From Tubulanus polymorphus (taxonomy: Eukaryota; Animalia; Nemertea): DNA of 64,000 nucleotides. The notes under the pieces were generated by a model. It did not search any database. It saw only the letters and a program-made list of their open reading frames with translations, and had not been told where the DNA came from. Where the stretch lies: the NCBI RefSeq assembly GCF_964204645.1, contig NC_134036.1, forward strand, positions 11,077,859 to 11,141,858. Reading direction: 5' to 3'. This document shows, piece by piece, positions 1-64,000 of this stretch. Each line of letters starts with the position of its first letter. Within the stretch, counting starts at the first letter, position 1. The position numbers and the translations under genes are program-made.

Positions 1-1789
1 AGCGAATTATTTAAAAGTAAATTGTATTACGTTTTATTTCATAGTTGGTTATTTATTCAGCGTCTGTTTCGTTAATCTTTTTCTTATATATTTTGCACTT
101 AGCACATACTACCGTAATTATGAATACGATGTTTTCAAGGCGGTCTCGAGCGGAATTAATGCGTCGATCGCTCGAAATTGCTTCGTGAAGTTACCACCTC
201 TGCCAAAAGTGGCGTGCGTATCGGTCCGACTGATTGGACCGCGCGCAGCCGTCTGGCGCACATCAGTCCCCATATCAACGGATACTTTTTGGCTTCAAAT
301 TCTGAAAATAACTTCTCCCGAGTCTCTCCGAATTTTCGAGGCCGTACCACAAGTCGATCGATTTTTTTCCAAAAAAAAAAATTATTGTTCAGTGCTCACC
401 GGTGCGTTAAGTCGCGATTTTCGGCATATAACCTAGAACAAAAAATACAGCCGTTACAAAATCGTTTCGCGTGCACATGGCTTGTGACGGTGAATTTCTC
501 ATGGAGCCACGTTCATTGGTCAGGTCCGGGGTTTAGGCTCACTATTTCAAAGCCAATAAGGTAGGTCCCTGTTTCTATTTGCTAAAAACGTTCGGTTCAG
601 CAGTAAGTTCATAACGTACGTTGAGTGCGTTAATACATGAATCTAGTTTTACGCAGGCACTCGCGCATTCTCGCGTGAGTGGTTGCTATACCGGCAGGTG
701 TAGTTCAGTTCTTTGATGACACCTGCAAAAGAAAAATCAATGAATGTATGTGAAAAACTGATATTTGGGTCTTTTCGGCAATTTTTGTCCAACTTGGCCA
801 CGAAAAATCGAACAACATCACAAGCACGTGTATAGGAAACGTGAGGAAAAGTCTGGTGCATTTTGATATAACCGTTGCGGATATTCAGCATGAATTCAGG
901 TAAGCCGGCACTAGACTGTTAAACTATTCAAAACATGATCATTGAAATGCGATGTGCATTCAAGCATGCAGCGGGCTAAAAAATTGAATTGAAATTCAGC
1001 TAGCTTCAGTTGATGCTGATCGGTGTCTAATCCTGCGTGATAAGTCGATGTTCCAGGTGGTATTTCGTTGCCAACTTGCAGAATGGTGACGCACATAATA
1101 TCAAAATACATAGATGAAAGAGACATTAAAAAACAATGACTTAACTTAAAATACCGGATCCCTAGTACATCTAACTGCATTCGGCTGATGTACGTTCACT
1201 TTTCGCTTGTCTGTTGATCTGGAGGTTGACAGTTTGAACGGTTTGATCTATTTTTGATGATTAGGATTTACTGTTCCGTTCACAGATACAATGTCAGTAG
1301 ACCTATTGCAGGCAGCCTTAAACGTCTACGAATCTCGTTCCACGTTTGTTGGATACGGTAGTAGCATACGCATCGATCGTGTACTCACGGGGAGGTACAG
1401 CGACATATTGCGATCGCTTTTTTTGTTTGTTGTCCGTGTGTCCATTCCGACCCGTCGAGGGAATCGAGTAATTTGCAGCGTTCTGGAAACGATTTATTGG
1501 TGTTAATTCCCCGTATATATTTCTACAGGCTACATTACTCTGAATTGTCGTTTACTGCGGTGTTGTGGTTAAATGTGTGGATTATTTGTGTCATCTGTCA
1601 ATGATTATCATCCAATTTTTCACTGGTCTACTTGCCTGGATCTTCTCTATTGTGGCCATCGCTCTGTTTTGTGCAGTGTCCTATTACCCCTATGACATAT
1701 AATCTGCCCTCATCACCCTTATGATACATGTCTATTATTCCTTTGCATATAGCATGCCTGCTATAAATATCTACGGCTTTTAGACATAT

Positions 1790-3880
1790 GAAATGCATAT
1801 TACCTTAAGAATCCTTGTAATGCAGAAATGTGATTTTGAGACAACGTCCTGTCATTCAATGCATGCTTTCTCACGACTTATATTTCCATTCACGTGCATG
1901 ATACTCAGTGAATGAAGACATTTTCTCGACTCGCTCTGATAGAATTAATCATATTGAAAATGATTTTTCAGCCATTAAAGACGCTGGCGCTGACGGGATC
2001 CCTGTAAAAATAGTACGTACAGTCAACCCCGCATAAGTCGTCTTTGAATTAGTCGTGTCATCACATCTCTCGTATAACTATTTCGGTCTCGATTTTTTCT
2101 TTGTACCATATAATATTTTGCTTATTACTCGTACCTTATAAGTCGTATTTTCACGTTAGTCGTATCAATTTTAGGGGCCAAAACTTCTAATTCCATTCAA
2201 AATACCTCGCGTAGGTCGTAGCCCGATATGCCGGTATCAGATGAAAATACCCTGCAATATTGTCAAGTGTTTAGACAGTTACAATGTAACTTCCTTGTGA
2301 CGTTGTCTACGTGGTGCACTCGACAGCTTTAGATGCTTGATTGAGAGGAGATTTCAGCAATATATATCTGCACTGTCAGGTCAGCTCAGTGATACGACCT
2401 CTGCTGGAATCCGAGCGTAGTATATATTGTATTTTCACGGATTATTCACTGAATTCGCATAAAACCGCGATATATAAATACGACTTACACATGACTCGTA
2501 ACTAAGTCGTAGAAAAATCGTCAGTCCCGAGGGCTACGACTTATGCGGGGTTGACTGTATATTTAATTGTAGTTTGAAGGCACGTATATTATCAAGTGAA
2601 CTGAAGTTTGTGCGGGTACGTATACTTTACAAAGCAGGCAATAATGACTCTTCTGATACTTTACAAAGCAGGCAATAATGACTCTTCTGATAATAACAGA
2701 CCGATATCTGTACTGCCTTGCTTTTCCAGAATTTTGGAAAATATCGTATATAATCGATTAACGGAATATTGTTACACAGTTTCATAGTATGCAACCAAAC
2801 CAGTTTGGCTTTTCAAAAGAACCATTCAACTGCCATGGCCGTAACCGTGATAAGTGACGAAACTTCATGAAATTTAGAAAGAAAAAATAATCAACTAATA
2901 AGGGAATTCCTAGGTGTTTCAAAAGCAAATGACCCCGTTGATCACGATATCATTGTACGAAAATAATGTCTGTATGGAACAAGAGGTCTCTCGAACAACT
3001 GGTTAGAAAACAATTATCTCAAATTCAAAATTATAAATCTTCATTCGGAACTGTTAAAACTGAGTTCCCCAAGGCTCAATTGTAGGTCCCATGCTTTTTT
3101 GTTATACGGTAATAACTGAATTAAATTTTCTAGTGTGTTAAAACTTATATTGTTTGCTGCTGACGCAAGTGCCTTTTTATAGTTACAACAATTTAGACGG
3201 ATTAGTATGTACTGTACATATTGAATTATCAAAATTTGTACCTGGTTTCAAACAAACAAGTTGCCATTTAATGTATAGAAGACGTCATTTATGGTTTCCA
3301 GTTAATTATTGAAAAATAACTTGAGAATATTGAACAAGTCAATGTCCTAAATTTGGTTAGAGTTCTTATCCAGATATCTAAACTGGGACGATCTCATAAA
3401 ATCAGTCGACACAATAGTTTCTCGAAACATTGGTATAATAAATAGACTCAAAAATATGCTCCCAGCGAGCTCATTTCGTACACTTTATTTTTCGCTTATC
3501 GATCCTTACCTCCAGTATTATAACTACAGCCAGTAATTGAATTGCAAAAAGAGGTATTAGGTTCATTTCGAATTCCTATTATTTGACGTACACTGACCCT
3601 GTATTCAAACAGTTAATTTCCTCAAGCTCAAAGATATTGATAACCCCAAACGAGGTACTTTATCAACTAATTCGTCCACTCTGAATTGTCGAAATCTTTC
3701 GAAAATGATTGAAGCCAAAATTTTCAAATCTACAGTCATAATAGTCGGTGACGACAAGATTTACACACACTTACTCACAATAGCCAAAGAAGAACAATTT
3801 CTGGAAAATTCAAAATTGTTTCTAAGAAATTATAGAAAAAAAAACTTTGCCCTTGATTACAATATATATTCATCCTCTTA
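1790..3880 (+). mobile_element. Old, degenerate CR1/L2-type LINE RT fragment
   Basis: Broken motifs ADGIPVKI, RPISVLPCFSRILE, QFGF, SKANDPVDHDI, SRNIGIINRLK and LIDPYLQY; many stops and frameshifts. Confidence 0.85.
2020..2557. mobile_element. Tc1/mariner (pogo/Tigger-like) MITE nested in the old LINE
   Basis: Perfect TIR CAGTCAACCCCGCATAAGTCGT / ACGACTTATGCGGGGTTGACTG with TA on both sides. Confidence 0.92.
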
Positions 3881-4744
3881 TTAAAACTCAAATTATAGTT
3901 ATATTGAAAAAATAGAATTACATGTTAATCTAACTGTTTATTATATGTGCAATTGTGTGTTTTGAGGGTTGACTTTGAGCGTGGTTTTGTGTTATCTTTC
4001 CTGTTTTTCGTTTGCACTTTTCTCTTTTGAGGGACCTTTTTATATAAACTCTTTCTTAGTTTCTATGGAGCCATTCGAGTCTAATTTACTGTATTTTGTA
4101 TTACGCTTCGGTGCACTATGCTGTGTATTATATTTGAAAAACGGAGCGTTCATTTATTCTTTCCAGGTGCCCCTTTTATTTCGTGTGCTGTATCTATTCC
4201 TGTTAAAGGGAATTATCTTTGTCGATTGCTAGCTTTATATTTAATCATTGTCTGAATGCAGAATGAAAGCAGTTCTGAGAAATAGTTGAAGTATGTTCTG
4301 AAGGCTGCCCCCTCATTAAGAGGTTAAAAAAGCTTGGACCTGGAACTGGATACAATGCTTTTTAAAAAGCAGAGTTAACAAACCTTCATTTAATGGGATT
4401 AAATGATGTAACTGAATTTATTAAGTAAATTCCTAAAATTACGCCCAGTTAAGTCCGATATAAAACTAAAACGTACGGAAAGCCTCGCTTGCCCATATGT
4501 TTGCGCCATCTGCGGTAGAACGGCAGCAACATTTCAGCTCGTAGAGTCACTACGAAAGATTTCTACCGGTGTTGCTGTTCCACGCCGTAGTTTTAAACAA
4601 AAAAAAAACTGGCTGACGAATGCTCGTCCATGCAGCAGCGTGTTCACTTCTACCCCCGATCATGTACCTATTCCCTTGGCTCGAATTTACGATAACAAGT
4701 CCAATGACTTGCTCTTTCTTCATTAGCATTATCATAAGCACCAT

Positions 4745-4930
4745 GTGTGTAATGTTTGTTCGTTAGGTGCTTCACCGCACGTATTTATTCTTGCGAAGTG
4801 TACACTCGAATGGCTGTCCACCACTGTGGCTCCTGCTATGGTGAACCTAGCGACTTCTTTGTATGGAAGCCTTGCTGCACATTTCACGAGGGAAATTCTT
4901 GCTTGTCTAGTCCGTTGTAATGTTTCATTC
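4745..4930 (-). pseudogene. Decayed C2H2 zinc-finger fragment
   Basis: Translates as KNFPREMCSKASIQRSR*VHHSRSHSGGQPFECTLRKNKY, with an HTGEKPF-like linker, stops and lost Cys residues. Confidence 0.6.
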
Positions 4931-5659
4931 GTGTATTTTGAACAATTACCACGAAAACAATTATGTTCAAACTTATTCAGATTCATAACATACAACCGGG
5001 ATACGTTCCGAGGGTTCATATCCATGCTCACTGCTTCTTGCTTCCGTGTCTCTGGAGGTCACTTCCTCTCTAGTACCTTCACCCGTAACCCCCACACGCG
5101 TAGCATTTTTGGTGGTCGGTAAGTCGTTAATTTTCTTTCACCCCAGAATGCAATAGAATATGCTTTGCATTTCAGACAGTATCAAACTTCAGAATATTAA
5201 GTAACATATTGCACACCAAAAAGATAGTGTTAAGTAATTAGTTAAGTGGTTTTCATGTTATCCCCTACTCCTACGTCTGACATCTGGTCGTTTTCTTTAC
5301 GGCGCATTATTTCTTTGAAGGACAATGGATACTACATTTCTTAAACCCTCAACCCAAGATATTTATTTATCGTAAAGCCCAATGACGTAGTGGTGTCATA
5401 ATGACATACTCACCATCATTGCAGATAAAAGTGATAGAGTCAGGCCATAACCTGGACTTGTTTTGAAACAACGGGGAAAATCTCTGTTTAGTTTCGTTTA
5501 GTTTATTGGTCACATATGCATAAATCATGAACAGACCAACTTACAACTAGGTTACATATACATAGAATATATGTTCGCGTCTAGTGAACGACGAACGACC
5601 GATATGATTGAGTATTTACGGGTTTATTACAAACGTTATTTAAATATGTAGTACAGTAT

Positions 5660-6320
5660 AAACGGTAAGCACAAAAGTCTCTACTTCTTCGTCGTACCAT
5701 CGGCGGTCGGTCGCTGCGTCTACGTGGTTGCTGCGGTACCCTGAAAAGAACGTACGACGGGAACGTTAAGCTAGCTGTCGTGCCGTCGGCGGCTTTCTAC
5801 GGCGAGCGACGGGAACGACGAAGCTTACCTTGAATTCGGTTGTCAGCCGATCTGCTGTAATTGATCCTAGGCGGCGTCCGCCGTTTTCAGGGAATGCGCC
5901 AGGTGTTTCGCTAGCGCCTGCTGAATATCTCACGCCATACCGCGTTGAGGCACTTGGACATAAGCTGAAAGCGTGAAAGTGGAGACGTTATAGGCGGCGG
6001 CGTCTACTCCGTCGTCTACTCCGGTCGGCCGCGGGTTACTTACCAACGAAGACAATTTGTCCCCGTAACGCGTGGTAAACAAATAGTCGTGTTCGTGTCG
6101 GCCGTCGAGAAAGAATCGGCGCGTATTGTGCCCGTATTTCTTCAGGATGCGATATATTTTGGCGTCGACGATGAGTTGGCACGCCTGTCCGCTTTTCGTC
6201 GTCTTGTGAGTTAAAACCTGACGACGTATCTGGTTTCGTTTTCGGCGTCGGTAACTTTGCATGCTATCTTCAGCCGCGAGTATTCGACGTTCGACGGGTC
6301 GCCACCCCGTAACCCCCTAG
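5660..6320 (-). pseudogene. Degenerate tyrosine-recombinase gene related to the 25-36 kb YR
   Basis: Fragments VTGWRPVE, VLTHKTTKSGQACQLIVDAKIY...HDYLFTTRYG, QQALAKHLAHSLKTADAA* (TAG at 5867-5869 where the catalytic Tyr is expected) and RRWYDEEVETFV. Frameshifts and GT-AG introns are present. Confidence 0.75.
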
Positions 6321-6719
6321 TGTAATGTACGATAACATTAAAACCCCAGGATGATGATCCCCTTCACAAGAAAACGATATTTTGAACCACGATATAACCG
6401 CTGATGAAGTAATTACAGCTATTTCGTTACTATAAAACATGGCATCTGGTATCTGGTGGCATCTGGTTAGCTGTTTCGGTGAATTATGTACGAATATTCT
6501 TGATCAAAAGTTGTGCGACGTTCCTTGATTCGAACATAATAATTTGAAGCACAAAATAGTTTTAGACCTAAATATTTGACTATCGATCATATTGATACAG
6601 AGTTGACCTATGAATAAATAATCATCAGTGCGTGTTTAAACATAATTCCTCTTCAGTTTTAAATGGACCTATAGAGTAGCCAGTACTCCTATAGCTGACC
6701 ATATTTAGTTACGCAGTAC

Positions 6720-7700
6720 AGTATGAGTACTGAGTCATGTAGTTTACCTCTGCAGTTACAAACCATCAGGCTCCGGTGAGAGACCTTACACCAAGTCCCT
6801 CCTCGCAAATAATCAGTCAAATAAAATAATGGTATACGGCCAAATTCGTCCTCATGCAGCAGCCTAAGACGGTGGATGAGGCGGTTTACCACGCCCTCAC
6901 AGCTGAGATCATCAGCCAGCTTGACGCACCTGCAACTCCTACTGTAGCAGCGGTGCAAGTACAGGATAACATCCTGATGAATACCCTTATAGAGGAGGTG
7001 AGATCGTTGAGAGTTGACCTGCAAGCTTCGAAACGGAAACCTGATGTTCCGCATCGACCTAACAGGCCTTACTGTGATTTCTGTCACATAGAGGGTGTGA
7101 GGGACACTTGTTTCTGCCGCGATTCAGGATCGGTCCGGGGACCAAGGACCCACCCAGAGTGGAGAGATGGCCGATCGTTTGAAAGTAGTTCACCGAGGAA
7201 TAATATCATAGCAATCCGCGGCCCCAGTACCCTAGCACCATGAACCGCTATCAGAATCAGGGAGATTAGATAAGGCGCGTCTCATTGTGGGTGAGAGCTG
7301 CCTTACGGATAAAAACGCCACGATCAAACCAAGTGTTGATTCCCAACTCAATCATCATAAAATCGCAGATTTTAGTGCTTTACCTAGGGTGACGAAATTT
7401 TACTCTTATGACTTGTATTCATTCATGTAATCGGCTTGGCTCGCTATTTTTGTTTAATTTATGTATTTACGCCTATCGGCTTAGTTCTATCGGTACTAAT
7501 CTACGTAGGATTTTTTGCTAGCTTAGGGAAAGGAGTCATAAGTTCATTGACCATTATATCTGCATGCATATACCTGAGCGATCGTACAGAATCTTGACTT
7601 CTGTAGCAAACTCAATTCCGGGGAAGACTGATAATGTACCGGTTACGATATTTATTGATAGTGGTAGCTACATTACTATGATAAGCGAGTCCCTATATCA
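6720..7700 (+). mobile_element. Gypsy/Ty3 LTR-retrotransposon remnant (gag and protease)
   Basis: QQPKTVDEAV and YCDFCHIEG (broken zinc knuckle), then FIDSGSYITMISE (aspartic protease D-S-G). Confidence 0.7.
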
Positions 7701-9068
7701 ATATTCTTTTTACTTTTCTTCTCCTTTGGTACTGATTTATCCGTTTTTTGTTGCTGATAAGGTCGTTTTACAGGTGCATAAGTTACATGAAGAAGTTTTC
7801 GTTAGGTGACGATGAGATAACCGGTGAGTACATGTTGCTCGTTGTGTGTCTCGTCTCTAAATGAAATGACCTGTCTATTGTCGATGGATTGTAGGTGGCG
7901 ATGCTGGTTCTATTGTTACAAAAATCTTGCCCAGACTCGTATTCGAAATAGCTTTGCCCGAACTGGCCGGATGTATTTTTCCCCGCAATCTTGGATACGT
8001 CACATCCGGTCAACATCTTGGATTACGTCACTTCCGGTAAACCACAACCACACCCGCCTATACCGGGACAGTATGACTACTACCAATTGGTGTTACTATT
8101 TTTGTAGCATTTATTGTAAATCTATGTATCATTCATATTTTGATTCATGAGATTTTATAATAACAAATTTTATATGATATTAATTTGACACGATTTTATT
8201 AATTTTTCGTCATCAAGCTTTTCATCCAGATGAGGATTGGTATAAGCTAAAAATATACAACCTACAATCGTTCCCCAAAGAACCCGGTCTAGAACCATCT
8301 GTGTCACGACTGTCCGTGGTAAACCCCAACAGGATATCCGATAGCAGAGAATCAACAAACGGACAACAAGAATTCTTAAAACAAAACGAGTTACAAGTTA
8401 ATTCTAACTTTACCTCTACAGTTAATTACAGTAGAGTTTGTTCACACTTCTCCAGTAGTGAGCCGTGGTGGTATCCCAGTAGGACGCGATCTTGATGTGT
8501 GCACACTGATCAACGTATGATGAGCCTCCCATGATGTAGTGAATGTTGACGACCGTAAGTTAACCGCGCTCACTGACGTAGCTTGAGTGCGGGAGGTTTC
8601 GAGACGCACACACAACTGACGTATCTAAGACAACAACAGTTACTGTTACTGGCATTTATGAGGGTCATAAACCCTGCAAACCAAACGTGCGTCTCAATGG
8701 TAACGTTATTTGATTATAATACGAAGATTTATCCGAAGATAGTACAATACAATGGTTTATCTATCAAGCAATTTGCTTGGAATGATTATTAAGAATGAAT
8801 ATTAGAATAGTTTAACTTACACCGTGAACAGCATACATGTGTTAATATATTACACCCAATACGGTGTCCTAACAGCTGAACGGGTTTGTCGTGTCTAGGG
8901 GAATGACGCTTAAACCAAATCTTATATAGAATTGACCGCTATGGTTGAATGGTCACATTGAGAAAGGTGCGCTGATCCCAAGAAACACACAGCTAGCTAA
9001 AAGCTATGCAGGCATGCAGAATGCATGAATATTAGAAGCTATGAATGCAAGGTCGTGACAAACAGAAA

Positions 9069-9563
9069 TTAAAGGCGCCGACAGAGCAGCAGAATGTGGT
9101 TGCAGCGATGAGGTAAGAAAACTGATTGATGCAATCGAGGCAAATGTACTGTCGAAGATAGGGCAGATGGAGCTGAAATCTTAACAGGTAACTGCTGTAC
9201 AGAGGTAAGAATTTCTTTCCTCTGTATGGTTGAAGAAGTGAAGAACTCCTTCCCACCAATACGCTTTGACTGATCTTTCAATCTCCAATCACCATTCAGA
9301 TAGGCTTGTTCTACATTAAGTTGTTGCTGCTTTACAATTGATTGAAGCTCTGTAACAAACCGGTCAATATCGTTCTCCTTAAAATTACTGAATCTTCTTA
9401 ATTTTGCATTCAGAGATTCAACCCTATTGCCATCATAGATAGCATATCCTGAAAATTCGACGTTTTCTGGGACAAGACCATGATCTCTCAATATATTTGC
9501 AAAATGAGATTTGAATTGTGGGGAAAAATGTTCATTCTCTTTCATAGGATTATTCCAGATCAC
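9069..9563 (-). CDS. Unassigned 164-aa ORF, possibly a gene fragment
   Basis: The first 115 or so residues look protein-like; no motif recognised. Confidence 0.25.
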   Translation of the reverse strand: MIWNNPMKENEHFSPQFKSHFANILRDHGLVPENVEFSGYAIYDGNRVESLNAKLRRFSNFKENDIDRFVTELQSIVKQQQLNVEQAYLNGDWRLKDQSKRIGGKEFFTSSTIQRKEILTSVQQLPVKISAPSALSSTVHLPRLHQSVFLPHRCNHILLLCRRL

Positions 9564-9569
9564 TCCATT

Positions 9570-10980
9570 TCTTCTCTAGTAAAGCTAAGCGTTCAGTGAA
9601 ATTGATGCTTGTGCTATGAACTAACCCTAACTCTGATTTTGATCAAAAAATATCCTTCAAAATGACCTGCCGTATACTAACAGGCAAAGCAAGTTATGTC
9701 ATCAACTTTTCAATATTACGTCGTAAATGAACCATACATCTTAAGTGGATCTTAAGTTTTCATCAGTTACTGTCTCATATTCTAAACAAATATTTGATAA
9801 TTTAAAATCCATAGTCCAGTTCCACAGTTCTGAGTTAAGATTTGACCCTGGGTTAAAACATTGAAAATGAACTAACTTTTACTCAGTGTCAACTCTAACT
9901 CACAACTGTGGAACTGGGTCCATATCTTTAACAACGCTAGATAATACAATTTCATAAACAGGAGCAAATATTATTTCGAATATAGTATCTTCTTGTATAG
10001 CATATTTATACAGGTGCATTATTATTTATCAATTCAAAGTCTCATGGAATTTTATATTTGCTTCCATAAATAGTTACTACTGCGTTATGTGCTTCAGATC
10101 TTAATTTATTTTGGTTTTCTGATTGGATGACTTGAAATATCATATTATTTCTATTTTCTTTTGCTAACCATGAATCTTTATAATGCGTAAATAAATCATA
10201 ATCACCTAATGTAAAAATTGTCTCCGGACCGATCTTTATTTTTAATTTTGTAATTAAATATGTTCCAACATTATCTACGACATAATTATTATTATTACCA
10301 GTTACTTTTATATCAGCTGATAGATAAATACTATTTGGAACATAAAAAGTATTTTGTGTTAATCGAGGAATTCTAACATATAAATTTCAACAGGATTAAT
10401 ATTAGATGGATTATGAGAAATGATATGATGAGATCTTTCTGCTTTAATTGCATTAGATATTCTAGAATTCTTAGAAGGATTTATAGCACTTCCACTAGCC
10501 ATTTATTAAGAAATAAAGTTACTTTTTATCATGTTCACGAATCCAAAAATAATTGCGCAAACAACTGATTAAAAATAATATTATATGATCAGCAGCAAAG
10601 CTAATAATATTTCCTGCAGACTTCAAAACAAAACTAACAATAATTCCGGGTAATGCTGCTGCAGATTTTTAGATAGTTCCCATTGATATTTTGCTAATTT
10701 TTTTAAACCGTCTTTAACTTTATCTTGTGTAGAATTATGACTTGGAGGTTTATCCGATTTATTAGGGTTCGGTGTAGATTTTAATGACTTTGATATAGCT
10801 AAGCCTATTGTTTTAAATATCATAGTTACAGCTGTTAGAATTGAAAGAATTGTGATACCTTCTAATTTAGATAATAATTTTATTCTATCTTTTAATGATA
10901 TTTCAGAATTTGGTTTTATTAACAAATCTTTGAAAATAACTTTTAATCTATTAATATTATAATCATATGTTCAAATTTGA
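9570..10980 (-). mobile_element. Polinton/Maverick or adintovirus-like endogenous remnant: membrane-protein-like ORF plus degenerate major-capsid-like gene
   Basis: Very AT-rich, intronless and tightly packed. EGITILSILTAVTMIF...GLKKLAKY (10623-10925), then ATG at about 10502 giving MASGSAINPSKNSRISNAIKAERSHHIISHNPSNINP..., YKDSWL...RNNMIFQ and FKLSNICLEYETV, with frameshifts. Family call is from motif memory. Confidence 0.55.
9814..9920. mobile_element. Small MITE inserted in the capsid-like remnant
   Basis: TIR CCAGTTCCACAGTT / AACTGTGGAACTGG. Confidence 0.65.
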
Positions 10981-11418
10981 GAAATTGAAATAGGAGGATG
11001 TTGATTTCCGATCGGTATTATAAGAACTTAGTTGTCTAGTTGATCATAAGCTGTTGGGCTCGAGTCTCACTATAATTGTTTTCGTGCAGCATACGAAAAA
11101 AGTGCCGGGAAAATTCGGGTGGTTTGAGGAGTATTAGTCTTGGCGGATACGGGTAGCTTGAGTGCTAACGGGTTAATAATTTCAGTCAGATTTCTGAGAA
11201 TTTGTTTTTCATTTGATGCGAACAATAAATTGTGTGCGTAAATGAATATACGTCATGGCTTGCACGTAGCTTCAGTCTATTGATACAATCAGTCCACACA
11301 CCTCTGACACGTAATCGAATCATGAATTCAACTCAGATGCAGTTTAACAGTTACATTGCTATAATGCGTATAGTGAACAGGTCTGGAGCAAACCGAACTG
11401 AGTTAATTCTCGTGAATC

Positions 11419-12366
11419 ATGAATTCAACTAAGATTCGAATTGGCCGAACGTATAGCAGTTACATCATTCTAATGTCGGTGGAGAACAGGTCTGGAACGT
11501 ACCGTACAGTGTCGTTGGTCATTCTGCCTATCGTGTTTCTGTTTGGAGTATTTGGAAATTCAGCTACTTTTCTCATAATGACGAGTCGCAGATTCCGCAG
11601 TTTATCTTACGCTAACTATCTTGTCATTTTATCAGTCTGTGATTTCCTGTTCTGTATACATTTTACACTGATGCCTGTTTTACAGTTTGTTCTCTTGAAT
11701 CTAAACACTGGTCTTATTTTCATCATGAATTCACTGATCAGTTGTAAGATATATGAAGTATTGATGGCAGGTGCCAATTCTAGCAGTTCCTGGTTATTGG
11801 TGGCTATATCTCTAGAACGTGCGGCAGTTGTTCTCTTTCCGTTCACTTCTCGTTTGATATGTACACCTAGATTCGCTAGATTTGCTATATTGATAATTAC
11901 TTCAGTGACTGTACTGGTTCAACTTCCCGCTGTTTTGTCCATACATTTTGACGACCAGTTTTTCGGATGTTACTATGAATTAATTGTCCAAATGAAATTT
12001 CTTACTCCACTTGGTGTCTACGCTTTTGTTTTGCCTTTATCGTTGATTCTAATATCAAATTCTATCATAATTATTCAGTTATTCAGAGGTACAAAAATGC
12101 TTTCGTCTGATAAGAAAACTGCAAAATCGAAACGTACAACAATGATGCTTGTAACAGTTTCACTCGCATTTGCAATATTCACACTTCCAACCACTATTGC
12201 TGCATTTTTACCAATCCTTACGGAACAGAAAGAATTTCTATATGACATTTTCACACAATTCGTAATGTGTAACTATGTGGTAAATTTCTACATATATCTT
12301 TTACTGGGACGAGAAATTCGTGAATATTTCTGTATGAAAATCTGCTGTAGAAATTCAATCAAATAA
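11419..12366 (+). CDS. Intronless class A (rhodopsin-like) GPCR of the FMRFamide/peptide-receptor-like expanded type
   Basis: 315 aa with 7 hydrophobic segments. GN in TM1, YL..L...D in TM2, SLERAAVV.FP (DRY-like) and NYVVNFYIY (NPxxY-like). The start could be the Met at 11473. Confidence 0.92.
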   Translation: MNSTKIRIGRTYSSYIILMSVENRSGTYRTVSLVILPIVFLFGVFGNSATFLIMTSRRFRSLSYANYLVILSVCDFLFCIHFTLMPVLQFVLLNLNTGLIFIMNSLISCKIYEVLMAGANSSSSWLLVAISLERAAVVLFPFTSRLICTPRFARFAILIITSVTVLVQLPAVLSIHFDDQFFGCYYELIVQMKFLTPLGVYAFVLPLSLILISNSIIIIQLFRGTKMLSSDKKTAKSKRTTMMLVTVSLAFAIFTLPTTIAAFLPILTEQKEFLYDIFTQFVMCNYVVNFYIYLLLGREIREYFCMKICCRNSIK

Positions 12367-13399
12367 CCACTGATTTAAAATTGTATTCACATCGATTTAC
12401 AGTAGGACATTTTGTTTGAGAATTGGAAATTAATCAAGGAATCACTGCCCTTGAAAATCGTGTCGAAGAACCTATTAGTGTAAAATGGTTACTATGAATC
12501 GCAGCCTTTCAATCATTAAATATACTCCCCTTCCCCCTTACCCCCACCCCACGTAGTCATACAACTTGAAACCGTATTTACTGTGGCCTGGTAACGGTGT
12601 GATATTCAGTTAATGAAATTCGATTTTTATACAGCTGCAAATATATAGTAAAACAGTTTGGAAAAACTAAATTTTCTTTCTACAAATTGTTGAATCTTTT
12701 CATTTTCGTAGATTATTTTTGTATACAACACACAAATACAAACAGTAGTTTATCAAAGCTTAATTGTAGCTGGACGAGAAATATTTCTGTGAAAATCCGC
12801 GTATAATATTACAACGTACGTACATTTATTAAAGCACTGTGGCTGGGACTGACTGTGGTCAGTAAACATATATTTATATAGGTAGAGTTTATTGGGGTAA
12901 GTCAAGTATAAACACTGAATGATTCACGCTGTTCAGACTGAAGTCAGTAATACCATATAAACACTATACATACAATCACTATACAATAACTGAGTAACAC
13001 AACTGGGTAACACGAGGCTGCAAATTCTTAGAAACACCGGCCACATCGGATAAAATGCCAGCGCAAATTTCAAAATCTTCTCTCGACTTAATCGATAGCT
13101 AATAGTAGAATTAGACATGTTTAAATATCAACAACAAAATGTAAACGTGACTTTATTGCATAATCATTGGCTACTCACCTCCATCGTATTGGCACCAACA
13201 AAAGTTACGAAGTCCACTTTAACACGTGATTTCTCGAATCTTTCTACGGCGTGCATCATGTTAAATAGGCTCAACCTGGACTTTTTGCGCATGATCTTAG
13301 TGAATCGAAGTGGTTCGATTGCGTATGGAAAATCGTAGAAATCTTTTCCTTTTCCTGCCGGCACTCAACGCTGTACTCCAGAATTTGTTATATCTACGT

Positions 13400-15870
13400 C
13401 TTCGTCACCCTTCGAAAGACTAGAGATTTATGTACAGAGGCTTGCGCCTATAACAAGTTCACCCCGCAAGGTATCGGTAAATGTTAAATTATCAGTTGTA
13501 CACAACCAACAAGTCACTTGCATGCTTGATCTATATCCCTTATATATAATTCATCCCACAAGTATAGGTGTACCTTAAAAACAGTTTTAGAGAACTGACT
13601 CAATTGGGACACATAGGGACAACGGGAAAATGTCAGAATTAGAAAAATTGTTATTTACGAATCCGAGTCGCATTTTGGAGGTTTTCTTAGAGTAATATGC
13701 GTAAGCTACAGATTAAGACCCTAACCCTAATGACACAGGGTCAATGCTATTTTCTATAGCGGACTTCTATTGTGCTTATCATGTTTGTCCGTCATCAGAA
13801 AAATCATTCTGCCGGTACATAATAGACACTGCACGCCGGTGACAATCTTTTCTAAAAAGAACTGAAATTAGCTAGTCCCTTTGAAACTCTCTGAACTGAT
13901 ATTTCTGACTTCTAGAATCCAATTTTGATAAAAGATTTTAATAGGAAAATAATCTGGAAAAATTCGGGATGCAACTTTGAATAGTCAGACATACACTAGT
14001 TCTACTGTATAAGTTTGCCAGGACTAAAAGATAATTCACCTCACAGATCGGCCTATTAGGCCTAGTCGAAAAACTTAGTCCTGGTGATTCCACTGCAACC
14101 AGTCTTGAAATTTGTGAAAAGCAGATATACGGTACAGTGCATCAAACTGTTTGCCCATGAGTAAAACTGGATATATTGGACACAAGATGGCCATCCTGTG
14201 ACATTTTTTGTGCCCAAAATAGTCATTTTTGGCCTCAATTTCGAGTGTTACTTCCTATGTTGTTGTCATGGTATATTTAGGGAAGGGATCTTGAAAATAT
14301 TAGACAGGTTTTCAGTCTTTTCAATAAGAAATTGCCAAGTCAGGTCCCTTTGAAAAACAGGAGGGTCCCATAATTATCTGGTTGTACTCAAACCTGCAAG
14401 GAACCTATGCCGTAATACTGGCTGTACTAAGAACTGCAAGAAACATTTAATGGTCCGAGAAACGAAAGCGGGTTGGAAAAAAACAGGCGGGAACGAACTA
14501 AAAGCACCTATCAATTTCAACGCAAGATGTTAAATAAATTCATAGTCGGTGAGATATATGGATAGATTGTGGGGGTTAATTTCTCAAGTTTGGTGGAGTG
14601 GAATCACCCTAGTGAGCTCTGGAACAATAGGAATATCATGCCAAAGCATTGCCTGTTTTAAACACCCCACGAAAGACTAGAGATTTATGTGCCTGTGCCT
14701 ATAAATAATTCACCCCACAAGGTATTGGTAAATCTTAAATTATCAGTTGCACACAACCCACAAGTGACTCATATGCTTGATCTAAGTCACTTATAGATAA
14801 TTCACCCCACAAGTATAGGTGCACCCTATAAACAGTATTAAATGTTACTAAAAGTTAACTAGGACTATAAGATAATTCACCTTACAAATAGGAGGCCTAT
14901 TAGTTTATAAGCTTAGTCCTGGTGGTTTCACTGAAACCAGTTTTGTTTTCCAAAATAAATGTATGCCAAAATAAATGTATGTTACAGTGCATCAAAGCGT
15001 ATATGTCTATGTTTGTGATTCTAAATGAGACAGGTAAATCAAATCAGAAGGGAAAAATGAGACGATTGATCTTCTAGTAAATTTCTGTGTAATAATAACT
15101 TTTATAACAATATGCAATACATATTTCATGCATAAGGTCAATAGACAATGCATTTCGGGAGGGGCAGTAAACCCAACCATTTCGAAAAAGATGACACATA
15201 GTTTCTTTGTCATATATGGACCATTTCTTGGCTTCGAACGTTTTTGGCTTGTTGGGTTGGAATACCTTGTGGTGGTTTAGCTTGTTTTGCACTTCATGAC
15301 TATTAATGTACTGGTTAGGCCCTACAACAGTTCTGTCAGCTTTACACATACTACAAGTGACGAATTACATCTTTATGGCCTGCACCTGAAATTAAGTAAA
15401 CCAATATATGTTCATTAAGTCTAACTCAGGTTGACTGATGACCTGACCACCTGTACATGCTTGATCTGTATAGGCCATGGATAGATAATTCACCCCACAA
15501 GTAAAGGCAAATCCTAATGACAATATTTATTTTAACCATAAGCTGCTGAGATGATTCACCCCACAAATATTTTTCACTGCGTGTGAGAATATTATTCACT
15601 GGGGGTGAAAATATTATTCACTGGTGGTGATTCTACGCAAATACATAACTCTCTGCCGATAACAGATTATAGTAATTTCAAACAAAATGGAAAAATTACA
15701 AACGTTGATTTGTAATGAAATGTGGTGTATCATGTGGTATAACAGCTTTATTCACCGCACTTGGTATAGGTGAAGTAAATAGGTAAAGCATAATCAGTTG
15801 CATGTACACAGCCCGCTAATCACTTGATATCTAGAAGTCACTTATAGATCATTCATGCATCCTATATTTA
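13400..15870 (+). repeat. Dispersed repeat with internal reiteration of GATAATTCACCCCACAA; 14218-14840 recurs inverted at 60265-60770
   Basis: The block at 13410-13595 recurs at 14670-14840, and collinear reverse-complement matches are visible at 60265-60770. Confidence 0.8.
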
Positions 15871-16916
15871 ACTTCAGTCATATTACTTAAGTCTTATACG
15901 AATAAGCTCAAGGACTCTTTTTCGTTAAAGTGTAGGATTTTATATCATTTTTGTGAAGCTTTCACTATCATTTAATTTTCTTTTTCAGAGTCTTGTCACC
16001 CGTATCATCTTCCTTCATTTAAGAGGTTTCTTAAAGGACATGAACAATCTGGTATGTATTTCCCATCGTGCAACCTTGTCCATTAAAATATAAGTTTAAC
16101 TTGAAGTGTAAATTTGAATACCATCAACTTTTCACCCTTGGCTAGAGGGCCCCGAGTAAGAGTTTATTCCGGCTGTACAGATTTTGTTCAATTTTCTCAT
16201 TACTTGGTAGGTGGATTATGGATGGGAGGAGGATGTATAGTATCGTTTTTGAAGTATGTCGGTAATCTAAGATGGTGTAATAGCCATGTTTGTGGGAATA
16301 AGAGTGGACCTTGATCATTCCGACATGATTTGGCCTGGGCTAAATTGGTACGGAACAGGCCCATGCCTTATTAGGGAGTGCGGTCAAACGTAAACCACTC
16401 ACTCCTCACTAAACTATGCTTAAAGAAAGTGAAATGAGTTACTTCCGGAACTTGTAGTGATTTCTATGCAATGATTTGGCTCGAGTCTGGTCCGACGTTT
16501 TTGCTCGTGCAAAACAGGCACAGGCCCAATTGGCACTTATGTGAACAATTGTTCTGGGTCAAATTTGGCACAGGCCAAGAACACTTGTGTGTTCGCGGCT
16601 TATGTCTACTTTTGAATGATCTAGTTAATCCAAGGTGGCGGCCACAGCCATATTTGTGCTTGAAATTGATATTCTGTACCTTTTTCTTCAGTCTTTAGTT
16701 ATGGACTTATGTTCTTGTAGATTGTGGATGAAAGGAGGATGAGCTCTATTATTTTTGACCTATGTACATCAACCATGATCGAGAACCTTTAGAAATATTT
16801 GATCTTTCAGATGCAAAGAGTTACTCACAAATCGACAATGGAAGTGATGAAGAAAGTGACGAGAGTTCGGTAGCAGAAAGCAGTGGCAGTGAATATCAAA
16901 TAGAAAATGGATCACT

Positions 16917-16917
<1 letters not shown>

Positions 16918-16983
<66 letters not shown>
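16918..16983 (+). repeat. (GAT)22 microsatellite within acidic ORF 16762-17052
   Basis: Direct count. Confidence 0.98.
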
Positions 16984-16985
<2 letters not shown>

Positions 16986-17249
16986 CCATGGTCCACTTAT
17001 TCCCATTTGTGGTCCAATGATTCCCAGTTTCGTGGTCCAATGTTTCCCATAATGGGAATCATTGGACCATGAATGGGAATCATTGGATCACGATGGGAAT
17101 CAGTGGGCCACGGGTGGGTATTAATGGACCACTGGGAATAAGCGTGACATTAGTTTTCAGGTGATATCACTAGATGGCGAAAGAGTCAAAATAAGTTATA
17201 CCATGTCGTACGGTCCTGCACTGGCATGCGACCCGGGAAATAATGGACC

Positions 17250-18780
17250 ACAAAAATTGATGATTGAAAACTACAAAACTAGTAGCCCAATGTGCCTGAA
17301 ATTTCTAGGTCACATAGGGAAGGGCCTAATGTAAGTGAAAAAAATCAAAATCGCACGCAAAACGGTCCAGTGAACAATAGCGCCCCCTACAAAAGTGTCG
17401 CAAAAAATCAATATTTTTGGAAAATGAAAACCAGAATTAGGTATTGAATATCTAATTATTTAAAACAGTTTCCTTTAAAAAGGAGGATGTAAGAATTTCG
17501 ATATATAAAACATGTATACACGTGACGACTTATTCAAAACCCTGACCACAACTATATTCTAACTTGTTGGTAGACGTTTTTTAGTACCCAGATATCCCTG
17601 GAACTTCTCGGGACAGATAAATAATACAGGCGGCAACGAAGTGTACAACCATTGAAAACTCTTTTTTCTCGATAAAAAAGAATGCCTCGGTCCAAATCGA
17701 AAAAAAAGAGCGGGAAAATAAAGTTGAAAAATTATCTGATTAAGTCTAGACCCTATAAAAGTGCACACCTTCTCAAACTTCGGAGGACATTTTACGTAGC
17801 CCTGTAGTCTACAGCCCTGGAATTTCTTAGGCATATAGGGAAGAGCTTACCATTTGCGTGCAACTGTTAAAATCGCACGCACAGGGGTCCGGTGAACAGT
17901 AAGTAGTGTAAAAATTGATATTTTCATAAAATTTTGAAACCTCGTTCAATAAATATTTATTCATTTAAAACAGTTTCCATTAAAAGGAGGGTCTTCTGAA
18001 ATTTCGATATATGAAACATGTATACACTTCCACAGGAGGCATTTGGTTAGATTATTCTAACTTGTCGCGTGATCTGTTCTTGTACCCTGATGGCCCTGGA
18101 ACGTCTCAGACAGAAAAATACATGCGAAACATTAGTGTCGAACCAATGAAATTCCACGCATGGAGACCTGGGGCCGGTTGCATAGTCATGGCTTAGACTT
18201 AAGACCAGTCTAAGACCAACTTAGTTCTATAGCCAATCTAACAACTTAAGACCGGTCTTGAAATTTGAAACCATTTTTGGACTCTAGTCTCAACTGAGGA
18301 ACCGGCCATAGTCAAGACCAACTTAGTTCTATAGCCAACCTAACAACTTAGGACCAGTCTTAAGATTTAAGACCACTTTTGGGCTTAAGTCACGACAGTG
18401 CAACTGACCCCTGGTGAACGGCCACGCCATCTATATAAATTGTCGAAATCTGTGTAAAAATTGATTTTTTAAAGATCTTTTCGAGTACCCAGACGGCTCT
18501 GGAACCTCTCAGACAGATGAATACCTGCAAAAACGGAGCGTATTACCATCAAAATCGCACGTTCCCAGGTTCGGTGGACGGTAATGCCCCCTATAAAAAT
18601 CGTCAAAATAAGTGTAATATTTTCAAACAAAAATGTTTAAACATATTTAAAAAATATTAAATTATTTCAAACAATGTTCTTTAAAGAGGAGGGTTTCTGA
18701 GAATTTCGATATATAAAACATATATATGATATACGTCCATGGGAGGCGCTTTGTTAGAATTTTGAAGATACCGCGTAAAT
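17250..18780. repeat. Diverged tandem repeat (about 3 units)
   Basis: AAACAGTTTCC.TTAAA.GGAGG...GAATTTCGATATAT.AAACAT recurs at about 17460, 17965 and 18670. Confidence 0.7.
18171..18410. mobile_element. PIF/Harbinger-like MITE
   Basis: TIR GGGCCGGTTGCA / TGCAACTGACCC, 3-bp TSD CTG, internal direct repeats. Confidence 0.85.
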
Positions 18781-19105
18781 CATAACATTCTAACGTATTG
18801 ATGATGTGAGCAGTCATTAGGAGGGATCTTTAAAGGTGTGCTATCTTTAAATGATGAATAAAGTTAAAAAATTGATGTATATCCTGTTTTTACCCGATTG
18901 ATTTCTGAAGATGAGATTGATCGAATGATTCTCGAAAACAAGAAAAACATCATTGGGACTAATCTGCAACTAAGGAAACACATCATTCAGTCGACCGTCA
19001 TTTTACCCTCAAATAATACCAGTCCTGTCCTGTCAAAACTTTACCAATACGATGTATTAAACAGGAGCCCTTTGAAAGACAAAAAATTCACATGAATTAA
19101 TCTCA

Positions 19106-19111
19106 TTTATT
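19106..19111 (-). promoter_or_regulatory. Candidate polyadenylation signal of the YR transcript
   Basis: First minus-strand AATAAA I could find downstream of the 25208 stop; it lies just beyond the array. Confidence 0.35.
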
Positions 19112-19189
19112 GCTGTATGATGAAACATTAATACAGAAAAAAAATACAACAGCAAGTAATAGATATTAATGAGCAAATTGCACATAGCA

Positions 19190-22100
19190 GACCCCGAAAT
19201 TGCAGCCGACAGTGAGGTTGGAGGGGGTTCGAAATCCCTGATGAAATTGTACAATGAAATGTCGTCCAACTGCCAGTTTCCCCTCCACCTCCACACTGTC
19301 AGCAACAATTGAATGAACAACAGATTGGATAACGATAATAACCTGCATAAAAACGATATAATGTAGCAGCAGAAACCTATAATAAACTGCCCGTAGTTGT
19401 TTATAAGAGACCCAAAAATAGCAGCTGACAGTATGGCGGGCGGGAGGGGACAGTCGAAATCCCTGACATAATTGTACAACAAATGTTGTACAATTGCCCA
19501 ATTCCCTTCCACCTCCACACTGTCAGCAACAATTGAATGAACAACAGATTGGAAAATGATAATAACCTGCGCAGAAACGATATAATGTAGCGGCAGAAAC
19601 CTAATAAACTGACCACATTTGTTTATAAGATACCCTGAAACTGCAGCTGACAGTGCGGCGGGCGGGAGAGATCGAAATCTCTGACATAATTGTACAACAA
19701 ATGTTGTACAATTGCCCAATTCCCTTCCACCTCCACACTGTCAGCTACAATTGAATGACCAAGAGATTGAATAATGATAAACAATTTCAGCATGACAGAA
19801 TTGTAGCGGCAGAAACCTAATGAACTGACCGCAGTTGTTTAGAGACCCTGAAACTGCAGCTGACAGTGTGGCGGGCGGGAGAGATCGAAATCCCTGACAT
19901 AATTGTACAACAAATGTTGTACAATTGCCCAATTCCCTTCCACCTCCACACTGTCAGCAACAATTGAATGAACAACAGATTGGATAATGATAATAACCTG
20001 CGCACAAACGATATAATGTAGCGGCAGATATCCTTAGCAACTGACTACAGTTGTTAAGAGACCCTGGAATTGCAGCTGACAGTGTGGCGGGCGGGAGAGA
20101 TCGAAATCCCTGACATAATTGTACAACAAATGTTGTACAATTGCCCAATTCCCTTCCACCTCCACACTGTCAGCAACAATTGAATGACCAAGAGATTGAA
20201 TAATGATAAACAATTTCAGCATGACAGAATTGAAGCGGCAGAAACCTTATGAACTGACCGCAGTTGTTTAGAGACCCTGAAACTGCAGCTGACAGTGTGG
20301 CGGGCGGGAGAGATCGAAATCCCTGACATAATTGTACAACAAATGTTGTACAATTGCCCAATTCCCTTCCACCTCCACACTGTCAGCAACAATTGAATGA
20401 CCAACAGATTGATTATGATAATAACCTGCGCACAAACGATATAATGTAGCGGCAGAAATCCTTAGCAACTGGCTACAGTTGTTAAGAGACCCTGGAATTG
20501 CAGCTGACAGTGTGGCGGGCGGGAGAGATCGAAATCCCTGACATAATTGTACAACAAATGTTGTACAATTGCCCAATTCCCTTCCACCTCCACACTGTCA
20601 GCTACAATTGAATGAACAACAGATTGGATAATGATAATAACCTGCGCACAAACGATATAATGTAGCGGCAGAAATCCTTAGCAACTGGCTACAGTTGTTA
20701 AGAGACCCTGCAATTGCAGATGACAGTGTGGCGGGCGGGAGAGATCGAAATCCCTGACATAATTGTACAACAAATGTTGTACAATTGCCCAATTCCCTTC
20801 CACCTCCACACTGTCAGCAACAATTGAATGACCAAGAGATTGAATAATGATAAACAATTTCAGCATGACAGAATTGAAGCGGCAGAAACCTTATGAACTG
20901 ACCGCAGTTGTTTAGAGACCCTGAAACTGCAGCTGACAGTGTGGCGGGCGGGAGAGATCGAAATCCCTGACATAATTGTACAACAAATGTTGTACAATTG
21001 CCCAATTCCCTTCCACCTCCACACTGTCAGCAACAATTGAATGACCAACAGATTGATTATGATAATAACCTGCGCACAAACGATATAATGTAGCGGCAGA
21101 AATCCTTAGCAACTGGCTACAGTTGTTAAGAGACCCTGGAATTGCAGCTGACAGTGTGGCGGGCGGGAAGGATCAAAATCCCTGACATAATTGTACAACA
21201 AATGTTGTACAATTGCCCAATTCCCTTCCACCTCCACACTGTCAGCTACAATTGAATGACCAAGCGATTGAATAATGATAAACAATTTCAGCATGACAGA
21301 ATTGTAGCGGCAGAAACCTAATGAACTGACCGCAGTTGTTTAGAGACCCTGAAACTGCAGCTGACAGTGTGGCGGGCGGGAGAGATCGAAATCCCTGACA
21401 TAATTGTACAACAAATGTTGTACAATTGCCCAATTCCCTTCCACCTCCACACTGTCAGCTACAATTGAATGAACAACAGATTGGATAATGATAATAACCT
21501 GCGCACAAACGATATAATGTAGCGGCAGATATTCTTAGCAACTGGCTACAGTTGTTAAGAGACCCTGCAATTGCAGCTGACAGTGTGGCGGGCGGGAGAG
21601 ATCGAAATCCCTGACATAATTGTACAACAAATGTTGTACAATTGCCCAATTCCCTTCCACCTCCACACTGTCAGCAACAATTGAATGAACAACAGATTGG
21701 AAAATGATAATAACCTGCGCAGAAACGATATAATGTAGCGGCAGAAACCTAATAAACTGACCACATTTGTTTATAAGATACCCTGAAATTGCAGCTGACA
21801 GTGTGGCGGGCGGGAGAGATCGAAATCCCTGACATAATTGTACAACAAATGTTGTACAATTGCCCAATTCCCTTCCACCTCCACACTGTCAGCAACAATT
21901 GAATGACCAAGAGATTGAATAATGATAAACAATTTCAGCATGACAGAATTGTAGCGGCAGAAACCTAATGAACTGACCGCAGTTGTTAAGAGACCCTGAA
22001 ACTGCAGCTGACAGTGTGGCGGGCGGGAGAGATCGAAATCCCTGACATAATTGTACAACAAATGTTGTACAATTGCCCAATTCCCTTCCACCTCCACACT

Positions 22101-25100
22101 GTCAGCAACAATTGAATGAACAACAGATTGGAAAATGATAATAACCTGCGCAGAAACGATATAATGTAGCGGCAGAAACCTAATAAACTGACCGTAGTTG
22201 TTTATATGATACCCTGAAATTGCAGCTGACAGTGTGGCGGGCGGGAGAGATCGAAATCCCTGACATAATTGTACAACAAATGTTGTACAATTGCCCAATT
22301 CCCTTCCACCTCCACACTGTCAGCTACAATTGAATGACCAAGAGATTGAATAATGATAAACAATTTCAGCATGACAGAATTGTAGCGGCAGAAACCTAAT
22401 GAACTGACCGCAGTTGTTTAGAGATCCTGAAACTGCAGCTGACAGTGTGGCGGGCGGGAGAGATCGAAATCCCTGACATAATTGTACAACAAATGTTGTA
22501 CAATTGCCCAATTCCCTTCCACCTCCACACTGTCAGCAACAATTGAATGAACAACAGATTCGAAAATGATAATAACCTGCGCAGAAACGATATAATGTAG
22601 CGGCAGAAACCTAATAAACTGACCACATTTGTTTGTAAGATACCCTGAAACTGCAGCTGACAGTGTGGCGGGCGGGAGGGATCAAAATCTCTGACATAAT
22701 TGTACAACAAATGTTGTACAATTGCCCAATTCCCTTCCACCTCCACACTGTCAGCAACAATTAAATGAACAACAGATTAGATAATGTTTATAACCTGCGC
22801 AGAAACGATATAATGTAGCGGCAGATATCATTAGCAACTGGCTACAGTTGTTAAGAGACCCTGGAATTGCAGCTGACAGTGTGGCGGGCGGGAAGGATCA
22901 AAATCCCTGACATAATTGTACAACAAATGTTGTACAATTGCCCAATTCCCTTCCACCTCCACACTGTCAGCAACAATTGAATGACCAAGAGATTGAATAA
23001 TGATAAAAAATTTCAGCATGACAGAATTGTAGCGGCAGAAACCTAATGAACTGACCGCAGTTGTTTAGAGACCCTGAAACTGCAGCTGACAGTGTGGCGG
23101 GCGGGAGAGATCGAAATCCCTGACATAATTGTACAACAAATGTTGTACAATTGCCCAATTCCCTTCCACCTCCACACTGTCAGCTACAATTGAATGAACA
23201 ACAGATTGGATAATGATAATAACCTGCGCACAAACGATATAATGTAGCGGCAGAAATCCTTAGCAACTGGCTACAGTTGTTAAGAGACCCTGCAATTGCA
23301 GCTGACAGTGTGGCGGGCGGGAGAGATCGAAATCCCTGACATAATTGTACAACAAATGTTGTACAATTGCCCAATTCCCTTCCACCTCCACACTGTCAGC
23401 AACAATTGAATGACCAAGAGATTGAATAATGATAAACAATTTCAGCATGACAGAATTGAAGCGGCAGAAACCTTATGAACTGACCGCAGTTGTTTAGAGA
23501 CCCTGAAACTGCAGCTGACAGTGTGGCGGGCGGGAGAGATCGAAATCCCTGACATAATTGTACAACAAATGTTGTACAATTGCCCAATTCCCTTCCACCT
23601 CCACACTGTCAGCAACAATTGAATGAACAACAGATTGGATAATGATAATAACCTGCGCACAAACGATATAATGTAGCGGCAGATATCCTTAGCAACTGGC
23701 TACAGTTGTTAAGAGACCCTGCAATTGCAGCTGACAGTGTGGCGGGCGGGAGAGATCGAAATCCCTGACATAATTGTACAACAAATGTTGTACAATTGCC
23801 CAATTCCCTTCCACCTCCACACTGTCAGCAACAATCGAATGACCAAGAGATTGAATAATGATAAACAATTTCAGCATGACAGAATTGTAGCGGCAGAAAC
23901 CTAATGAACTGACCGTAGTTGTTTATATGATACCCTGAAATTGCAGCTGACAGTGTGGCGGGCGGGAGAGATCAAAATCCCTGACATAATTGTACAACAA
24001 ATGTTGTACAATTGCCCAATTCCCTTCCACCTCCACACTGTCAGCAACAATTGAATGAACAACAGATTGGATAATGATAATAACCTGCGCACAAACGATA
24101 TAATGTAGCGGCAGATATTCTTAGCAACTGGCTACAGTTGTTAAGAGACCCTGCAATTACAGCTGACAGTGTGGCGGGCGGGAGAGATCGAAATCCCTGA
24201 CATAATTGTACAACAAATGTTGTACAATTGCCCAATTCCCTTCCACCTCCACACTGTCAGCAACAATTGAATGAACAACAGATTGGATAATGATAATAAC
24301 CTGCGCACAAACGATATAATGTAGCGGCAGATATTCTTAGCAACTGGCTACAGTTGTTAAGAGACCCTGCAATTACAGCTGACAGTGTGGCGGGCGGGAG
24401 AGATCGAAATCCCTGACATAATTGTACAACAAATGTTGTACAATTGCCCAATTCCCTTCCACCTCCACACTGTCAGCAACAATTGAATGAACAACAGATT
24501 GGATAATGATAATAACCTGCGCACAAACGATATAATGTAGCGGAAGATATTCTTAGCAACTGGCTACAGTTGTTAAGAGACCCTGCAATTACAGCTGACA
24601 GTGTGGCGGGCGGGAGAGATCGAAATCCCTGACATAATTGTACAACAAATGTTGTACAATTGCCCAATTCCCCTCCACCTCCACACTGTCAGCAACAATT
24701 GAATGAACAACAGATTGGATAATGATAATAACCTGCGCACAAACGATATAATGTAGCGGAAGATATTCTTAGCAACTGGCTACAGTTGTTAAGAGACCCT
24801 GCAATTACAGCTGACAGTGTGGCGGGCGGGAGAGATCGAAATCCCTGACATAATTGTACAACAAATGTTGTACAATTGCCCAATTCCCCTCCACCTCCAC
24901 ACTGTCAGCAACAATTGAATGAACAACAGATTGGATAATGATAATAACCTGCGCACAAACGATATAATGTAGCGGAAGATATCCTTAGCAACTGGCTACA
25001 GTTGTTAAGAGACCCTGCAATTACAGCTGACAGTGCGGCGGGCGGGAGGGATCGAAATCCCTGACATAATTGTACAACACATGTTGTACAATTGCCCAAT

Positions 25101-25197
25101 TCCCTTCCACCTCCACACTATCAGCTACAATTGAATGAACAACAGATTGAATAATGATCAACAATTTCGGAATTGTAGCGGCAGAAATCCCTGACAT
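19190..25197. repeat. Tandem array of about 28 units (213-218 bp): near-invariant 100-bp palindromic block plus spacer variants A/B/C
   Basis: 27 intact copies of AATTGTACAACA-AA-TGTTGTACAATT, first at 19470 and last at 25068 (loop CA in the last), plus a degenerate copy at about 19246. Each lies within the inverted pair GCTGACAGTGTGG...CCACACTGTCAGC. Confidence 0.97.
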
Positions 25198-25207
25198 TAC
25201 AATCATA

Positions 25208-25438
25208 CTACTTCTCCTTCAACTTGTAATGTCGAACATGCTGTCGGATCTTGTTCAGCCCCTCCCTCACATTATTTTTGCTATACTTTTTTGCAATAGC
25301 CAATATGTCTTTGTTTTGTGCGGCAACGTCCCGCATTTCTTTCATCGTAGCTTGCGTCGGGAAATTTTCAAATGCCATCCTGATTTTTATTATCTCTGTG
25401 TTCGAAAATCCTGTTTTACCAACTACGGTTGAAAGATT
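25208..25438 (-). CDS. Terminal exon of YR gene (Myb/SANT-like helical domain)
   Basis: TATTTCAG acceptor, phase 0. 76 codons (NLSTVVGKTGFSNTEIIKIRMAFENF...LNKIRQHVRHYKLKEK) followed by TAG. Confidence 0.78.
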   Translation of the reverse strand, partial: NLSTVVGKTGFSNTEIIKIRMAFENFPTQATMKEMRDVAAQNKDILAIAKKYSKNNVREGLNKIRQHVRHYKLKEK

Positions 25439-28400
25439 CTGAAATACGGAAGCAATAATCTAGTCAATAATCATTGATGCACGCATCCTTAAGATATATT
25501 GCAATTACATTTCACAACTGGGCATATTCCTATACACATTAAGCTATGATTCATTCGCACAAAGGTTAAGCTGCTCGGCATGAACTTAGGCTCATTTCAT
25601 TTTTTAATTGAAAAACCTCTGACTAATATTTCTTAAAGAAAATCCAAATAAAAAGAACAACAATGACTAGTTTGATGTTTTGTCGCAGTAGAAGTAGCCA
25701 TTTTCAATGCGGGAAGAAAAAAGCTAGGTCATGATAGGCAGAAACATGATGGAGACGAAAGCAGAGATCTTGTCAGTATACTGTAATGTGCAGCTACATG
25801 TAGTTTTCTTTCCAGCTAATTCAGTTGTCGTTCAATGAAACCCGTAAGTTGAACATGTTCTACTCCAACGTTGATCCTGTGCAAATTTTCCTGTACTGAT
25901 CGATCAAATCTATGGTAATACATTTGTATAGTCGTCAACGGGTCAAGGAAATAAACTTTAGGTACCGTATCAGTAATTACCTCAGATAGGGTTTCTACGC
26001 GGCTTACACGTGTGACGCTCCCACTTTCAAACTGAAAAGTCAAAAGAGTAATAGAAAACAGATGGTTCGATTGCGAAAAAAACTAGGGGTCCACGGGGAC
26101 ACCGCTCACTTTGTACTTAGTTTTGATATTTACTGACCCCTCGTGAACGAGCAGAAATGAATGGCCTTAAAATTCACCGCAATGAAACCTGTCGTAAGCT
26201 TACAATATTTGCAATTCATTGTCGATTCAATGTTTATTATCTATTCAACTTCCAAGTTAAATGGATATACATGTACTAAAATTGAAGGCCCCAGGTGAAC
26301 ATAAATGTACAGAAACCAAATTACCTTCATCTTAATACACATGTTAAGAACACGTCATTAGCTACCCCTTAATTGTTACACCAGTTAATTGTGGTAACAA
26401 AATATACATTGTAGGTATTCAAATTACAAAAGTGCATTGATTTCAAAATTCAATGTCCTTTGGGGAGAAGAAACAGGATAATATCAGCTCCGTGCGATAT
26501 ATAGCTCCTCAACCATCTATTCACCAAATATCTAAACAACGCTGAAGACAAACCCTTTGAAAAATCCAAAAATTACTGAATTTCATCTGTAAGATCGTTC
26601 ACACGAAGAATTTATTTCGAAACGTTCACCAGGTTTAATCATCCGAGGCTAATCAGACGCGTTGTGGCGATAGAGTGAATCTGCCTGTGAAAAACACCGT
26701 ATTTGATTGGCTTAATATTTAGACTGGTGGCCGCTGAGCAATAAGCTGGGCCAACTTCGTTTATCGGAGTTAGTCGACTATGAAACTAAATGAAACCGAA
26801 TGTCTGTTAGTCGGAACTATGGTCCGTAAATCGCCGACCACGCGATTGAGCACGGTCGCTATAGTTTGGATCTAGGTTCAAGATGGCCGACACTGTGAAA
26901 TACGTAACCACAGAGCGTTCGGTTATTAGTTCCGACCACTAATCGAATAGCTACGAAAACCGAAGTTGGCCCAACACAGTCCCAAGTGGGCAGAATATTA
27001 CAGATTCAATCATCCTTTTCTGAAATTTCAGTTGATTCAAATTCCAGACTGAGGATGAAACTACAGTGGTACGTCGTTACAGCGAATTTCACGGGAACAG
27101 ATGTTTGTTATACCATCCTCCCTCGGCAGGTATTCGAACCCACCGAAATCGCTACACTGAGCCACAACACGCCACAGCACGAACCGTGGCATGCTCGTTG
27201 CCATCAGGTTCAAACCTGATGGCATAAACCTGATGGTTATAACCGATATTTTGTTCTATCCAGTATCAAATTCGTAACAACAAAGTACCATTGTATTACT
27301 CTATAACAAGGAAATCAGGCAATTACCTCAGAGCCAATATCGCTTCCACCATTGTTACTATCAGCACATTTAGCGGTCTGTAAAATACAATAAAACATTG
27401 CAGCAGGTGAAGTGTAATAGGGCTTTTGGGGTTTTTTCAAGAGGGGGTTTTGGGACACTGCATAACTGTTTCAATAGCCCTATAGTCCCTGGACCTTACA
27501 AACAGATAGCAATTAGTGAGCACAAATATTGCGAAGGTACATAAGCCGCAATCGCACGGAGACGATTTTGCCCTTGCCAAATTCGCACGGATCAGGCTCG
27601 AGTCCAATTTGGCCTGAGTCTATTAAGAGAGCACGTTCTCACGAAAACCACTCACTCGATACTAAACAATGCTCAAATAAAGTGCAATGAGTTTCTTTCG
27701 GAACCTAATAATTTACGGTACCAGTTGCAATTCACACACAATCATTTGTCTCAAGATTGGCTCGAACCTGGTTCGACGCTTTTGTTCGGGCGAGATTTGG
27801 CACGAGCGTCTCTATGGTGAAGCACACTACCCAGTCATACCTAGATACAGAGAGTTTCCCGAACAATCATGTCGGAGTGATAGTAAACTATTTACCTATA
27901 TCTGGTGACCCCTGTCCTTTCAGTCTAATAACATACGTTTTCAATAAAACAACCGTGCACAACTCAGACGGATCTACGTAGGGACCTATTTCGAGGGTGT
28001 TCCAAATTATAAAAGACCACTCAGTATTATCGGCTTCCTTATCCATACCCTTGTACCTCCGGATAATGTTGAAACTATATACAATATTTGACCATTTTCA
28101 TAGTTTTATGACTATAGGTGTTTTTATTTAAGCAACTCGTATAAAATCGCTTTGCTCCGTCGATTACTGCCTCGTGGTACAAATCGAATCGCCTTAAATA
28201 AATGACCCTACTCTCCACAACCGGAACCTGAATTTTCTGCGATTGAAAAAGCCGCCATTTTGTTTTTGATCTATCACTGAACGCTCCAATGTCGTAGCAA
28301 ATCGAATCAAAGCGCTTCGATGAGCGATTTGGCCGCGTTGAGTACTCGCGTTGGCGATTTGGTTAAATAAATGGACGTTGTAGGCAAATCGTTGTAGGCG

Positions 28401-31400
28401 CGTTGCTTAAATAAATGGGCGATTCGATTCGTGTTGATTCGAGATGCTTAAATAAAAACGCCTTATGTATTTTTACAAGAATGTGCTTAGGCATCCTCGC
28501 TAACCAGGGTTTGATTGCCGCTAGCTGAAGCTCACGCCTTGCCGCAAACCCTTCATTGGTCTATTATGCATTGCCCGATATATCTTGGCAAGGCGGCAAC
28601 CAGTTTATATGTTCAGCTCAGATGCATAGCGAATCAGCAAGTGTAAAACAACGCATCTGATTGGCTTAAAATACATAGACTGGTGGTCAATTAGTGGCAA
28701 CCTGTCGACCCAAGAAATCTTTGGCAATGTATATAGACCAATGAAGGGTTTGCAGCCAGGGTTTCCGTGTTAGCGTGAGCTTCAGCGGGCAGCAATCAAA
28801 CCCTCGCAAACGAGGATCGTACTAAAAGAAATTCAAGCTAAACGGTGGCGTCATGCGGAGAGGGAAAAAATCTGAATTTTGTGATTTTGTGATATACAAA
28901 ACGGTGTCCCGTATTTTAGACATGACTGTGCGAACTAAAATATAACCAACCAAGAGGTGATGTCCACAGCGAGCAACTGTTAGTTTGACCAACTGAACTG
29001 AAATGATGTATCTCGGAATATGGTCGGAAAATTAATTACTTATCTGTTTTTTAAGATAATAATAACTAATCATAAATTAGTTACAATTGAATGAGATTGA
29101 GATATTGGAGGATGTTCATTTTTGCATTAGAAGATTTTAGGGTTAACATGACCATGCATGTTTGCACAATATCAAATTCAACATAGCCAGCTAGGTTATT
29201 TTGGATCTCCACTTATCAATCATTGGATTATCATTTTCATTTTCCTGCTAGGACATAGTTCCCCAGGCTATAAAACATCCAATGAAATTCTAGATTTACC
29301 TCGACTTCCATTTTATCGTCTTCAAAAGGGGTTGAAATATTCTGAAAAGAAAACAATTTAGATTATTCAGAATTCATTTGTCCCGAAGTTAGGAGTCAAC
29401 TGTATGAAACAATTTATATTCTTAGGTATTTGTTTGTTTATAGTTTTCATTTTCATTCCTTATTTCTAAACCACTTGTTCTACTAAGTGACTGAAATGAA
29501 AATCGAATAAATCAAATATTTTCTTATTTATTTCCATAATCAAACTTAAGCGTGGGTTATGTCGACTTCTGGCTCGGTGCCTTCCGGTGCAATTGGATTT
29601 ATCGGTGACTAAAATTAGCCGCAAATAGCGCCAGTTGCAGCCTACGCTTTCGAGGGCAACCGACTTGGGCGCAACTGCGAATCGATGGAACTGAGGGTAG
29701 GAATTCCAGCCAGAGACCGCATATAAAGAGTAAAAATGTGACCGCTAACAATCGTCATCGGTATTTATTTATAAACTTTCAAATTCATATTCTAAATTTA
29801 TAACTTTTGAATTATTTTATAACTGAATTTGAATTTCTATTCTTAAAATGTTAATCACACTACTATCTGCAGTCCGTTCAGTTGCTAGTAATCGTAACCG
29901 CCATACGTAAGCGGGAAAGCAACTGGCTGTATCTCATACCCTGCTAGTCAGGTTCAGTTGCTGGAAATCACAGCGCAGTCAACATAAGTAGGGATACGAT
30001 TGCAGTTGCGCCGGTGTAGGCGTCGCGTTGCTGGTCGACAAAAGCCAGTATTTAAGCCTGGCTTAGGTCGAAAAGTGACGCGACGCATACCGATGCAACT
30101 GAGAGCAGCCCAAATTATCTCGACTGCAGAGAAACACTAACAGATAAAAGACACATAATTACCTCTGCTTCCGCCTGCTTATTTCCACCAGAGGTTGAAA
30201 TTGTCTAAAAGATTTGAAAAAAAATGGATTTCATGCATTACTAGAAGTTAAATTCTGATTTGCACAATTCAACTATCAGAATCATATATCATATTTAAAA
30301 CCGTTACATAGAAGATTGACTTTTACATCTCTATCAATTACGTATAATCAAAATATTTGACGGTTATATAGGTTATCTTATTATTCCTTACCTCTAAACC
30401 ACTTGTGTTGCTAAGCGATGACTGAAATAGAAAACACGGATTTTATCTATTTTCATAATTGTGGTGCATTTGTTTCTAATCAGGTGGCGTAAGATATTGG
30501 GTATATTCCCTTGTATAAAAGCAATGAGAAATCCGAATGCGCGTAAGTGACTGCCGATACACAGGCTCAGTGTTATCATTCTCAATGCTTCTACCGAATA
30601 CAAAACTATCTTTACTCCACTTTGATTCAGTCGATTCTCTGGAATAGTTATACGTGATTCTTAAAAGATGCGGATAAAACCCGACTGACGGAGCGCTCTG
30701 AATCGGATTTTAAATGAAAGTGTTTGTTTCAATTGAAAAAAGCCAAACGAATGTGGGTTTCCGTGTGTGAAGTGTCCCATAACAGCGATAAGAATTATCG
30801 TAAATCATAATTTCGGGTAATTAGGGTAAACGTAAGCGTTTTTGCAGTGATATGCTGCCAATACTGCATTGTTTTTGGTGATTAACAAATTGATTCATAT
30901 TCATTAGGAAATCAAGAAGTACCTGCATCAATGAATGCACCTTCGTTGCGGTCTTACGTGTTTCCTTTTCGCCAGACGTCAACATATAGAAACGCTCTTG
31001 CGTCATCAAACTATGGCTCATCAACTGAGCCAAACTTTCTCTTATGTCGGGGTCCTTGCCTCTACATTCTGTTGTGACAGATTTTCTGATGAGGCTATTA
31101 TTCACAACCCTTGCATAGCCGAGGGCTTTCTCGACATAGCTTTTCAAAGTTCTGTTTGAAACAAAGAATTCATAGAAATTATCGAATATCGAAAAGTCGA
31201 TATTGTGATTTGATTGTGGAGGCTTTTGAGCAATTACCATCGAATATGGAAGAATCTCGTATGATTCAAATATAAACACAATCAATCACAGCATCTTGAC
31301 AATTTCCTCATACAAAATCCCGTCAACGACATAGCAGACAGATGGAATGACTAATGAAAAGTGATAACGGTAATGAATTCAAATTTATGTAATCTCACTA

Positions 31401-34400
31401 TTCAGTAAGTCCAATGACACGATGCTGTCGTGGCTGCTTTACTAGAAACTTACATATATAACTGTTATGAATGCGTAATATCAAATGAAGCGTCGTTTGG
31501 GACGTTGTATTGACTTTTCTTATAATACGTATCTGTTGACAAAGCCTCATATGTTGAATTCTATGTCAATATATGAGGGCTTCGCCATGTAACAGATGGA
31601 TGAGAACTGCCAACATTTTTGTACACACAATCGGAATAATATCCCAAACGGTGCCTCATAAATCAATGACGGACGAATTCCATTCTCTCTTCGCTTTGGT
31701 GCAACAGAATTTGAGCATTTCCGCATCAAGCTAAATCTATCATATCAGAGTAATTGTTACTTCTGATCGAAACATGATGTTTAAAGATAACATTGATTTG
31801 TTTGGTTTGATTGGTTAACATTGATTTGTTTGTAGGGATTGCCAACTTCATCAATTACTAGAGTACATACTACAGTCTACCTCCGATGTAACGTCGTTGG
31901 ATTTACCGTAGATTCATCTTATCGTATTATTTCCCAGTTTCCAATTTTTCCTTCTAAAATATTAGGCCTTAAAGAACCCTCGAATATACCGTATTTTTCA
32001 TAACGTAGATCACTTATATCGACGTATAGATTATTTGATCCCAATTAGTCAAATCAACGTAATTATCCTCGAATGTAACGTATCGCAAAAAATTAAAAAA
32101 TGAGAAAAAATATAACATGTATCACAGATAGTATCACAGATAACTATCGGAAAAATCCAGGGAAACTTACTGGTTTATTTTATTAGAATCTTTAGGGTTT
32201 CCACCCCAAGAGACGAAAATCTGCTGCCTCTCATTTCTGATGTTAACATTTTCGATTTGTGGCAGCACCCTATCAGCATATAGCTGTAACTGATTGAATA
32301 GGGCGCTGTCTAGAAACAAATGGACAACGGGAGAGGTTGTCACAGTTTTGTGACCATCATCCAGTCCAGTTACCTAGAAAATATAAAAATTTATTAGTTG
32401 CATTTATAATTTCCAAATCAAGCCTATGAGGTACAATATGAGTCAAAATTCAGTTGGTTTGTTTCCTGCGAAAGGCAACCGAGGGATCCAAATTTAGACA
32501 TGTTCCTACCAACCATATCCAAGTTACTTAAAAATCCAGACCCTAGAAGTAACAAGCAGAAGCTGCTCTTTGTACCAATACTTGAGTTATAGCTAGACAC
32601 TGGCCCACGTCCTTAGCAGGGCCTACCCTTCATGACCAGTGGCCGAGACAATCCATGCCCAATTGAGAGATTTGAAAAGTTCAATATTCGAAGCCCTCTG
32701 GTGAACATATACAGCGAACAGTGCCCGGAAACTCACCACAATCAATTGAAATTACAGACACGCGGATCGAAAGTACACGCAATAGCTCGTTGAGACCCAG
32801 ATGGGCTAAACGTGAACCAATTTCTGGGACAGATAAATGACAACACGTGTAACGATACTGCATAGAAATATAATCATAAAGTTGTGATCTCATTTTGAAA
32901 TTTTGCAGTCAAATTGATCGAAAACGATAATTTTACAAACAAGGGATCCTTATACAGACATTTGTGGTCTCCTGCTAAACTTGACCGAAAAGTTTATGTT
33001 GTGTAAATTGAAGAAAATACCAAATCTCCAATATTTACTACCCTTTTGAAATCATTTGGACATCAATGAAATAGCACTCCCATCTGGATATCTGGATATA
33101 TCACCAGATGTGCTCTCCTACCATATCAATACTACCCAACATAACCAAAATCCAATACATGATCACAACGTTATAGCCTAGCCCCACGCACATGGCAAGG
33201 AAAAAAGCATTTTTTCCTCGTGAAAAAGGTTTTCGATAATTTTTCTTATACCATGTTGAACGTTTTATAGCGTTTTGCCGTATGCGGCGGGCTTTTGGCT
33301 TCATCCAAGCATATTACTAATACCAGAGTGCATATTCGAGATTTATGGATAATTCAAGAAGAAATCATCTAGAATTCTGTTCCATTGATATTTTTCTGCA
33401 AATTCAAATTTAAGAATACGAATCTTTTTCTGCAATTTATGTAGCACATTATATCAGATTCAAAACCTGTTGAATCCATATTAATATGGGAATTGGGCAT
33501 GACTAATTCATAAGATTATCATACATGCATCATAAAAACACAAATGACAAAACTCAAATATAACTAACTTTAAATCGAAAAAAAAGTGAAACGAATGCCA
33601 TGGTAAAATCAAACAGAGAATCGTCTGAATCCAACATGGCGTCAAGAGGCAACTGATGGCGCATGCGCGAGGCATATCTCATTGGATCTCCAAAACCCAT
33701 ACCGAAACGAAATAGAACTAACTTTAAATCGAAAAAAAAGTGAAACGAATGCCATGGTAAAATCAAAATCTCACCTTCATGCAATACAAATCGCCCTCCA
33801 TAGTGGCATTTCTCACGTGTTTTATGGTCAAATTTGCGATCGGCCCAGCTCTGCAGGGATTTTGTACCGAAATTGCAAATATGAGGTAGTTACGAATACA
33901 GCTGAGGGTTTTTCGATCGACTGCTTCATCCGACATCAGTGATGTCACTGCCCTCCTCGCCTCGTCTGAGTACAATACATTCCTTATCTCTGTTGGATTC
34001 AGACGATTCTCTGAAATAATCACATTCAATTCTCAAAAATTCGGGAAAATCTTACTTATCAGGCGCACCAACTGCTCTGAATTTGACCTTGAAGAAAAAT
34101 GTTTTGTTTAAATTGAAAAAAAAGCAAAGCCAGTCTTTCCAGCCTGAGGCGAGACTATAAGCACACCAACCACTATGAGTCGGATTTTAAATAAAAGTAT
34201 GTTAGGTTAAAATAGAAAAAAAGCGAAGCGTAAATGTCTTCAAGTAGACATTATAGACTCAGGAGGGAATCGAACCCCCGTGCCAGTCTCTCCAGCCTGA
34301 GGAGAGACCGGGCGCGCCAACCGCTCTGAGTCGGATTTTAAATAAAAATATATTTGGTTAAATTGAAAAAAGCGAAGCTTATAGGTCTATCAAGTAGACT

Positions 34401-37400
34401 TTATAGACTCAGGAGGGAATCGAACCCCCGTGCCAGCCTCTCCAGCCTGAGGAGAGACCGGGCGCGCCAACCGCTCTGAGTCGGATTTTAAATAAAAATA
34501 TATTTGGTTAAATTGAAAAAAGCGAAGCTTATAGGTCTATCAAGTAGACTTTATAGACTCAGGAGGGAATCGAACCCCCGTGCCAGTCTCTCCAGCCTGA
34601 GGAGAGACCGGGCGCGCCAACCGCTCTGAGTCGGATTTCAAATAAAAATTTGGTTGGGTTTTAAATTGAAAAAAAAGCGAAGCTTAAAGGTGCCAGTCTC
34701 TCCAGCCGAGGAGACACTCGGTGTGCCAACTGCTCTGAAAACAGATCTTCTGGTCCCGTGAAGTTCACTGTAACGAGGTTCCACTGTATTTAGCAAGAAA
34801 ACTGTCAATCCATTGTAACCTATGAAAAGTGTTCGAATCAACATACCGCTGTCTATCAATTGTTTATCGATATAGCGCTTGGCCTTGGTCTTCTTGCCGA
34901 TCGTCGTCCAATTCACGGTGCTCGCGTGCGAACGACTGACCAGTTCCGCCGTTTGATTCATTTTTGATACACCGACCTTTAAAAAGATAGTAGGCCTATA
35001 TGATGCGGATTTCAAGAAAATGTTCGACGATTTCTTGATTTTTCAATTAGTATATACTTACAGATTCGACGTACAACAAAAATTTACGCCAAACCGCAAT
35101 GTAGGCTTCAATAGTGCCTGGCTGTTTTCCTAAGTCAACCATTGATTTCAGATATGCTTTTAGTTTACATTCGTTTAGCGTAAACTGCGTTGCGACAAGC
35201 ATGTCTCGAATCCGCTGCCTTCTTTGAGAGGCAGCGTTTGTGTCGACGTTTTGTAATCCGCAGCTCCAAGAAATGAAATTCGAGACAATGTTGTCTGTCG
35301 GGAGCTGGGGATACTCTGAATCCGGTTTCTTTTTGATTTCGTTCGGTACGGCGCTTAAAATTTCATCTGCTAGTTGTGTATCTGATTGATCGGTTTCGAC
35401 CGCTTGCACTAAGGTAGAAATCAATGATAATGATAATCGACTGATTGATATAACAAGTATCAAAATATCTCAGGTAGTTATAAACATGAACTTTTAAAAT
35501 TGTAGAATCTTAAGAATACATGAGCTTCATCTATACTATAAGAGACAAATGGCGAAACTTTGTCACGAGTTGGTGCGGTCTGTGCGCTATGCAGCTTTTG
35601 GTACCAAATGAAAGATACTGGTCGTGTGTAGTTTAAGATAAAATTTTTGCTGAAACGATAAATTTTAGATAGATCTTTGGACCCTTTAAGTTTGGACGCT
35701 CTGCGCGACGTCACTGCGCTCGCTGATCCAAATAAACAGTGCCCGCTGATTTATCTTAGCTATCTGTTCGAAATATTCAAAGGCTTATTCAAAGTCAAAT
35801 ACACTACGCTTAGTTACAGATTACGCAATTGCAGCAGTAAGACCGCCATACAGCCAGTAGAGGAGAGCCCTAAAACACATTAATTATAATCAATAATCAA
35901 CAAGATATATGATGATTAAAGTGTAATAAACTCACGAGCTACGTCATAACTTCCTTTACAATACGGCCGGTGTTTATCGAGGCGATAGACGCGCATTCTG
36001 CAATGCAGACATTCTTTTTGTTTTCGAGCGTCTTTGTTTTTATTATCGCGCCGACGTTTTCGATATTGCGGTGGGCTTGATCTGAAAATTTTAAGGGTCG
36101 GCCGTGAACATTCGACATCTTACATGGAACAAACTTTCCATAATCAATTTCAATTTGATCTACTGTGAAAATGTTCTTGTTCATTACCCTGATGTACATA
36201 CTGTATAAAACTGACACAAACGATAAACTTTAAAAGTAAGTAGAAATTCAATTAACTAAAACTTCTAGAGTTATCATCGATGAAACAAAAAAGCCACAAA
36301 GAAGTGTCATTCTGACCAGTACCTCCAGTTCAGTGAATCCGTTCCGGACCAGTGGTGCACGAGTCGCAGGTGTCTCGGCACTCGTGTCACCGCCTTCTTG
36401 CACACCGGACACTTATGTGTTCTTCTTATGTATGTATCCTTCTTTTCTATATATCAATTACCATTCATATTTGTTCAAATCTATCTGTTATTTACAAAGA
36501 CGGACAAAAAGAAACACATCGGCCCTTTTGAGCTAGTGATATTTTACCATTATTTGATTTCGATTTCGAAGCAACCGACGACTCTTGTTCCATTTCTAGC
36601 ATATTTCGAAGAAAATTCATGAAAAGAAAATGTATTTTGAGAATAGAGCCCCAGGATGAGCATAGTAAACTTGAAAATTGATAATATCGAGCTTTTTGAT
36701 GCGCAGAGAGCATTTATATTTTACCATTATTTGATGTCAAAGCCGGCGAATCTTGTTCCATTTCTAGCAATTTTCGAAACACAATTCATAAAAAAAGAAA
36801 AAAATATGTTTAGAATAGGGGCCAGAGATCAGCATGATAAACCTGAAAATTGATGAAAGCTGCCGCAGTTGAGGACTTGTGTGATAGAGTATCTGGGAGG
36901 ACCGCTGGGCCGTTAGAGGCTGGGCAACACAGCCAGTTTCACAAAAGGTATAGCAATGTGTATATATCATTTCGGTGATTTTAAGAGACTTTTCCGTAGA
37001 GTTAAGTCTCTGGAGACTTATTTTCACCTGGTTCATAGAAGAATTCTATATTGCACAATGCTTAGTACGGCATTTAAGATTGAATTGAATTTTTCCTCGT
37101 TTTCCTGCGTTTAAATACTATACTGGATGGTTCCTTTATATAATTAGTGTCGTCATAGTTTGAATAGTTTATTTTTAATTTTGCAATCGGTCACAGTCTG
37201 GATCACTTCTCGGATCTCTTCTCGTATTCACAATAAATATCAAGGAAACACTTTTAGTCAGGGGAGAGAGAGTCAGATATGCCGAGATAAGGCTCGATAC
37301 TCAACGTGTTACAGCCGATAAAGACCGACCTGCGAGTCGTGAGCTTGGACATAAAGTTGAATAGATATTCGCCTCATGTAATCGAAAATATACTTTTTAG

Positions 37401-40400
37401 CATTCTCCTCTATGGTTTTGGAATTAAAGAGACGTTCGACAAATGATTGCTTCCGATAGAGCGCGCCGCTTTGTATTAAGTCCCCCTATACGCACGATAT
37501 CAGAGATGCAGGTGTGAACGTAGATATATGTACATTAACACAAAATACCAAGAGGTCTACTGTGTAGGCTTTTAGCTCAGCTCTGCATGCAATTCTGTAA
37601 CAAAGACTGGGGGGAGGCAATTGTTCAAGAGTCAAATTTTAGATAAAATATTTGCTGCAATTGAAAAAAGTGAACTTTTAAAGTCTGTCAAGTAGACATT
37701 AGGCCCGGGAGGGAATCGAGCCCCCGGGCCAGTCTCTCCAACCTAAGGAGAGACTGGGCGCGCCAACCACCCCTAAATCGGTTTTAAATAAAGATGTCTG
37801 TTTTAACTGAAAAAAGCGAAACTTAAAGGTCTATCAAGTAGACATTAGCTATAGACTCAGGAGGGAATCGAACCCCCGTGCCAGTCTCTCCAGCCAGAGG
37901 AGAGACCGGGCGCGCCAACCGCTCTGAGTCGGATTTTAAATAAAAATATGTTTGGTTAAATTGAAAAAAGCGAAGCTTAAAAGCCTATCAAGTAGACATT
38001 ATAGACTCAGGAGGGAATCGAGACTCAGGAGGGAATCGAACCCCCGTGCCAGTCTCTCCAGCCTGAGGAGAGACCGGGCGCGCCAACCGCTCTGAGTCGG
38101 ATTTTAAATAAAAGTATGTTAGGTTAAAATAGAAAAAAGGTGAAGCGTAAATGTCTTCAAGTAGACATTATAGACTCAGGAGGGAATCGAACCCCCGTGC
38201 CAGTCTCTCCAGCCTGAGGAGAGACCGGGCGCGCCAACCGCTCTGAGTCGGATTTTAAATAAAAGTATGTTAGGTTAAAATAGAAAAAAGCGTAGCGTAA
38301 ATGTCTTCAAGTAGACATTATAGACTCAGGAGGGAATCGAACCCCCGTGCCAGTCTCTCCAGCCTGAGGAGAGACCGGGCGCGCCAACCGCTCTGAGTCG
38401 GATTTTAGATGAAATATATGATTGTTTCAATTAAAAAAAGCGAAGCTTTAAGGTCTATCAAGTAGACATTATCATAGACTCAGGAGGGAATCGAACGCTC
38501 TTATACCCCGGCACATTGATTCTCCAAACCGACGCTTCCATACTAAGTCAAAAGTATTTTGGCTTTTATAATGTACATTACCACCATTTCCTGGCTATAC
38601 GGTAACTCATAAACGGTTCGACGCAAGATCAGGAAATGAAATGAAATGAAAAATAGAACTCTCCGGATGCTAATTCCTGCATTTGAACAGTGACAGACGT
38701 TACAACTAGAATGATTTAGAATAACAGTGACAAAAAGAAAACCATTTTTCATAGGGGGATTCCAGACAAACTTGAATCCACCATTTAGAAGCGTCGGAGC
38801 ATCGAAGCATCAGAGTAGAGAAGCGTCTGAGTATCGATCCAACCTCTCTGAATCGGATTGAACTAGAGGTCCAGGGATAGCAAAAAAGCTGAAAGGTATC
38901 TAATTGCAAAATATGTGAGATAACCTGTTGAAGCGGTAGAATCTATCGATGGCTCATAGTCGGCATCATCATCATTATCATCATCAATGTCATCAGCGTT
39001 TGCTCTTGGACCCGAGTGGTTTTTTTCCATGTCATATGTTTCTGCAAAAAAATCAAAGTATATCATTCAATTTCTGTATTAGAATTACATTGTAAGATGT
39101 TGTCTGCGTGCACGTGCGTGTTTGTAATATCTAAATATCTGTATATATACAAGCCTTTAAGATATAAAAAATGCTCCGCGATTGATGTTGACGGGCATTG
39201 CTTCTCGAGGGACAAAGCCATTTTGTACAATATATTGAACTCTTCGATATGTACGTTCTGTTTTTCCTGATCGTCAACTGGAATATTTAAGACAGAGTAT
39301 ACGTGAGTCCAAAACCCGCAGTACCATGAAAACTATATTCTCATCGAGAAAGAAGTAACATTATATTTTAATTACACCATTTTCCTTTCAAGCGTTGAAA
39401 ATACGACGAGATGCTTTTCGAGCTATCTTTTTCAAAGAGTTCCATCGTCATGCCATGAATAGTGTTGAAGATGCGGATCTGTGCATCCTGTTTTTCTTCA
39501 ACTGTATATGAGATATTGTAGGGAGCATTAGTGATGTCCATGCAGAAACAAAGGGGAAATAGAATAATTGTATGAAATACAAACAGGAAGAAGACTATTC
39601 GATTATAATAATTATTCGACTTACAAACACTTGACTCCGTATGGTGAGGTGGTGTAGGGGGGATAACATCCTCATCCGTTCTGACGACTTGGTTAACTTA
39701 AATATAACACAAATAAAAGTTAGGATTAATCACTAGTGTCCTCGTGAATCAAACAATAACCAGTCAGTCCATTGAAATATAGTGTATTGCTCCATATAAA
39801 TCAAATGTAATGAGCACATACAACATAAGCTTAAGGCTGGCTTATGTCGACATGTCGACTGCGCTCCGATTCGCAGCAACTGAGGCCGACTATCGGGATA
39901 CGGGATCCTCCCAGTTGCTTCAGGTTTATTTCGGTTACGATTACTGGCAACTGCAGCGGCTCAGAGGGTCACGTGATTAAGCTTTTTGTGGATAGATTTG
40001 AATTATTTTGAATTATTGGGAAATATCTTTCTATTAGAAAGCAATTTCTTTAAGATCTTAATCTTTCTGATTCTTTTTTGAATACAATGTGCTAGCATGA
40101 TTCTACCAATTTCGTTTCTAGATCTTCGGTCCAGTCCAAATTTACACGGATGCCGAATGTGCCCGTGCCTGTTTGGCCGACCAAAAACGTGAGACCATGC
40201 CCGAGCCAAGTTTTAAAAGCCGGGTCAAAAGCCGCGTGATCACACAGAGACGATTTGGCCCGTGCTAAATGGGCACGGAACAAGTCAGAGTCGAATTTGG
40301 CCCGTGCCTGATTAGAGAGCGCGTCCACACGTAAACCACTCACTCGATACTTAACAATGCTCTAATAAAGTGATGTGAGTTTCTTACGGAAACTGTAGCA

Positions 40401-43400
40401 ATTCACACACAATGATTTGGCCCGGGCTAAAATTTTGCTCGAGCCTGGTCCGACGTTTTTAGTCGTGTCAAAGAGGCATTTGGACCACGTGTGAATAGTT
40501 GTTCCGGGATAAAAGCGCTCGTATGATAAAGGCTGGCTTAATATGTCATCATCGCCAGCCAGTGTTTCATTGCCACCCGCCAAAGCTCACGCCAGCACAT
40601 ACCCTGGCCGCAGACCCTTCATTAGTATATTACATTTCCCAATATTTCTTGGGCAGACAGGTTTCCGCTCAGCGCCCACCAGTCTATATATCTAGAGATG
40701 TATTGTTTTTACCGGTTAGTTTGCTCTATAAATACCACGCATCTGACTGGCTAGATATATAGACTGTAGGGCGTTGAACAGCAACCAGTCACCCAAGAAA
40801 TTTTGGGCGATATTATAGACCAGTGAAGGGTTTAAGCCGGCTTGCGACGATCACCCAACGCCTACAGACTCGTCGCAAGCGGTAACCTGCTAGTTTCCAT
40901 GTTCAAAATAATTATGCACCAGGCAGAAGACTATTCGATTATAATAATTATTCGACTTACAAACACTTGACTCCGTATGGTGAGGTGGTGTAGGGGGGAT
41001 AACATCCTCATCCGTTCTGACGACTTGGTTAACTTAAATATAACACAAATAAAAGTTAAAATTAATCACTAGTGTCCTCGTGAATCAAACAATATGACCA
41101 GTCAGTCCATTGGGTTTGCGTTGGCATGAGCTCCGGCGGGCGGCAATCAAACCCTGGCAAGCGGGGATTGCTTATGTCGAAAAGCGGGGTTTCGACGCAA
41201 CTGGGCTTATTAACTGGGTTTTTGACTATGGTCAGGCCAATTTTTGGGCTGAAGATGTATCTTGGGTAGATACACGTATAAACCAAATATCAAGATAATC
41301 CATTGAAGCGTCTTCAAAACTTCCCAAAATAACTGGATTCCGAAACTAAGTGAACGCAATAGCCCGCTCGGACTTAAGTGGATTATGACGTGAGCGGCCT
41401 CTCGGTATGCAGTTCTTTATTAAGTACATCTAGAAACTTATTTAGGAATCAATCCCCGCATAAAGTTGAATTGATTCAGTTATGTTGCCCATGCAGTTAA
41501 AAAGGGGAAATAGTATACGCAAGTTAAAATACAAATAGCCAGAAGACTATTCAATAAATGATGATTATTCAATACACACCTGACGTATGGTGAGGTGGTG
41601 TGGCGGGGATAATGTCCTCATTGCGAGTACTGGCGACTTCATAACCTTTAATATTACAAAAATAAGCTTTATAGGATAAACACCAGTTTTTTCGTATGAA
41701 TATAAGTATTACTTACATATGTCCATTTCCTTGTCAATGACGGAATTGCTGGTTTCGTCATTGATACCATTCCCTAGGAAATGACGCAACAAAATGACAG
41801 AACAACGTGCAGTTTTTTCAGAGATATTTATGAAAAAAAAGTATCAATTGGCCTATATGATGTTCATGACTTGGTATTTAACAAGCTCAAAAGCCTTCAA
41901 ATCTGAAAATTTTCAATCAAACCAATATTCAGTGTTCCAGATATGAAAAAAATAGAAATTTAACACCCATCTTTAAAACCTACAAAGGCATTTTGCTGTA
42001 TTTGAGCAGTTTTGGGAGGGGAGTGGCAAATTTGATGCCCCACCGCAAAATATCAATTCGTTGTATACTATCATAGACAGGAACACTGTTAGTTGGAAAA
42101 AAATAATAAATTAAAAAAGATTCAACTCCAATTTGAACACATATTACAACAGATACCTGATTTGCGATTCGTTTTTTTCATCTATTATAAACAATAAATA
42201 CGGATAGATACGTAAGGTGAATTAACCCATATTTTGATAGCCAGAAAAATGTCTAAGATAAACAGATAACTTACCATTCTCCACGGATTGTCCTTCACTC
42301 CGTAATCATAGCGGAGTTCGGTATGGGCTGGGATATCTTTAAGAGCGAAAAAACACAAGTGTGGGGCGTCGAATCGATCGAACATTATCTTTGGCGTGCA
42401 ATTTTGCAGCCCCTTCCAGCCATCGTTGATAAGACGACCCAGGCTTTTATCTTCAATGGTCGCATCAATGCTAAAAGTGCAAAATACATACCAAATTTTC
42501 TACCACTTCAAATTATATCTATCATGTAACATGTACAATATTTCTTCTAAACTATACTATGTAGTAGTGATAGGGCATCCATCAATTTTTTTTTCTAGCG
42601 CTAAATCTTAGATGTTATATGCATGGATGAAGTGCTAGGTCTACAAGTCGAATCGAAATTATACCGTATAAAGCGTAAAAGCCGAATTCCTAGACCTTAA
42701 AAATCGTGTATATTTTTGGACATAATAAATTTTTTAGGAAGAGAGTCCAGAAATTTATGATGATTGTCAATGTTGTGTGGGACACAATCGAAATTTAAAA
42801 AATGGTGGCATATCATCCAACCAGTCCGGTCGGTGTGCAGAAGTCATTGTATATACGCGTTCAACCCCCGATATACGGCTCACATCGGTGCAGAATGATT
42901 TGGCGTTATAGAGGGTATGGCGGTATATCGGGAGTGTTTTACTATGTATTTGTATAGGGGTGTCCATTGAGAAAATCTGGCGGTAGGCGAGGGTGGCGGT
43001 GTATGGGAGGGCGGTATATGGGGGGTTGACTGTACTCTTGCCTTCTGGTGTGACAGTAGAGTAATTTTTCCATATACATGAAAATAATTTGTCAAAAGTG
43101 TAGTTAATTCAATCAACTCTTATGGTTTTTTTCACATACGAGGTCGCTGGCTGAGGTCACGTTAGGCCTGCTGTTATATGCTGGCTGCTGTGTTGCACTC
43201 ACACATCCCCGAATGTAGGTTAGAGTAGGTTAGAGTTACTTCAAGTCAATTAGACAGTTATTTTAATCGACGGAACAATTGAAATTTTGAGATGCTCCCT
43301 TATCCCTGTAAAAATCTCACACAGTAAAACAAAACTAAGGGCAAAATATCAGGATATCTATCTATTGGTTTTAACCTTGAGGAATAATTACCGGGGGATT

Positions 43401-46400
43401 ATTACCTGTTACATAATTACCCAAGCATACGTACATATGCTGTACACTCGTAAGCGCCAGTCAATGAAAGTCTGGTTTTCTGAGATTCAAGTACAAATAA
43501 TCTTACACTGTATCAATTTCCCGGGTACATCATTGCGAAAGTGAAAATGATGAGATTATATCATTGAGGCTATATTTCAACGAAAAAATCAAAAGTTTAG
43601 TCGACTTTATGTCGAGTTCTTTTCACAACCTATTATCAGAAATTTTCCTCTTCAATTCAAAATTCGATATTCGGTCGTCGAGATCTACTGCTGTCCAGGG
43701 GAGATCTTATATGAAAAAATTTGAATTTATATCGAGTTGAGATAATAACTCGACATAAATTCGGCCAAACTATGTACTAATGATATCGTGAATTAAATTT
43801 TTACTAATTCCTAAATGACGTCCATAGGACCTTCCGTAGATTGCTATATTATTTATGGTTTATTATGCTCAATATTTTCATGAAGAACCAATTCATCTCA
43901 AATACTGTTTAATCGCAAGACTGACAGCTTACGCGCTATCTATCAAGGAAATAACTAATCAACTGATTGACGCTGTTCTCCTGATTCCTTGGCGTATAAA
44001 AATGTCGTCGATATGATCGAGATATGTTCCTAGAAAAAAACTGAAGTCAACTTTTATACGGGGTACATGAATAACCTATGAATTCTGAAGCGAAAATCCT
44101 TGGTTAACTTAAGGGCCTAGACGAAGTCGACTTTTACTTCAGTACAGCAGTAAACCTTGCATAAGTCGAATCTATTGGGACGACTTTGAATAAGTCGGAT
44201 TTCCAGCCTTTTCCGAAAACTTCGACTTGAGAATTTATTTCTGTAAACGGAAAAATTAAATCAACATCAACAAGAAATGATTTGAAAACACTGAACTATT
44301 TCGGGTTCCTTTTTCTATTCTAATGCACCTACAGCTGAAATAACGACTGTTGACATGTATCTTCGATTTCAAGCCAGGAAATCAAACTGCAATGGGAAGA
44401 AAATGGCCCTCCGACTTCTGTTTTGGGACCAGGAAAAGGACTACAAGATGGGCGAGTTTCCGACTTATAAAATCCGACCATGGAGTATATTATGTTTCTT
44501 TGAAAAAAAGGAAAAATCGAAACCATCAATATTCATGTGATAAGCGATTAACCAACTTTTGCCGGATCGACTTACGTAAGGTTTACTACTTGTTGTGTTT
44601 ACATCAGGCGTCACAAAAGGGTGACAAAGTAATTATTTCATTGATTTGGATTGGCGGTATCATTTTTGTGCTTTTGTAGTGACAATTACACGTTTGAGTG
44701 AAGCCAATATATCTCGAGTCATGGATTACGTATTGAGCAATGATTGCAGTTGCCAGATTCAAAATTGTACATCGATTTTTGTTTGATATACAGCTTGATA
44801 ATTGTTATTTGCCACCAGTTCTTCATATAAAATAGTTATTACTAATATACGTTGATAAGTCATCATGCAGCAATTATGAGGTTAAATTTCATTGAGGAAA
44901 TGTGAGGCCCTATGTTTATTTTCCATTTCCTAGTTTTTTAATGTTGCTACCCCATTTTCATTAGTCGCATGATCATAGGCTAAGAACGATACATTGTTTC
45001 TCCGCAGCGGCCGGGTCTAAAACAAATCATGCTGAAAATTTGTAAAAATTAAATCCTGTCGCCGGGATCCTCTCGAAAAGCTTAATTTAAGCGCTGATAT
45101 TTATTATTTATTGTACATGAATTGGGAGGAATTCATCGGAGCGACACGCGCACAATCCTCGCCCGGTAAAGAATAAGCCTTCAAAGCGGGGGCACACTGG
45201 GCGATTTTATTCGTTCTCATGCTTGGGCCACGGAAGTAAGTTTTTTTTCACTAAAGACTGAGCGAGTCGAACCGTTTTACCTCGTGCGTCATGTACATGT
45301 CTTTGCATAAAATAGAAATACAGTTAAACGATGGGGAACGCCCACTCCGTCTCCCTGACTAAATTCACTTATAGTTTTTTGGTGACGATTTTCATTTGAA
45401 AACATTAATATGCAGTCAGTGGATCATAACTCGGGTCTTTCCCTGCCATTTCATATCCACATTTAGAAATTTCAATCTTTTTCTTATTTAAAAAAGTAAC
45501 ATAAATTTGTTTAAATAGAAATAAAATCCTGCCTGCCGGGTGCGTGCAGAGTTTACACAAATCTGTTTTAGATTAATAAAAAATGGTCACTTCGGTGGGT
45601 AGAGAATGTGGAGAAGCAAAGAATCATTTTTAGCCATATGCAGTCAGTTGTCAGGAATCGTAACCGGCATAAGCAGGGAAACAACTGGGGGGATCTCGTA
45701 TCCAGCTAGTCGGCCTCAGTTGTATGGCATAGATATTCCGTCAAAATGAAACATCAAATTTACCCGTCACACTTTCATATTTTACCCGTCAAACTTTCAA
45801 TCTTTACCCGTCAAACTTTCATTTTTCCCCGTCAAAACTAAACATCGAATTTGCTCGTCAACTCAACATAATTGCTCGTCAAATCGTCGTATTTGATGCG
45901 TTAAATATGATCTGAAATATTCTGACAAAACCAAATCGCTATCGTAGATATACTGTCAAAACTCATTACGATTTGACGATCAAAATCGCTATCGTATATA
46001 TTCCGTCAAAACTGAATGTTCATTTTATTTTACCCGTCAAACACACCAATTTTACCCGTCAAACAACGTATTTACCCGTAAAAAGTATCTCGTTTTTACC
46101 CGTCAAAACATCGCATTTTCCCGCAAAAAACATCGTATCTACCCATCAAATTACGCATCAAATCATATATTTGGACCTCAAATATCAATATCATTTCATT
46201 GCTCCTATTTTCTTTTTTTAGACTGTGGTTGATGAGAGCGTGTCCTGATCCTTACTTTTTAACCCACTTTGCTATTGCGTTCACTTTTCGTCCAGTGTCC
46301 GTCCGTAGAAGGAATCCAATTATTTTGGGAAGTTTTGAAGACGTTCCATAATAGATTGACTTCATATTTGGTTTATACGATAAATTATGTCCCTGGACCC

Positions 46401-49400
46401 CTAGTTCAATAGTGAAGTCGGGGGTCCTTAATGTTGCAAACTAATATCCTATAATCGCCCATTACCTCGCTTTGGAGCTTAAAAGTAGGACTTGTTGCCT
46501 GTCAAATTCGGCATCCCCTGCATTCGTGGTCAGAGGCATCTCCGTTAGTCGCTTTGAGACAATTTCAGTGAGGTCCAAATATTCGTCCAAAAACGTGATA
46601 CGGGTAAATAAGAAAGTTTGGTGTTTCATTTTGACAGAATATCTATGCCATATTCAGTTCAAAAGTATTATGATTGAAATCACGTCCATCAATGTCGAAC
46701 ATTCATCAATGAACCTCTGAGGGTTTGTTTCCGCCACTAACTGACACACCGATATACCTTAGAAATCGATCCTCGCTTGAAGTGTTTGAAAAATCACCTC
46801 GCTTGCCAGGGTTTGATAGCTGCTCGTGAAAGCTCACGCCAATGCAAAAAATGCGCAAGCTTCGGCGGACAGCAATCAAACCCTGGTAAGCGAAGATGAC
46901 GCAAGCATGAGCTTCGGTAGAGACAACGAATCCATAAGCTTATTTAACCGCCGATTGTGGTTCCAGAGAATTGCAGACATTTTGATATATCCTTCCAAAC
47001 AAAAAATAAAAGAGCATCAATTCAATATCCATTACATTTATTCAATGAAATAAATACTCATTACATAATCCCGTGCACAGTAAATGTTAGCGTGACCATT
47101 ATATAAGAACTCGAATACAACAATTCATCGGATATAACAAATAAACAATTGTGTCCCAATTGTTTATTTGTTATATCCGATGAATGTTATATCCAAGTTC
47201 GTTATAACGAGTTTCCACTGTATAAAAGCCAATGAAAAAAAACAGTAATAATCCTCAACCATAATACATAAAGGTCTAGTAATAAGGCCACACAAAAAAA
47301 ATCCCATTTCCCAGGCTGGTCAATACCCAAAATGGGTAGGTAGGTAGGGAATTTTTTTTTCTTTTTATAGAAAAAAGATTTTGGGTATACTTTTGAAAAT
47401 GGGGTAGGTCGCAGTAAATACTTTTTACTGGACAAACTTTTTACTGGACAAAATTTTTAGTCAGATATATGATTAATCACAATGATAAAAGGAAATTGAG
47501 GTGTTTGTACAATTACCTATAAAAAACTATACTTTGAACATATTTTCATGGAATTCCTGGAATTTACAATCAAAGGTCGCTATCAATGTCCGATTATCAA
47601 AGTTGTCTGAGCATACCTGCACAATTTCCAGAATCAAATTGTTAAATCTGATGTAATAAAGAATCTTAACGATGTTGATCTCAGTGCCGACATCACGATT
47701 TGATTAAAAAGAAAAAAATATTTACGAGAATGGAGAATTGGTAGTCGGTCGGCCACACAGGCCTACATGTACTGTATATAGGCCTATTTTTGAAAAATGT
47801 TATTTCACCCAAAATTTTGAAAAAGGGTTTTTTAGGCAATTAAATCTTATTTTGAAAATTATTATTTGAACCGACGAACGGGTCGGTCGAGCCCGAGAAA
47901 CAGGGTTTTCTTTTGGTGTGGCCTAATACATACTTTGCCTGAGGACAGCCGATAGAGAGCAGGGCAGTGTTACGCGTAAAACCACTGGCCAAATGGACTA
48001 CAGTAAACTCCGCCAAACCCGGTTCTATTTGGACCGTAATTTCTGAACTGAGTAAACCGAATACCGACTTAAAGATCAGGGAATTTTACGCCCATTCAAT
48101 AGTTTATCTCAGGGAATTATTTAAGGGTTATTGGAACAGGAAGCTGCGAGAGGGATTGTCGGTACAGTGCAGAGAATATCAATCGGTAGTAACCTGACTG
48201 TGGTTTAGTATCACGATCGGATATTTTCACAAACCACACGCCCATCCGATTATAAAAAGCTTACCACCAACGATTAGGTAACTTACTAATCACTATGGTG
48301 ATATTATTAATATATGGACATAAGTGTAACTCTGTTGTCTGTTTTTTCGCCGGAAAGTAGACGTATTTAAGAACAGGGGAACGGTAGGGGAACTCTCTGT
48401 ATGAGAGGGTAATAAATAATGATTATTCTCAGAGAAAAATGTTTGATTTCATTGATTTTCTGATCATAGGAATATTTCCACTTAAGGTGCACATGAAACA
48501 TCTAAGCGGGAACACTGCTATATCAAATGCCTAGCGAAAACAATGATTTACTGCTATCGGCAGTTTTATTTCGAACTAAATATTAGATCAGCACATTTTG
48601 ATCCCTGTCAATCTTTTAACTCCACCATAGAAACTCGCATTCAACGGGAATGAACGCTTCATTTCTATCTATGGTCGGCTTCAAATTTACTATGTTTTTA
48701 GCCGGAACGGACGACGCATTTGAGCAAAAAAATCCACCGAGTAAGGAGGTTTATCGAGTAGAGCGGTACTGAGTAGGGGATAAATAAAGTACTGTATACG
48801 AATGCATAGCGGTCGGGAAATTGCTATGTAATTTCACCGACGCAGCCAGTTTACCATCTGCAACACTCAGCAAATCTTCCTTGTAACCAGTAAATGCCAC
48901 ACGTATCTAAAATCAGACATCCTCCCCGGCAGGGATTCGAACCTGCACCAAAACCCTGCCACAGTAGACCGGGTGCTCAGGTACATATGTGCAGGTTTGC
49001 CGCGTGAAAACTTGCGGCACCAATCAGATTGCTCGTTGTATAATTGTTAAGGCAAATTTCACGGAAAAACTATAAATCGAAAAAACCTACGCATCTAAGC
49101 ATAATACAACGAGTAGTACTAAATAGGGTAACTGTTTTATTTGACGCACGAGATTTCGCTAATAACTACAGCTCGTACGTCAAATAAAAGTTAACCTAGT
49201 ACTTCTCGTCTCATTGTATTTATCCTACCAACCTTATTCATCATCTAAGCTGCGCACTCGATCTAGTGTGGCAGGGTTTCGTACCGTGGGGCTCTCGATT
49301 CCATTAAGGTTCGAATTCTTACCGGCAGAGGCCAATAGGAAAATCAATATGGATATACAGAATATGAAATTATTAAAATACCATCATTGGAGACAATAAG

Positions 49401-52400
49401 ATAGATAAGTTCCACTAGACAGATTGACACAGACAGAAGGAAGACATAGGCCTACGGGATAGACCTTGAAGCCTACAGAAAAACAAGACGGGATGCAAGA
49501 CACAGAAAGAAACAAAATCCACGAGGCTTATTACACAGATAAACACAAAACACACAGATCAGAAGACAAGACCAGATCGCCTACATAACAGTAGACTAGA
49601 TAGACAGACACAAAGAAAAGACCCACTATATGGATTAACACAAAACAGACAGGGGAGAAAACAGAAAGATAAGGTCCATTGCTTGAATTAGGCCATGCAC
49701 GAAACAGACAGGTTAGAAGGCAGAATGACATAAAGCACTGTACGGATAAACACACATTAAACACACATTCGACAGACAGAAAGACAAGTAAGAGACGAAA
49801 AACAAAACAGAAAGATGAATACAGAATGACATGGCACATAAAACGAGCATAGAGACGAGTTTTTGCATGTTTTTAGTCAAGTAATTTAGCAGATAGTCCA
49901 ATAAACACTAATCCGTAAATTGTAGATAATAGAATTCGATGAATTTTAATGTGATAAAATTTACTGACCCGAAGCTACAATGTTTCGGCTGCTGACTGAC
50001 AGCCATCATCAGGTGGAATGCCTCAATCATTCCACCTGATGATGGCTGTCAGTCAGCAGCCGCAATGTGGTGGTTTCGAATGAACTTTATCATGTAGAAT
50101 TTGAATTGTGGGACTTATTCGATTGCTTGAGTAAAATTTTGAGATATTCAATTTTCTATTGGATGTAGGATTTTTAACTATTGGTAGTATGATTTTGAAA
50201 ATGTGAATTTGAAAGGCAAACATTCAGTGATTTGGACATATCGTATTGTCAGATATCAAAATAGGACTACTGAGTTAAAATCAAACTGAGAGTAAAGTTG
50301 TTATAAAACGATGCTGTAATCTGCAAGATTTTTGATCCACTTGATCTACTTTATAAAGTAAAACCAGTAAAAACTTGTAGGCTATACGTTTTGTTTTTGA
50401 GGCCCTATCAATAGAATAATGTGGGTTTTAATTTGGTGTGAACTGAACTGTCTACAGGCCCTCCCCCAGAAAATTTTTGTAAATTTGAAGAATTTTAAAT
50501 TTGACCTATTTGCATTGATAGCAAAGGTCTTATTAAGGGAAGAAATTTAATGTACAATGATTTCAGCCCTCACTAATCAACCAATAATCATACTAACTGT
50601 AACATTGGGTACGAGTAAGCAAATTGACAAAATAACTAAAATGTAATAGGTCCCTATTTAGATAGGCCTATGTTTAATCTAAATGTATTATACCAATCTA
50701 TTCGCTGCCCTAATGACATTTTTTGAATGGTTACTTTAGTAAAAATATCTAGCCTTTGACTAAACAGAGAATGTTGGCCCCTGCATTTTGAATCTAGGGG
50801 GAACCTCTTATTCTGATGCCTATGAGTTTCTAAATTATATTACAGTAGGCCAATACTTACCACATGAAATTTCGTGTTTTTTCATGAATGATGTACACAT
50901 AGGTGGTGTCAGTAATCTTCGGGTCTGATATGCTCCTCACAGTTCCTCTATATTCTAGAAGGAAGTCTCCTTTAGCGAAGGGTTTGAGGGTGAAAACGCC
51001 TCGGCCTGCAAAATAATATTCAAAAAGGCACTCCTATGAATGAAAAAAATATTAGATTGGGCCACACCAAAAAATCATGTGTTTTCGGGCCAGGGCAATC
51101 ACAAAAATGGATATGTAGGTAGGGAATATTTTTTTTCTTTTTGTAGAAAAATATTTCAGGCTCTATTGACAGTGGGTACTAGGTAGGTCAATAATTTTTA
51201 GAGAATGAAATTTCCAGTTGAAAATATGATTAACAGCTAGAAGACCACAATAATAAAAGGAAGTTGCGTTTTTTCTAGGCCTACAATAAACTATAAAAAC
51301 TAGGGGTCCAGGGACACAATGCCACTTGGTAAGTGGTTTGAAATGCTCAACAATCTGACAATTTGCAACAATGATGGTCTCCAAGAACATCAGAAATTTT
51401 TGGAATTCTGTGGCCCCTCCCCTCCGCCTCGACCAATCAGTATTTTTCTGCAGACATTTTCTGTTTTCCAGAATTTTTCTGATTTTCTAAATGCAGAAAA
51501 ATTCTGTAATTCAGAAGTTTCTCCCAAGTGTCATTTCTGGACATGTATAACAAAAATCTGTAAATAAAACTTTAGGCCTAGATTGTAGAGCAAGAACGAG
51601 GTCCATAATATCTATTTTATACAGAAATTTGGTTGTTTTCAATGACCTAAACATGTCAAACATAATAGGGCTCATCATCCTCTCATCATAAAACCACAGT
51701 TCAAGTACGAATAAAATGAGTCAAAAACCTTACCGTAGAGCAGTAAAAAACTCCAAATTGACTAGGCCTACCAGTATCTAAGACATCTTGGATGACCTAC
51801 ACACATTAAAAACAGTAGTCCCATCCTCCTTTTGCCCTTAATACAATACCAAGTTATATAAGAAAATCCGTAGGCTCCTTTAAAACATTAGACTATGAAG
51901 CGGGAATAAGCTCCAAAATGGCTATGGCAGCCATTTTAGATTACCAGTCAAAAACAATAGGGTTCATCCTCCTCACACCTAAAGTCAAAAGAAAATCAAC
52001 TAAAAACTTAAGCCTGTAGAGTGGGAACAACATCTGCACGCCCGCACGCACATCCGCACAGACACAAGCCATGACAATACCCCTCGCATCCTACAGCCAA
52101 GCCGAGGGTAAAAAGTGTGTTTAGCGATCAAAAATGGCTACCGGACAGCTAGTGTACGTGATTCGTAAGGTAGATAGACCTACCATGCCCGTAGATCAAA
52201 AATTGGACAAAAAGCGAACAGAATAATTGCTACCGGGGTAACTGGGATCATTCATTTATTATGTACGCATAAAATTCTAATTTTTCAACCCCCCTCTGTA
52301 CGCAAAATCGGCCATTGTTTCATATACGTAAAGCATTACAGTACGTAATTGCACTGACCCCTCTCCCTCCCCTGGTGTGTACATAATAAACGAATGACCC

Positions 52401-52663
52401 CACTGGGAAGCCCCAAGAAGGCTAAAAAACAAATTTCGTGCCCATTCTTAATATTTAGAGATTCAGTAGGTCTAGTGCTTAAGCTACATTATTACAGGCA
52501 CTACAAAACTGAGGTGCCCAAATAGGATGTTCAAAATCAAAACATTCATACCAATATCAGCATCGATTATCCGCTCGGAAAATCCATCAGGATCGGCATC
52601 CGGATTCTTCTCCACCCAATTTAAGGCAACATCTGACTGAGGAATTCTTTTTCGCCGCGACAT
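25208..52663 (-). CDS. Spliced gene model: SET domain + C2H2/C2HC zinc fingers + tyrosine recombinase + Myb/SANT-like C-terminus (about 918 aa, 19 coding exons; Crypton-like YR)
   Basis: Exons on the minus strand: 52663-52552, 51005-50861, 42470-42275, 42181-42157, 41773-41717, 41645-41580, 41032-40961, 39696-39625, 39501-39376, 39277-39155 (needs a GC donor), 39041-38925, 36446-36323, 36081-35936, 35408-35062, 34976-34847, 34010-33775, 32373-32171, 31151-30923, 25438-25208. All other junctions are GT-AG, phases match, the total is 2757 nt and there is no internal stop. The SET-to-YR join (38925 to 36446) is the weakest link, so two tandem genes is possible. Confidence 0.7.
28117..28462. mobile_element. 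MITE (Harbinger-like)
   Basis: TIR GGTGTTTTTATTTAAGCA / TGCTTAAATAAAAACGCC. Confidence 0.8.
28493..28817. mobile_element. MITE with long TIRs; relatives at 40548-41168 and 46795-46900
   Basis: ATCCTCG...AGGGTTTGATTGCCGC...AAGCTCACGC / GCGTGAGCTT...GCAATCAAACCCT...CGAGGAT. Confidence 0.8.
30923..31151 (-). CDS. YR catalytic exon 3 (box II Arg, His, nucleophile Tyr)
   Basis: NNSLI-R-KSVTT...LAQLMS-H-SLMTQERF-Y. Phase-2 acceptor and CAG|GTACTT donor. Confidence 0.9.
32171..32373 (-). CDS. YR catalytic exon 2 (HKT, catalytic Lys)
   Basis: VTGLDDG-HKT-VTTSPVVHLFLDSALFNQLQLY...QQIFVSWGGNP. TTTTCTAG acceptor and GTAAGT donor; absent from the ORF track. Confidence 0.88.
33775..34010 (-). CDS. YR catalytic exon 1 (box I Arg)
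   Basis: IRNYLIFAISVQNPC-R-AGPIANLT; TTTCAG acceptor and GTGAGA donor. Confidence 0.88.
34130..34740 (-). ncRNA. Tandem tRNA-like units, 150-bp period (full copies 34256-34332, 34406-34482, 34556-34632, plus partial copies)
   Basis: GACTCAG/CTGAGTC acceptor stem, GGGGG-TTCGATT-CCCTC T-arm (B box), 11-bp central stem with 7-nt loop, and a downstream T6 run. Confidence 0.7.
34847..35408 (-). CDS. YR core-binding (SAM-like) domain exons 35408-35062 and 34976-34847
   Basis: ...LKAYLKSMVDLGKQPGTIEAYIAVWRKFLLYVES resembles the integrase N-terminal helix pattern P.TI..Y....F..F. GT-AG sites and phases match. Confidence 0.8.
35936..36081 (-). CDS. Basic (NLS-like) plus C2HC zinc-finger exon
   Basis: TTTTCAG acceptor and GTGAGT donor. 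Encodes SSPPQYRKRRRDNKNKDARKQKE-CLHC-RMRVYRLDK-H-RPY-C, in a different frame from track ORF 35939..36217. Confidence 0.8.
36323..36446 (-). CDS. C2H2 zinc-finger exon
   Basis: KKDTYIRRTHK-CPVC-KKAVTRVPR-HLRLVH-HW. TAG acceptor and phase-2 GT donor; not in the ORF track. Confidence 0.85.
37690..38500 (-). ncRNA. Second tandem cluster of the same tRNA-like unit (about 5 full copies plus partials)
   Basis: Same 77-nt core at about 37703 (diverged), 37854, 38022, 38173 and 38323; partial copies at 38004 and 38477. Confidence 0.7.
38925..42181 (-). CDS. Eight small linker exons (Pro-rich repeats, two related helical exons, acidic exon)
   Basis: Mostly symmetric phase-1 exons: EDIIPATPPHHTS, EDVIPPTPPHHTES (twice), EEKQDAQIRIFN..., DDQEKQNVHIEEFN..., DDIDDDNDDDADYEPS. 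Confidence 0.6.
40140..40510. repeat. Dispersed repeat family, also at about 16320-16590 and 27560-27810
   Basis: Shared AAACCACTCACTC...AAACAATGCT...AAAGTG...TGAGTT and GATTTGGCCCG motifs. Confidence 0.75.
42275..42470 (-). CDS. SET domain C-terminal exon (SETD8/KMT5A/PR-Set7-like)
   Basis: Encodes CIDATIEDKSLGRLINDG...PHLCFFALKDIPAHTELRYDYGVKDNPWRM. The split codon TG+C gives Cys with the previous exon; TTTTAG and GTAAGT splice sites. Confidence 0.92.
45726..46649. mobile_element. Non-autonomous DNA transposon with TIRs of about 33 bp, AT flanks and TTTACCCGTCAAA subterminal repeats
   Basis: GGCATAGATATTCCGTCAAAATGAAACATCAAA / TTTGGTGTTTCATTTTGACAGAATATCTATGCC. Confidence 0.85.
47101..47222. 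mobile_element. Fold-back remnant of a Tigger-like MITE
   Basis: 28-bp perfect stem TTCATCGGATATAACAAATAAACAATTG with its complement; ends in ...GAGTTTCCACTG-TA. Confidence 0.7.
47286..47923. mobile_element. PIF/Harbinger MITE
   Basis: TIR GGCCACAC.AAAA / TTTTGGTGTGGCC with TSD TAA; a related left end lies at about 51060. Confidence 0.85.
49400..49860. repeat. Low-complexity ACAG/AGAC-rich tract
   Basis: Degenerate tetranucleotide repeats. Confidence 0.8.
49981..50075. ncRNA. Inverted pair of minimal hammerhead-ribozyme-like motifs (Penelope-like terminus)
   Basis: Minus strand reads CCAC-CTGATGA-T-GGCTG-TCAGTCAG-CAGCC-GAAAC-ATT-GTA. The plus copy has GAAA changed to GCAA. Confidence 0.6.
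50861..51005 (-). CDS. SET domain N-terminal exon
   Basis: TTTTGCAG acceptor and GTAAGT donor. Encodes GRGVFTLKPFAKGDFLLEYRG..., the classic SET motif I and EY.G motif. Confidence 0.9.
51570..52115 (-). mobile_element. Helentron/HINE (DINE-1-like) non-autonomous element
   Basis: Minus strand begins TTTTACCCTCG...CGAGGGGTATTG, followed by a GTGCGGATGTGCGTGCGGGCGTGC microsatellite-like tract. The distal end is approximate. Confidence 0.6.
52245..52401. mobile_element. Small Harbinger-like MITE
   Basis: GGGATCATTCATTTATTATGTAC / GTACATAATAAACGAATGACCCC. Confidence 0.75.
52552..52663 (-). CDS. First coding exon (pre-SET region)
   Basis: TTTAAAG acceptor, then G-ATG. Encodes MSRRKRIPQSDVALNWVEKNPDADPDGFSERIIDADI and ends in a phase-1 GTATGA donor. 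Confidence 0.8.
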
Positions 52664-55600
52664 CCTTTAAAAAAATTAGGGTGAGAGTGAAAAAGATGAG
52701 GTAAGATTAAACAGAAATAATAAAATGAAGTATAGAAATTAGCTTGAATAGATGTTTTTGACACAGGAACAAGTTTTTACAGCTTGTTTGTTCTACAAGT
52801 CAACACTGACTTGTAGAACAAACAACTCTAAAATCAAAATAGGGGTCCAGGGACACCCTGCCCACTTAGGAAGTGGCTTGAAATACTCAACATTCTGACC
52901 ATTAAATATATTCAAAACCTCCAGGTAAACATCATAAATAGGCCTAACCGATGACCTTGAAAACCACCACAATTACACATATCATGAGCTACAATGTTAC
53001 AAAAATATGACCAGATACAATAAGTATTCCTTGTGAGGAGAGGAATCCTATGTGCAATAATAATCAAATAGGCTATCATAGTCAAATTAAATTAGATTTT
53101 TAGTAAAATTGTATTCATCCTGGCAGAATCAAATTTGATTTGATCTAATCTTTGAATTTTACACGGTACCAAATTCAAATCGATTTATCAAACCATCAAA
53201 GCACCTCCCTTGATTTGCTACGATACTACGATAGCCGAGTGGACACATTTTTTTCGAGAACTGATATAAAAATGGTCAAAACTGAAACTGATACTCATTC
53301 ATAGGAAATAATATTTCAAAAGCTGGGACAGTATTATCTTGTCGGCATGGTTTCCAGTGGCATGAAAAAAGTTCCTAGGTTTTTCCCAAGTATTTCATTG
53401 GTGATTTTCAATTTTCCGAAATGGAAAATCAGGCCTTCAAAAAAAACGAACTGATACCTTCATGCTGAAGTCAACGTTTTAGCGGTGAGTGGTTGGTAAA
53501 TTTGATTTTAAAGGAAAATCACTGCAGAAAATTGCTTTTGGCAAATGCAGTACGAAAAGTAAATGAATTTCCCAGATATTTCCCTGATTTGAGGAAGATT
53601 TCTCAAATTCCCAACTATTTCCAAACTGGGAATTGTCATTTCAAAATTCCCAAGTTTTTCCCAATTTCTCTGTTCTCTGGGAACCAAGTGTCAGCTGTTT
53701 TGAGCAAGTCTTGAAATTAATCGTGTTGTGCAAATCTTATTTGATTAGATAACACGCGACTAGCAAATAATTAGGAAAATCAAATCTTATTTGATAAAAT
53801 AAATTCGCCTCATGACAAGGCCTAGGCCTAAGTTAAAAAGTGTTAATCTATCTCAACTTCACCTTTTTCCACCTACGACACTAAGATGGCCCCAATGTGT
53901 TTCCATGTAGGCCTACATGTACTAAACTTCAGTTGGTAGGCATGAAAACAATTGTTAATCTTTCAAATTATTAAAAGTCACTTTTTTCAATCCTTTCCAT
54001 TGAAGACTTATCCTTCAATAATACAGTTTAAAATGGATTAAAAGCAGTTTAAGCCCCCCCCCCCCCCGATCCCAGCAACTCTACGGAATTGGATTATTTG
54101 AAACAGTTCACACCCCACAATTCCAGTCAACTCTTCAAAGGAAAATAGACATTGCCGACTAGTAGGCCTACAATCGGTCGACAAACAGTATTGTAGACAT
54201 TGTGTACAAGTACAATCCATCGACAAACAGGATTGTAGACATTGCCGACGAGTATGCCTACAACAAACAGGATTGTAGACATTGTGGACAAGTAAAATCG
54301 GTCGATCGTCGACGAGTAGATTTAGGATTGTAGATATTGATAAGTCGACAATAAGAATCAGTTCAATATAGGTAGATTAATTTCAATACCACTCGGATGT
54401 GATTAGATTCTGCGTAGATCTACTCTACTTTTACCTATGCTGGAGTCAGCCTTTAGGCCTAAGTCTTAGGCCTATCACTAACTTGGCTATTTAATAAATC
54501 TCACAGAGGCTAAGGCTAAAAAAATTGATGCCTTGTTTCTCATTTCTGCTGAGCTTAAAACTTAACTTAGCCAAGGCCTAGCCTATAGGCCTAGGCTAGA
54601 GACAGACCATTCAAAACTCAAAACTTAAGCCCTAGGGGTGATTGATGCAGTTTCTATTCACTCAAACACAAAATCAAATAGGCCTATGGAATGATAGCCA
54701 GTTGGGGTAGCCGACGAGATAGATTGTAGGCCTACACATTTTTGGTAATTATTGGTAGGCCTAAGTAGCCTAATTGTTTCATTGAGTAGCAAGATTTCGG
54801 GAACATTCAATTTATTTAGGGCTAAACAATATGAGAGCCTAGCCTAGGATATTCTGGGAGAAATTTATTATGAAACTTCAATAAGCCACAAAACCTTTTG
54901 AGATGGTAGCCTATAGGCCTAGTGCCAATGCGACGGAGGTTCGAGTCCCAGAAAACAAAAATTTCTGTTGATTTTATGTTTTTGAATGCCTGAACTCAAG
55001 AACTTGGGCAAAGAAATCCTTTAAAAAGTAGGCCCTCTCACTACTGTTAGTTCTATTTTGATAACCTACCCTGCCTATATGCTTCATACTTCATACTTAG
55101 GCTTAAGCCTCCCATCAACATCACATACCTAGATCTAGGGCTAGGCCTAAGTATTATGACGTTTGTTGAGCTCTTGAGCTGATAAGCAACTGCCCCCCTT
55201 TAGATCTCGTTCTGTATTAGGCCTCCCCTCTCACGGCACCGAGTCCGATATCGTCGTGCGAGGGGCCTATATACTATATATTTTTACAGCTACACACTAC
55301 GTTGTTTACTTTTTACACCACCCCGCGGGCGAGCGGCACCGTTCATTTGATTCGGCCCGTTTTTCATGGTTTACCGCTGGATATGCTAACCACTAGCTAA
55401 ACACAATAAATACCACATGTATCTTTCATCTGTTACGGCCCCTCTAATTACCTGCGAATAATAGAAATAACAAGAAAACGGCAAAATAACGGCGAGAAAA
55501 GTACGCTTCAAACTTGCAATTCGAAGTGGCGACCGTTACAATTCAATTCAATCAATCTATATTGTGCACGGATTAACATGGGTGCCATCTATCGGATACA

Positions 55601-56437
55601 TCGCTCAATAGAGCTTAGCCTAACAAAATCCCGCAAAATTAATAAATTAATTAACGCTTCGTTTATGATCAATTTACGGCAAAGACATACAATCTGTAAC
55701 CTATGAGGTTTCAGTTTGATAACTACGTGACTTATCCACGTAAAAGAAGATATATTACTAAAATTTTAGCCATGGGCCGTAGAGCTCGGAGTGAAGAAAA
55801 TTCAACGCACTCTTTCCGACCGCTTATTAACAGAATAAGGTGTACGGGTCAGTGAAGAATCCGATGCGAAAAACGTTTCGATATGGTTGTCTAAACCAGA
55901 GAAGCAAATTCGATTTTTCAATGGGAAACATTGGACCACGGGATGGTGATAATATAAATATCTGAAAAAATCAATATTTCTCTTCGTATCATAAAATTTC
56001 CTGCATGAAATGATAGATTTTTCCAACACGAACAAATGGAGGTACGAAATTTGAAAATCGAGTAGGAAATGGTGAAAAAATATGAACTTGTATTTTTTTT
56101 GCATAATAGGCACTCTGCGAGGTCAATCCAGTATTTCATGTAATATCTCAACTGCATTTTTTCTACTAGTTGAAAATGGTGATATGATGATAGATGATGA
56201 CGGGGCTAAAATGAATAAGCATGAAATAACGATTTTTACGGTACAAAAATTGTTTTATTTCGATTTTTCTAAGTACACATTTTTTGAGATGGGAATCTTT
56301 GGAACACGCGAAAATCAAACGTTCACCGCGCAGTTAGTACGCGAGATAACCTCGAATTTCCTTCTGCCGAATGTGCTACTTGTCAGTCTCGTTTGTTTGG
56401 GAATGAAATATTCGAAATAATCTCAAACATCATTTAG

Positions 56438-56518
56438 CTATCCCAAAAACAGACGTGGTCCAAAGATACCCACCTAAAGTACATCAGACTCAATGGGAAT
56501 CACGGCGACATGGTCATC

Positions 56519-56570
<52 letters not shown>

Positions 56571-59240
56571 CCCTATCAACGCTCCACATGAAGACCCAAG
56601 TGAAAGTGGCGAATATGAACGTCTAGTCGATGCCTCTTGTGAAGATGATGGAGATGGAAGTCAAATCAATGCTTCTCGAGAAGTTGATGAACAAGAAAAT
56701 CAAATAGCTGCCAAGTATCGATACATCATGAGAAATGGTAGGCATGTTTTGATAAATTGAATACAATAAATTAAACAGGCTTTGAGCCTTAAGTACAGCC
56801 TACATCATTAAAGCCTTTGCTACCAAATAACCAGATGACAACGTGTTAACAATGCTTTTATTTCACATTTGTAATAATCACTTGCTCTGGCACTAAATAT
56901 TCCACTTCGTTGTACATTTCAAATTCATATTATGTCCATTCTACTCATGAAATATTTTCAGTTACCATTCCGGTCTATAAAAAAAATGATGGAAAAAGGG
57001 ATTACAGAAAGGTTAATCATTGCTATTATTGCAAAAATACGTTCACTTCTAAAATTGCACCCCATTATTGTAATATCCATTACAATGAAGAGAAAGTGAA
57101 AGAAATCATGTCATTACCTAATGGATCAGCAGAGAAGAAAAAACGCCTGTACGAACTCGAGAATCTGGGCAATTTCCATCATAATATTAAGGTATACTAA
57201 TGACTTTGACAGTTCGTAAATCAAAACTAGTTCTGCACCTTGCATATATTCCCAACCACCCTTACCAAAAATGTGATTTGCTAATTAGATCTCTTTGATA
57301 AATGTTAAATGTATACAGGCATACCCAGCGCAAATCAGAATAGTCTAATTCAAAATAACTTCCACAAAATCTATTATTTTTGTAATTTTTGGGGTAGCCA
57401 TAGGTTTTTACATACTGCTATACTAATGGAGCAAATTAAATACGATGGTTTATTCTAGATGAAAGGCTTTTTTACTGTACATGTATTCATTAGTCATGTT
57501 TTACTGCATTATCCACTTTCCAAATCCTAGGAGGCCAAATTTTGCAAACGAACCCGTCAAAACTTACAGGGTTTTTTCTTGAAAATATGAGGTGTTCACG
57601 CGAACGCGCGGTATCGCGGTATCGTCTACTGTTTTACTTCCAGCTTTCATTTTACAACCAAGAATTTTATTTCAAATTTGATTTTTAGGAAATTGATTTG
57701 ATTTTTGGGAGCAAATTTGTTTTGCACCATGTAAATTTGTACTGCGCAAAATTTGTCCATGGTAATTGTGCAATGGTCGGGAAAATATCTTTCTTAATTC
57801 ACTGCTAGGGATGGATGACGTTGATATGCTAGTTAGCAATGTGATTGTATGCCAAATTCAATCAAATTTTGTTATGCAAGTAAACATCAAATCAAATGTG
57901 GTACCGGCAACTTGACTGTGGCAAGTGAGAATTCTGTCAGTTTGTTAAGTAGCACTGGGTTACTGCGCTTCAATTTCTTATGCATTTCAATTAAATTCCC
58001 TTCAACTTTTCTCCCTGAGTAAATCAATTATTAGTGAAATCTATTTCCTTATACTTGTTTGATAATTTTCGGATTTGGATGCCCAAAATAAAATTCAAAT
58101 TTCATTAAACATGAACTGATTTTCATAACTAACGATCGAGTGGAACTTGGCGCCATCTAGTGAGTCCCCGTACCCCATTCAATTTTATTCCGCATTCAAA
58201 TCAAATATTGTAGTAAATTTTTTGTACCACCCTTACAGGTGATAAGTAGTGGTGATGGTGGTGAGCTTGTAGTGAATCGGAGACCAACGTCCGTAGAGAG
58301 CCCTTCTAACTTCATCTTTTGTGAGTACTGCAAAGGTCTCTTTCTAAAAAACTCACTATGGAAACATATGAAGGCATGTCTTCTCAAACCTTCGTCAAAG
58401 GAGCCATCTGCGGACTATGTGAGATGCGGCCGCCTTATGGTTATGCCGTTCCTGAGTGAGGATGACGAGCAGATCGCTGCAGTAAACGATGTCTTTAATT
58501 TGAAGGAAACTGCTGCCAACCCTGGCATCGCAAAAGCTGTCAGGAATGATATCTTGATACGGGAATTCGCACTCTCCATGTTAGGCAGACTGGGAACTTC
58601 CGAAGAGCAAAGATTAAAAGATTTCGCAAACGTCAGATCAAAAGTTCGTCTGATTGGCCGTTTATTGATCAAATTGAATGAACAAGCCGGAACAAAAAAT
58701 GATTTAAACTATTATATAACAGGAAAGGAGTTCGATGCTGTGGTCAAAGGTGTTAAATCGCTTTCAGAAGAAAGTGACTCCCCACAACTGGCTGTCCAAT
58801 TAGGAAGCTACATTAAGCATTCCATAATTCTTAAAATTAGCTACGGCGTCAAGATTAACTCCGTTGACATTCAAAATGAAGGAAAAGACTTTGAATATTT
58901 ATACCGTGCCCATTGGAACAATATGGTGTCGTGTGTTGCTAATAGGAGGAAACGTCTTCGAAAGATCAACACGAAATCTATCACGCCACTTACGGATGAC
59001 CTTGTGACCTTAAAGAATTGGAGCGTTGATGAAATACAAGAAGGACAGAAAAATCCTAATCCAGACAGAAAAGAGTGGACTTTCATGGCTCAGCTGATCT
59101 TGGTGAGAATCGTGATGTTTAATAAAAGACGCGTTTCTGAAGTTGCCGAAATCAAATGTCACGAGTTCGTTGAATGCCAACAGACTGAAAATACTGAAAT
59201 CACTAACTCTTTGGATGTCATTGAACAAACACTCGTTTAA
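56438..59240 (+). CDS. Second tyrosine-recombinase-like gene (Zn-binding N-terminus, FNKRR.SE box I), stops before the C-terminal catalytic residues
   Basis: Exons about 56438-56737 (acidic, poly-Asp), 56962-57191 (HCYYC...KIAPHY..IH...LENLGNFHHN) and 58239-59240 (VNRRP...CEYCKGLF...LWKHMKAC...IVMFNKRRVSEV). Phases match. TAA at 59238-59240 lies 2 nt before a GTATGC donor-like site. Start codon not located. Confidence 0.75.
56521..56568 (+). repeat. (GAT)16 microsatellite encoding poly-Asp in the acidic exon of the second YR gene
   Basis: Direct count; in frame with the downstream exons. Confidence 0.95.
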
Positions 59241-59257
59241 AAGTATGCGATAGTCCT

Positions 59258-60190
59258 CTTTTTAGCCCACTTGAGACTTTAGTCCCTGCGGGCTATTGCG
59301 TTCACTTTTCGTCCGTCGTCCGTCCGTACACGGAATCCAGTTAATTTGGGAAGTTTTGCAGACGCTTCAAGGTAATGTCTTGATATTTGGGTTACACATG
59401 TATCTACCCTAGACACATCTTCAGCCCAAAAACTGGCCCTGTCAGATTCAAGATGGCCGACTGGCAGCCATTGTTGTTCGCCAAAATCAGCACTTTTTAC
59501 ACGTTTTTGAACTTTTGAGGGAAATTTCGAAGACGCTTTGATCAATTACCTTGATCTTTCGGATATATGTGAATCTCCCCAGGGTTCATCAGCATAACAA
59601 AAATTGGGTCAATCGGACTCAAGATGGCCGTCCTATGACCTTTTTAGTGCCCAAAAATGTTAATGTTGGCCCGAATTCTGAGTTCCTACTGGTTTTTACC
59701 ATTTCTCATTGCAATTTGTGATGGGTATTGTTTAGAAAGGGATGTTTTATACCTGAGACAGGTATTTTTCATCAGCCAATTATGACGCAATTGGTGGCCA
59801 TCTTGGTGTCACCAGTACTCATTCGTAAGTGGGAAAAAGTTTTTCCACATTATATTGATACCTAAGCGTATTTTGTTACCACAATCATTTAGAAAGTTGT
59901 AGCTCATAAAATGTTCTATGATTGTGGTGAGTTTCAAGGTAATTGGATTTTGTATATGGCCACCATGGGGCGTTGAATAATGCAATATCTTAGCATTTCT
60001 ATATTATATTAGTACCTATGCATATTTTGTAACCACATTCAATTGGAAAGTTGTAGCTCATGACATCATCTATGATTGTTTCGAGTTTTAAGGACATAAG
60101 TTATTCTATATGGTCACCAGGGGGCGTTGAATAGTAGAATAACTTAATATTTCCTTATTATATTGGTACCTATGCATATTTTGTTACCAT
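59258..60190 (+). mobile_element. Helentron/HINE-like element directly after the second YR exon; fragments at 46255-46400 (+) and 41226-41382 (-)
   Basis: TTTTTAGCCCAC...GCGGGCTA short inverted repeat, then a (GTCC)n microsatellite and internal tandem repeats. Confidence 0.75.
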
Positions 60191-60849
60191 GATGAGACTC
60201 AATCTTGAATCGAAATTTTTCTTATTCTGACATTTTCTCGTCCTTACGTGTCCGTCCGACTTACACCAGATCTCTAAAACTGTTTTAAGGTACACCTATA
60301 CTTGTGGGATGAATTATTTATAAGTGAGTTAGATCAAGCATATGAGTGACTTGTGGGCTGTGTACAACTGATAACTTAAGATTTACCAATACCTTGCGGG
60401 GTGAATTATTTATAGCCCCAGGCCTCTGTACATAAATCTCTAGTCTTTCGTAGGGTGTTTAAAACAGGCAATACTTTGGCACGATAAATACCTATTGTCC
60501 TAAGAGCACACTAGGGCGATTCCACTCGACCAAACTGAGAAATCATCTAATATCTAATGATGAAATTGATGGGTGCTTTTAGTTCGTTCCCTCTAACACA
60601 TTCTCTGTTGAACTATGTGTGGAATATGTTCTGGGACTTAGCTCTTATTGAAAACACTGCAAGTGACTGATCAAAAAACCTGTCTAATATGTTCAAGATC
60701 CCATCCCTAAATAAACCATGACAATACCATTAGGAAGAAACACTCGCAATTGAGGCCAAAAATGACTATTATATATTCCGATGACAACAGTGCAAGATTA
60801 TAAAAACATTAGACCTACCTTCAATAACAGGAGCTAAAATTGTGGATGA

Positions 60850-62370
60850 TTCATCTGAAATACCGATGACGGGGGATGATTTACCCGTACCACAAGCTCC
60901 AACTGGTGACAATTCATCAGCAATGCAAACGACAGAAGACAATTCATCCGTACCGCGAGCTCCGATTGGTGACGATTTATCAGTAACGCAAACGACAGAC
61001 GACATTTCATCCGCACTGCGAGCTCCGATCGGTGACGATTTATCAGTTTCGCAAACGACAGACGACATTTGAACGACGGACGACATTTCATCGGTTCCAC
61101 GAGCTCCGATTGGTGACAATTTATCAGTAACACCAATGACAGACGATGTTTCATCCGAACCGCGAGCTCTGATCGGTGACGATTTTTCAGTTTCTCGAAC
61201 GACAGACGACATTTCATCCGCACTACGAGCTCCAATTGGTGACGATTTATCAGCAACATAAACGAAAAATGACATTTCATCCGTACCGCGAGCTCCGATT
61301 GGTGACGATTTATCAGCAATATAAACGACTAACGACTTTTCATCCGTACTGTGAACTCCGATTAATGGCGATTTATCAGTAACACCAATGACAGACGACT
61401 TTTCATCCATACTGTGAACTCCGATTAATGGCGATTTATCAGTAACACCAATGACAGACGATGTTTCACCCGTACCGTAAGCTCCGATTGGTGATGATTT
61501 ATCAGTAACGCAAACGACAGACGACATTTGAACGACGGACGACATTTCATCGGTTCCACGAGCTCCGATTGGTGACAATTTATCAGTAACACGAATGACA
61601 GACAATGTTTCATCCGAACCGCGAGCTCCGATCGGTGACGATTTATCAGTTTCTCGAACGACAGATGACATTTCATCGGTTCCACGAGCTCCGACTGGTG
61701 ACGATTTATCAGTAACGCAAACGACAGACGACATTTCATCCGCACCGCGAGCTCCGATCGGTGACGATTTATCACTTTCGCAAACGACAGACGGCATTCG
61801 AACGACGGACGACATTTCATCCGTACCGCGAGCTCCGATTGGTGACGATTTATTAGTTTCGCAAACGACAGACAACATTTCATCCGTACCGCAAGCTCCG
61901 ACTGATGACGATTTATCAGTAACGCAAACGACAGACGACATTTCATACGCACCGCGAGCTCCGATCGGTGACGATTTATCACTTTCGCAAACGACAGACG
62001 GCATTCGAACGACGGACGACATTTCATCCGTACCGCGAGCTCCGATTGGTGACGATTTATCAGTTTCGCAAACGACAGACGACATTTCATCCGCACTTCG
62101 AGCTCCAATTGGTGACGATTTATCAGCAACATAAACGACAAACAACATTTCATCCGTACCGCGAGCTCCAATTGGTGACGATTTATCAGCAATATAAACG
62201 ACTAACGACTTTTCATCCGTACTGTGAACTCCGATTAATGGCGATTTATCAGTAACACCAATGACAGAAGACAATTCATCCATACCGCGAGCCCCGATCG
62301 GTGACGATTTATCAGTAACGCAAACGACAGACGACATTTCACCCGTACCGCGAGCTCTGATTGGTGAGGA
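60850..62370. repeat. 63-bp minisatellite (about 23 units, occasional 18-bp insert), open as a 522-aa ORF on the minus strand
   Basis: Unit reads MSSVVCVTDKSSPIGARGTDE on minus and TTDDISSVPRAPIGDDLSVSQ on plus; it abuts the LINE tail. Confidence 0.92.
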
Positions 62371-64000
62371 TTATATATATATATATAATAAGTTTATTTC
62401 TTCACTAAAGAGATACAATACAGAAATACAGTCATCACTATTACATAAAAGAAAAGTTACAGAAAGTACTTCTACACTGTAAAGCGTAGTAAAGAAAAAG
62501 GACAAAAAGGGACCCCAAAGGGGGGTATATGAAAAAAAGCCTAATGCCCTGGCGGAATGGATGGACATGATGTTAAACACAAGTATGATAAGTATTAATA
62601 CAATCCTATTATATGTCTTTTCAAATTCCGCTTGAATATATCGATGTTGGATGCTTGCTGAAGTTCAGTTGGAAGAGAATTCCAGACTCTAATACAATTA
62701 ATGTTAGGAGAAAACATCCTGATATTGGTTCTGTAATAAGGTAAACGAAATTGATTAGAGTTACGGGTGTTGTGGGAATGAAGATCAGAAATACGAATTA
62801 AACTATTGGACAATTTGACAGGCAGCAACACATGGACAGATTTATACATCAGTACAGAATTTTGGAACACATTGATGTCTTGAAGTTTGAGTTGATACGA
62901 CTTTTTGAACAGTGGAGTAGTGTGTTCTAGAAAATTTACCCCACTAGCAATGCGAATAGCGCGTTTTTGAAGCAAAATAAGGGGTCGTAACCTAGTTACA
63001 TAATTAGATGCCCAGACGATATTACAGTACTGTAGATACGGAAGGATGAAACCGTTGAATAACTTGATGAGCGCGGATCTAGGAAAAATACGTCGTGCTT
63101 TTCTTAATACACCAATATTTCTGCTAACAATAGAGCACAGCTTGTTTATGTGGGAGTTCCATGTTAGGCTGTCGTCAATTATTACACCAAGGAATTTTGT
63201 TTCTCTGTTTCTAGTTATTGAAACATTACCCATTACAAGGTCGATATCATCAAGAATATTGATCTTTTTATGGAAAAGCATATAATTCGTTTTCAACAGA
63301 TTAGCAGATAGCCTATTGGAGTTTAGCCAGTTAAACAGTTTAGTGAGCTCAACATTAGTATTTGATTGCAGTATATTCAGATCGGAATGAGAGTTAATGG
63401 CAGTCGTATCGTCAGCAAATAGTAAAAAGTTTAAATTACAAGAATAAACGATGTCATTAACAAACAAAATGAATAACAAGGGCCCTAAGATGGAACCCTG
63501 AGGTACCCCTATAGGAATGGGACTGACATCAGATAAATAGTTCTTGAACGACACTTGCTGTAAGCGGTTAGTGAGGTAGGATTTGAACCATGAATGAGCA
63601 ACCCCTCGAATTCCGTAACTATACAACTTGTCTAATAATATAGAATGATCAATAGTGTCAAATGCTTTTTTTAAATCAAGCATGATACTAACAGTAAATT
63701 TTCCATTATCTAGATTCTCAGTGATGTTATTAGTAAATGCGATTAAAGCATGTGACGTGGAGAGACCTTTTCGAAAACCGAATTGGTTACATGAGAGAAT
63801 ATTGTGTTTATCAATAAAAGAAGATAACCTGTTGCTAACAGCTTTTTCAAAAAGTTTTGAAAATGCTGGTAAAAGTGAAATGGGGCGGTAATTGGACACA
63901 TTATTTATAACACCGGATTTATAAACAGGGACTACCCTAGCCATTTTGATACCCGATGGGACAATACCAGTAACAAATGAATTGTTAATTACATGCATTA
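62371..64000 (-). mobile_element. Young non-LTR retrotransposon with 3' UTR, AATAAA and (TA)n tail
   Basis: Intact RT ORF; the minus strand ends in AAATAAACTTATTATATATATA at about 62400-62371. Confidence 0.9.
62595..63998 (-). CDS. LINE ORF2 reverse transcriptase (CR1/L2 group), continues beyond the window
   Basis: NYRPISLL, QFGFR, LDLKKAFDTIDH, GVPQGSILGPLLF, LFADD and KFLGVIID motifs; uninterrupted frame. Confidence 0.97.
   Translation of the reverse strand: MHVINNSFVTGIVPSGIKMARVVPVYKSGVINNVSNYRPISLLPAFSKLFEKAVSNRLSSFIDKHNILSCNQFGFRKGLSTSHALIAFTNNITENLDNGKFTVSIMLDLKKAFDTIDHSILLDKLYSYGIRGVAHSWFKSYLTNRLQQVSFKNYLSDVSPIPIGVPQGSILGPLLFILFVNDIVYSCNLNFLLFADDTTAINSHSDLNILQSNTNVELTKLFNWLNSNRLSANLLKTNYMLFHKKINILDDIDLVMGNVSITRNRETKFLGVIIDDSLTWNSHINKLCSIVSRNIGVLRKARRIFPRSALIKLFNGFILPYLQYCNIVWASNYVTRLRPLILLQKRAIRIASGVNFLEHTTPLFKKSYQLKLQDINVFQNSVLMYKSVHVLLPVKLSNSLIRISDLHSHNTRNSNQFRLPYYRTNIRMFSPNINCIRVWNSLPTELQQASNIDIFKRNLKRHIIGLY

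Follow-up and report, generated by a model that had tools for sequence, protein, structure and literature searches.

Probable remnants of two lineages of large Crypton-like tyrosine recombinase transposons associated with a KMT5A-like SET gene in the ribbon worm Tubulanus polymorphus

In bacterial integrons, a tyrosine recombinase (YR) gene lies beside an attC array of imperfect palindromes that can fold into hairpins. Among eukaryotes, the DIRS/Ngaro elements have a reverse transcriptase (RT)/RNase H adjoining the YR, and their terminal repeats are inverted or split direct. Cryptons are eukaryotic YR elements that lack RT and frequently contain introns (Goodwin 2003; Kojima and Jurka 2011, PMC3212892); they are without long terminal repeats, and their ends fit recombination at a short shared sequence (PMC3212892). 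In animal Cryptons, the YR is the sole recognisable domain, according to Kojima and Jurka (PMC3212892). Starships, found in fungi only, encode a DUF3435 'captain' YR and carry cargo genes (PMC10104507). Endogenous nimaviruses encode a multi-exon YR that has a zinc finger at the N-terminus as well as a SAM-like domain, and they insert specifically into simple repeats; their viral genomes exceed 100 kb and target (TAACC)n or 28S rDNA, and the (AT)n-targeting nimaviruses use a DDE transposase instead of a YR (PMC10871703).

The locus compared here with these systems is a window of 64,000 nt from Tubulanus polymorphus (Nemertea), positions 11,077,859-11,141,858 of the forward strand of contig NC_134036.1 in assembly GCF_964204645.1 (Table 1). 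It probably holds the remnants of two lineages of one spiralian group of large, RT-free, Crypton-like YR DNA transposons in which a KMT5A-like SET gene lies upstream of a zinc-finger/YR/Myb-like gene. On the best reading of the evidence, one copy is well preserved (lineage 1) and one is broken (lineage 2). Lineage 1, at ~51-19 kb on the minus strand and containing the recombinase gene YR1, is best read as an old, low-copy member with cis features of its own, i.e., intronic tRNA-like units and a 3' array. Lineage 2, at 56.4-59.2 kb on the plus strand and containing YR2, is best read as a dead 5' fragment of a relative of an active 24-kb family. No earlier description of a SET-carrying YR transposon was found in the literature, the source to which the comparison was confined, and the group is apparently undescribed.

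Table 1. Features of the window (positions counted from its first nucleotide; a slash marks an exon boundary)
Feature	Position	Strand	Basis or remark
Tandem array of 216-bp units, alternating as 429-bp dimer	19189-25197	-	TRF
YR1 last exon (stop-free piece), C-terminal Myb/SANT-like tail	25211-25459	-	acceptor TATTTCAG/ within piece; TAG stop 25208-25210
Degenerate duplicate in last YR1 intron: tRNA-like fragment and start of R exon	30397-30746	-	sequence likeness
YR1 catalytic exon (stop-free piece): LIRKSVTT (second Arg), MSH (His), RFY (tyrosine)	30824-31285	-	donor CAG/GTACTT after ...HSLMQ
YR1 exon with GHKT motif (beta-hairpin region)	32170-32373	-	ORF, homologues; same HKT exon in relative L048
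YR1 exon with box I arginine (NPCRAGPIANL) and ...YCMK (R exon)	33775-34032	-	donor AAG/GTGAGA
tRNA-like array 1, 3.7 units of 150 bp	34129-34691	-	ARAGORN, TRF
YR1 N-terminal (SAM-like) exon piece	35050-35469	-	paralogues 81-85% identical
YR1 zinc-finger exon piece (CLHCRMRVYRLDKHRPYC)	35919-36119	-	very weak profile match only
tRNA-like array 2, 5.4 units of 150 bp	37659-38496	-	ARAGORN, TRF
YR1 acidic exon piece, probable (DDIDDDNDDDADYEPS)	38866-39066	-	motif only
SET exon, C-terminal half (GRLINDG...ELRYDYG)	42275-42470	-	Pfam, PDB match, splice sites
SET exon, N-terminal half (GRGVFTLKPFAKGDFLLEYRG)	50861-51033	-	Pfam, PDB match; in-phase splice to 42470
YR2 fragment: zinc-finger exon piece	56850-57197	+	51% identical to P0001 residues 493-569; profile E 2.5e-29
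YR2 fragment: second zinc finger, N-terminal domain, box I arginine (NKRRVSEVAEIK)	58164-59237	+	family profile, P0001 comparison
~940-bp high-copy repeat in place of next YR2 exon	59258-60193		at least 35 copies, 92-95% identical

The active family is represented by a 24-kb element with five copies in the genome (contigs 1, 2, 6, 7 and 12), which are 99.2-99.96% identical over 23.9 kb. The ends are identical in all five and lie within (TA)n at either side, with differing outer flanks, and the element has only a ~13-bp subterminal inverted repeat, with no LTRs or long TIRs. Within it, a SET gene (PF00856 in its SET exon, E 3.6e-8) lies upstream of an OTU/zinc-finger/YR/Myb-like gene, and internal tandem arrays are present. 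The YR protein, P0001 (1179 aa), matches OTU (PF02338) and Phage_integrase (PF00589), the latter scoring 29-33 bits, above the cut-off of 27.1. In the element's open frames, only SET, OTU, YR and, weakly, Myb were matched, and the ten largest others showed no RT domain.

The pairing of SET with a YR is recurrent. Ten of the 17 SET matches in the genome lie at most 25 kb upstream of a YR match on the same strand, namely those of the five 24-kb copies, of four further diverged loci and of YR1 in the window. Likewise, in the mussel Dreissena polymorpha, the YR gene P0018 is preceded on its own strand, at a distance of 8.5 kb, by SET exons, and (TA)47 is located 3.5 kb downstream. A SET gene upstream of a same-strand YR gene is thus shared by two phyla. 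The original prediction had proposed a co-occurrence of SET, YR, array and a second YR; the SET-YR pair is borne out, but no other locus has the whole arrangement.

KMT5A (PR-Set7/SETD8) is a histone H4K20 methyltransferase. In the window, the stop-free minus-strand pieces 50860-51033 and 42188-42499 both match Pfam SET, and their top PDB matches fall on KMT5A/SETD8 residues 34-71 and 85-147, respectively; KMT5A is the best match for both exons (E 1.8e-8 and 1.2e-4), which cover contiguous halves of the domain. In agreement with the predicted in-phase SET exons upstream of YR1, the junction has canonical splice sites and a split codon, TG/C, that yields ...FM-C-IDAT where KMT5A has YCVDAT, and the acceptor TTTTAG/ and donor ATG/GTAAGT of the C-terminal exon occupy positions identical to those in the 24-kb element. 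The catalytic motif (ELxYDYG in KMT5A) is kept as ELRYDYG. In the cofactor motif, the NH of KMT5A is replaced by ND, both in the window copy and in the 24-kb element, and methyltransferase activity is therefore uncertain.

The YR1 exons are all stop-free, with canonical GT/AG at the donors of the R and catalytic exons and at the acceptor of the last exon, and the junction between the latter two is in phase. Spliceability alone is a weak argument, however, because dozens of in-phase GT..AG pairs occur by chance, and an exon-by-exon search of YR1 returned no Pfam match (PF00589 and DUF3504 included) and no PDB match. The earlier claim of a spliceable, stop-free YR gene with its catalytic positions holds for the open exons and canonical sites and is less secure for the recombinase identity. 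A profile-profile comparison (hhalign) aligned R, H and Y with those of the PF00589 family (probability 69%, E 4e-5), these three residues are invariant across five homologues, and the neighbours of the catalytic exon in a protein-language-model atlas are tyrosine recombinases. Additionally, dN/dS values of 0.09 and 0.13 against two paralogues indicate that YR1 has been under purifying selection. These four lines of evidence support, with moderate confidence, the assignment of YR1 as a putative tyrosine recombinase. AlphaFold modelled the catalytic exon poorly (pLDDT 54), and no similarity between YR1 and the YR of the 24-kb family was detected by BLASTP or by the family HMM.

Further parts of the gene have counterparts elsewhere. 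The probable acidic exon resembles an acidic D-Y-I/E-P stretch that, in the 24-kb element and the Dreissena protein alike, precedes the zinc finger. The sole homologue of the last exon (C4:18460313-18460528) is 49% identical and is followed by the array, and in a relative on an ENA contig the catalytic part and the Myb/SANT-like tail lie within a single exon. Within the degenerate duplicate in the last intron, the piece 30397-30660 resembles the beginning of 33766-34032, and a tRNA-like match is found at 30694-30746. YR1 paralogues share with the window only 30236-37841; none has SET exons, and none has the array except the contig 4 copy.

As had been predicted, a ~6-kb array directly follows the YR1 stop: array-like sequence starts at 25197, 11 nt downstream, and TRF reports 19189-25158 with a period of 216 (27.7 copies) or 429. 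Each unit contains a ~105-bp nested inverted repeat with outer arms GCTGACAGTGTGG and CCACACTGTCAGC and an inner palindrome, ATTGTACAAC-ATTT-GTTGTACAAT. The 27 cores, most of them 100% identical, are spaced 213-218 bp apart and are better conserved than the linker (99% vs 88%); folded as single-stranded DNA, the core reaches -29.4 kcal/mol (z -6.4). In the genome (268 Mb), the unit occurs at this locus and, in ~3 units, on contig 4, and nowhere else. On contig 4 it begins ~36 bp past the last exon of a YR1 paralogue (protein 49-53% identical) and differs from the window unit by compensatory changes in both inverted repeats. This confinement to YR1-family copies upholds the proposed tie between the array and a YR lineage. 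The YR1 copies on contig 3 and at C12:1119 have no array, and no second copy or partner site of the core was found elsewhere in the window.

The two tRNA-like arrays lie between YR1 exons, in two introns, as had also been noted. They gave seven minus-strand ARAGORN calls, assigned to Leu(CAG) and Gln(CTG), in which the anticodon stem is 12 bp long, and the unit of array 1 combines a cloverleaf bearing this 'anticodon' stem with a B-box (GGTTCGATTCC), a hairpin located downstream and a T6 run. Their identity as tRNA genes was rejected because no Rfam tRNA match was obtained: the scan of the window returned no family, tRNA included, at gathering score, and the best match of array 1 at E<=1, mascRNA, is sub-threshold (33 of 42.5 bits, E 7e-5). 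All 19 genome matches to the unit (19/19) are inside YR1-family copies. By analogy with the 24-kb family, and in view of the contig 4 locus, we infer that SET, YR1 and the array may have formed one mobile unit.

The array and the tRNA-like units could instead play no role in the element, the former being an ordinary satellite and the latter a SINE-like repeat, both landing or expanding beside the gene by chance. Transposons frequently seed tandem arrays, the number of units differs between the window and contig 4 (27.7 vs ~3), and two YR1 copies are without the array. Such an origin is nonetheless rather improbable, given that both repeat types are found in 268 Mb only beside YR1-family copies and that the palindromic core, far better conserved than the linker, is kept with compensatory changes in a paralogue ~50% identical in protein. 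It is also unlikely that YR1, alone or together with the SET exons, has been domesticated as a host gene of transposon origin, the array being a long, structured 3' UTR or a regulatory satellite and the tRNA-like units processing signals or intronic Pol III genes. This explanation would fit the open exons, the low dN/dS combined with low copy number, and the failure to find ends of a YR1-type element by comparing copies. It would also fit the presence in the genome of only 3-5 partial paralogues, some of which have stops or have lost the HKT motif, so that the window YR1 is the best-kept copy. Moreover, animals have repeatedly turned Crypton YRs into host genes (PMC3212892). The known domesticated Crypton genes, however, have lost the catalytic R, H and Y (PMC3212892), all of which YR1 keeps; its paralogues look like decaying transposon copies; and the locus lies at the transposon-rich end of contig 12, amid many YR and SET fragments. 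In addition, a search of 1.8 billion representative proteins yielded no orthologue beyond four short fragments, and the one possible RNA run among the sequencing runs, the others being DNA contigs, gave no sign of expression.

The original prediction had joined all these parts into one element or locus of >40 kb, in which two head-to-head recombinases act together with SET and the array. The parts do adjoin one another in the window, and on contig 3 a YR2-like open frame lies ~9 kb from a YR1 copy, although the orientation there differs. Yet what was taken for a divergent second recombinase gene is a truncated 5' part, which terminates just past the first catalytic arginine at a stop (59238-59240) matching an exon end of P0001. 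The later catalytic residues are absent, and the family profile, run over the whole window, found the two YR2 pieces of Table 1 and no further exons. A second copy of the 3.7-kb segment with YR2 and the following repeat stands by itself at C12:9908761, YR1 copies do not consistently have a partner YR, and the whole 40 kb is common to no other copy. The two-recombinase model is thus largely refuted and has become very hard to credit. The accompanying claim that no RT belongs to the unit was correct: none is present between 19 and 60 kb of the window, and the RT ORF at 62595-63998 is part of a different element, of which there are at least 14 copies, 99% identical.

If, as is preferred here, the window holds remnants of two lineages of SET-carrying YR transposons, the YR would excise the elements to a circle, and re-integration would occur by crossover in a short shared sequence, which for the 24-kb family would be the TA repeat. 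The SET protein might mark chromatin (H4K20-type) at the element or at its target, and the palindromic core could be a YR1 binding or recombination site amplified in tandem. A more speculative joint reading, itself of low probability, is that of an unrecognised, superfamily-level spiralian group of large YR DNA transposons that encode an H4K20-type methyltransferase, in which the palindromic units of the YR1 lineage would serve as a multi-site substrate, used as integrases use attC hairpins, and element-specific tRNA-like RNAs would take part in the life cycle.

With respect to described systems, the resemblance to integron attC sites, i.e., a YR gene adjoining an array of imperfect palindromes, is one of analogy only: here the palindromes have no cassettes or ORFs between them, and the host is a eukaryote. 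Compared with KMT5A, the SET gene described here is transposon-borne and multicopy. Membership in the DIRS/Ngaro retrotransposons was rejected, no RT being present in the 24-kb element or at 19-60 kb of the window. Starships are likewise large YR-mobilised elements with cargo genes, but they are much larger and their cargo is variable (PMC10104507); the DUF3435 'captain' YR (PF11917) gave no match among the nine YR family members checked. Nimaviruses share with the present elements large size in animals, a zinc-finger/SAM-like YR and a location in simple repeats; the present elements showed no viral genes, and viral contigs, when scanned, yielded no relative. Among Cryptons, the CryptonA subgroup was rejected, since its DUF3504 signature (PF12012) was found at E<=1 in 0 of nine family members, five of which match PF00589 instead. 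The likeness to Cryptons as a whole lies in an RT-free YR with catalytic residues, in the 24-kb family and, putatively, in YR1, and, for the 24-kb family, in several copies with defined ends whose junctions fit a short-sequence crossover. Unlike in animal Cryptons, the YR here has companions, namely zinc fingers, an OTU protease domain, a Myb-like tail and a KMT5A-like SET gene, and copies of the active family measure 24 kb, contain tandem arrays internally and lie within (TA)n.

The window locus is best read from its sequence as belonging to a Crypton-like transposon group that carries SET, represented here by an old, well-preserved member and by a fragment. The SET exons, the YR1 gene, the array and the tRNA-like parts of the original prediction are real, but its second recombinase is a broken fragment, and a single 40-kb unit made up of these parts is not supported.

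The assignment of YR1, a minus-strand multi-exon zinc-finger/tyrosine-recombinase (YR) gene, rests on remote similarity. Protein searches and folding, for YR1 as for SET, were made with single exons; Pfam, PDB and BLASTP searches with the YR1 exons one by one gave no recombinase match, and a family HMM built on the YR of the 24-kb element (see below) detected no YR1 exon. Profile-profile comparison of the catalytic exon and four homologues with a PF00589-positive family gave a match (probability 69%, E 4e-5) in which the second Arg, the His and the Tyr are aligned, and R, H and Y are invariant among the five sequences. Box I is also alignable, more weakly, the language-model neighbours of YR1 are recombinase-fold families throughout, and in a relative from an ENA contig the HKT exon is present, as are the catalytic part and a Myb-like tail, these two within a single exon. 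On these grounds YR1 is predicted to be a tyrosine recombinase. Its dN/dS is 0.09 and 0.13 against two paralogues (146-148 codons), and YR1 is therefore real coding sequence under selection. The AlphaFold model of the catalytic exon, made from the five-sequence alignment, is poor (pLDDT 54), insufficient for searching by fold. A search of representative proteins with the same exon returned four short fragments and two further matches that look spurious, one being a HEAT-repeat protein and the other having only a weak Tudor-like Pfam match.

As to the gene model, the exons of the putative spliceable gene are open and retain R, H and Y. Counting in-phase GT..AG combinations is uninformative, since there are 27-152 of them for each exon pair. 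The three sequencing runs that hold the window stretch all gave DNA-like contigs in which introns are covered like exons, with no splice joints observed, and nothing was found in the one possible RNA run checked for it. Over 32170-34032, dS between the YR1 exons and the paralogues L038 and L039 is 0.21 and 0.40, above the divergence of the flanking introns (~6% and 6-16%). In the YR1 copy on contig 3, GQEA replaces the GHKT motif.

Exons of YR1 and SET in the window, and the copy of the 24-kb element on contig 1 (C1) of the T. polymorphus genome (G000); slashes mark splice boundaries
Feature	Position	Strand	Detail
YR1 acidic piece	38866-39066	minus	open frame
YR1 zinc finger	35919-36119	minus	open frame
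YR1 N-terminal domain	35050-35469	minus	open frame
YR1 box I exon	33775-34032	minus	NPCRAGPIANL...YCMK; donor AAG/GTGAGA
YR1 HKT exon	32170-32373	minus	open frame
YR1 catalytic exon	30824-31285	minus	LIRKSVTT...MSH...RFY
YR1 last exon	25211-25459	minus	joined in phase: CAG/GTACTT ... TATTTCAG/
SET N exon	50860-51033	minus	canonical acceptor CATAG/, donor TG/GTAAGT
SET C exon	42188-42499	minus	acceptor TTTTAG/, donor ATG/GTAAGT
24-kb element, contig 1 copy	G000:C1:18271600-18295541		sequence pieces L017, L027, L018 and L028; also on contigs 2, 6, 7 and 12

The SET exons predicted in phase upstream of YR1 were recovered as two stop-free pieces that match Pfam SET and carry canonical splice sites. 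Their best PDB matches are to KMT5A/SETD8, over chain residues 34-71 and 85-147, so that together they make up a single KMT5A-like SET domain, one half each. Despite lying 8.4 kb apart they belong together, because the junction codon TG+C restores a KMT5A-like reading (...FM-C-IDAT, as in YCVDAT of KMT5A); the cofactor motif is LINDG, versus LINHS. From the SET donor at 42275, no convincing phase-0 acceptor was found leading straight to the acidic or zinc-finger exons of YR1. A short repeat occurs twice between the SET and YR1 exons (39598-39729 and 40934-41065), encoding an identical minus-strand peptide, LTKSSERMRMLSPLHHLTIRSQVFV.

YR homologues are found in Lineus, Dreissena, Tegillarca, Elysia, Lottia and a fish. 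A SET domain is present in none of these annotated homologous proteins, and this favours two separate genes over a fused one. SET and YR are linked: 10 of the 17 SET matches in the genome lie no more than 25 kb upstream of a same-strand YR match, against a chance expectation that we estimate at ~0.001 per SET match. Likewise, in Dreissena polymorpha the YR gene is preceded 8.5 kb upstream by SET exons on the same strand, and a (TA)47 tract is located 3.5 kb downstream of it. Before this tract lies a perfect palindrome of ~130 bp centred on GGGGCATATATCATATATATGATATATGCCCC (20400-20646 of the Dreissena piece L046), whose 10-bp arms, GGGGCATATA/TATATGCCCC, recur in the nemertean 24-kb element, twice near its right end; this short likeness is only suggestive. 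A scan of viral contigs found no relatives. The last 2.3 Mb of the 11.55-Mb contig 12 holds ~18 YR/SET loci (~9.27-11.33 Mb), a striking share of the genome total, and looks like an accumulation zone for such elements. The window (11,077,859-11,141,858) is itself situated towards the end of contig 12, in a genome of 268 Mb.

Downstream of YR1, the predicted structured 6-kb array is present right after the stop: array-like sequence begins at 25197, 11 nt past the TAG, and the array proper (19189-25158) comprises 27.7 copies of a 216-bp unit with a 429-bp dimer, as called by TRF. Most of the 27 units agree at 100% over a 91-bp core, whose conservation averages 99% as against 88% in the remainder of the unit. 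Core and flanks form a nested inverted repeat whose fold is far more stable than those of shuffled sequence (z -6.4), and no second array core was found elsewhere in the window. Rather than being scattered through the genome apart from YR genes, the unit recurs at a single other place, as ~3 units on contig 4 (18460718-18461172), which begin ~36 bp past the one sequence homologous to the last exon of YR1 (49% identity), with a YR1-like catalytic exon (53%) located 3 kb upstream of them. Between the window and contig 4, compensatory changes are seen in both inverted repeats (outer arms, C:G to T:A; inner arms, T:A to C:G). This linkage and these changes together indicate that the array type is tied to the YR1 lineage and that its palindromes are constrained. 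The leading inference is that the core may be a site which YR1 binds or recombines and which has been multiplied in tandem. An ordinary host gene, an intronless 315-aa rhodopsin-type GPCR ORF (7tm_1, E 6e-19; 11419-12366), lies 7 kb from the array.

The tRNA-like arrays were likewise confirmed, as 150-bp tandem units at two sites (34129-34691 and 37659-38496) in which ARAGORN predicts seven 'tRNAs', all on the minus strand. In each unit the acceptor stem is 7 bp and the 'anticodon' stem 12 bp long, and the T-arm has a perfect B-box; every unit also has a hairpin downstream and a T6 run. Readings as tRNA genes or as a dispersed SINE were rejected: across the whole window no match attains the gathering score of its Rfam family, a permissive scan of the first array giving only a sub-threshold mascRNA, and all 19 of the 19 genome matches lie in YR1-family copies (window, contig 3, contigs 2/21). 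By sequence distribution, the units are thus private to the YR1 element family.

The original prediction joined these parts and a head-to-head second recombinase into one unit of more than 40 kb, and nothing in the comparison of copies supports it. The other YR1 copies (contig 3, C12:1119xxxx, contigs 2/21) have only 30236-37841 in common with the window, introns included, and carry neither SET nor array; the contig 3, C12:1119 and C12:99xxxxx loci were read in ~3-kb pieces. No ends of a YR1-type element could be defined from the copies compared, and the end motifs of the 24-kb family (TTAACGGGG, GGGGCATATA) and long (TA)n runs are absent from the YR1 unit of the window. Nor did the second recombinase, YR2, hold up as a gene. 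Its plus-strand pieces (56850-57197 and 58164-59237) share 47-51% identity with residues 493-914 of P0001, the 1179-aa YR protein of the 24-kb element, a span covering two zinc fingers, the N-terminal domain and the box I arginine. The open frame ends after box I, at an exon end of P0001, and a family profile found no further YR2 exons in the whole window. Directly beyond it, from 59258, lies a 940-bp repeat of which at least 35 copies exist, and the segment 56510-60193, this repeat included, is duplicated at position 9908761 of contig 12 with 98% identity. YR2 is a truncated fragment and no partner enzyme. The 940-bp repeat (59258-60193) has an internal 154-bp duplication, its genomic copies are 92-95% identical, and the 24-kb element, too, has this repeat family within its SET intron. 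Farther on, 60885-62372 is a 63-bp tandem array of ~23 units (higher-order periods 126-270 bp) with a 522-aa minus-strand open frame that has no Pfam match, and at 62372-64000 a high-copy retroelement begins that is very young (at least 14 copies, 99% identical) and has a minus-strand RT ORF (RVT_1, E 2e-33) and a boundary adjoining (TA)8.

A complete relative was found elsewhere in the genome. A search for YR2-like sequences brought up five nearly identical copies of a 744-aa open frame, each with a SET exon ~9 kb upstream on the same strand, and alignment of 40-kb regions delimited a 23.9-kb element, >99% identical on contigs 1, 2, 6, 7 and 12. All copies end alike, at ...TATATA/CTAAGATAATGTACGATTAACGGGGCG... 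and ...CCCCGTTAATAGTATGTTTTCAG/TATATA..., with both ends within (TA)n tracts and unrelated outer flanks. The element encodes a KMT5A-like SET protein (PF00856, E 3.6e-8) and P0001, with OTU, zinc fingers, YR (PF00589) and a weak Myb-like tail; no RT was found in it. Its 162-bp array (element positions 12175-14222; G000:C1:18283774-18285821, in L018) consists of 22-aa mini-exons of 66 nt (DNVLTSKCSSDDSKQVSEFTCS). Every mini-exon comes with an acceptor and a GTAAGT donor of its own and with a 96-nt intron, and several of them form the N-terminus of the annotated P0001. Additionally, a 91-bp repeat is present at three places in both orientations, and the Tubulanus polymorphus 'uncharacterized protein' LOC141907100 is 99% identical to an element of this genome. 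Because five near-identical copies sit precisely in (TA)n, the family is an activity candidate with a simple, testable target rule; in all likelihood it is a YR transposon that is active at present and specific to microsatellites.

If SET is a true element gene, the element could write a chromatin mark on its own DNA or its targets, which would be a new way of countering host silencing or of preparing integration sites. Site-specific eukaryotic recombinases of the 24-kb type are also of interest for genome engineering, and the window locus adds two cis features, the conserved hairpin-core array and the private tRNA-like units. To our knowledge, no transposon family has been described with a histone lysine methyltransferase, and full-text literature searches on YR elements and Cryptons with SET, OTU, microsatellites or large size turned up no such element. 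Known YR elements comprise DIRS, Ngaro, Crypton and Starship, according to a 2026 overview (PMC13465315), and microsatellite-specific integration by zinc-finger/SAM-like YRs is known in endogenous nimaviruses (PMC10871703). Cryptons are eukaryotic RT-free YR transposons, those of animals having the YR (DUF3504) as sole recognisable domain (Kojima and Jurka, PMC3212892). In contrast to these, and to Starship with its DUF3435, the YR family described here matches PF00589 and neither DUF3504 nor DUF3435.

Follow-up and report, generated by a model that had tools for sequence, protein, structure and literature searches.

A KMT5A-like SET gene directly upstream of an intact tyrosine recombinase gene in the nemertean Tubulanus polymorphus

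The 64,000-nucleotide stretch of the Tubulanus polymorphus genome analyzed here (the window) holds, on its minus strand, a KMT5A-like SET gene just upstream of a tyrosine recombinase (YR) gene, both of them intact and together spanning positions 52663 to 25208. At least five other element families of this genome likewise have a SET gene followed by a YR gene on one strand, and thus the pairing seen here is probably one transposon-derived genetic unit rather than a chance adjacency. We tentatively favor an explanation, drawn from the sequence, in which the locus is one old, single-copy, transposon-derived unit whose SET and YR parts would most likely be two open reading frames (ORFs), carried on one pre-mRNA or on two transcripts.

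The original prediction had treated the region as a single hidden exon chain of 19 exons totaling 2757 nt. Both halves of that chain, their motifs, and their reading frames hold up, whereas the 19-exon, 2757-nt structure could not be reproduced; the chain that we followed exon by exon, through phases and split codons, has 12 exons and 2262 nt (754 codons) and is open throughout from the ATG at 52663 to the stop codon at 25210-25208, with more than 20 intact splice sites that are canonical or GC. The GC donor that had been noted is present (exon end at 39155, GC at 39154-39153), and introns of up to 8.4 kb bear repeats as described (50860-42471, 8.4 kb; 30922-25439, 5.5 kb), among them 150-bp tRNA-like arrays detected by TRF. 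The junctions from 38925 to 36446 and from 30923 to 25438 are phase compatible, which is weak evidence for them because about one in three junctions would be compatible anyway.

The SET domain and its kin

Three minus-strand exons encode what is, by homology, a complete KMT5A/SET8-like SET domain. Exon 1 (52552..52663), delimited by sequence and splice site, runs for 112 nt from the ATG at 52663, leaves 1 nt of a split codon, and is homologous to the first exon of the SET gene of a 24-kb transposon found elsewhere in the genome (Smith-Waterman z 6.5). Its junction with 51005 reads ...IDADIG|RGVF, which we take to resemble KMT5A. Exon A (50861..51005, 145 nt) supplies the N-terminal part of the domain with the GRG motif and matches positions 1-27 of the Pfam SET model PF00856 (E 0.005). 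Exon B (42275..42470, 196 nt) supplies the C-terminal part (RLINDG, ELRYDYG) and scores 27.1 bits against the same model (cut-off 22.4; E 5.8e-6). KMT5A chains are the top PDB matches of both exons, with an E of 4e-7 for exon B, so the histone-methyltransferase-like character first proposed for this half is borne out by Pfam and the PDB alike.

Alignment to KMT5A and the intron positions of the 24-kb transposon's SET gene support the junctions of these exons. The intron position at exon A is identical there; the 8.4-kb intron is spanned by a single compatible pair of strong donor and acceptor; and exon B, ending in phase 0, stops precisely where the SET domain does and is closed by a strong donor that the transposon's gene has at the same position. 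We identified no terminal exon in phase with exon B, and neither AATAAA nor ATTAAA occurs within about 500 nt 3' of exon B or of the stop codon at 25208.

How closely does this domain resemble KMT5A (SET8, PR-Set7), the H4K20 monomethyltransferase? The domain is complete from its N-terminal flank to the C-terminal ...PW and retains the cofactor motif GxG (GRGVF) and the tyrosines of ELxYDYG (ELRYDYG). Unlike KMT5A, however, it has RLINDG where KMT5A has RLINHS, so that the histidine of the NH motif is replaced. This histidine of NH(S/C) is usually required for cofactor binding and catalysis in SET domains, and with an aspartate in its place the SET of the locus may be altered or may serve as a noncatalytic chromatin-binding module. 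The ND variant is also found in several transposon-borne SET paralogues, while others retain NH. It is with these transposon-borne paralogues that the locus SET groups; the genome's much closer KMT5A-like sequence sits at C2:24848995.

To our knowledge, few transposon enzymes are coupled to chromatin writers, and SETMAR is the textbook case. SETMAR is a primate fusion, experimentally established, of a SET domain and a mariner transposase. The locus shares with it a histone-methyltransferase-type SET upstream of a transposon enzyme (in SETMAR the two are joined by splicing) but differs in that its SET belongs to another subfamily (the PDB match to SETMAR is weak, E 0.11), in that its partner is a YR and not a DDE transposase, and in that the fusion is established for SETMAR. 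We found no report of a SET-YR pairing in the searchable literature.

The recombinase gene and selection upon it

The recombinase gene (YR1) opens with two zinc-finger exons. The first (36323..36446, minus strand, as are all the exons of this gene) has a C-x2-C ... H-x4-H pattern and weak zinc-finger matches in Pfam; the pyrimidine tract of its acceptor at 36446 is poor, falling below our filter of at least 10 of 20, and homology to the paralogue on C3 begins within it, at 36417. The second (35936..36081) has C-x2-C ... H-x3-C and is frameshifted in the C3 copy. Because the first zinc-finger exon lacks an in-frame ATG, the recombinase requires coding exons upstream. There follows an exon at 35062..35408, with a strong GTGAGT donor, an acceptor of 15/20 pyrimidines, and paralogues on C3, C2/C21, and C8, which from its position and helical pattern is a putative SAM-like N-terminal core-binding domain. 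YR1-like copies on C8 map to 4313587-4319620 and 2734517-2740876.

The catalytic residues are spread over the next three exons. The first arginine (NPCRAG; 33775..34008) is invariant in 7 family members; H-K-T, with the catalytic lysine (32171..32373), is invariant in 6, the C3 pseudocopy reading GQEA; and the exon at 30923..31151, with the second arginine (LIRKS), the histidine, and the nucleophilic tyrosine (ERFY), has R, K, S, H, and Y invariant in 9 sequences. All of the motifs named in the original prediction (NPCRAG, HKT, SLIRK, MSH, and ERFY) are present with their key residues invariant in the family alignments, and the tyrosine recombinase residues stand in order and at canonical spacing: R (CRAG), K (HKT), R (LIRKS), H (MSHS), and Y (RFY). 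The histidine three residues before the second arginine is not conserved and is a serine in the locus YR.

The last exon (25208..25438) encodes a conserved, helical C-terminal module and the stop codon. A homologue lies 2.4 kb downstream of the catalytic exon of the C4 paralogue (47% identity, E 7e-13), and the exon is related to the C-terminal exon of the YR of a Polinton-like family (z 7.4). Its AF2 model is helical (pLDDT 74) and has no PDB match. A Myb-like assignment was considered and is unsupported, given this lack of a PDB match and a similarity to the Myb exon of the 24-kb element that is not significant.

In profile comparisons with known recombinases, the best local alignments fell on what would be their catalytic boxes. 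By hhalign, the exon of the first arginine aligned best to Cre 154-188 (E 0.033, low probability), which we take to be box I with R173; the HKT exon aligned best to Cre 228-252, downstream of the former match; and the exon of the second arginine and tyrosine aligned best, again at low probability, to lambda Int 324-347, presumably the segment that holds H333 and Y342. Known YRs were not matched in Pfam or PHROGs, whether with single exons or with a paralogue, or in a PDB profile search, and exon by exon there was no match to Pfam DUF3504 or Phage_integrase. The AF2 model of a Polinton-type YR paralogue (pLDDT 51) was too poor for a structure search, and a homologous-protein search with that paralogue found nothing. 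Language-model neighbors of the YR paralogue with 41% identity fall in tyrosine recombinase clusters, with PF00589 in 21/30, and also in Preplasmiviricota. A library-wide HMMER search with the YR1 catalytic exon gave just 6 weak matches; each was a fragment or a repeat protein, and neither a full-length relative nor a SET-YR protein was among them. The contigs of two fragment matches were short and covered no upstream region. That none of Pfam, PHROGs, the PDB, and AlphaFold confirms the YR fold counts against the explanation that we favor.

The YR integrases of Polinton-like viruses and virophages (Preplasmiviricota) offer one comparison, since the genome's nearest detectable kin of the YR1 catalytic exon include the spliced YR of an 11.7-kb element with a protein-primed PolB, at 41% identity. 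Unlike Polinton-like elements, the unit in the window lacks polymerase, ATPase, and capsid genes, and the identity is just 36-41% over one exon. Cryptons offer another comparison: they are eukaryotic, intron-containing YR genes without a reverse transcriptase, and their single-copy derivatives can be taken over, through domestication, as components of host genes (Kojima & Jurka 2011, PMC3212892). A SET or methyltransferase module goes unmentioned in that paper. In the known domesticated YRs, the DUF3504 genes, the active site is lost, with most of the catalytic tetrad gone. Unlike these, the locus YR keeps R, K, R, H, and Y; and where a Crypton would have several copies, definable ends, and a YR only, the locus has one intact copy in the genome with three fragments (C3, C12b, and C4) and no recognizable termini.

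Could the locus be a dead relic, an old transposon copy that no longer moves or is expressed and whose reading frames have stayed open by chance? Its single copy, the missing termini and (TA)n flanks, the very large introns full of repeats, the lack of a polyadenylation signal, and the altered NH motif of the SET would all suit such a history. Against it, the coding sequence (about 2.26 kb) and its splice sites (more than 20) are intact, while sister copies of the same age (C3 and C12b, dS 0.22-0.34) have frameshifts, stops, and a lost catalytic lysine. The dN/dS of the YR part against these two broken paralogues is 0.16 (C3) and 0.12 (C12b), in keeping with the purifying selection first suspected from the open frames. 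We consider a relic very unlikely. Conserved motifs, these dN/dS values, and the decay of the paralogues support the view that the YR is intact and under purifying selection.

Immediately downstream lies an array of a 216-bp repeat (19189..25158, unstranded; 27.7 units by TRF), which starts 50 bp past the stop codon. Elsewhere in the genome the 216-bp unit occurs only directly downstream of the last exon of the C4 paralogue, where its orientation with respect to the gene is the same; from this placement, the array probably belongs to the same element as YR1.

SET-YR pairs elsewhere in the genome

A SET gene followed within 5-25 kb by a YR gene on the same strand was found in at least five other, independent element families: the 24-kb (TA)n transposon (5 copies) and the sites at C2:9.61 Mb, C2:15.37 Mb, C12:9.93 Mb, and C12:9.97 Mb. 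The genome thus repeatedly sets a KMT5A-like SET gene before YRs of different families, and a SET of this kind would be expected to have a YR partner.

The 24-kb SET+OTU+YR+Myb transposon (copy at about C1:18271674-18295482) is the closest model for the locus. It has a homologous three-exon SET gene (41-61% SET identity) whose two introns fall at matching positions, whose SET domain is immediately followed by a donor, and whose NH motif likewise reads ND, and it shares the one-strand order of SET, acidic stretch, zinc fingers, YR (R..K..R..H..Y), and a C-terminal helical or Myb-like exon. It differs in that the shared SET intron is 170 bp there versus 8.4 kb in the window and in that the window unit is single copy. 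No OTU domain was found between the SET and YR of the window unit, nor any (TA)7 or longer near it; the C1 copy, by comparison, has (TA)n on its flanks. These absences, together with the missing nearby poly(A) signal, speak against one unit, as do the lack of significant pairwise similarity between the YR1 exons and the YR of the 24-kb element and the finding of no SET upstream of the other YR1-family copies examined.

Two unrelated neighbors would account for several of these observations. On this account, a SET gene of transposon type and a YR1 gene, each standing alone, came to lie in tandem by chance at a transposon-rich chromosome end. The stretch of C12 from 9.3 to 11.4 Mb is enriched in both gene families, and because this region is so dense in SET and YR genes, chance adjacency is roughly a one-in-ten event, itself a point against one unit. 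The nearest relative of the window SET is carried by an element with a YR of another family, the YR1 paralogues examined go without a SET, and the linker region (below) holds both a stop overlapped by ATTAAA and an ATG that suits a YR start. However, the same-strand recurrence of SET and YR speaks against chance, and a stand-alone SET gene would need a terminal exon and a polyadenylation signal, which exon B was not found to have. We hold this account to be unlikely.

The linker region and the mode of expression

Whether the SET and YR are translated together depends on the region between them. The linker exon (39155..39332, minus strand) has two acceptors. The one at 39332 is weaker (12/20 pyrimidines) and in frame with the SET; the one at 39277 is stronger and out of frame with the SET, leading to a stop in the next exon. 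That next exon, an acidic linker exon (38925..39041, minus strand, 117 nt), holds in its alternative frame the stop that ends the out-of-frame SET ORF. An ATG at 39221, in the context AAAATGG, is in frame with the YR part and remains available when the acceptor at 39277 is used. Neither linker exon has a homologue elsewhere in the genome, the 24-kb element included.

A true fusion, as the original prediction had it, in which one polypeptide of at least about 750 aa comprises the SET, the acidic linker, two zinc fingers, and the YR, would be a SETMAR-like protein with a YR replacing the mariner transposase. The open 12-exon chain argues for it, as do the strong donor where the SET domain stops, shared with the transposon-borne gene, the need of the YR for upstream coding exons, and the recurrent SET-YR synteny. 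Yet the open chain joins SET to YR only via the weaker acceptor at 39332, the stronger one shifting the frame and terminating it; the linker exons are unique, the first zinc-finger acceptor is weak, and the 19-exon chain first proposed is not reproducible. On its predicted splicing we regard the fusion as a real but somewhat improbable possibility.

We therefore return to the unit with two ORFs that we favor. In this model, the unit would be an old member of a group of YR elements that carry a KMT5A-like SET gene upstream of the recombinase, its introns swollen by later insertions. It would have three parts: the three-exon SET gene; the YR1-family gene with its zinc-finger, core-binding, YR, and C-terminal helical exons; and the 216-bp array just downstream. 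We posit that SET splicing uses the strong acceptor at 39277, so that the SET ORF would run out of frame and terminate within the acidic exon, and that translation of the recombinase begins at the ATG at 39221. Cutting and rejoining of DNA by the recombinase would proceed through the tyrosine of ERFY, with the 216-bp array as its candidate substrate. What the sequence shows directly is the exons and domains, their conservation, the synteny, and the selection; the unity of the locus and its mode of expression are inferred.

Has the host kept this pair for its own use? We think it very unlikely that the locus is a host-retained (domesticated) and still catalytically competent recombinase, physically coupled to a KMT5A-like SET and acting on the 216-bp array. 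If that were so, it would mean site-specific recombination that is guided by chromatin or marks it, a YR counterpart of SETMAR with its active site kept. The locus looks to be the one SET-YR copy that is long resident, single copy, and selected. Its expression, if there is any, could reveal what use a SET is to a recombinase (target choice, evasion of silencing, or benefit to the host?) and whether a host can co-opt the SET-YR pair.

Two further features lie near the unit. An exon-like duplicate of the linker exon, 39b (39371..39501, minus strand; 38% identity over 45 aa by tblastn), has an acceptor context like that at 39277 and no donor at the equivalent place, and it runs into the stop overlapped by ATTAAA (39372). 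The window's other YR (56949-59237, plus strand), the sole match in the window of the OTU/YR ORF of the 24-kb element (at 56961-59237), more likely pairs with a SET just beyond the window, a 99.1% copy of the C12:9.93 Mb family.

SET and recombinase coding halves

The SET and recombinase exons lie on the minus strand of the window (C12:11077859-11141858), less than 0.5 Mb from the contig end in a eukaryotic assembly of 268 Mb. Three stop-free segments with good splice sites make up a genuine and complete SET half (exon 1, 52663-52552; exon A, 51005-50861; exon B, 42470-42275). Pfam finds SET in both domain exons (27.1 bits for exon B, above cut-off), and all best matches among solved structures are to KMT5A/SET8. 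The 8.4-kb intron contains just one strong donor/acceptor pair of compatible phase, and the junction across it reads ...FM-C-IDAT...; the first junction reads ...IDADIG-RGVF..., and both resemble the KMT5A sequence. A transposon-borne SET gene (L019/T) has two intron positions identical to those of the window gene, a first exon homologous to exon 1 (z 6.5), and a donor immediately 3' of the SET domain. Together, these observations bear out the proposed histone-methyltransferase-like SET domain. The His of the NH motif is replaced by Asp (RLINDG), a residue common to several transposon-borne paralogues. The ...SHPW tail as well as RLINHS is preserved in a sequence at C2:24848995-24849183 that is much nearer KMT5A than the window SET and is possibly the host orthologue.

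The recombinase half, too, is genuine; it is intact and has been under selection. Its exons encode two zinc-finger segments (ZnF1, 36446-36323; ZnF2, 36081-35936), a core-binding-like region (35408-35062), Arg I (34008-33775), HKT (32373-32171), the LIRKS, MSH, and ERFY motifs (31151-30923), and a last segment (25438-25208), joined in compatible phases via good splice sites, except for the ZnF1 acceptor at 36446, which has a poor pyrimidine tract. Homology backs the long intron 30923->25438: counterparts of the last exon occur 2.4 kb past the catalytic exon of the C4 paralogue (E 7e-13) and in a more distant recombinase family (z 7.4). As the original prediction held, the frames are open and the catalytic residues are present. 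None of these residues varies among the aligned family members, which come from the same genome and two metagenome fragments; a His three residues ahead of Arg II is not conserved. Fold-level support is thin: single exons had no matches in Pfam, PHROGs, or PDB, and AF2 gave a poor model for a paralogue. The best hhalign alignments, all of low probability, placed the Arg I exon at Cre residues 154-188 (box I, R173) and the H/Y exon at lambda Int residues 324-347 (the H333/Y342 box), and the language-model neighbours of a 41%-identical paralogue are tyrosine-recombinase clusters.

Paralogues, selection, and the downstream array

Could the locus be a dead relic? A DNA-level duplicate of 30236-36417, introns included, lies at C3:14162379-14173518 and is broken: ZnF2 and the core-binding exon are frameshifted, and GQEA replaces GHKT. 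A partial duplicate of 31044-34132 elsewhere on C12 (C12b) is broken by stop codons. The window's copy alone is intact, and dN/dS against it, which had been suggested as a test of purifying selection, came out at 0.16 for C3 (dS 0.34) and 0.12 for C12b (dS 0.22). We consider a dead relic very improbable.

Immediately downstream, a 216-bp array (19189-25158) starts 50 bp past the recombinase stop codon. Its sole other genomic site (C4:18460718-18461172, 72-77% identity) lies directly 3' of the last exon of the C4 paralogue in the same gene-relative orientation. The array thus travels with the recombinase gene and may serve as a terminal or recombination-site region, or as a cis site, of the element.

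A YR2-like ORF (C3:14180595-14181725) lies ~7 kb upstream of the C3 duplicate, and 33 kb downstream of it there is a degenerate SET (C3:14129549). Just downstream of the window's catalytic exon is a decayed Arg I remnant (30571-30660, minus strand; 50% identity over 30 aa), which also occurs in the C3 copy and is therefore an old internal duplication. A tRNA-like repeat forms 150-bp tandem arrays (34129-34691 and 37659-38496) within two introns of the recombinase gene, and its unit is found once in the C3 copy.

The link between SET and recombinase

The SET-to-recombinase link is the weak point of the fusion model. Exon B ends in phase 0; the strong acceptor of the linker exon (39332-39155), at 39277, requires one carried base, and splicing to it shifts the frame and terminates the ORF within an acidic exon (39041-38925). 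A weaker acceptor at 39332 preserves the SET frame and gives a chain of 12 exons and 2262 nt (754 codons) open from the ATG at 52663 to the stop at 25208. This differs from the 19 exons and 2757 nt of the original prediction, which were not reproduced, and the prediction is thus confirmed in part. The linker exon also contains an ATG at 39221 (AAAATGG) in the recombinase frame. Upstream, 39501-39371 (minus strand) is a degenerate tandem duplicate of 39155-39277 (38% amino-acid identity) that has lost its donor and terminates in a stop overlapped by ATTAAA, and a genome-wide search found no homologues of the linker exons. We regard a true fused polypeptide as possible but rather unlikely.

SET-then-recombinase order across the genome

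Are the two genes merely chance neighbours? A (TA)n-targeting 24-kb element of the same genome carries SET and then a recombinase on the same strand in 5 copies. The copy on C1 (~18271674-18295482) has (TA)n flanks, a 3-exon SET gene, and a 744-aa ORF that encodes an OTU domain (Pfam E 7e-6) together with zinc fingers and an Arg I box; K, H/Y, and weakly Myb-like exons come after it. The same arrangement, on one strand, recurs in genome-wide coordinates at C2:9614169->9609224/9606839, C2:15375764->15371993/15369671, C12:9933798->9911746/9909709, and C12:9975672->9961674, and an OTU ORF precedes a core-binding exon like that of the target recombinase twice on C8. SET-then-recombinase thus recurs in this genome as a modular transposon architecture, and the window pair fits it; chance adjacency seems improbable. 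One caveat is that the target recombinase (YR1) has no significant similarity to that of the 24-kb element. Our searches of the available literature found no papers describing SET-recombinase modules. We tentatively favor a single transposon-derived, long-resident, selected unit encoding a SET protein and a zinc-finger recombinase protein.

A second recombinase fragment in the window (56949-59237, plus strand) faces SET head to head and shares 47-51% identity with the OTU-ZnF-recombinase ORF of the 24-kb element. No OTU, K, H/Y, or Myb exons were detectable with it in the window, and thus it is probably a truncated copy. Past the window end (L022, C12:11141859-11151858), a SET gene with an exon at locus positions 3624-3854 (minus strand) has 99.1% DNA identity to the SET at C12:9933798, whose same-strand recombinase lies 22 kb further downstream; the fragment more plausibly belongs with this gene.

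Elsewhere on C12, an 11.7-kb repeat unit occurs in two copies, 98-99% identical (9546918-9558623, minus strand; 10759624-10771409, plus strand; loci L023-L026). It codes for a family-B DNA polymerase of the protein-primed type (YSDTDS motif) and, rather than an rve integrase, a spliced tyrosine recombinase, alongside ATPase-like, TBP-like, and C2H2 zinc-finger ORFs; the unit has the look of a Polinton-like element residing in an animal genome. Within the window, an intronless 315-aa ORF (11419-12366, plus strand) resembles a seven-transmembrane receptor.
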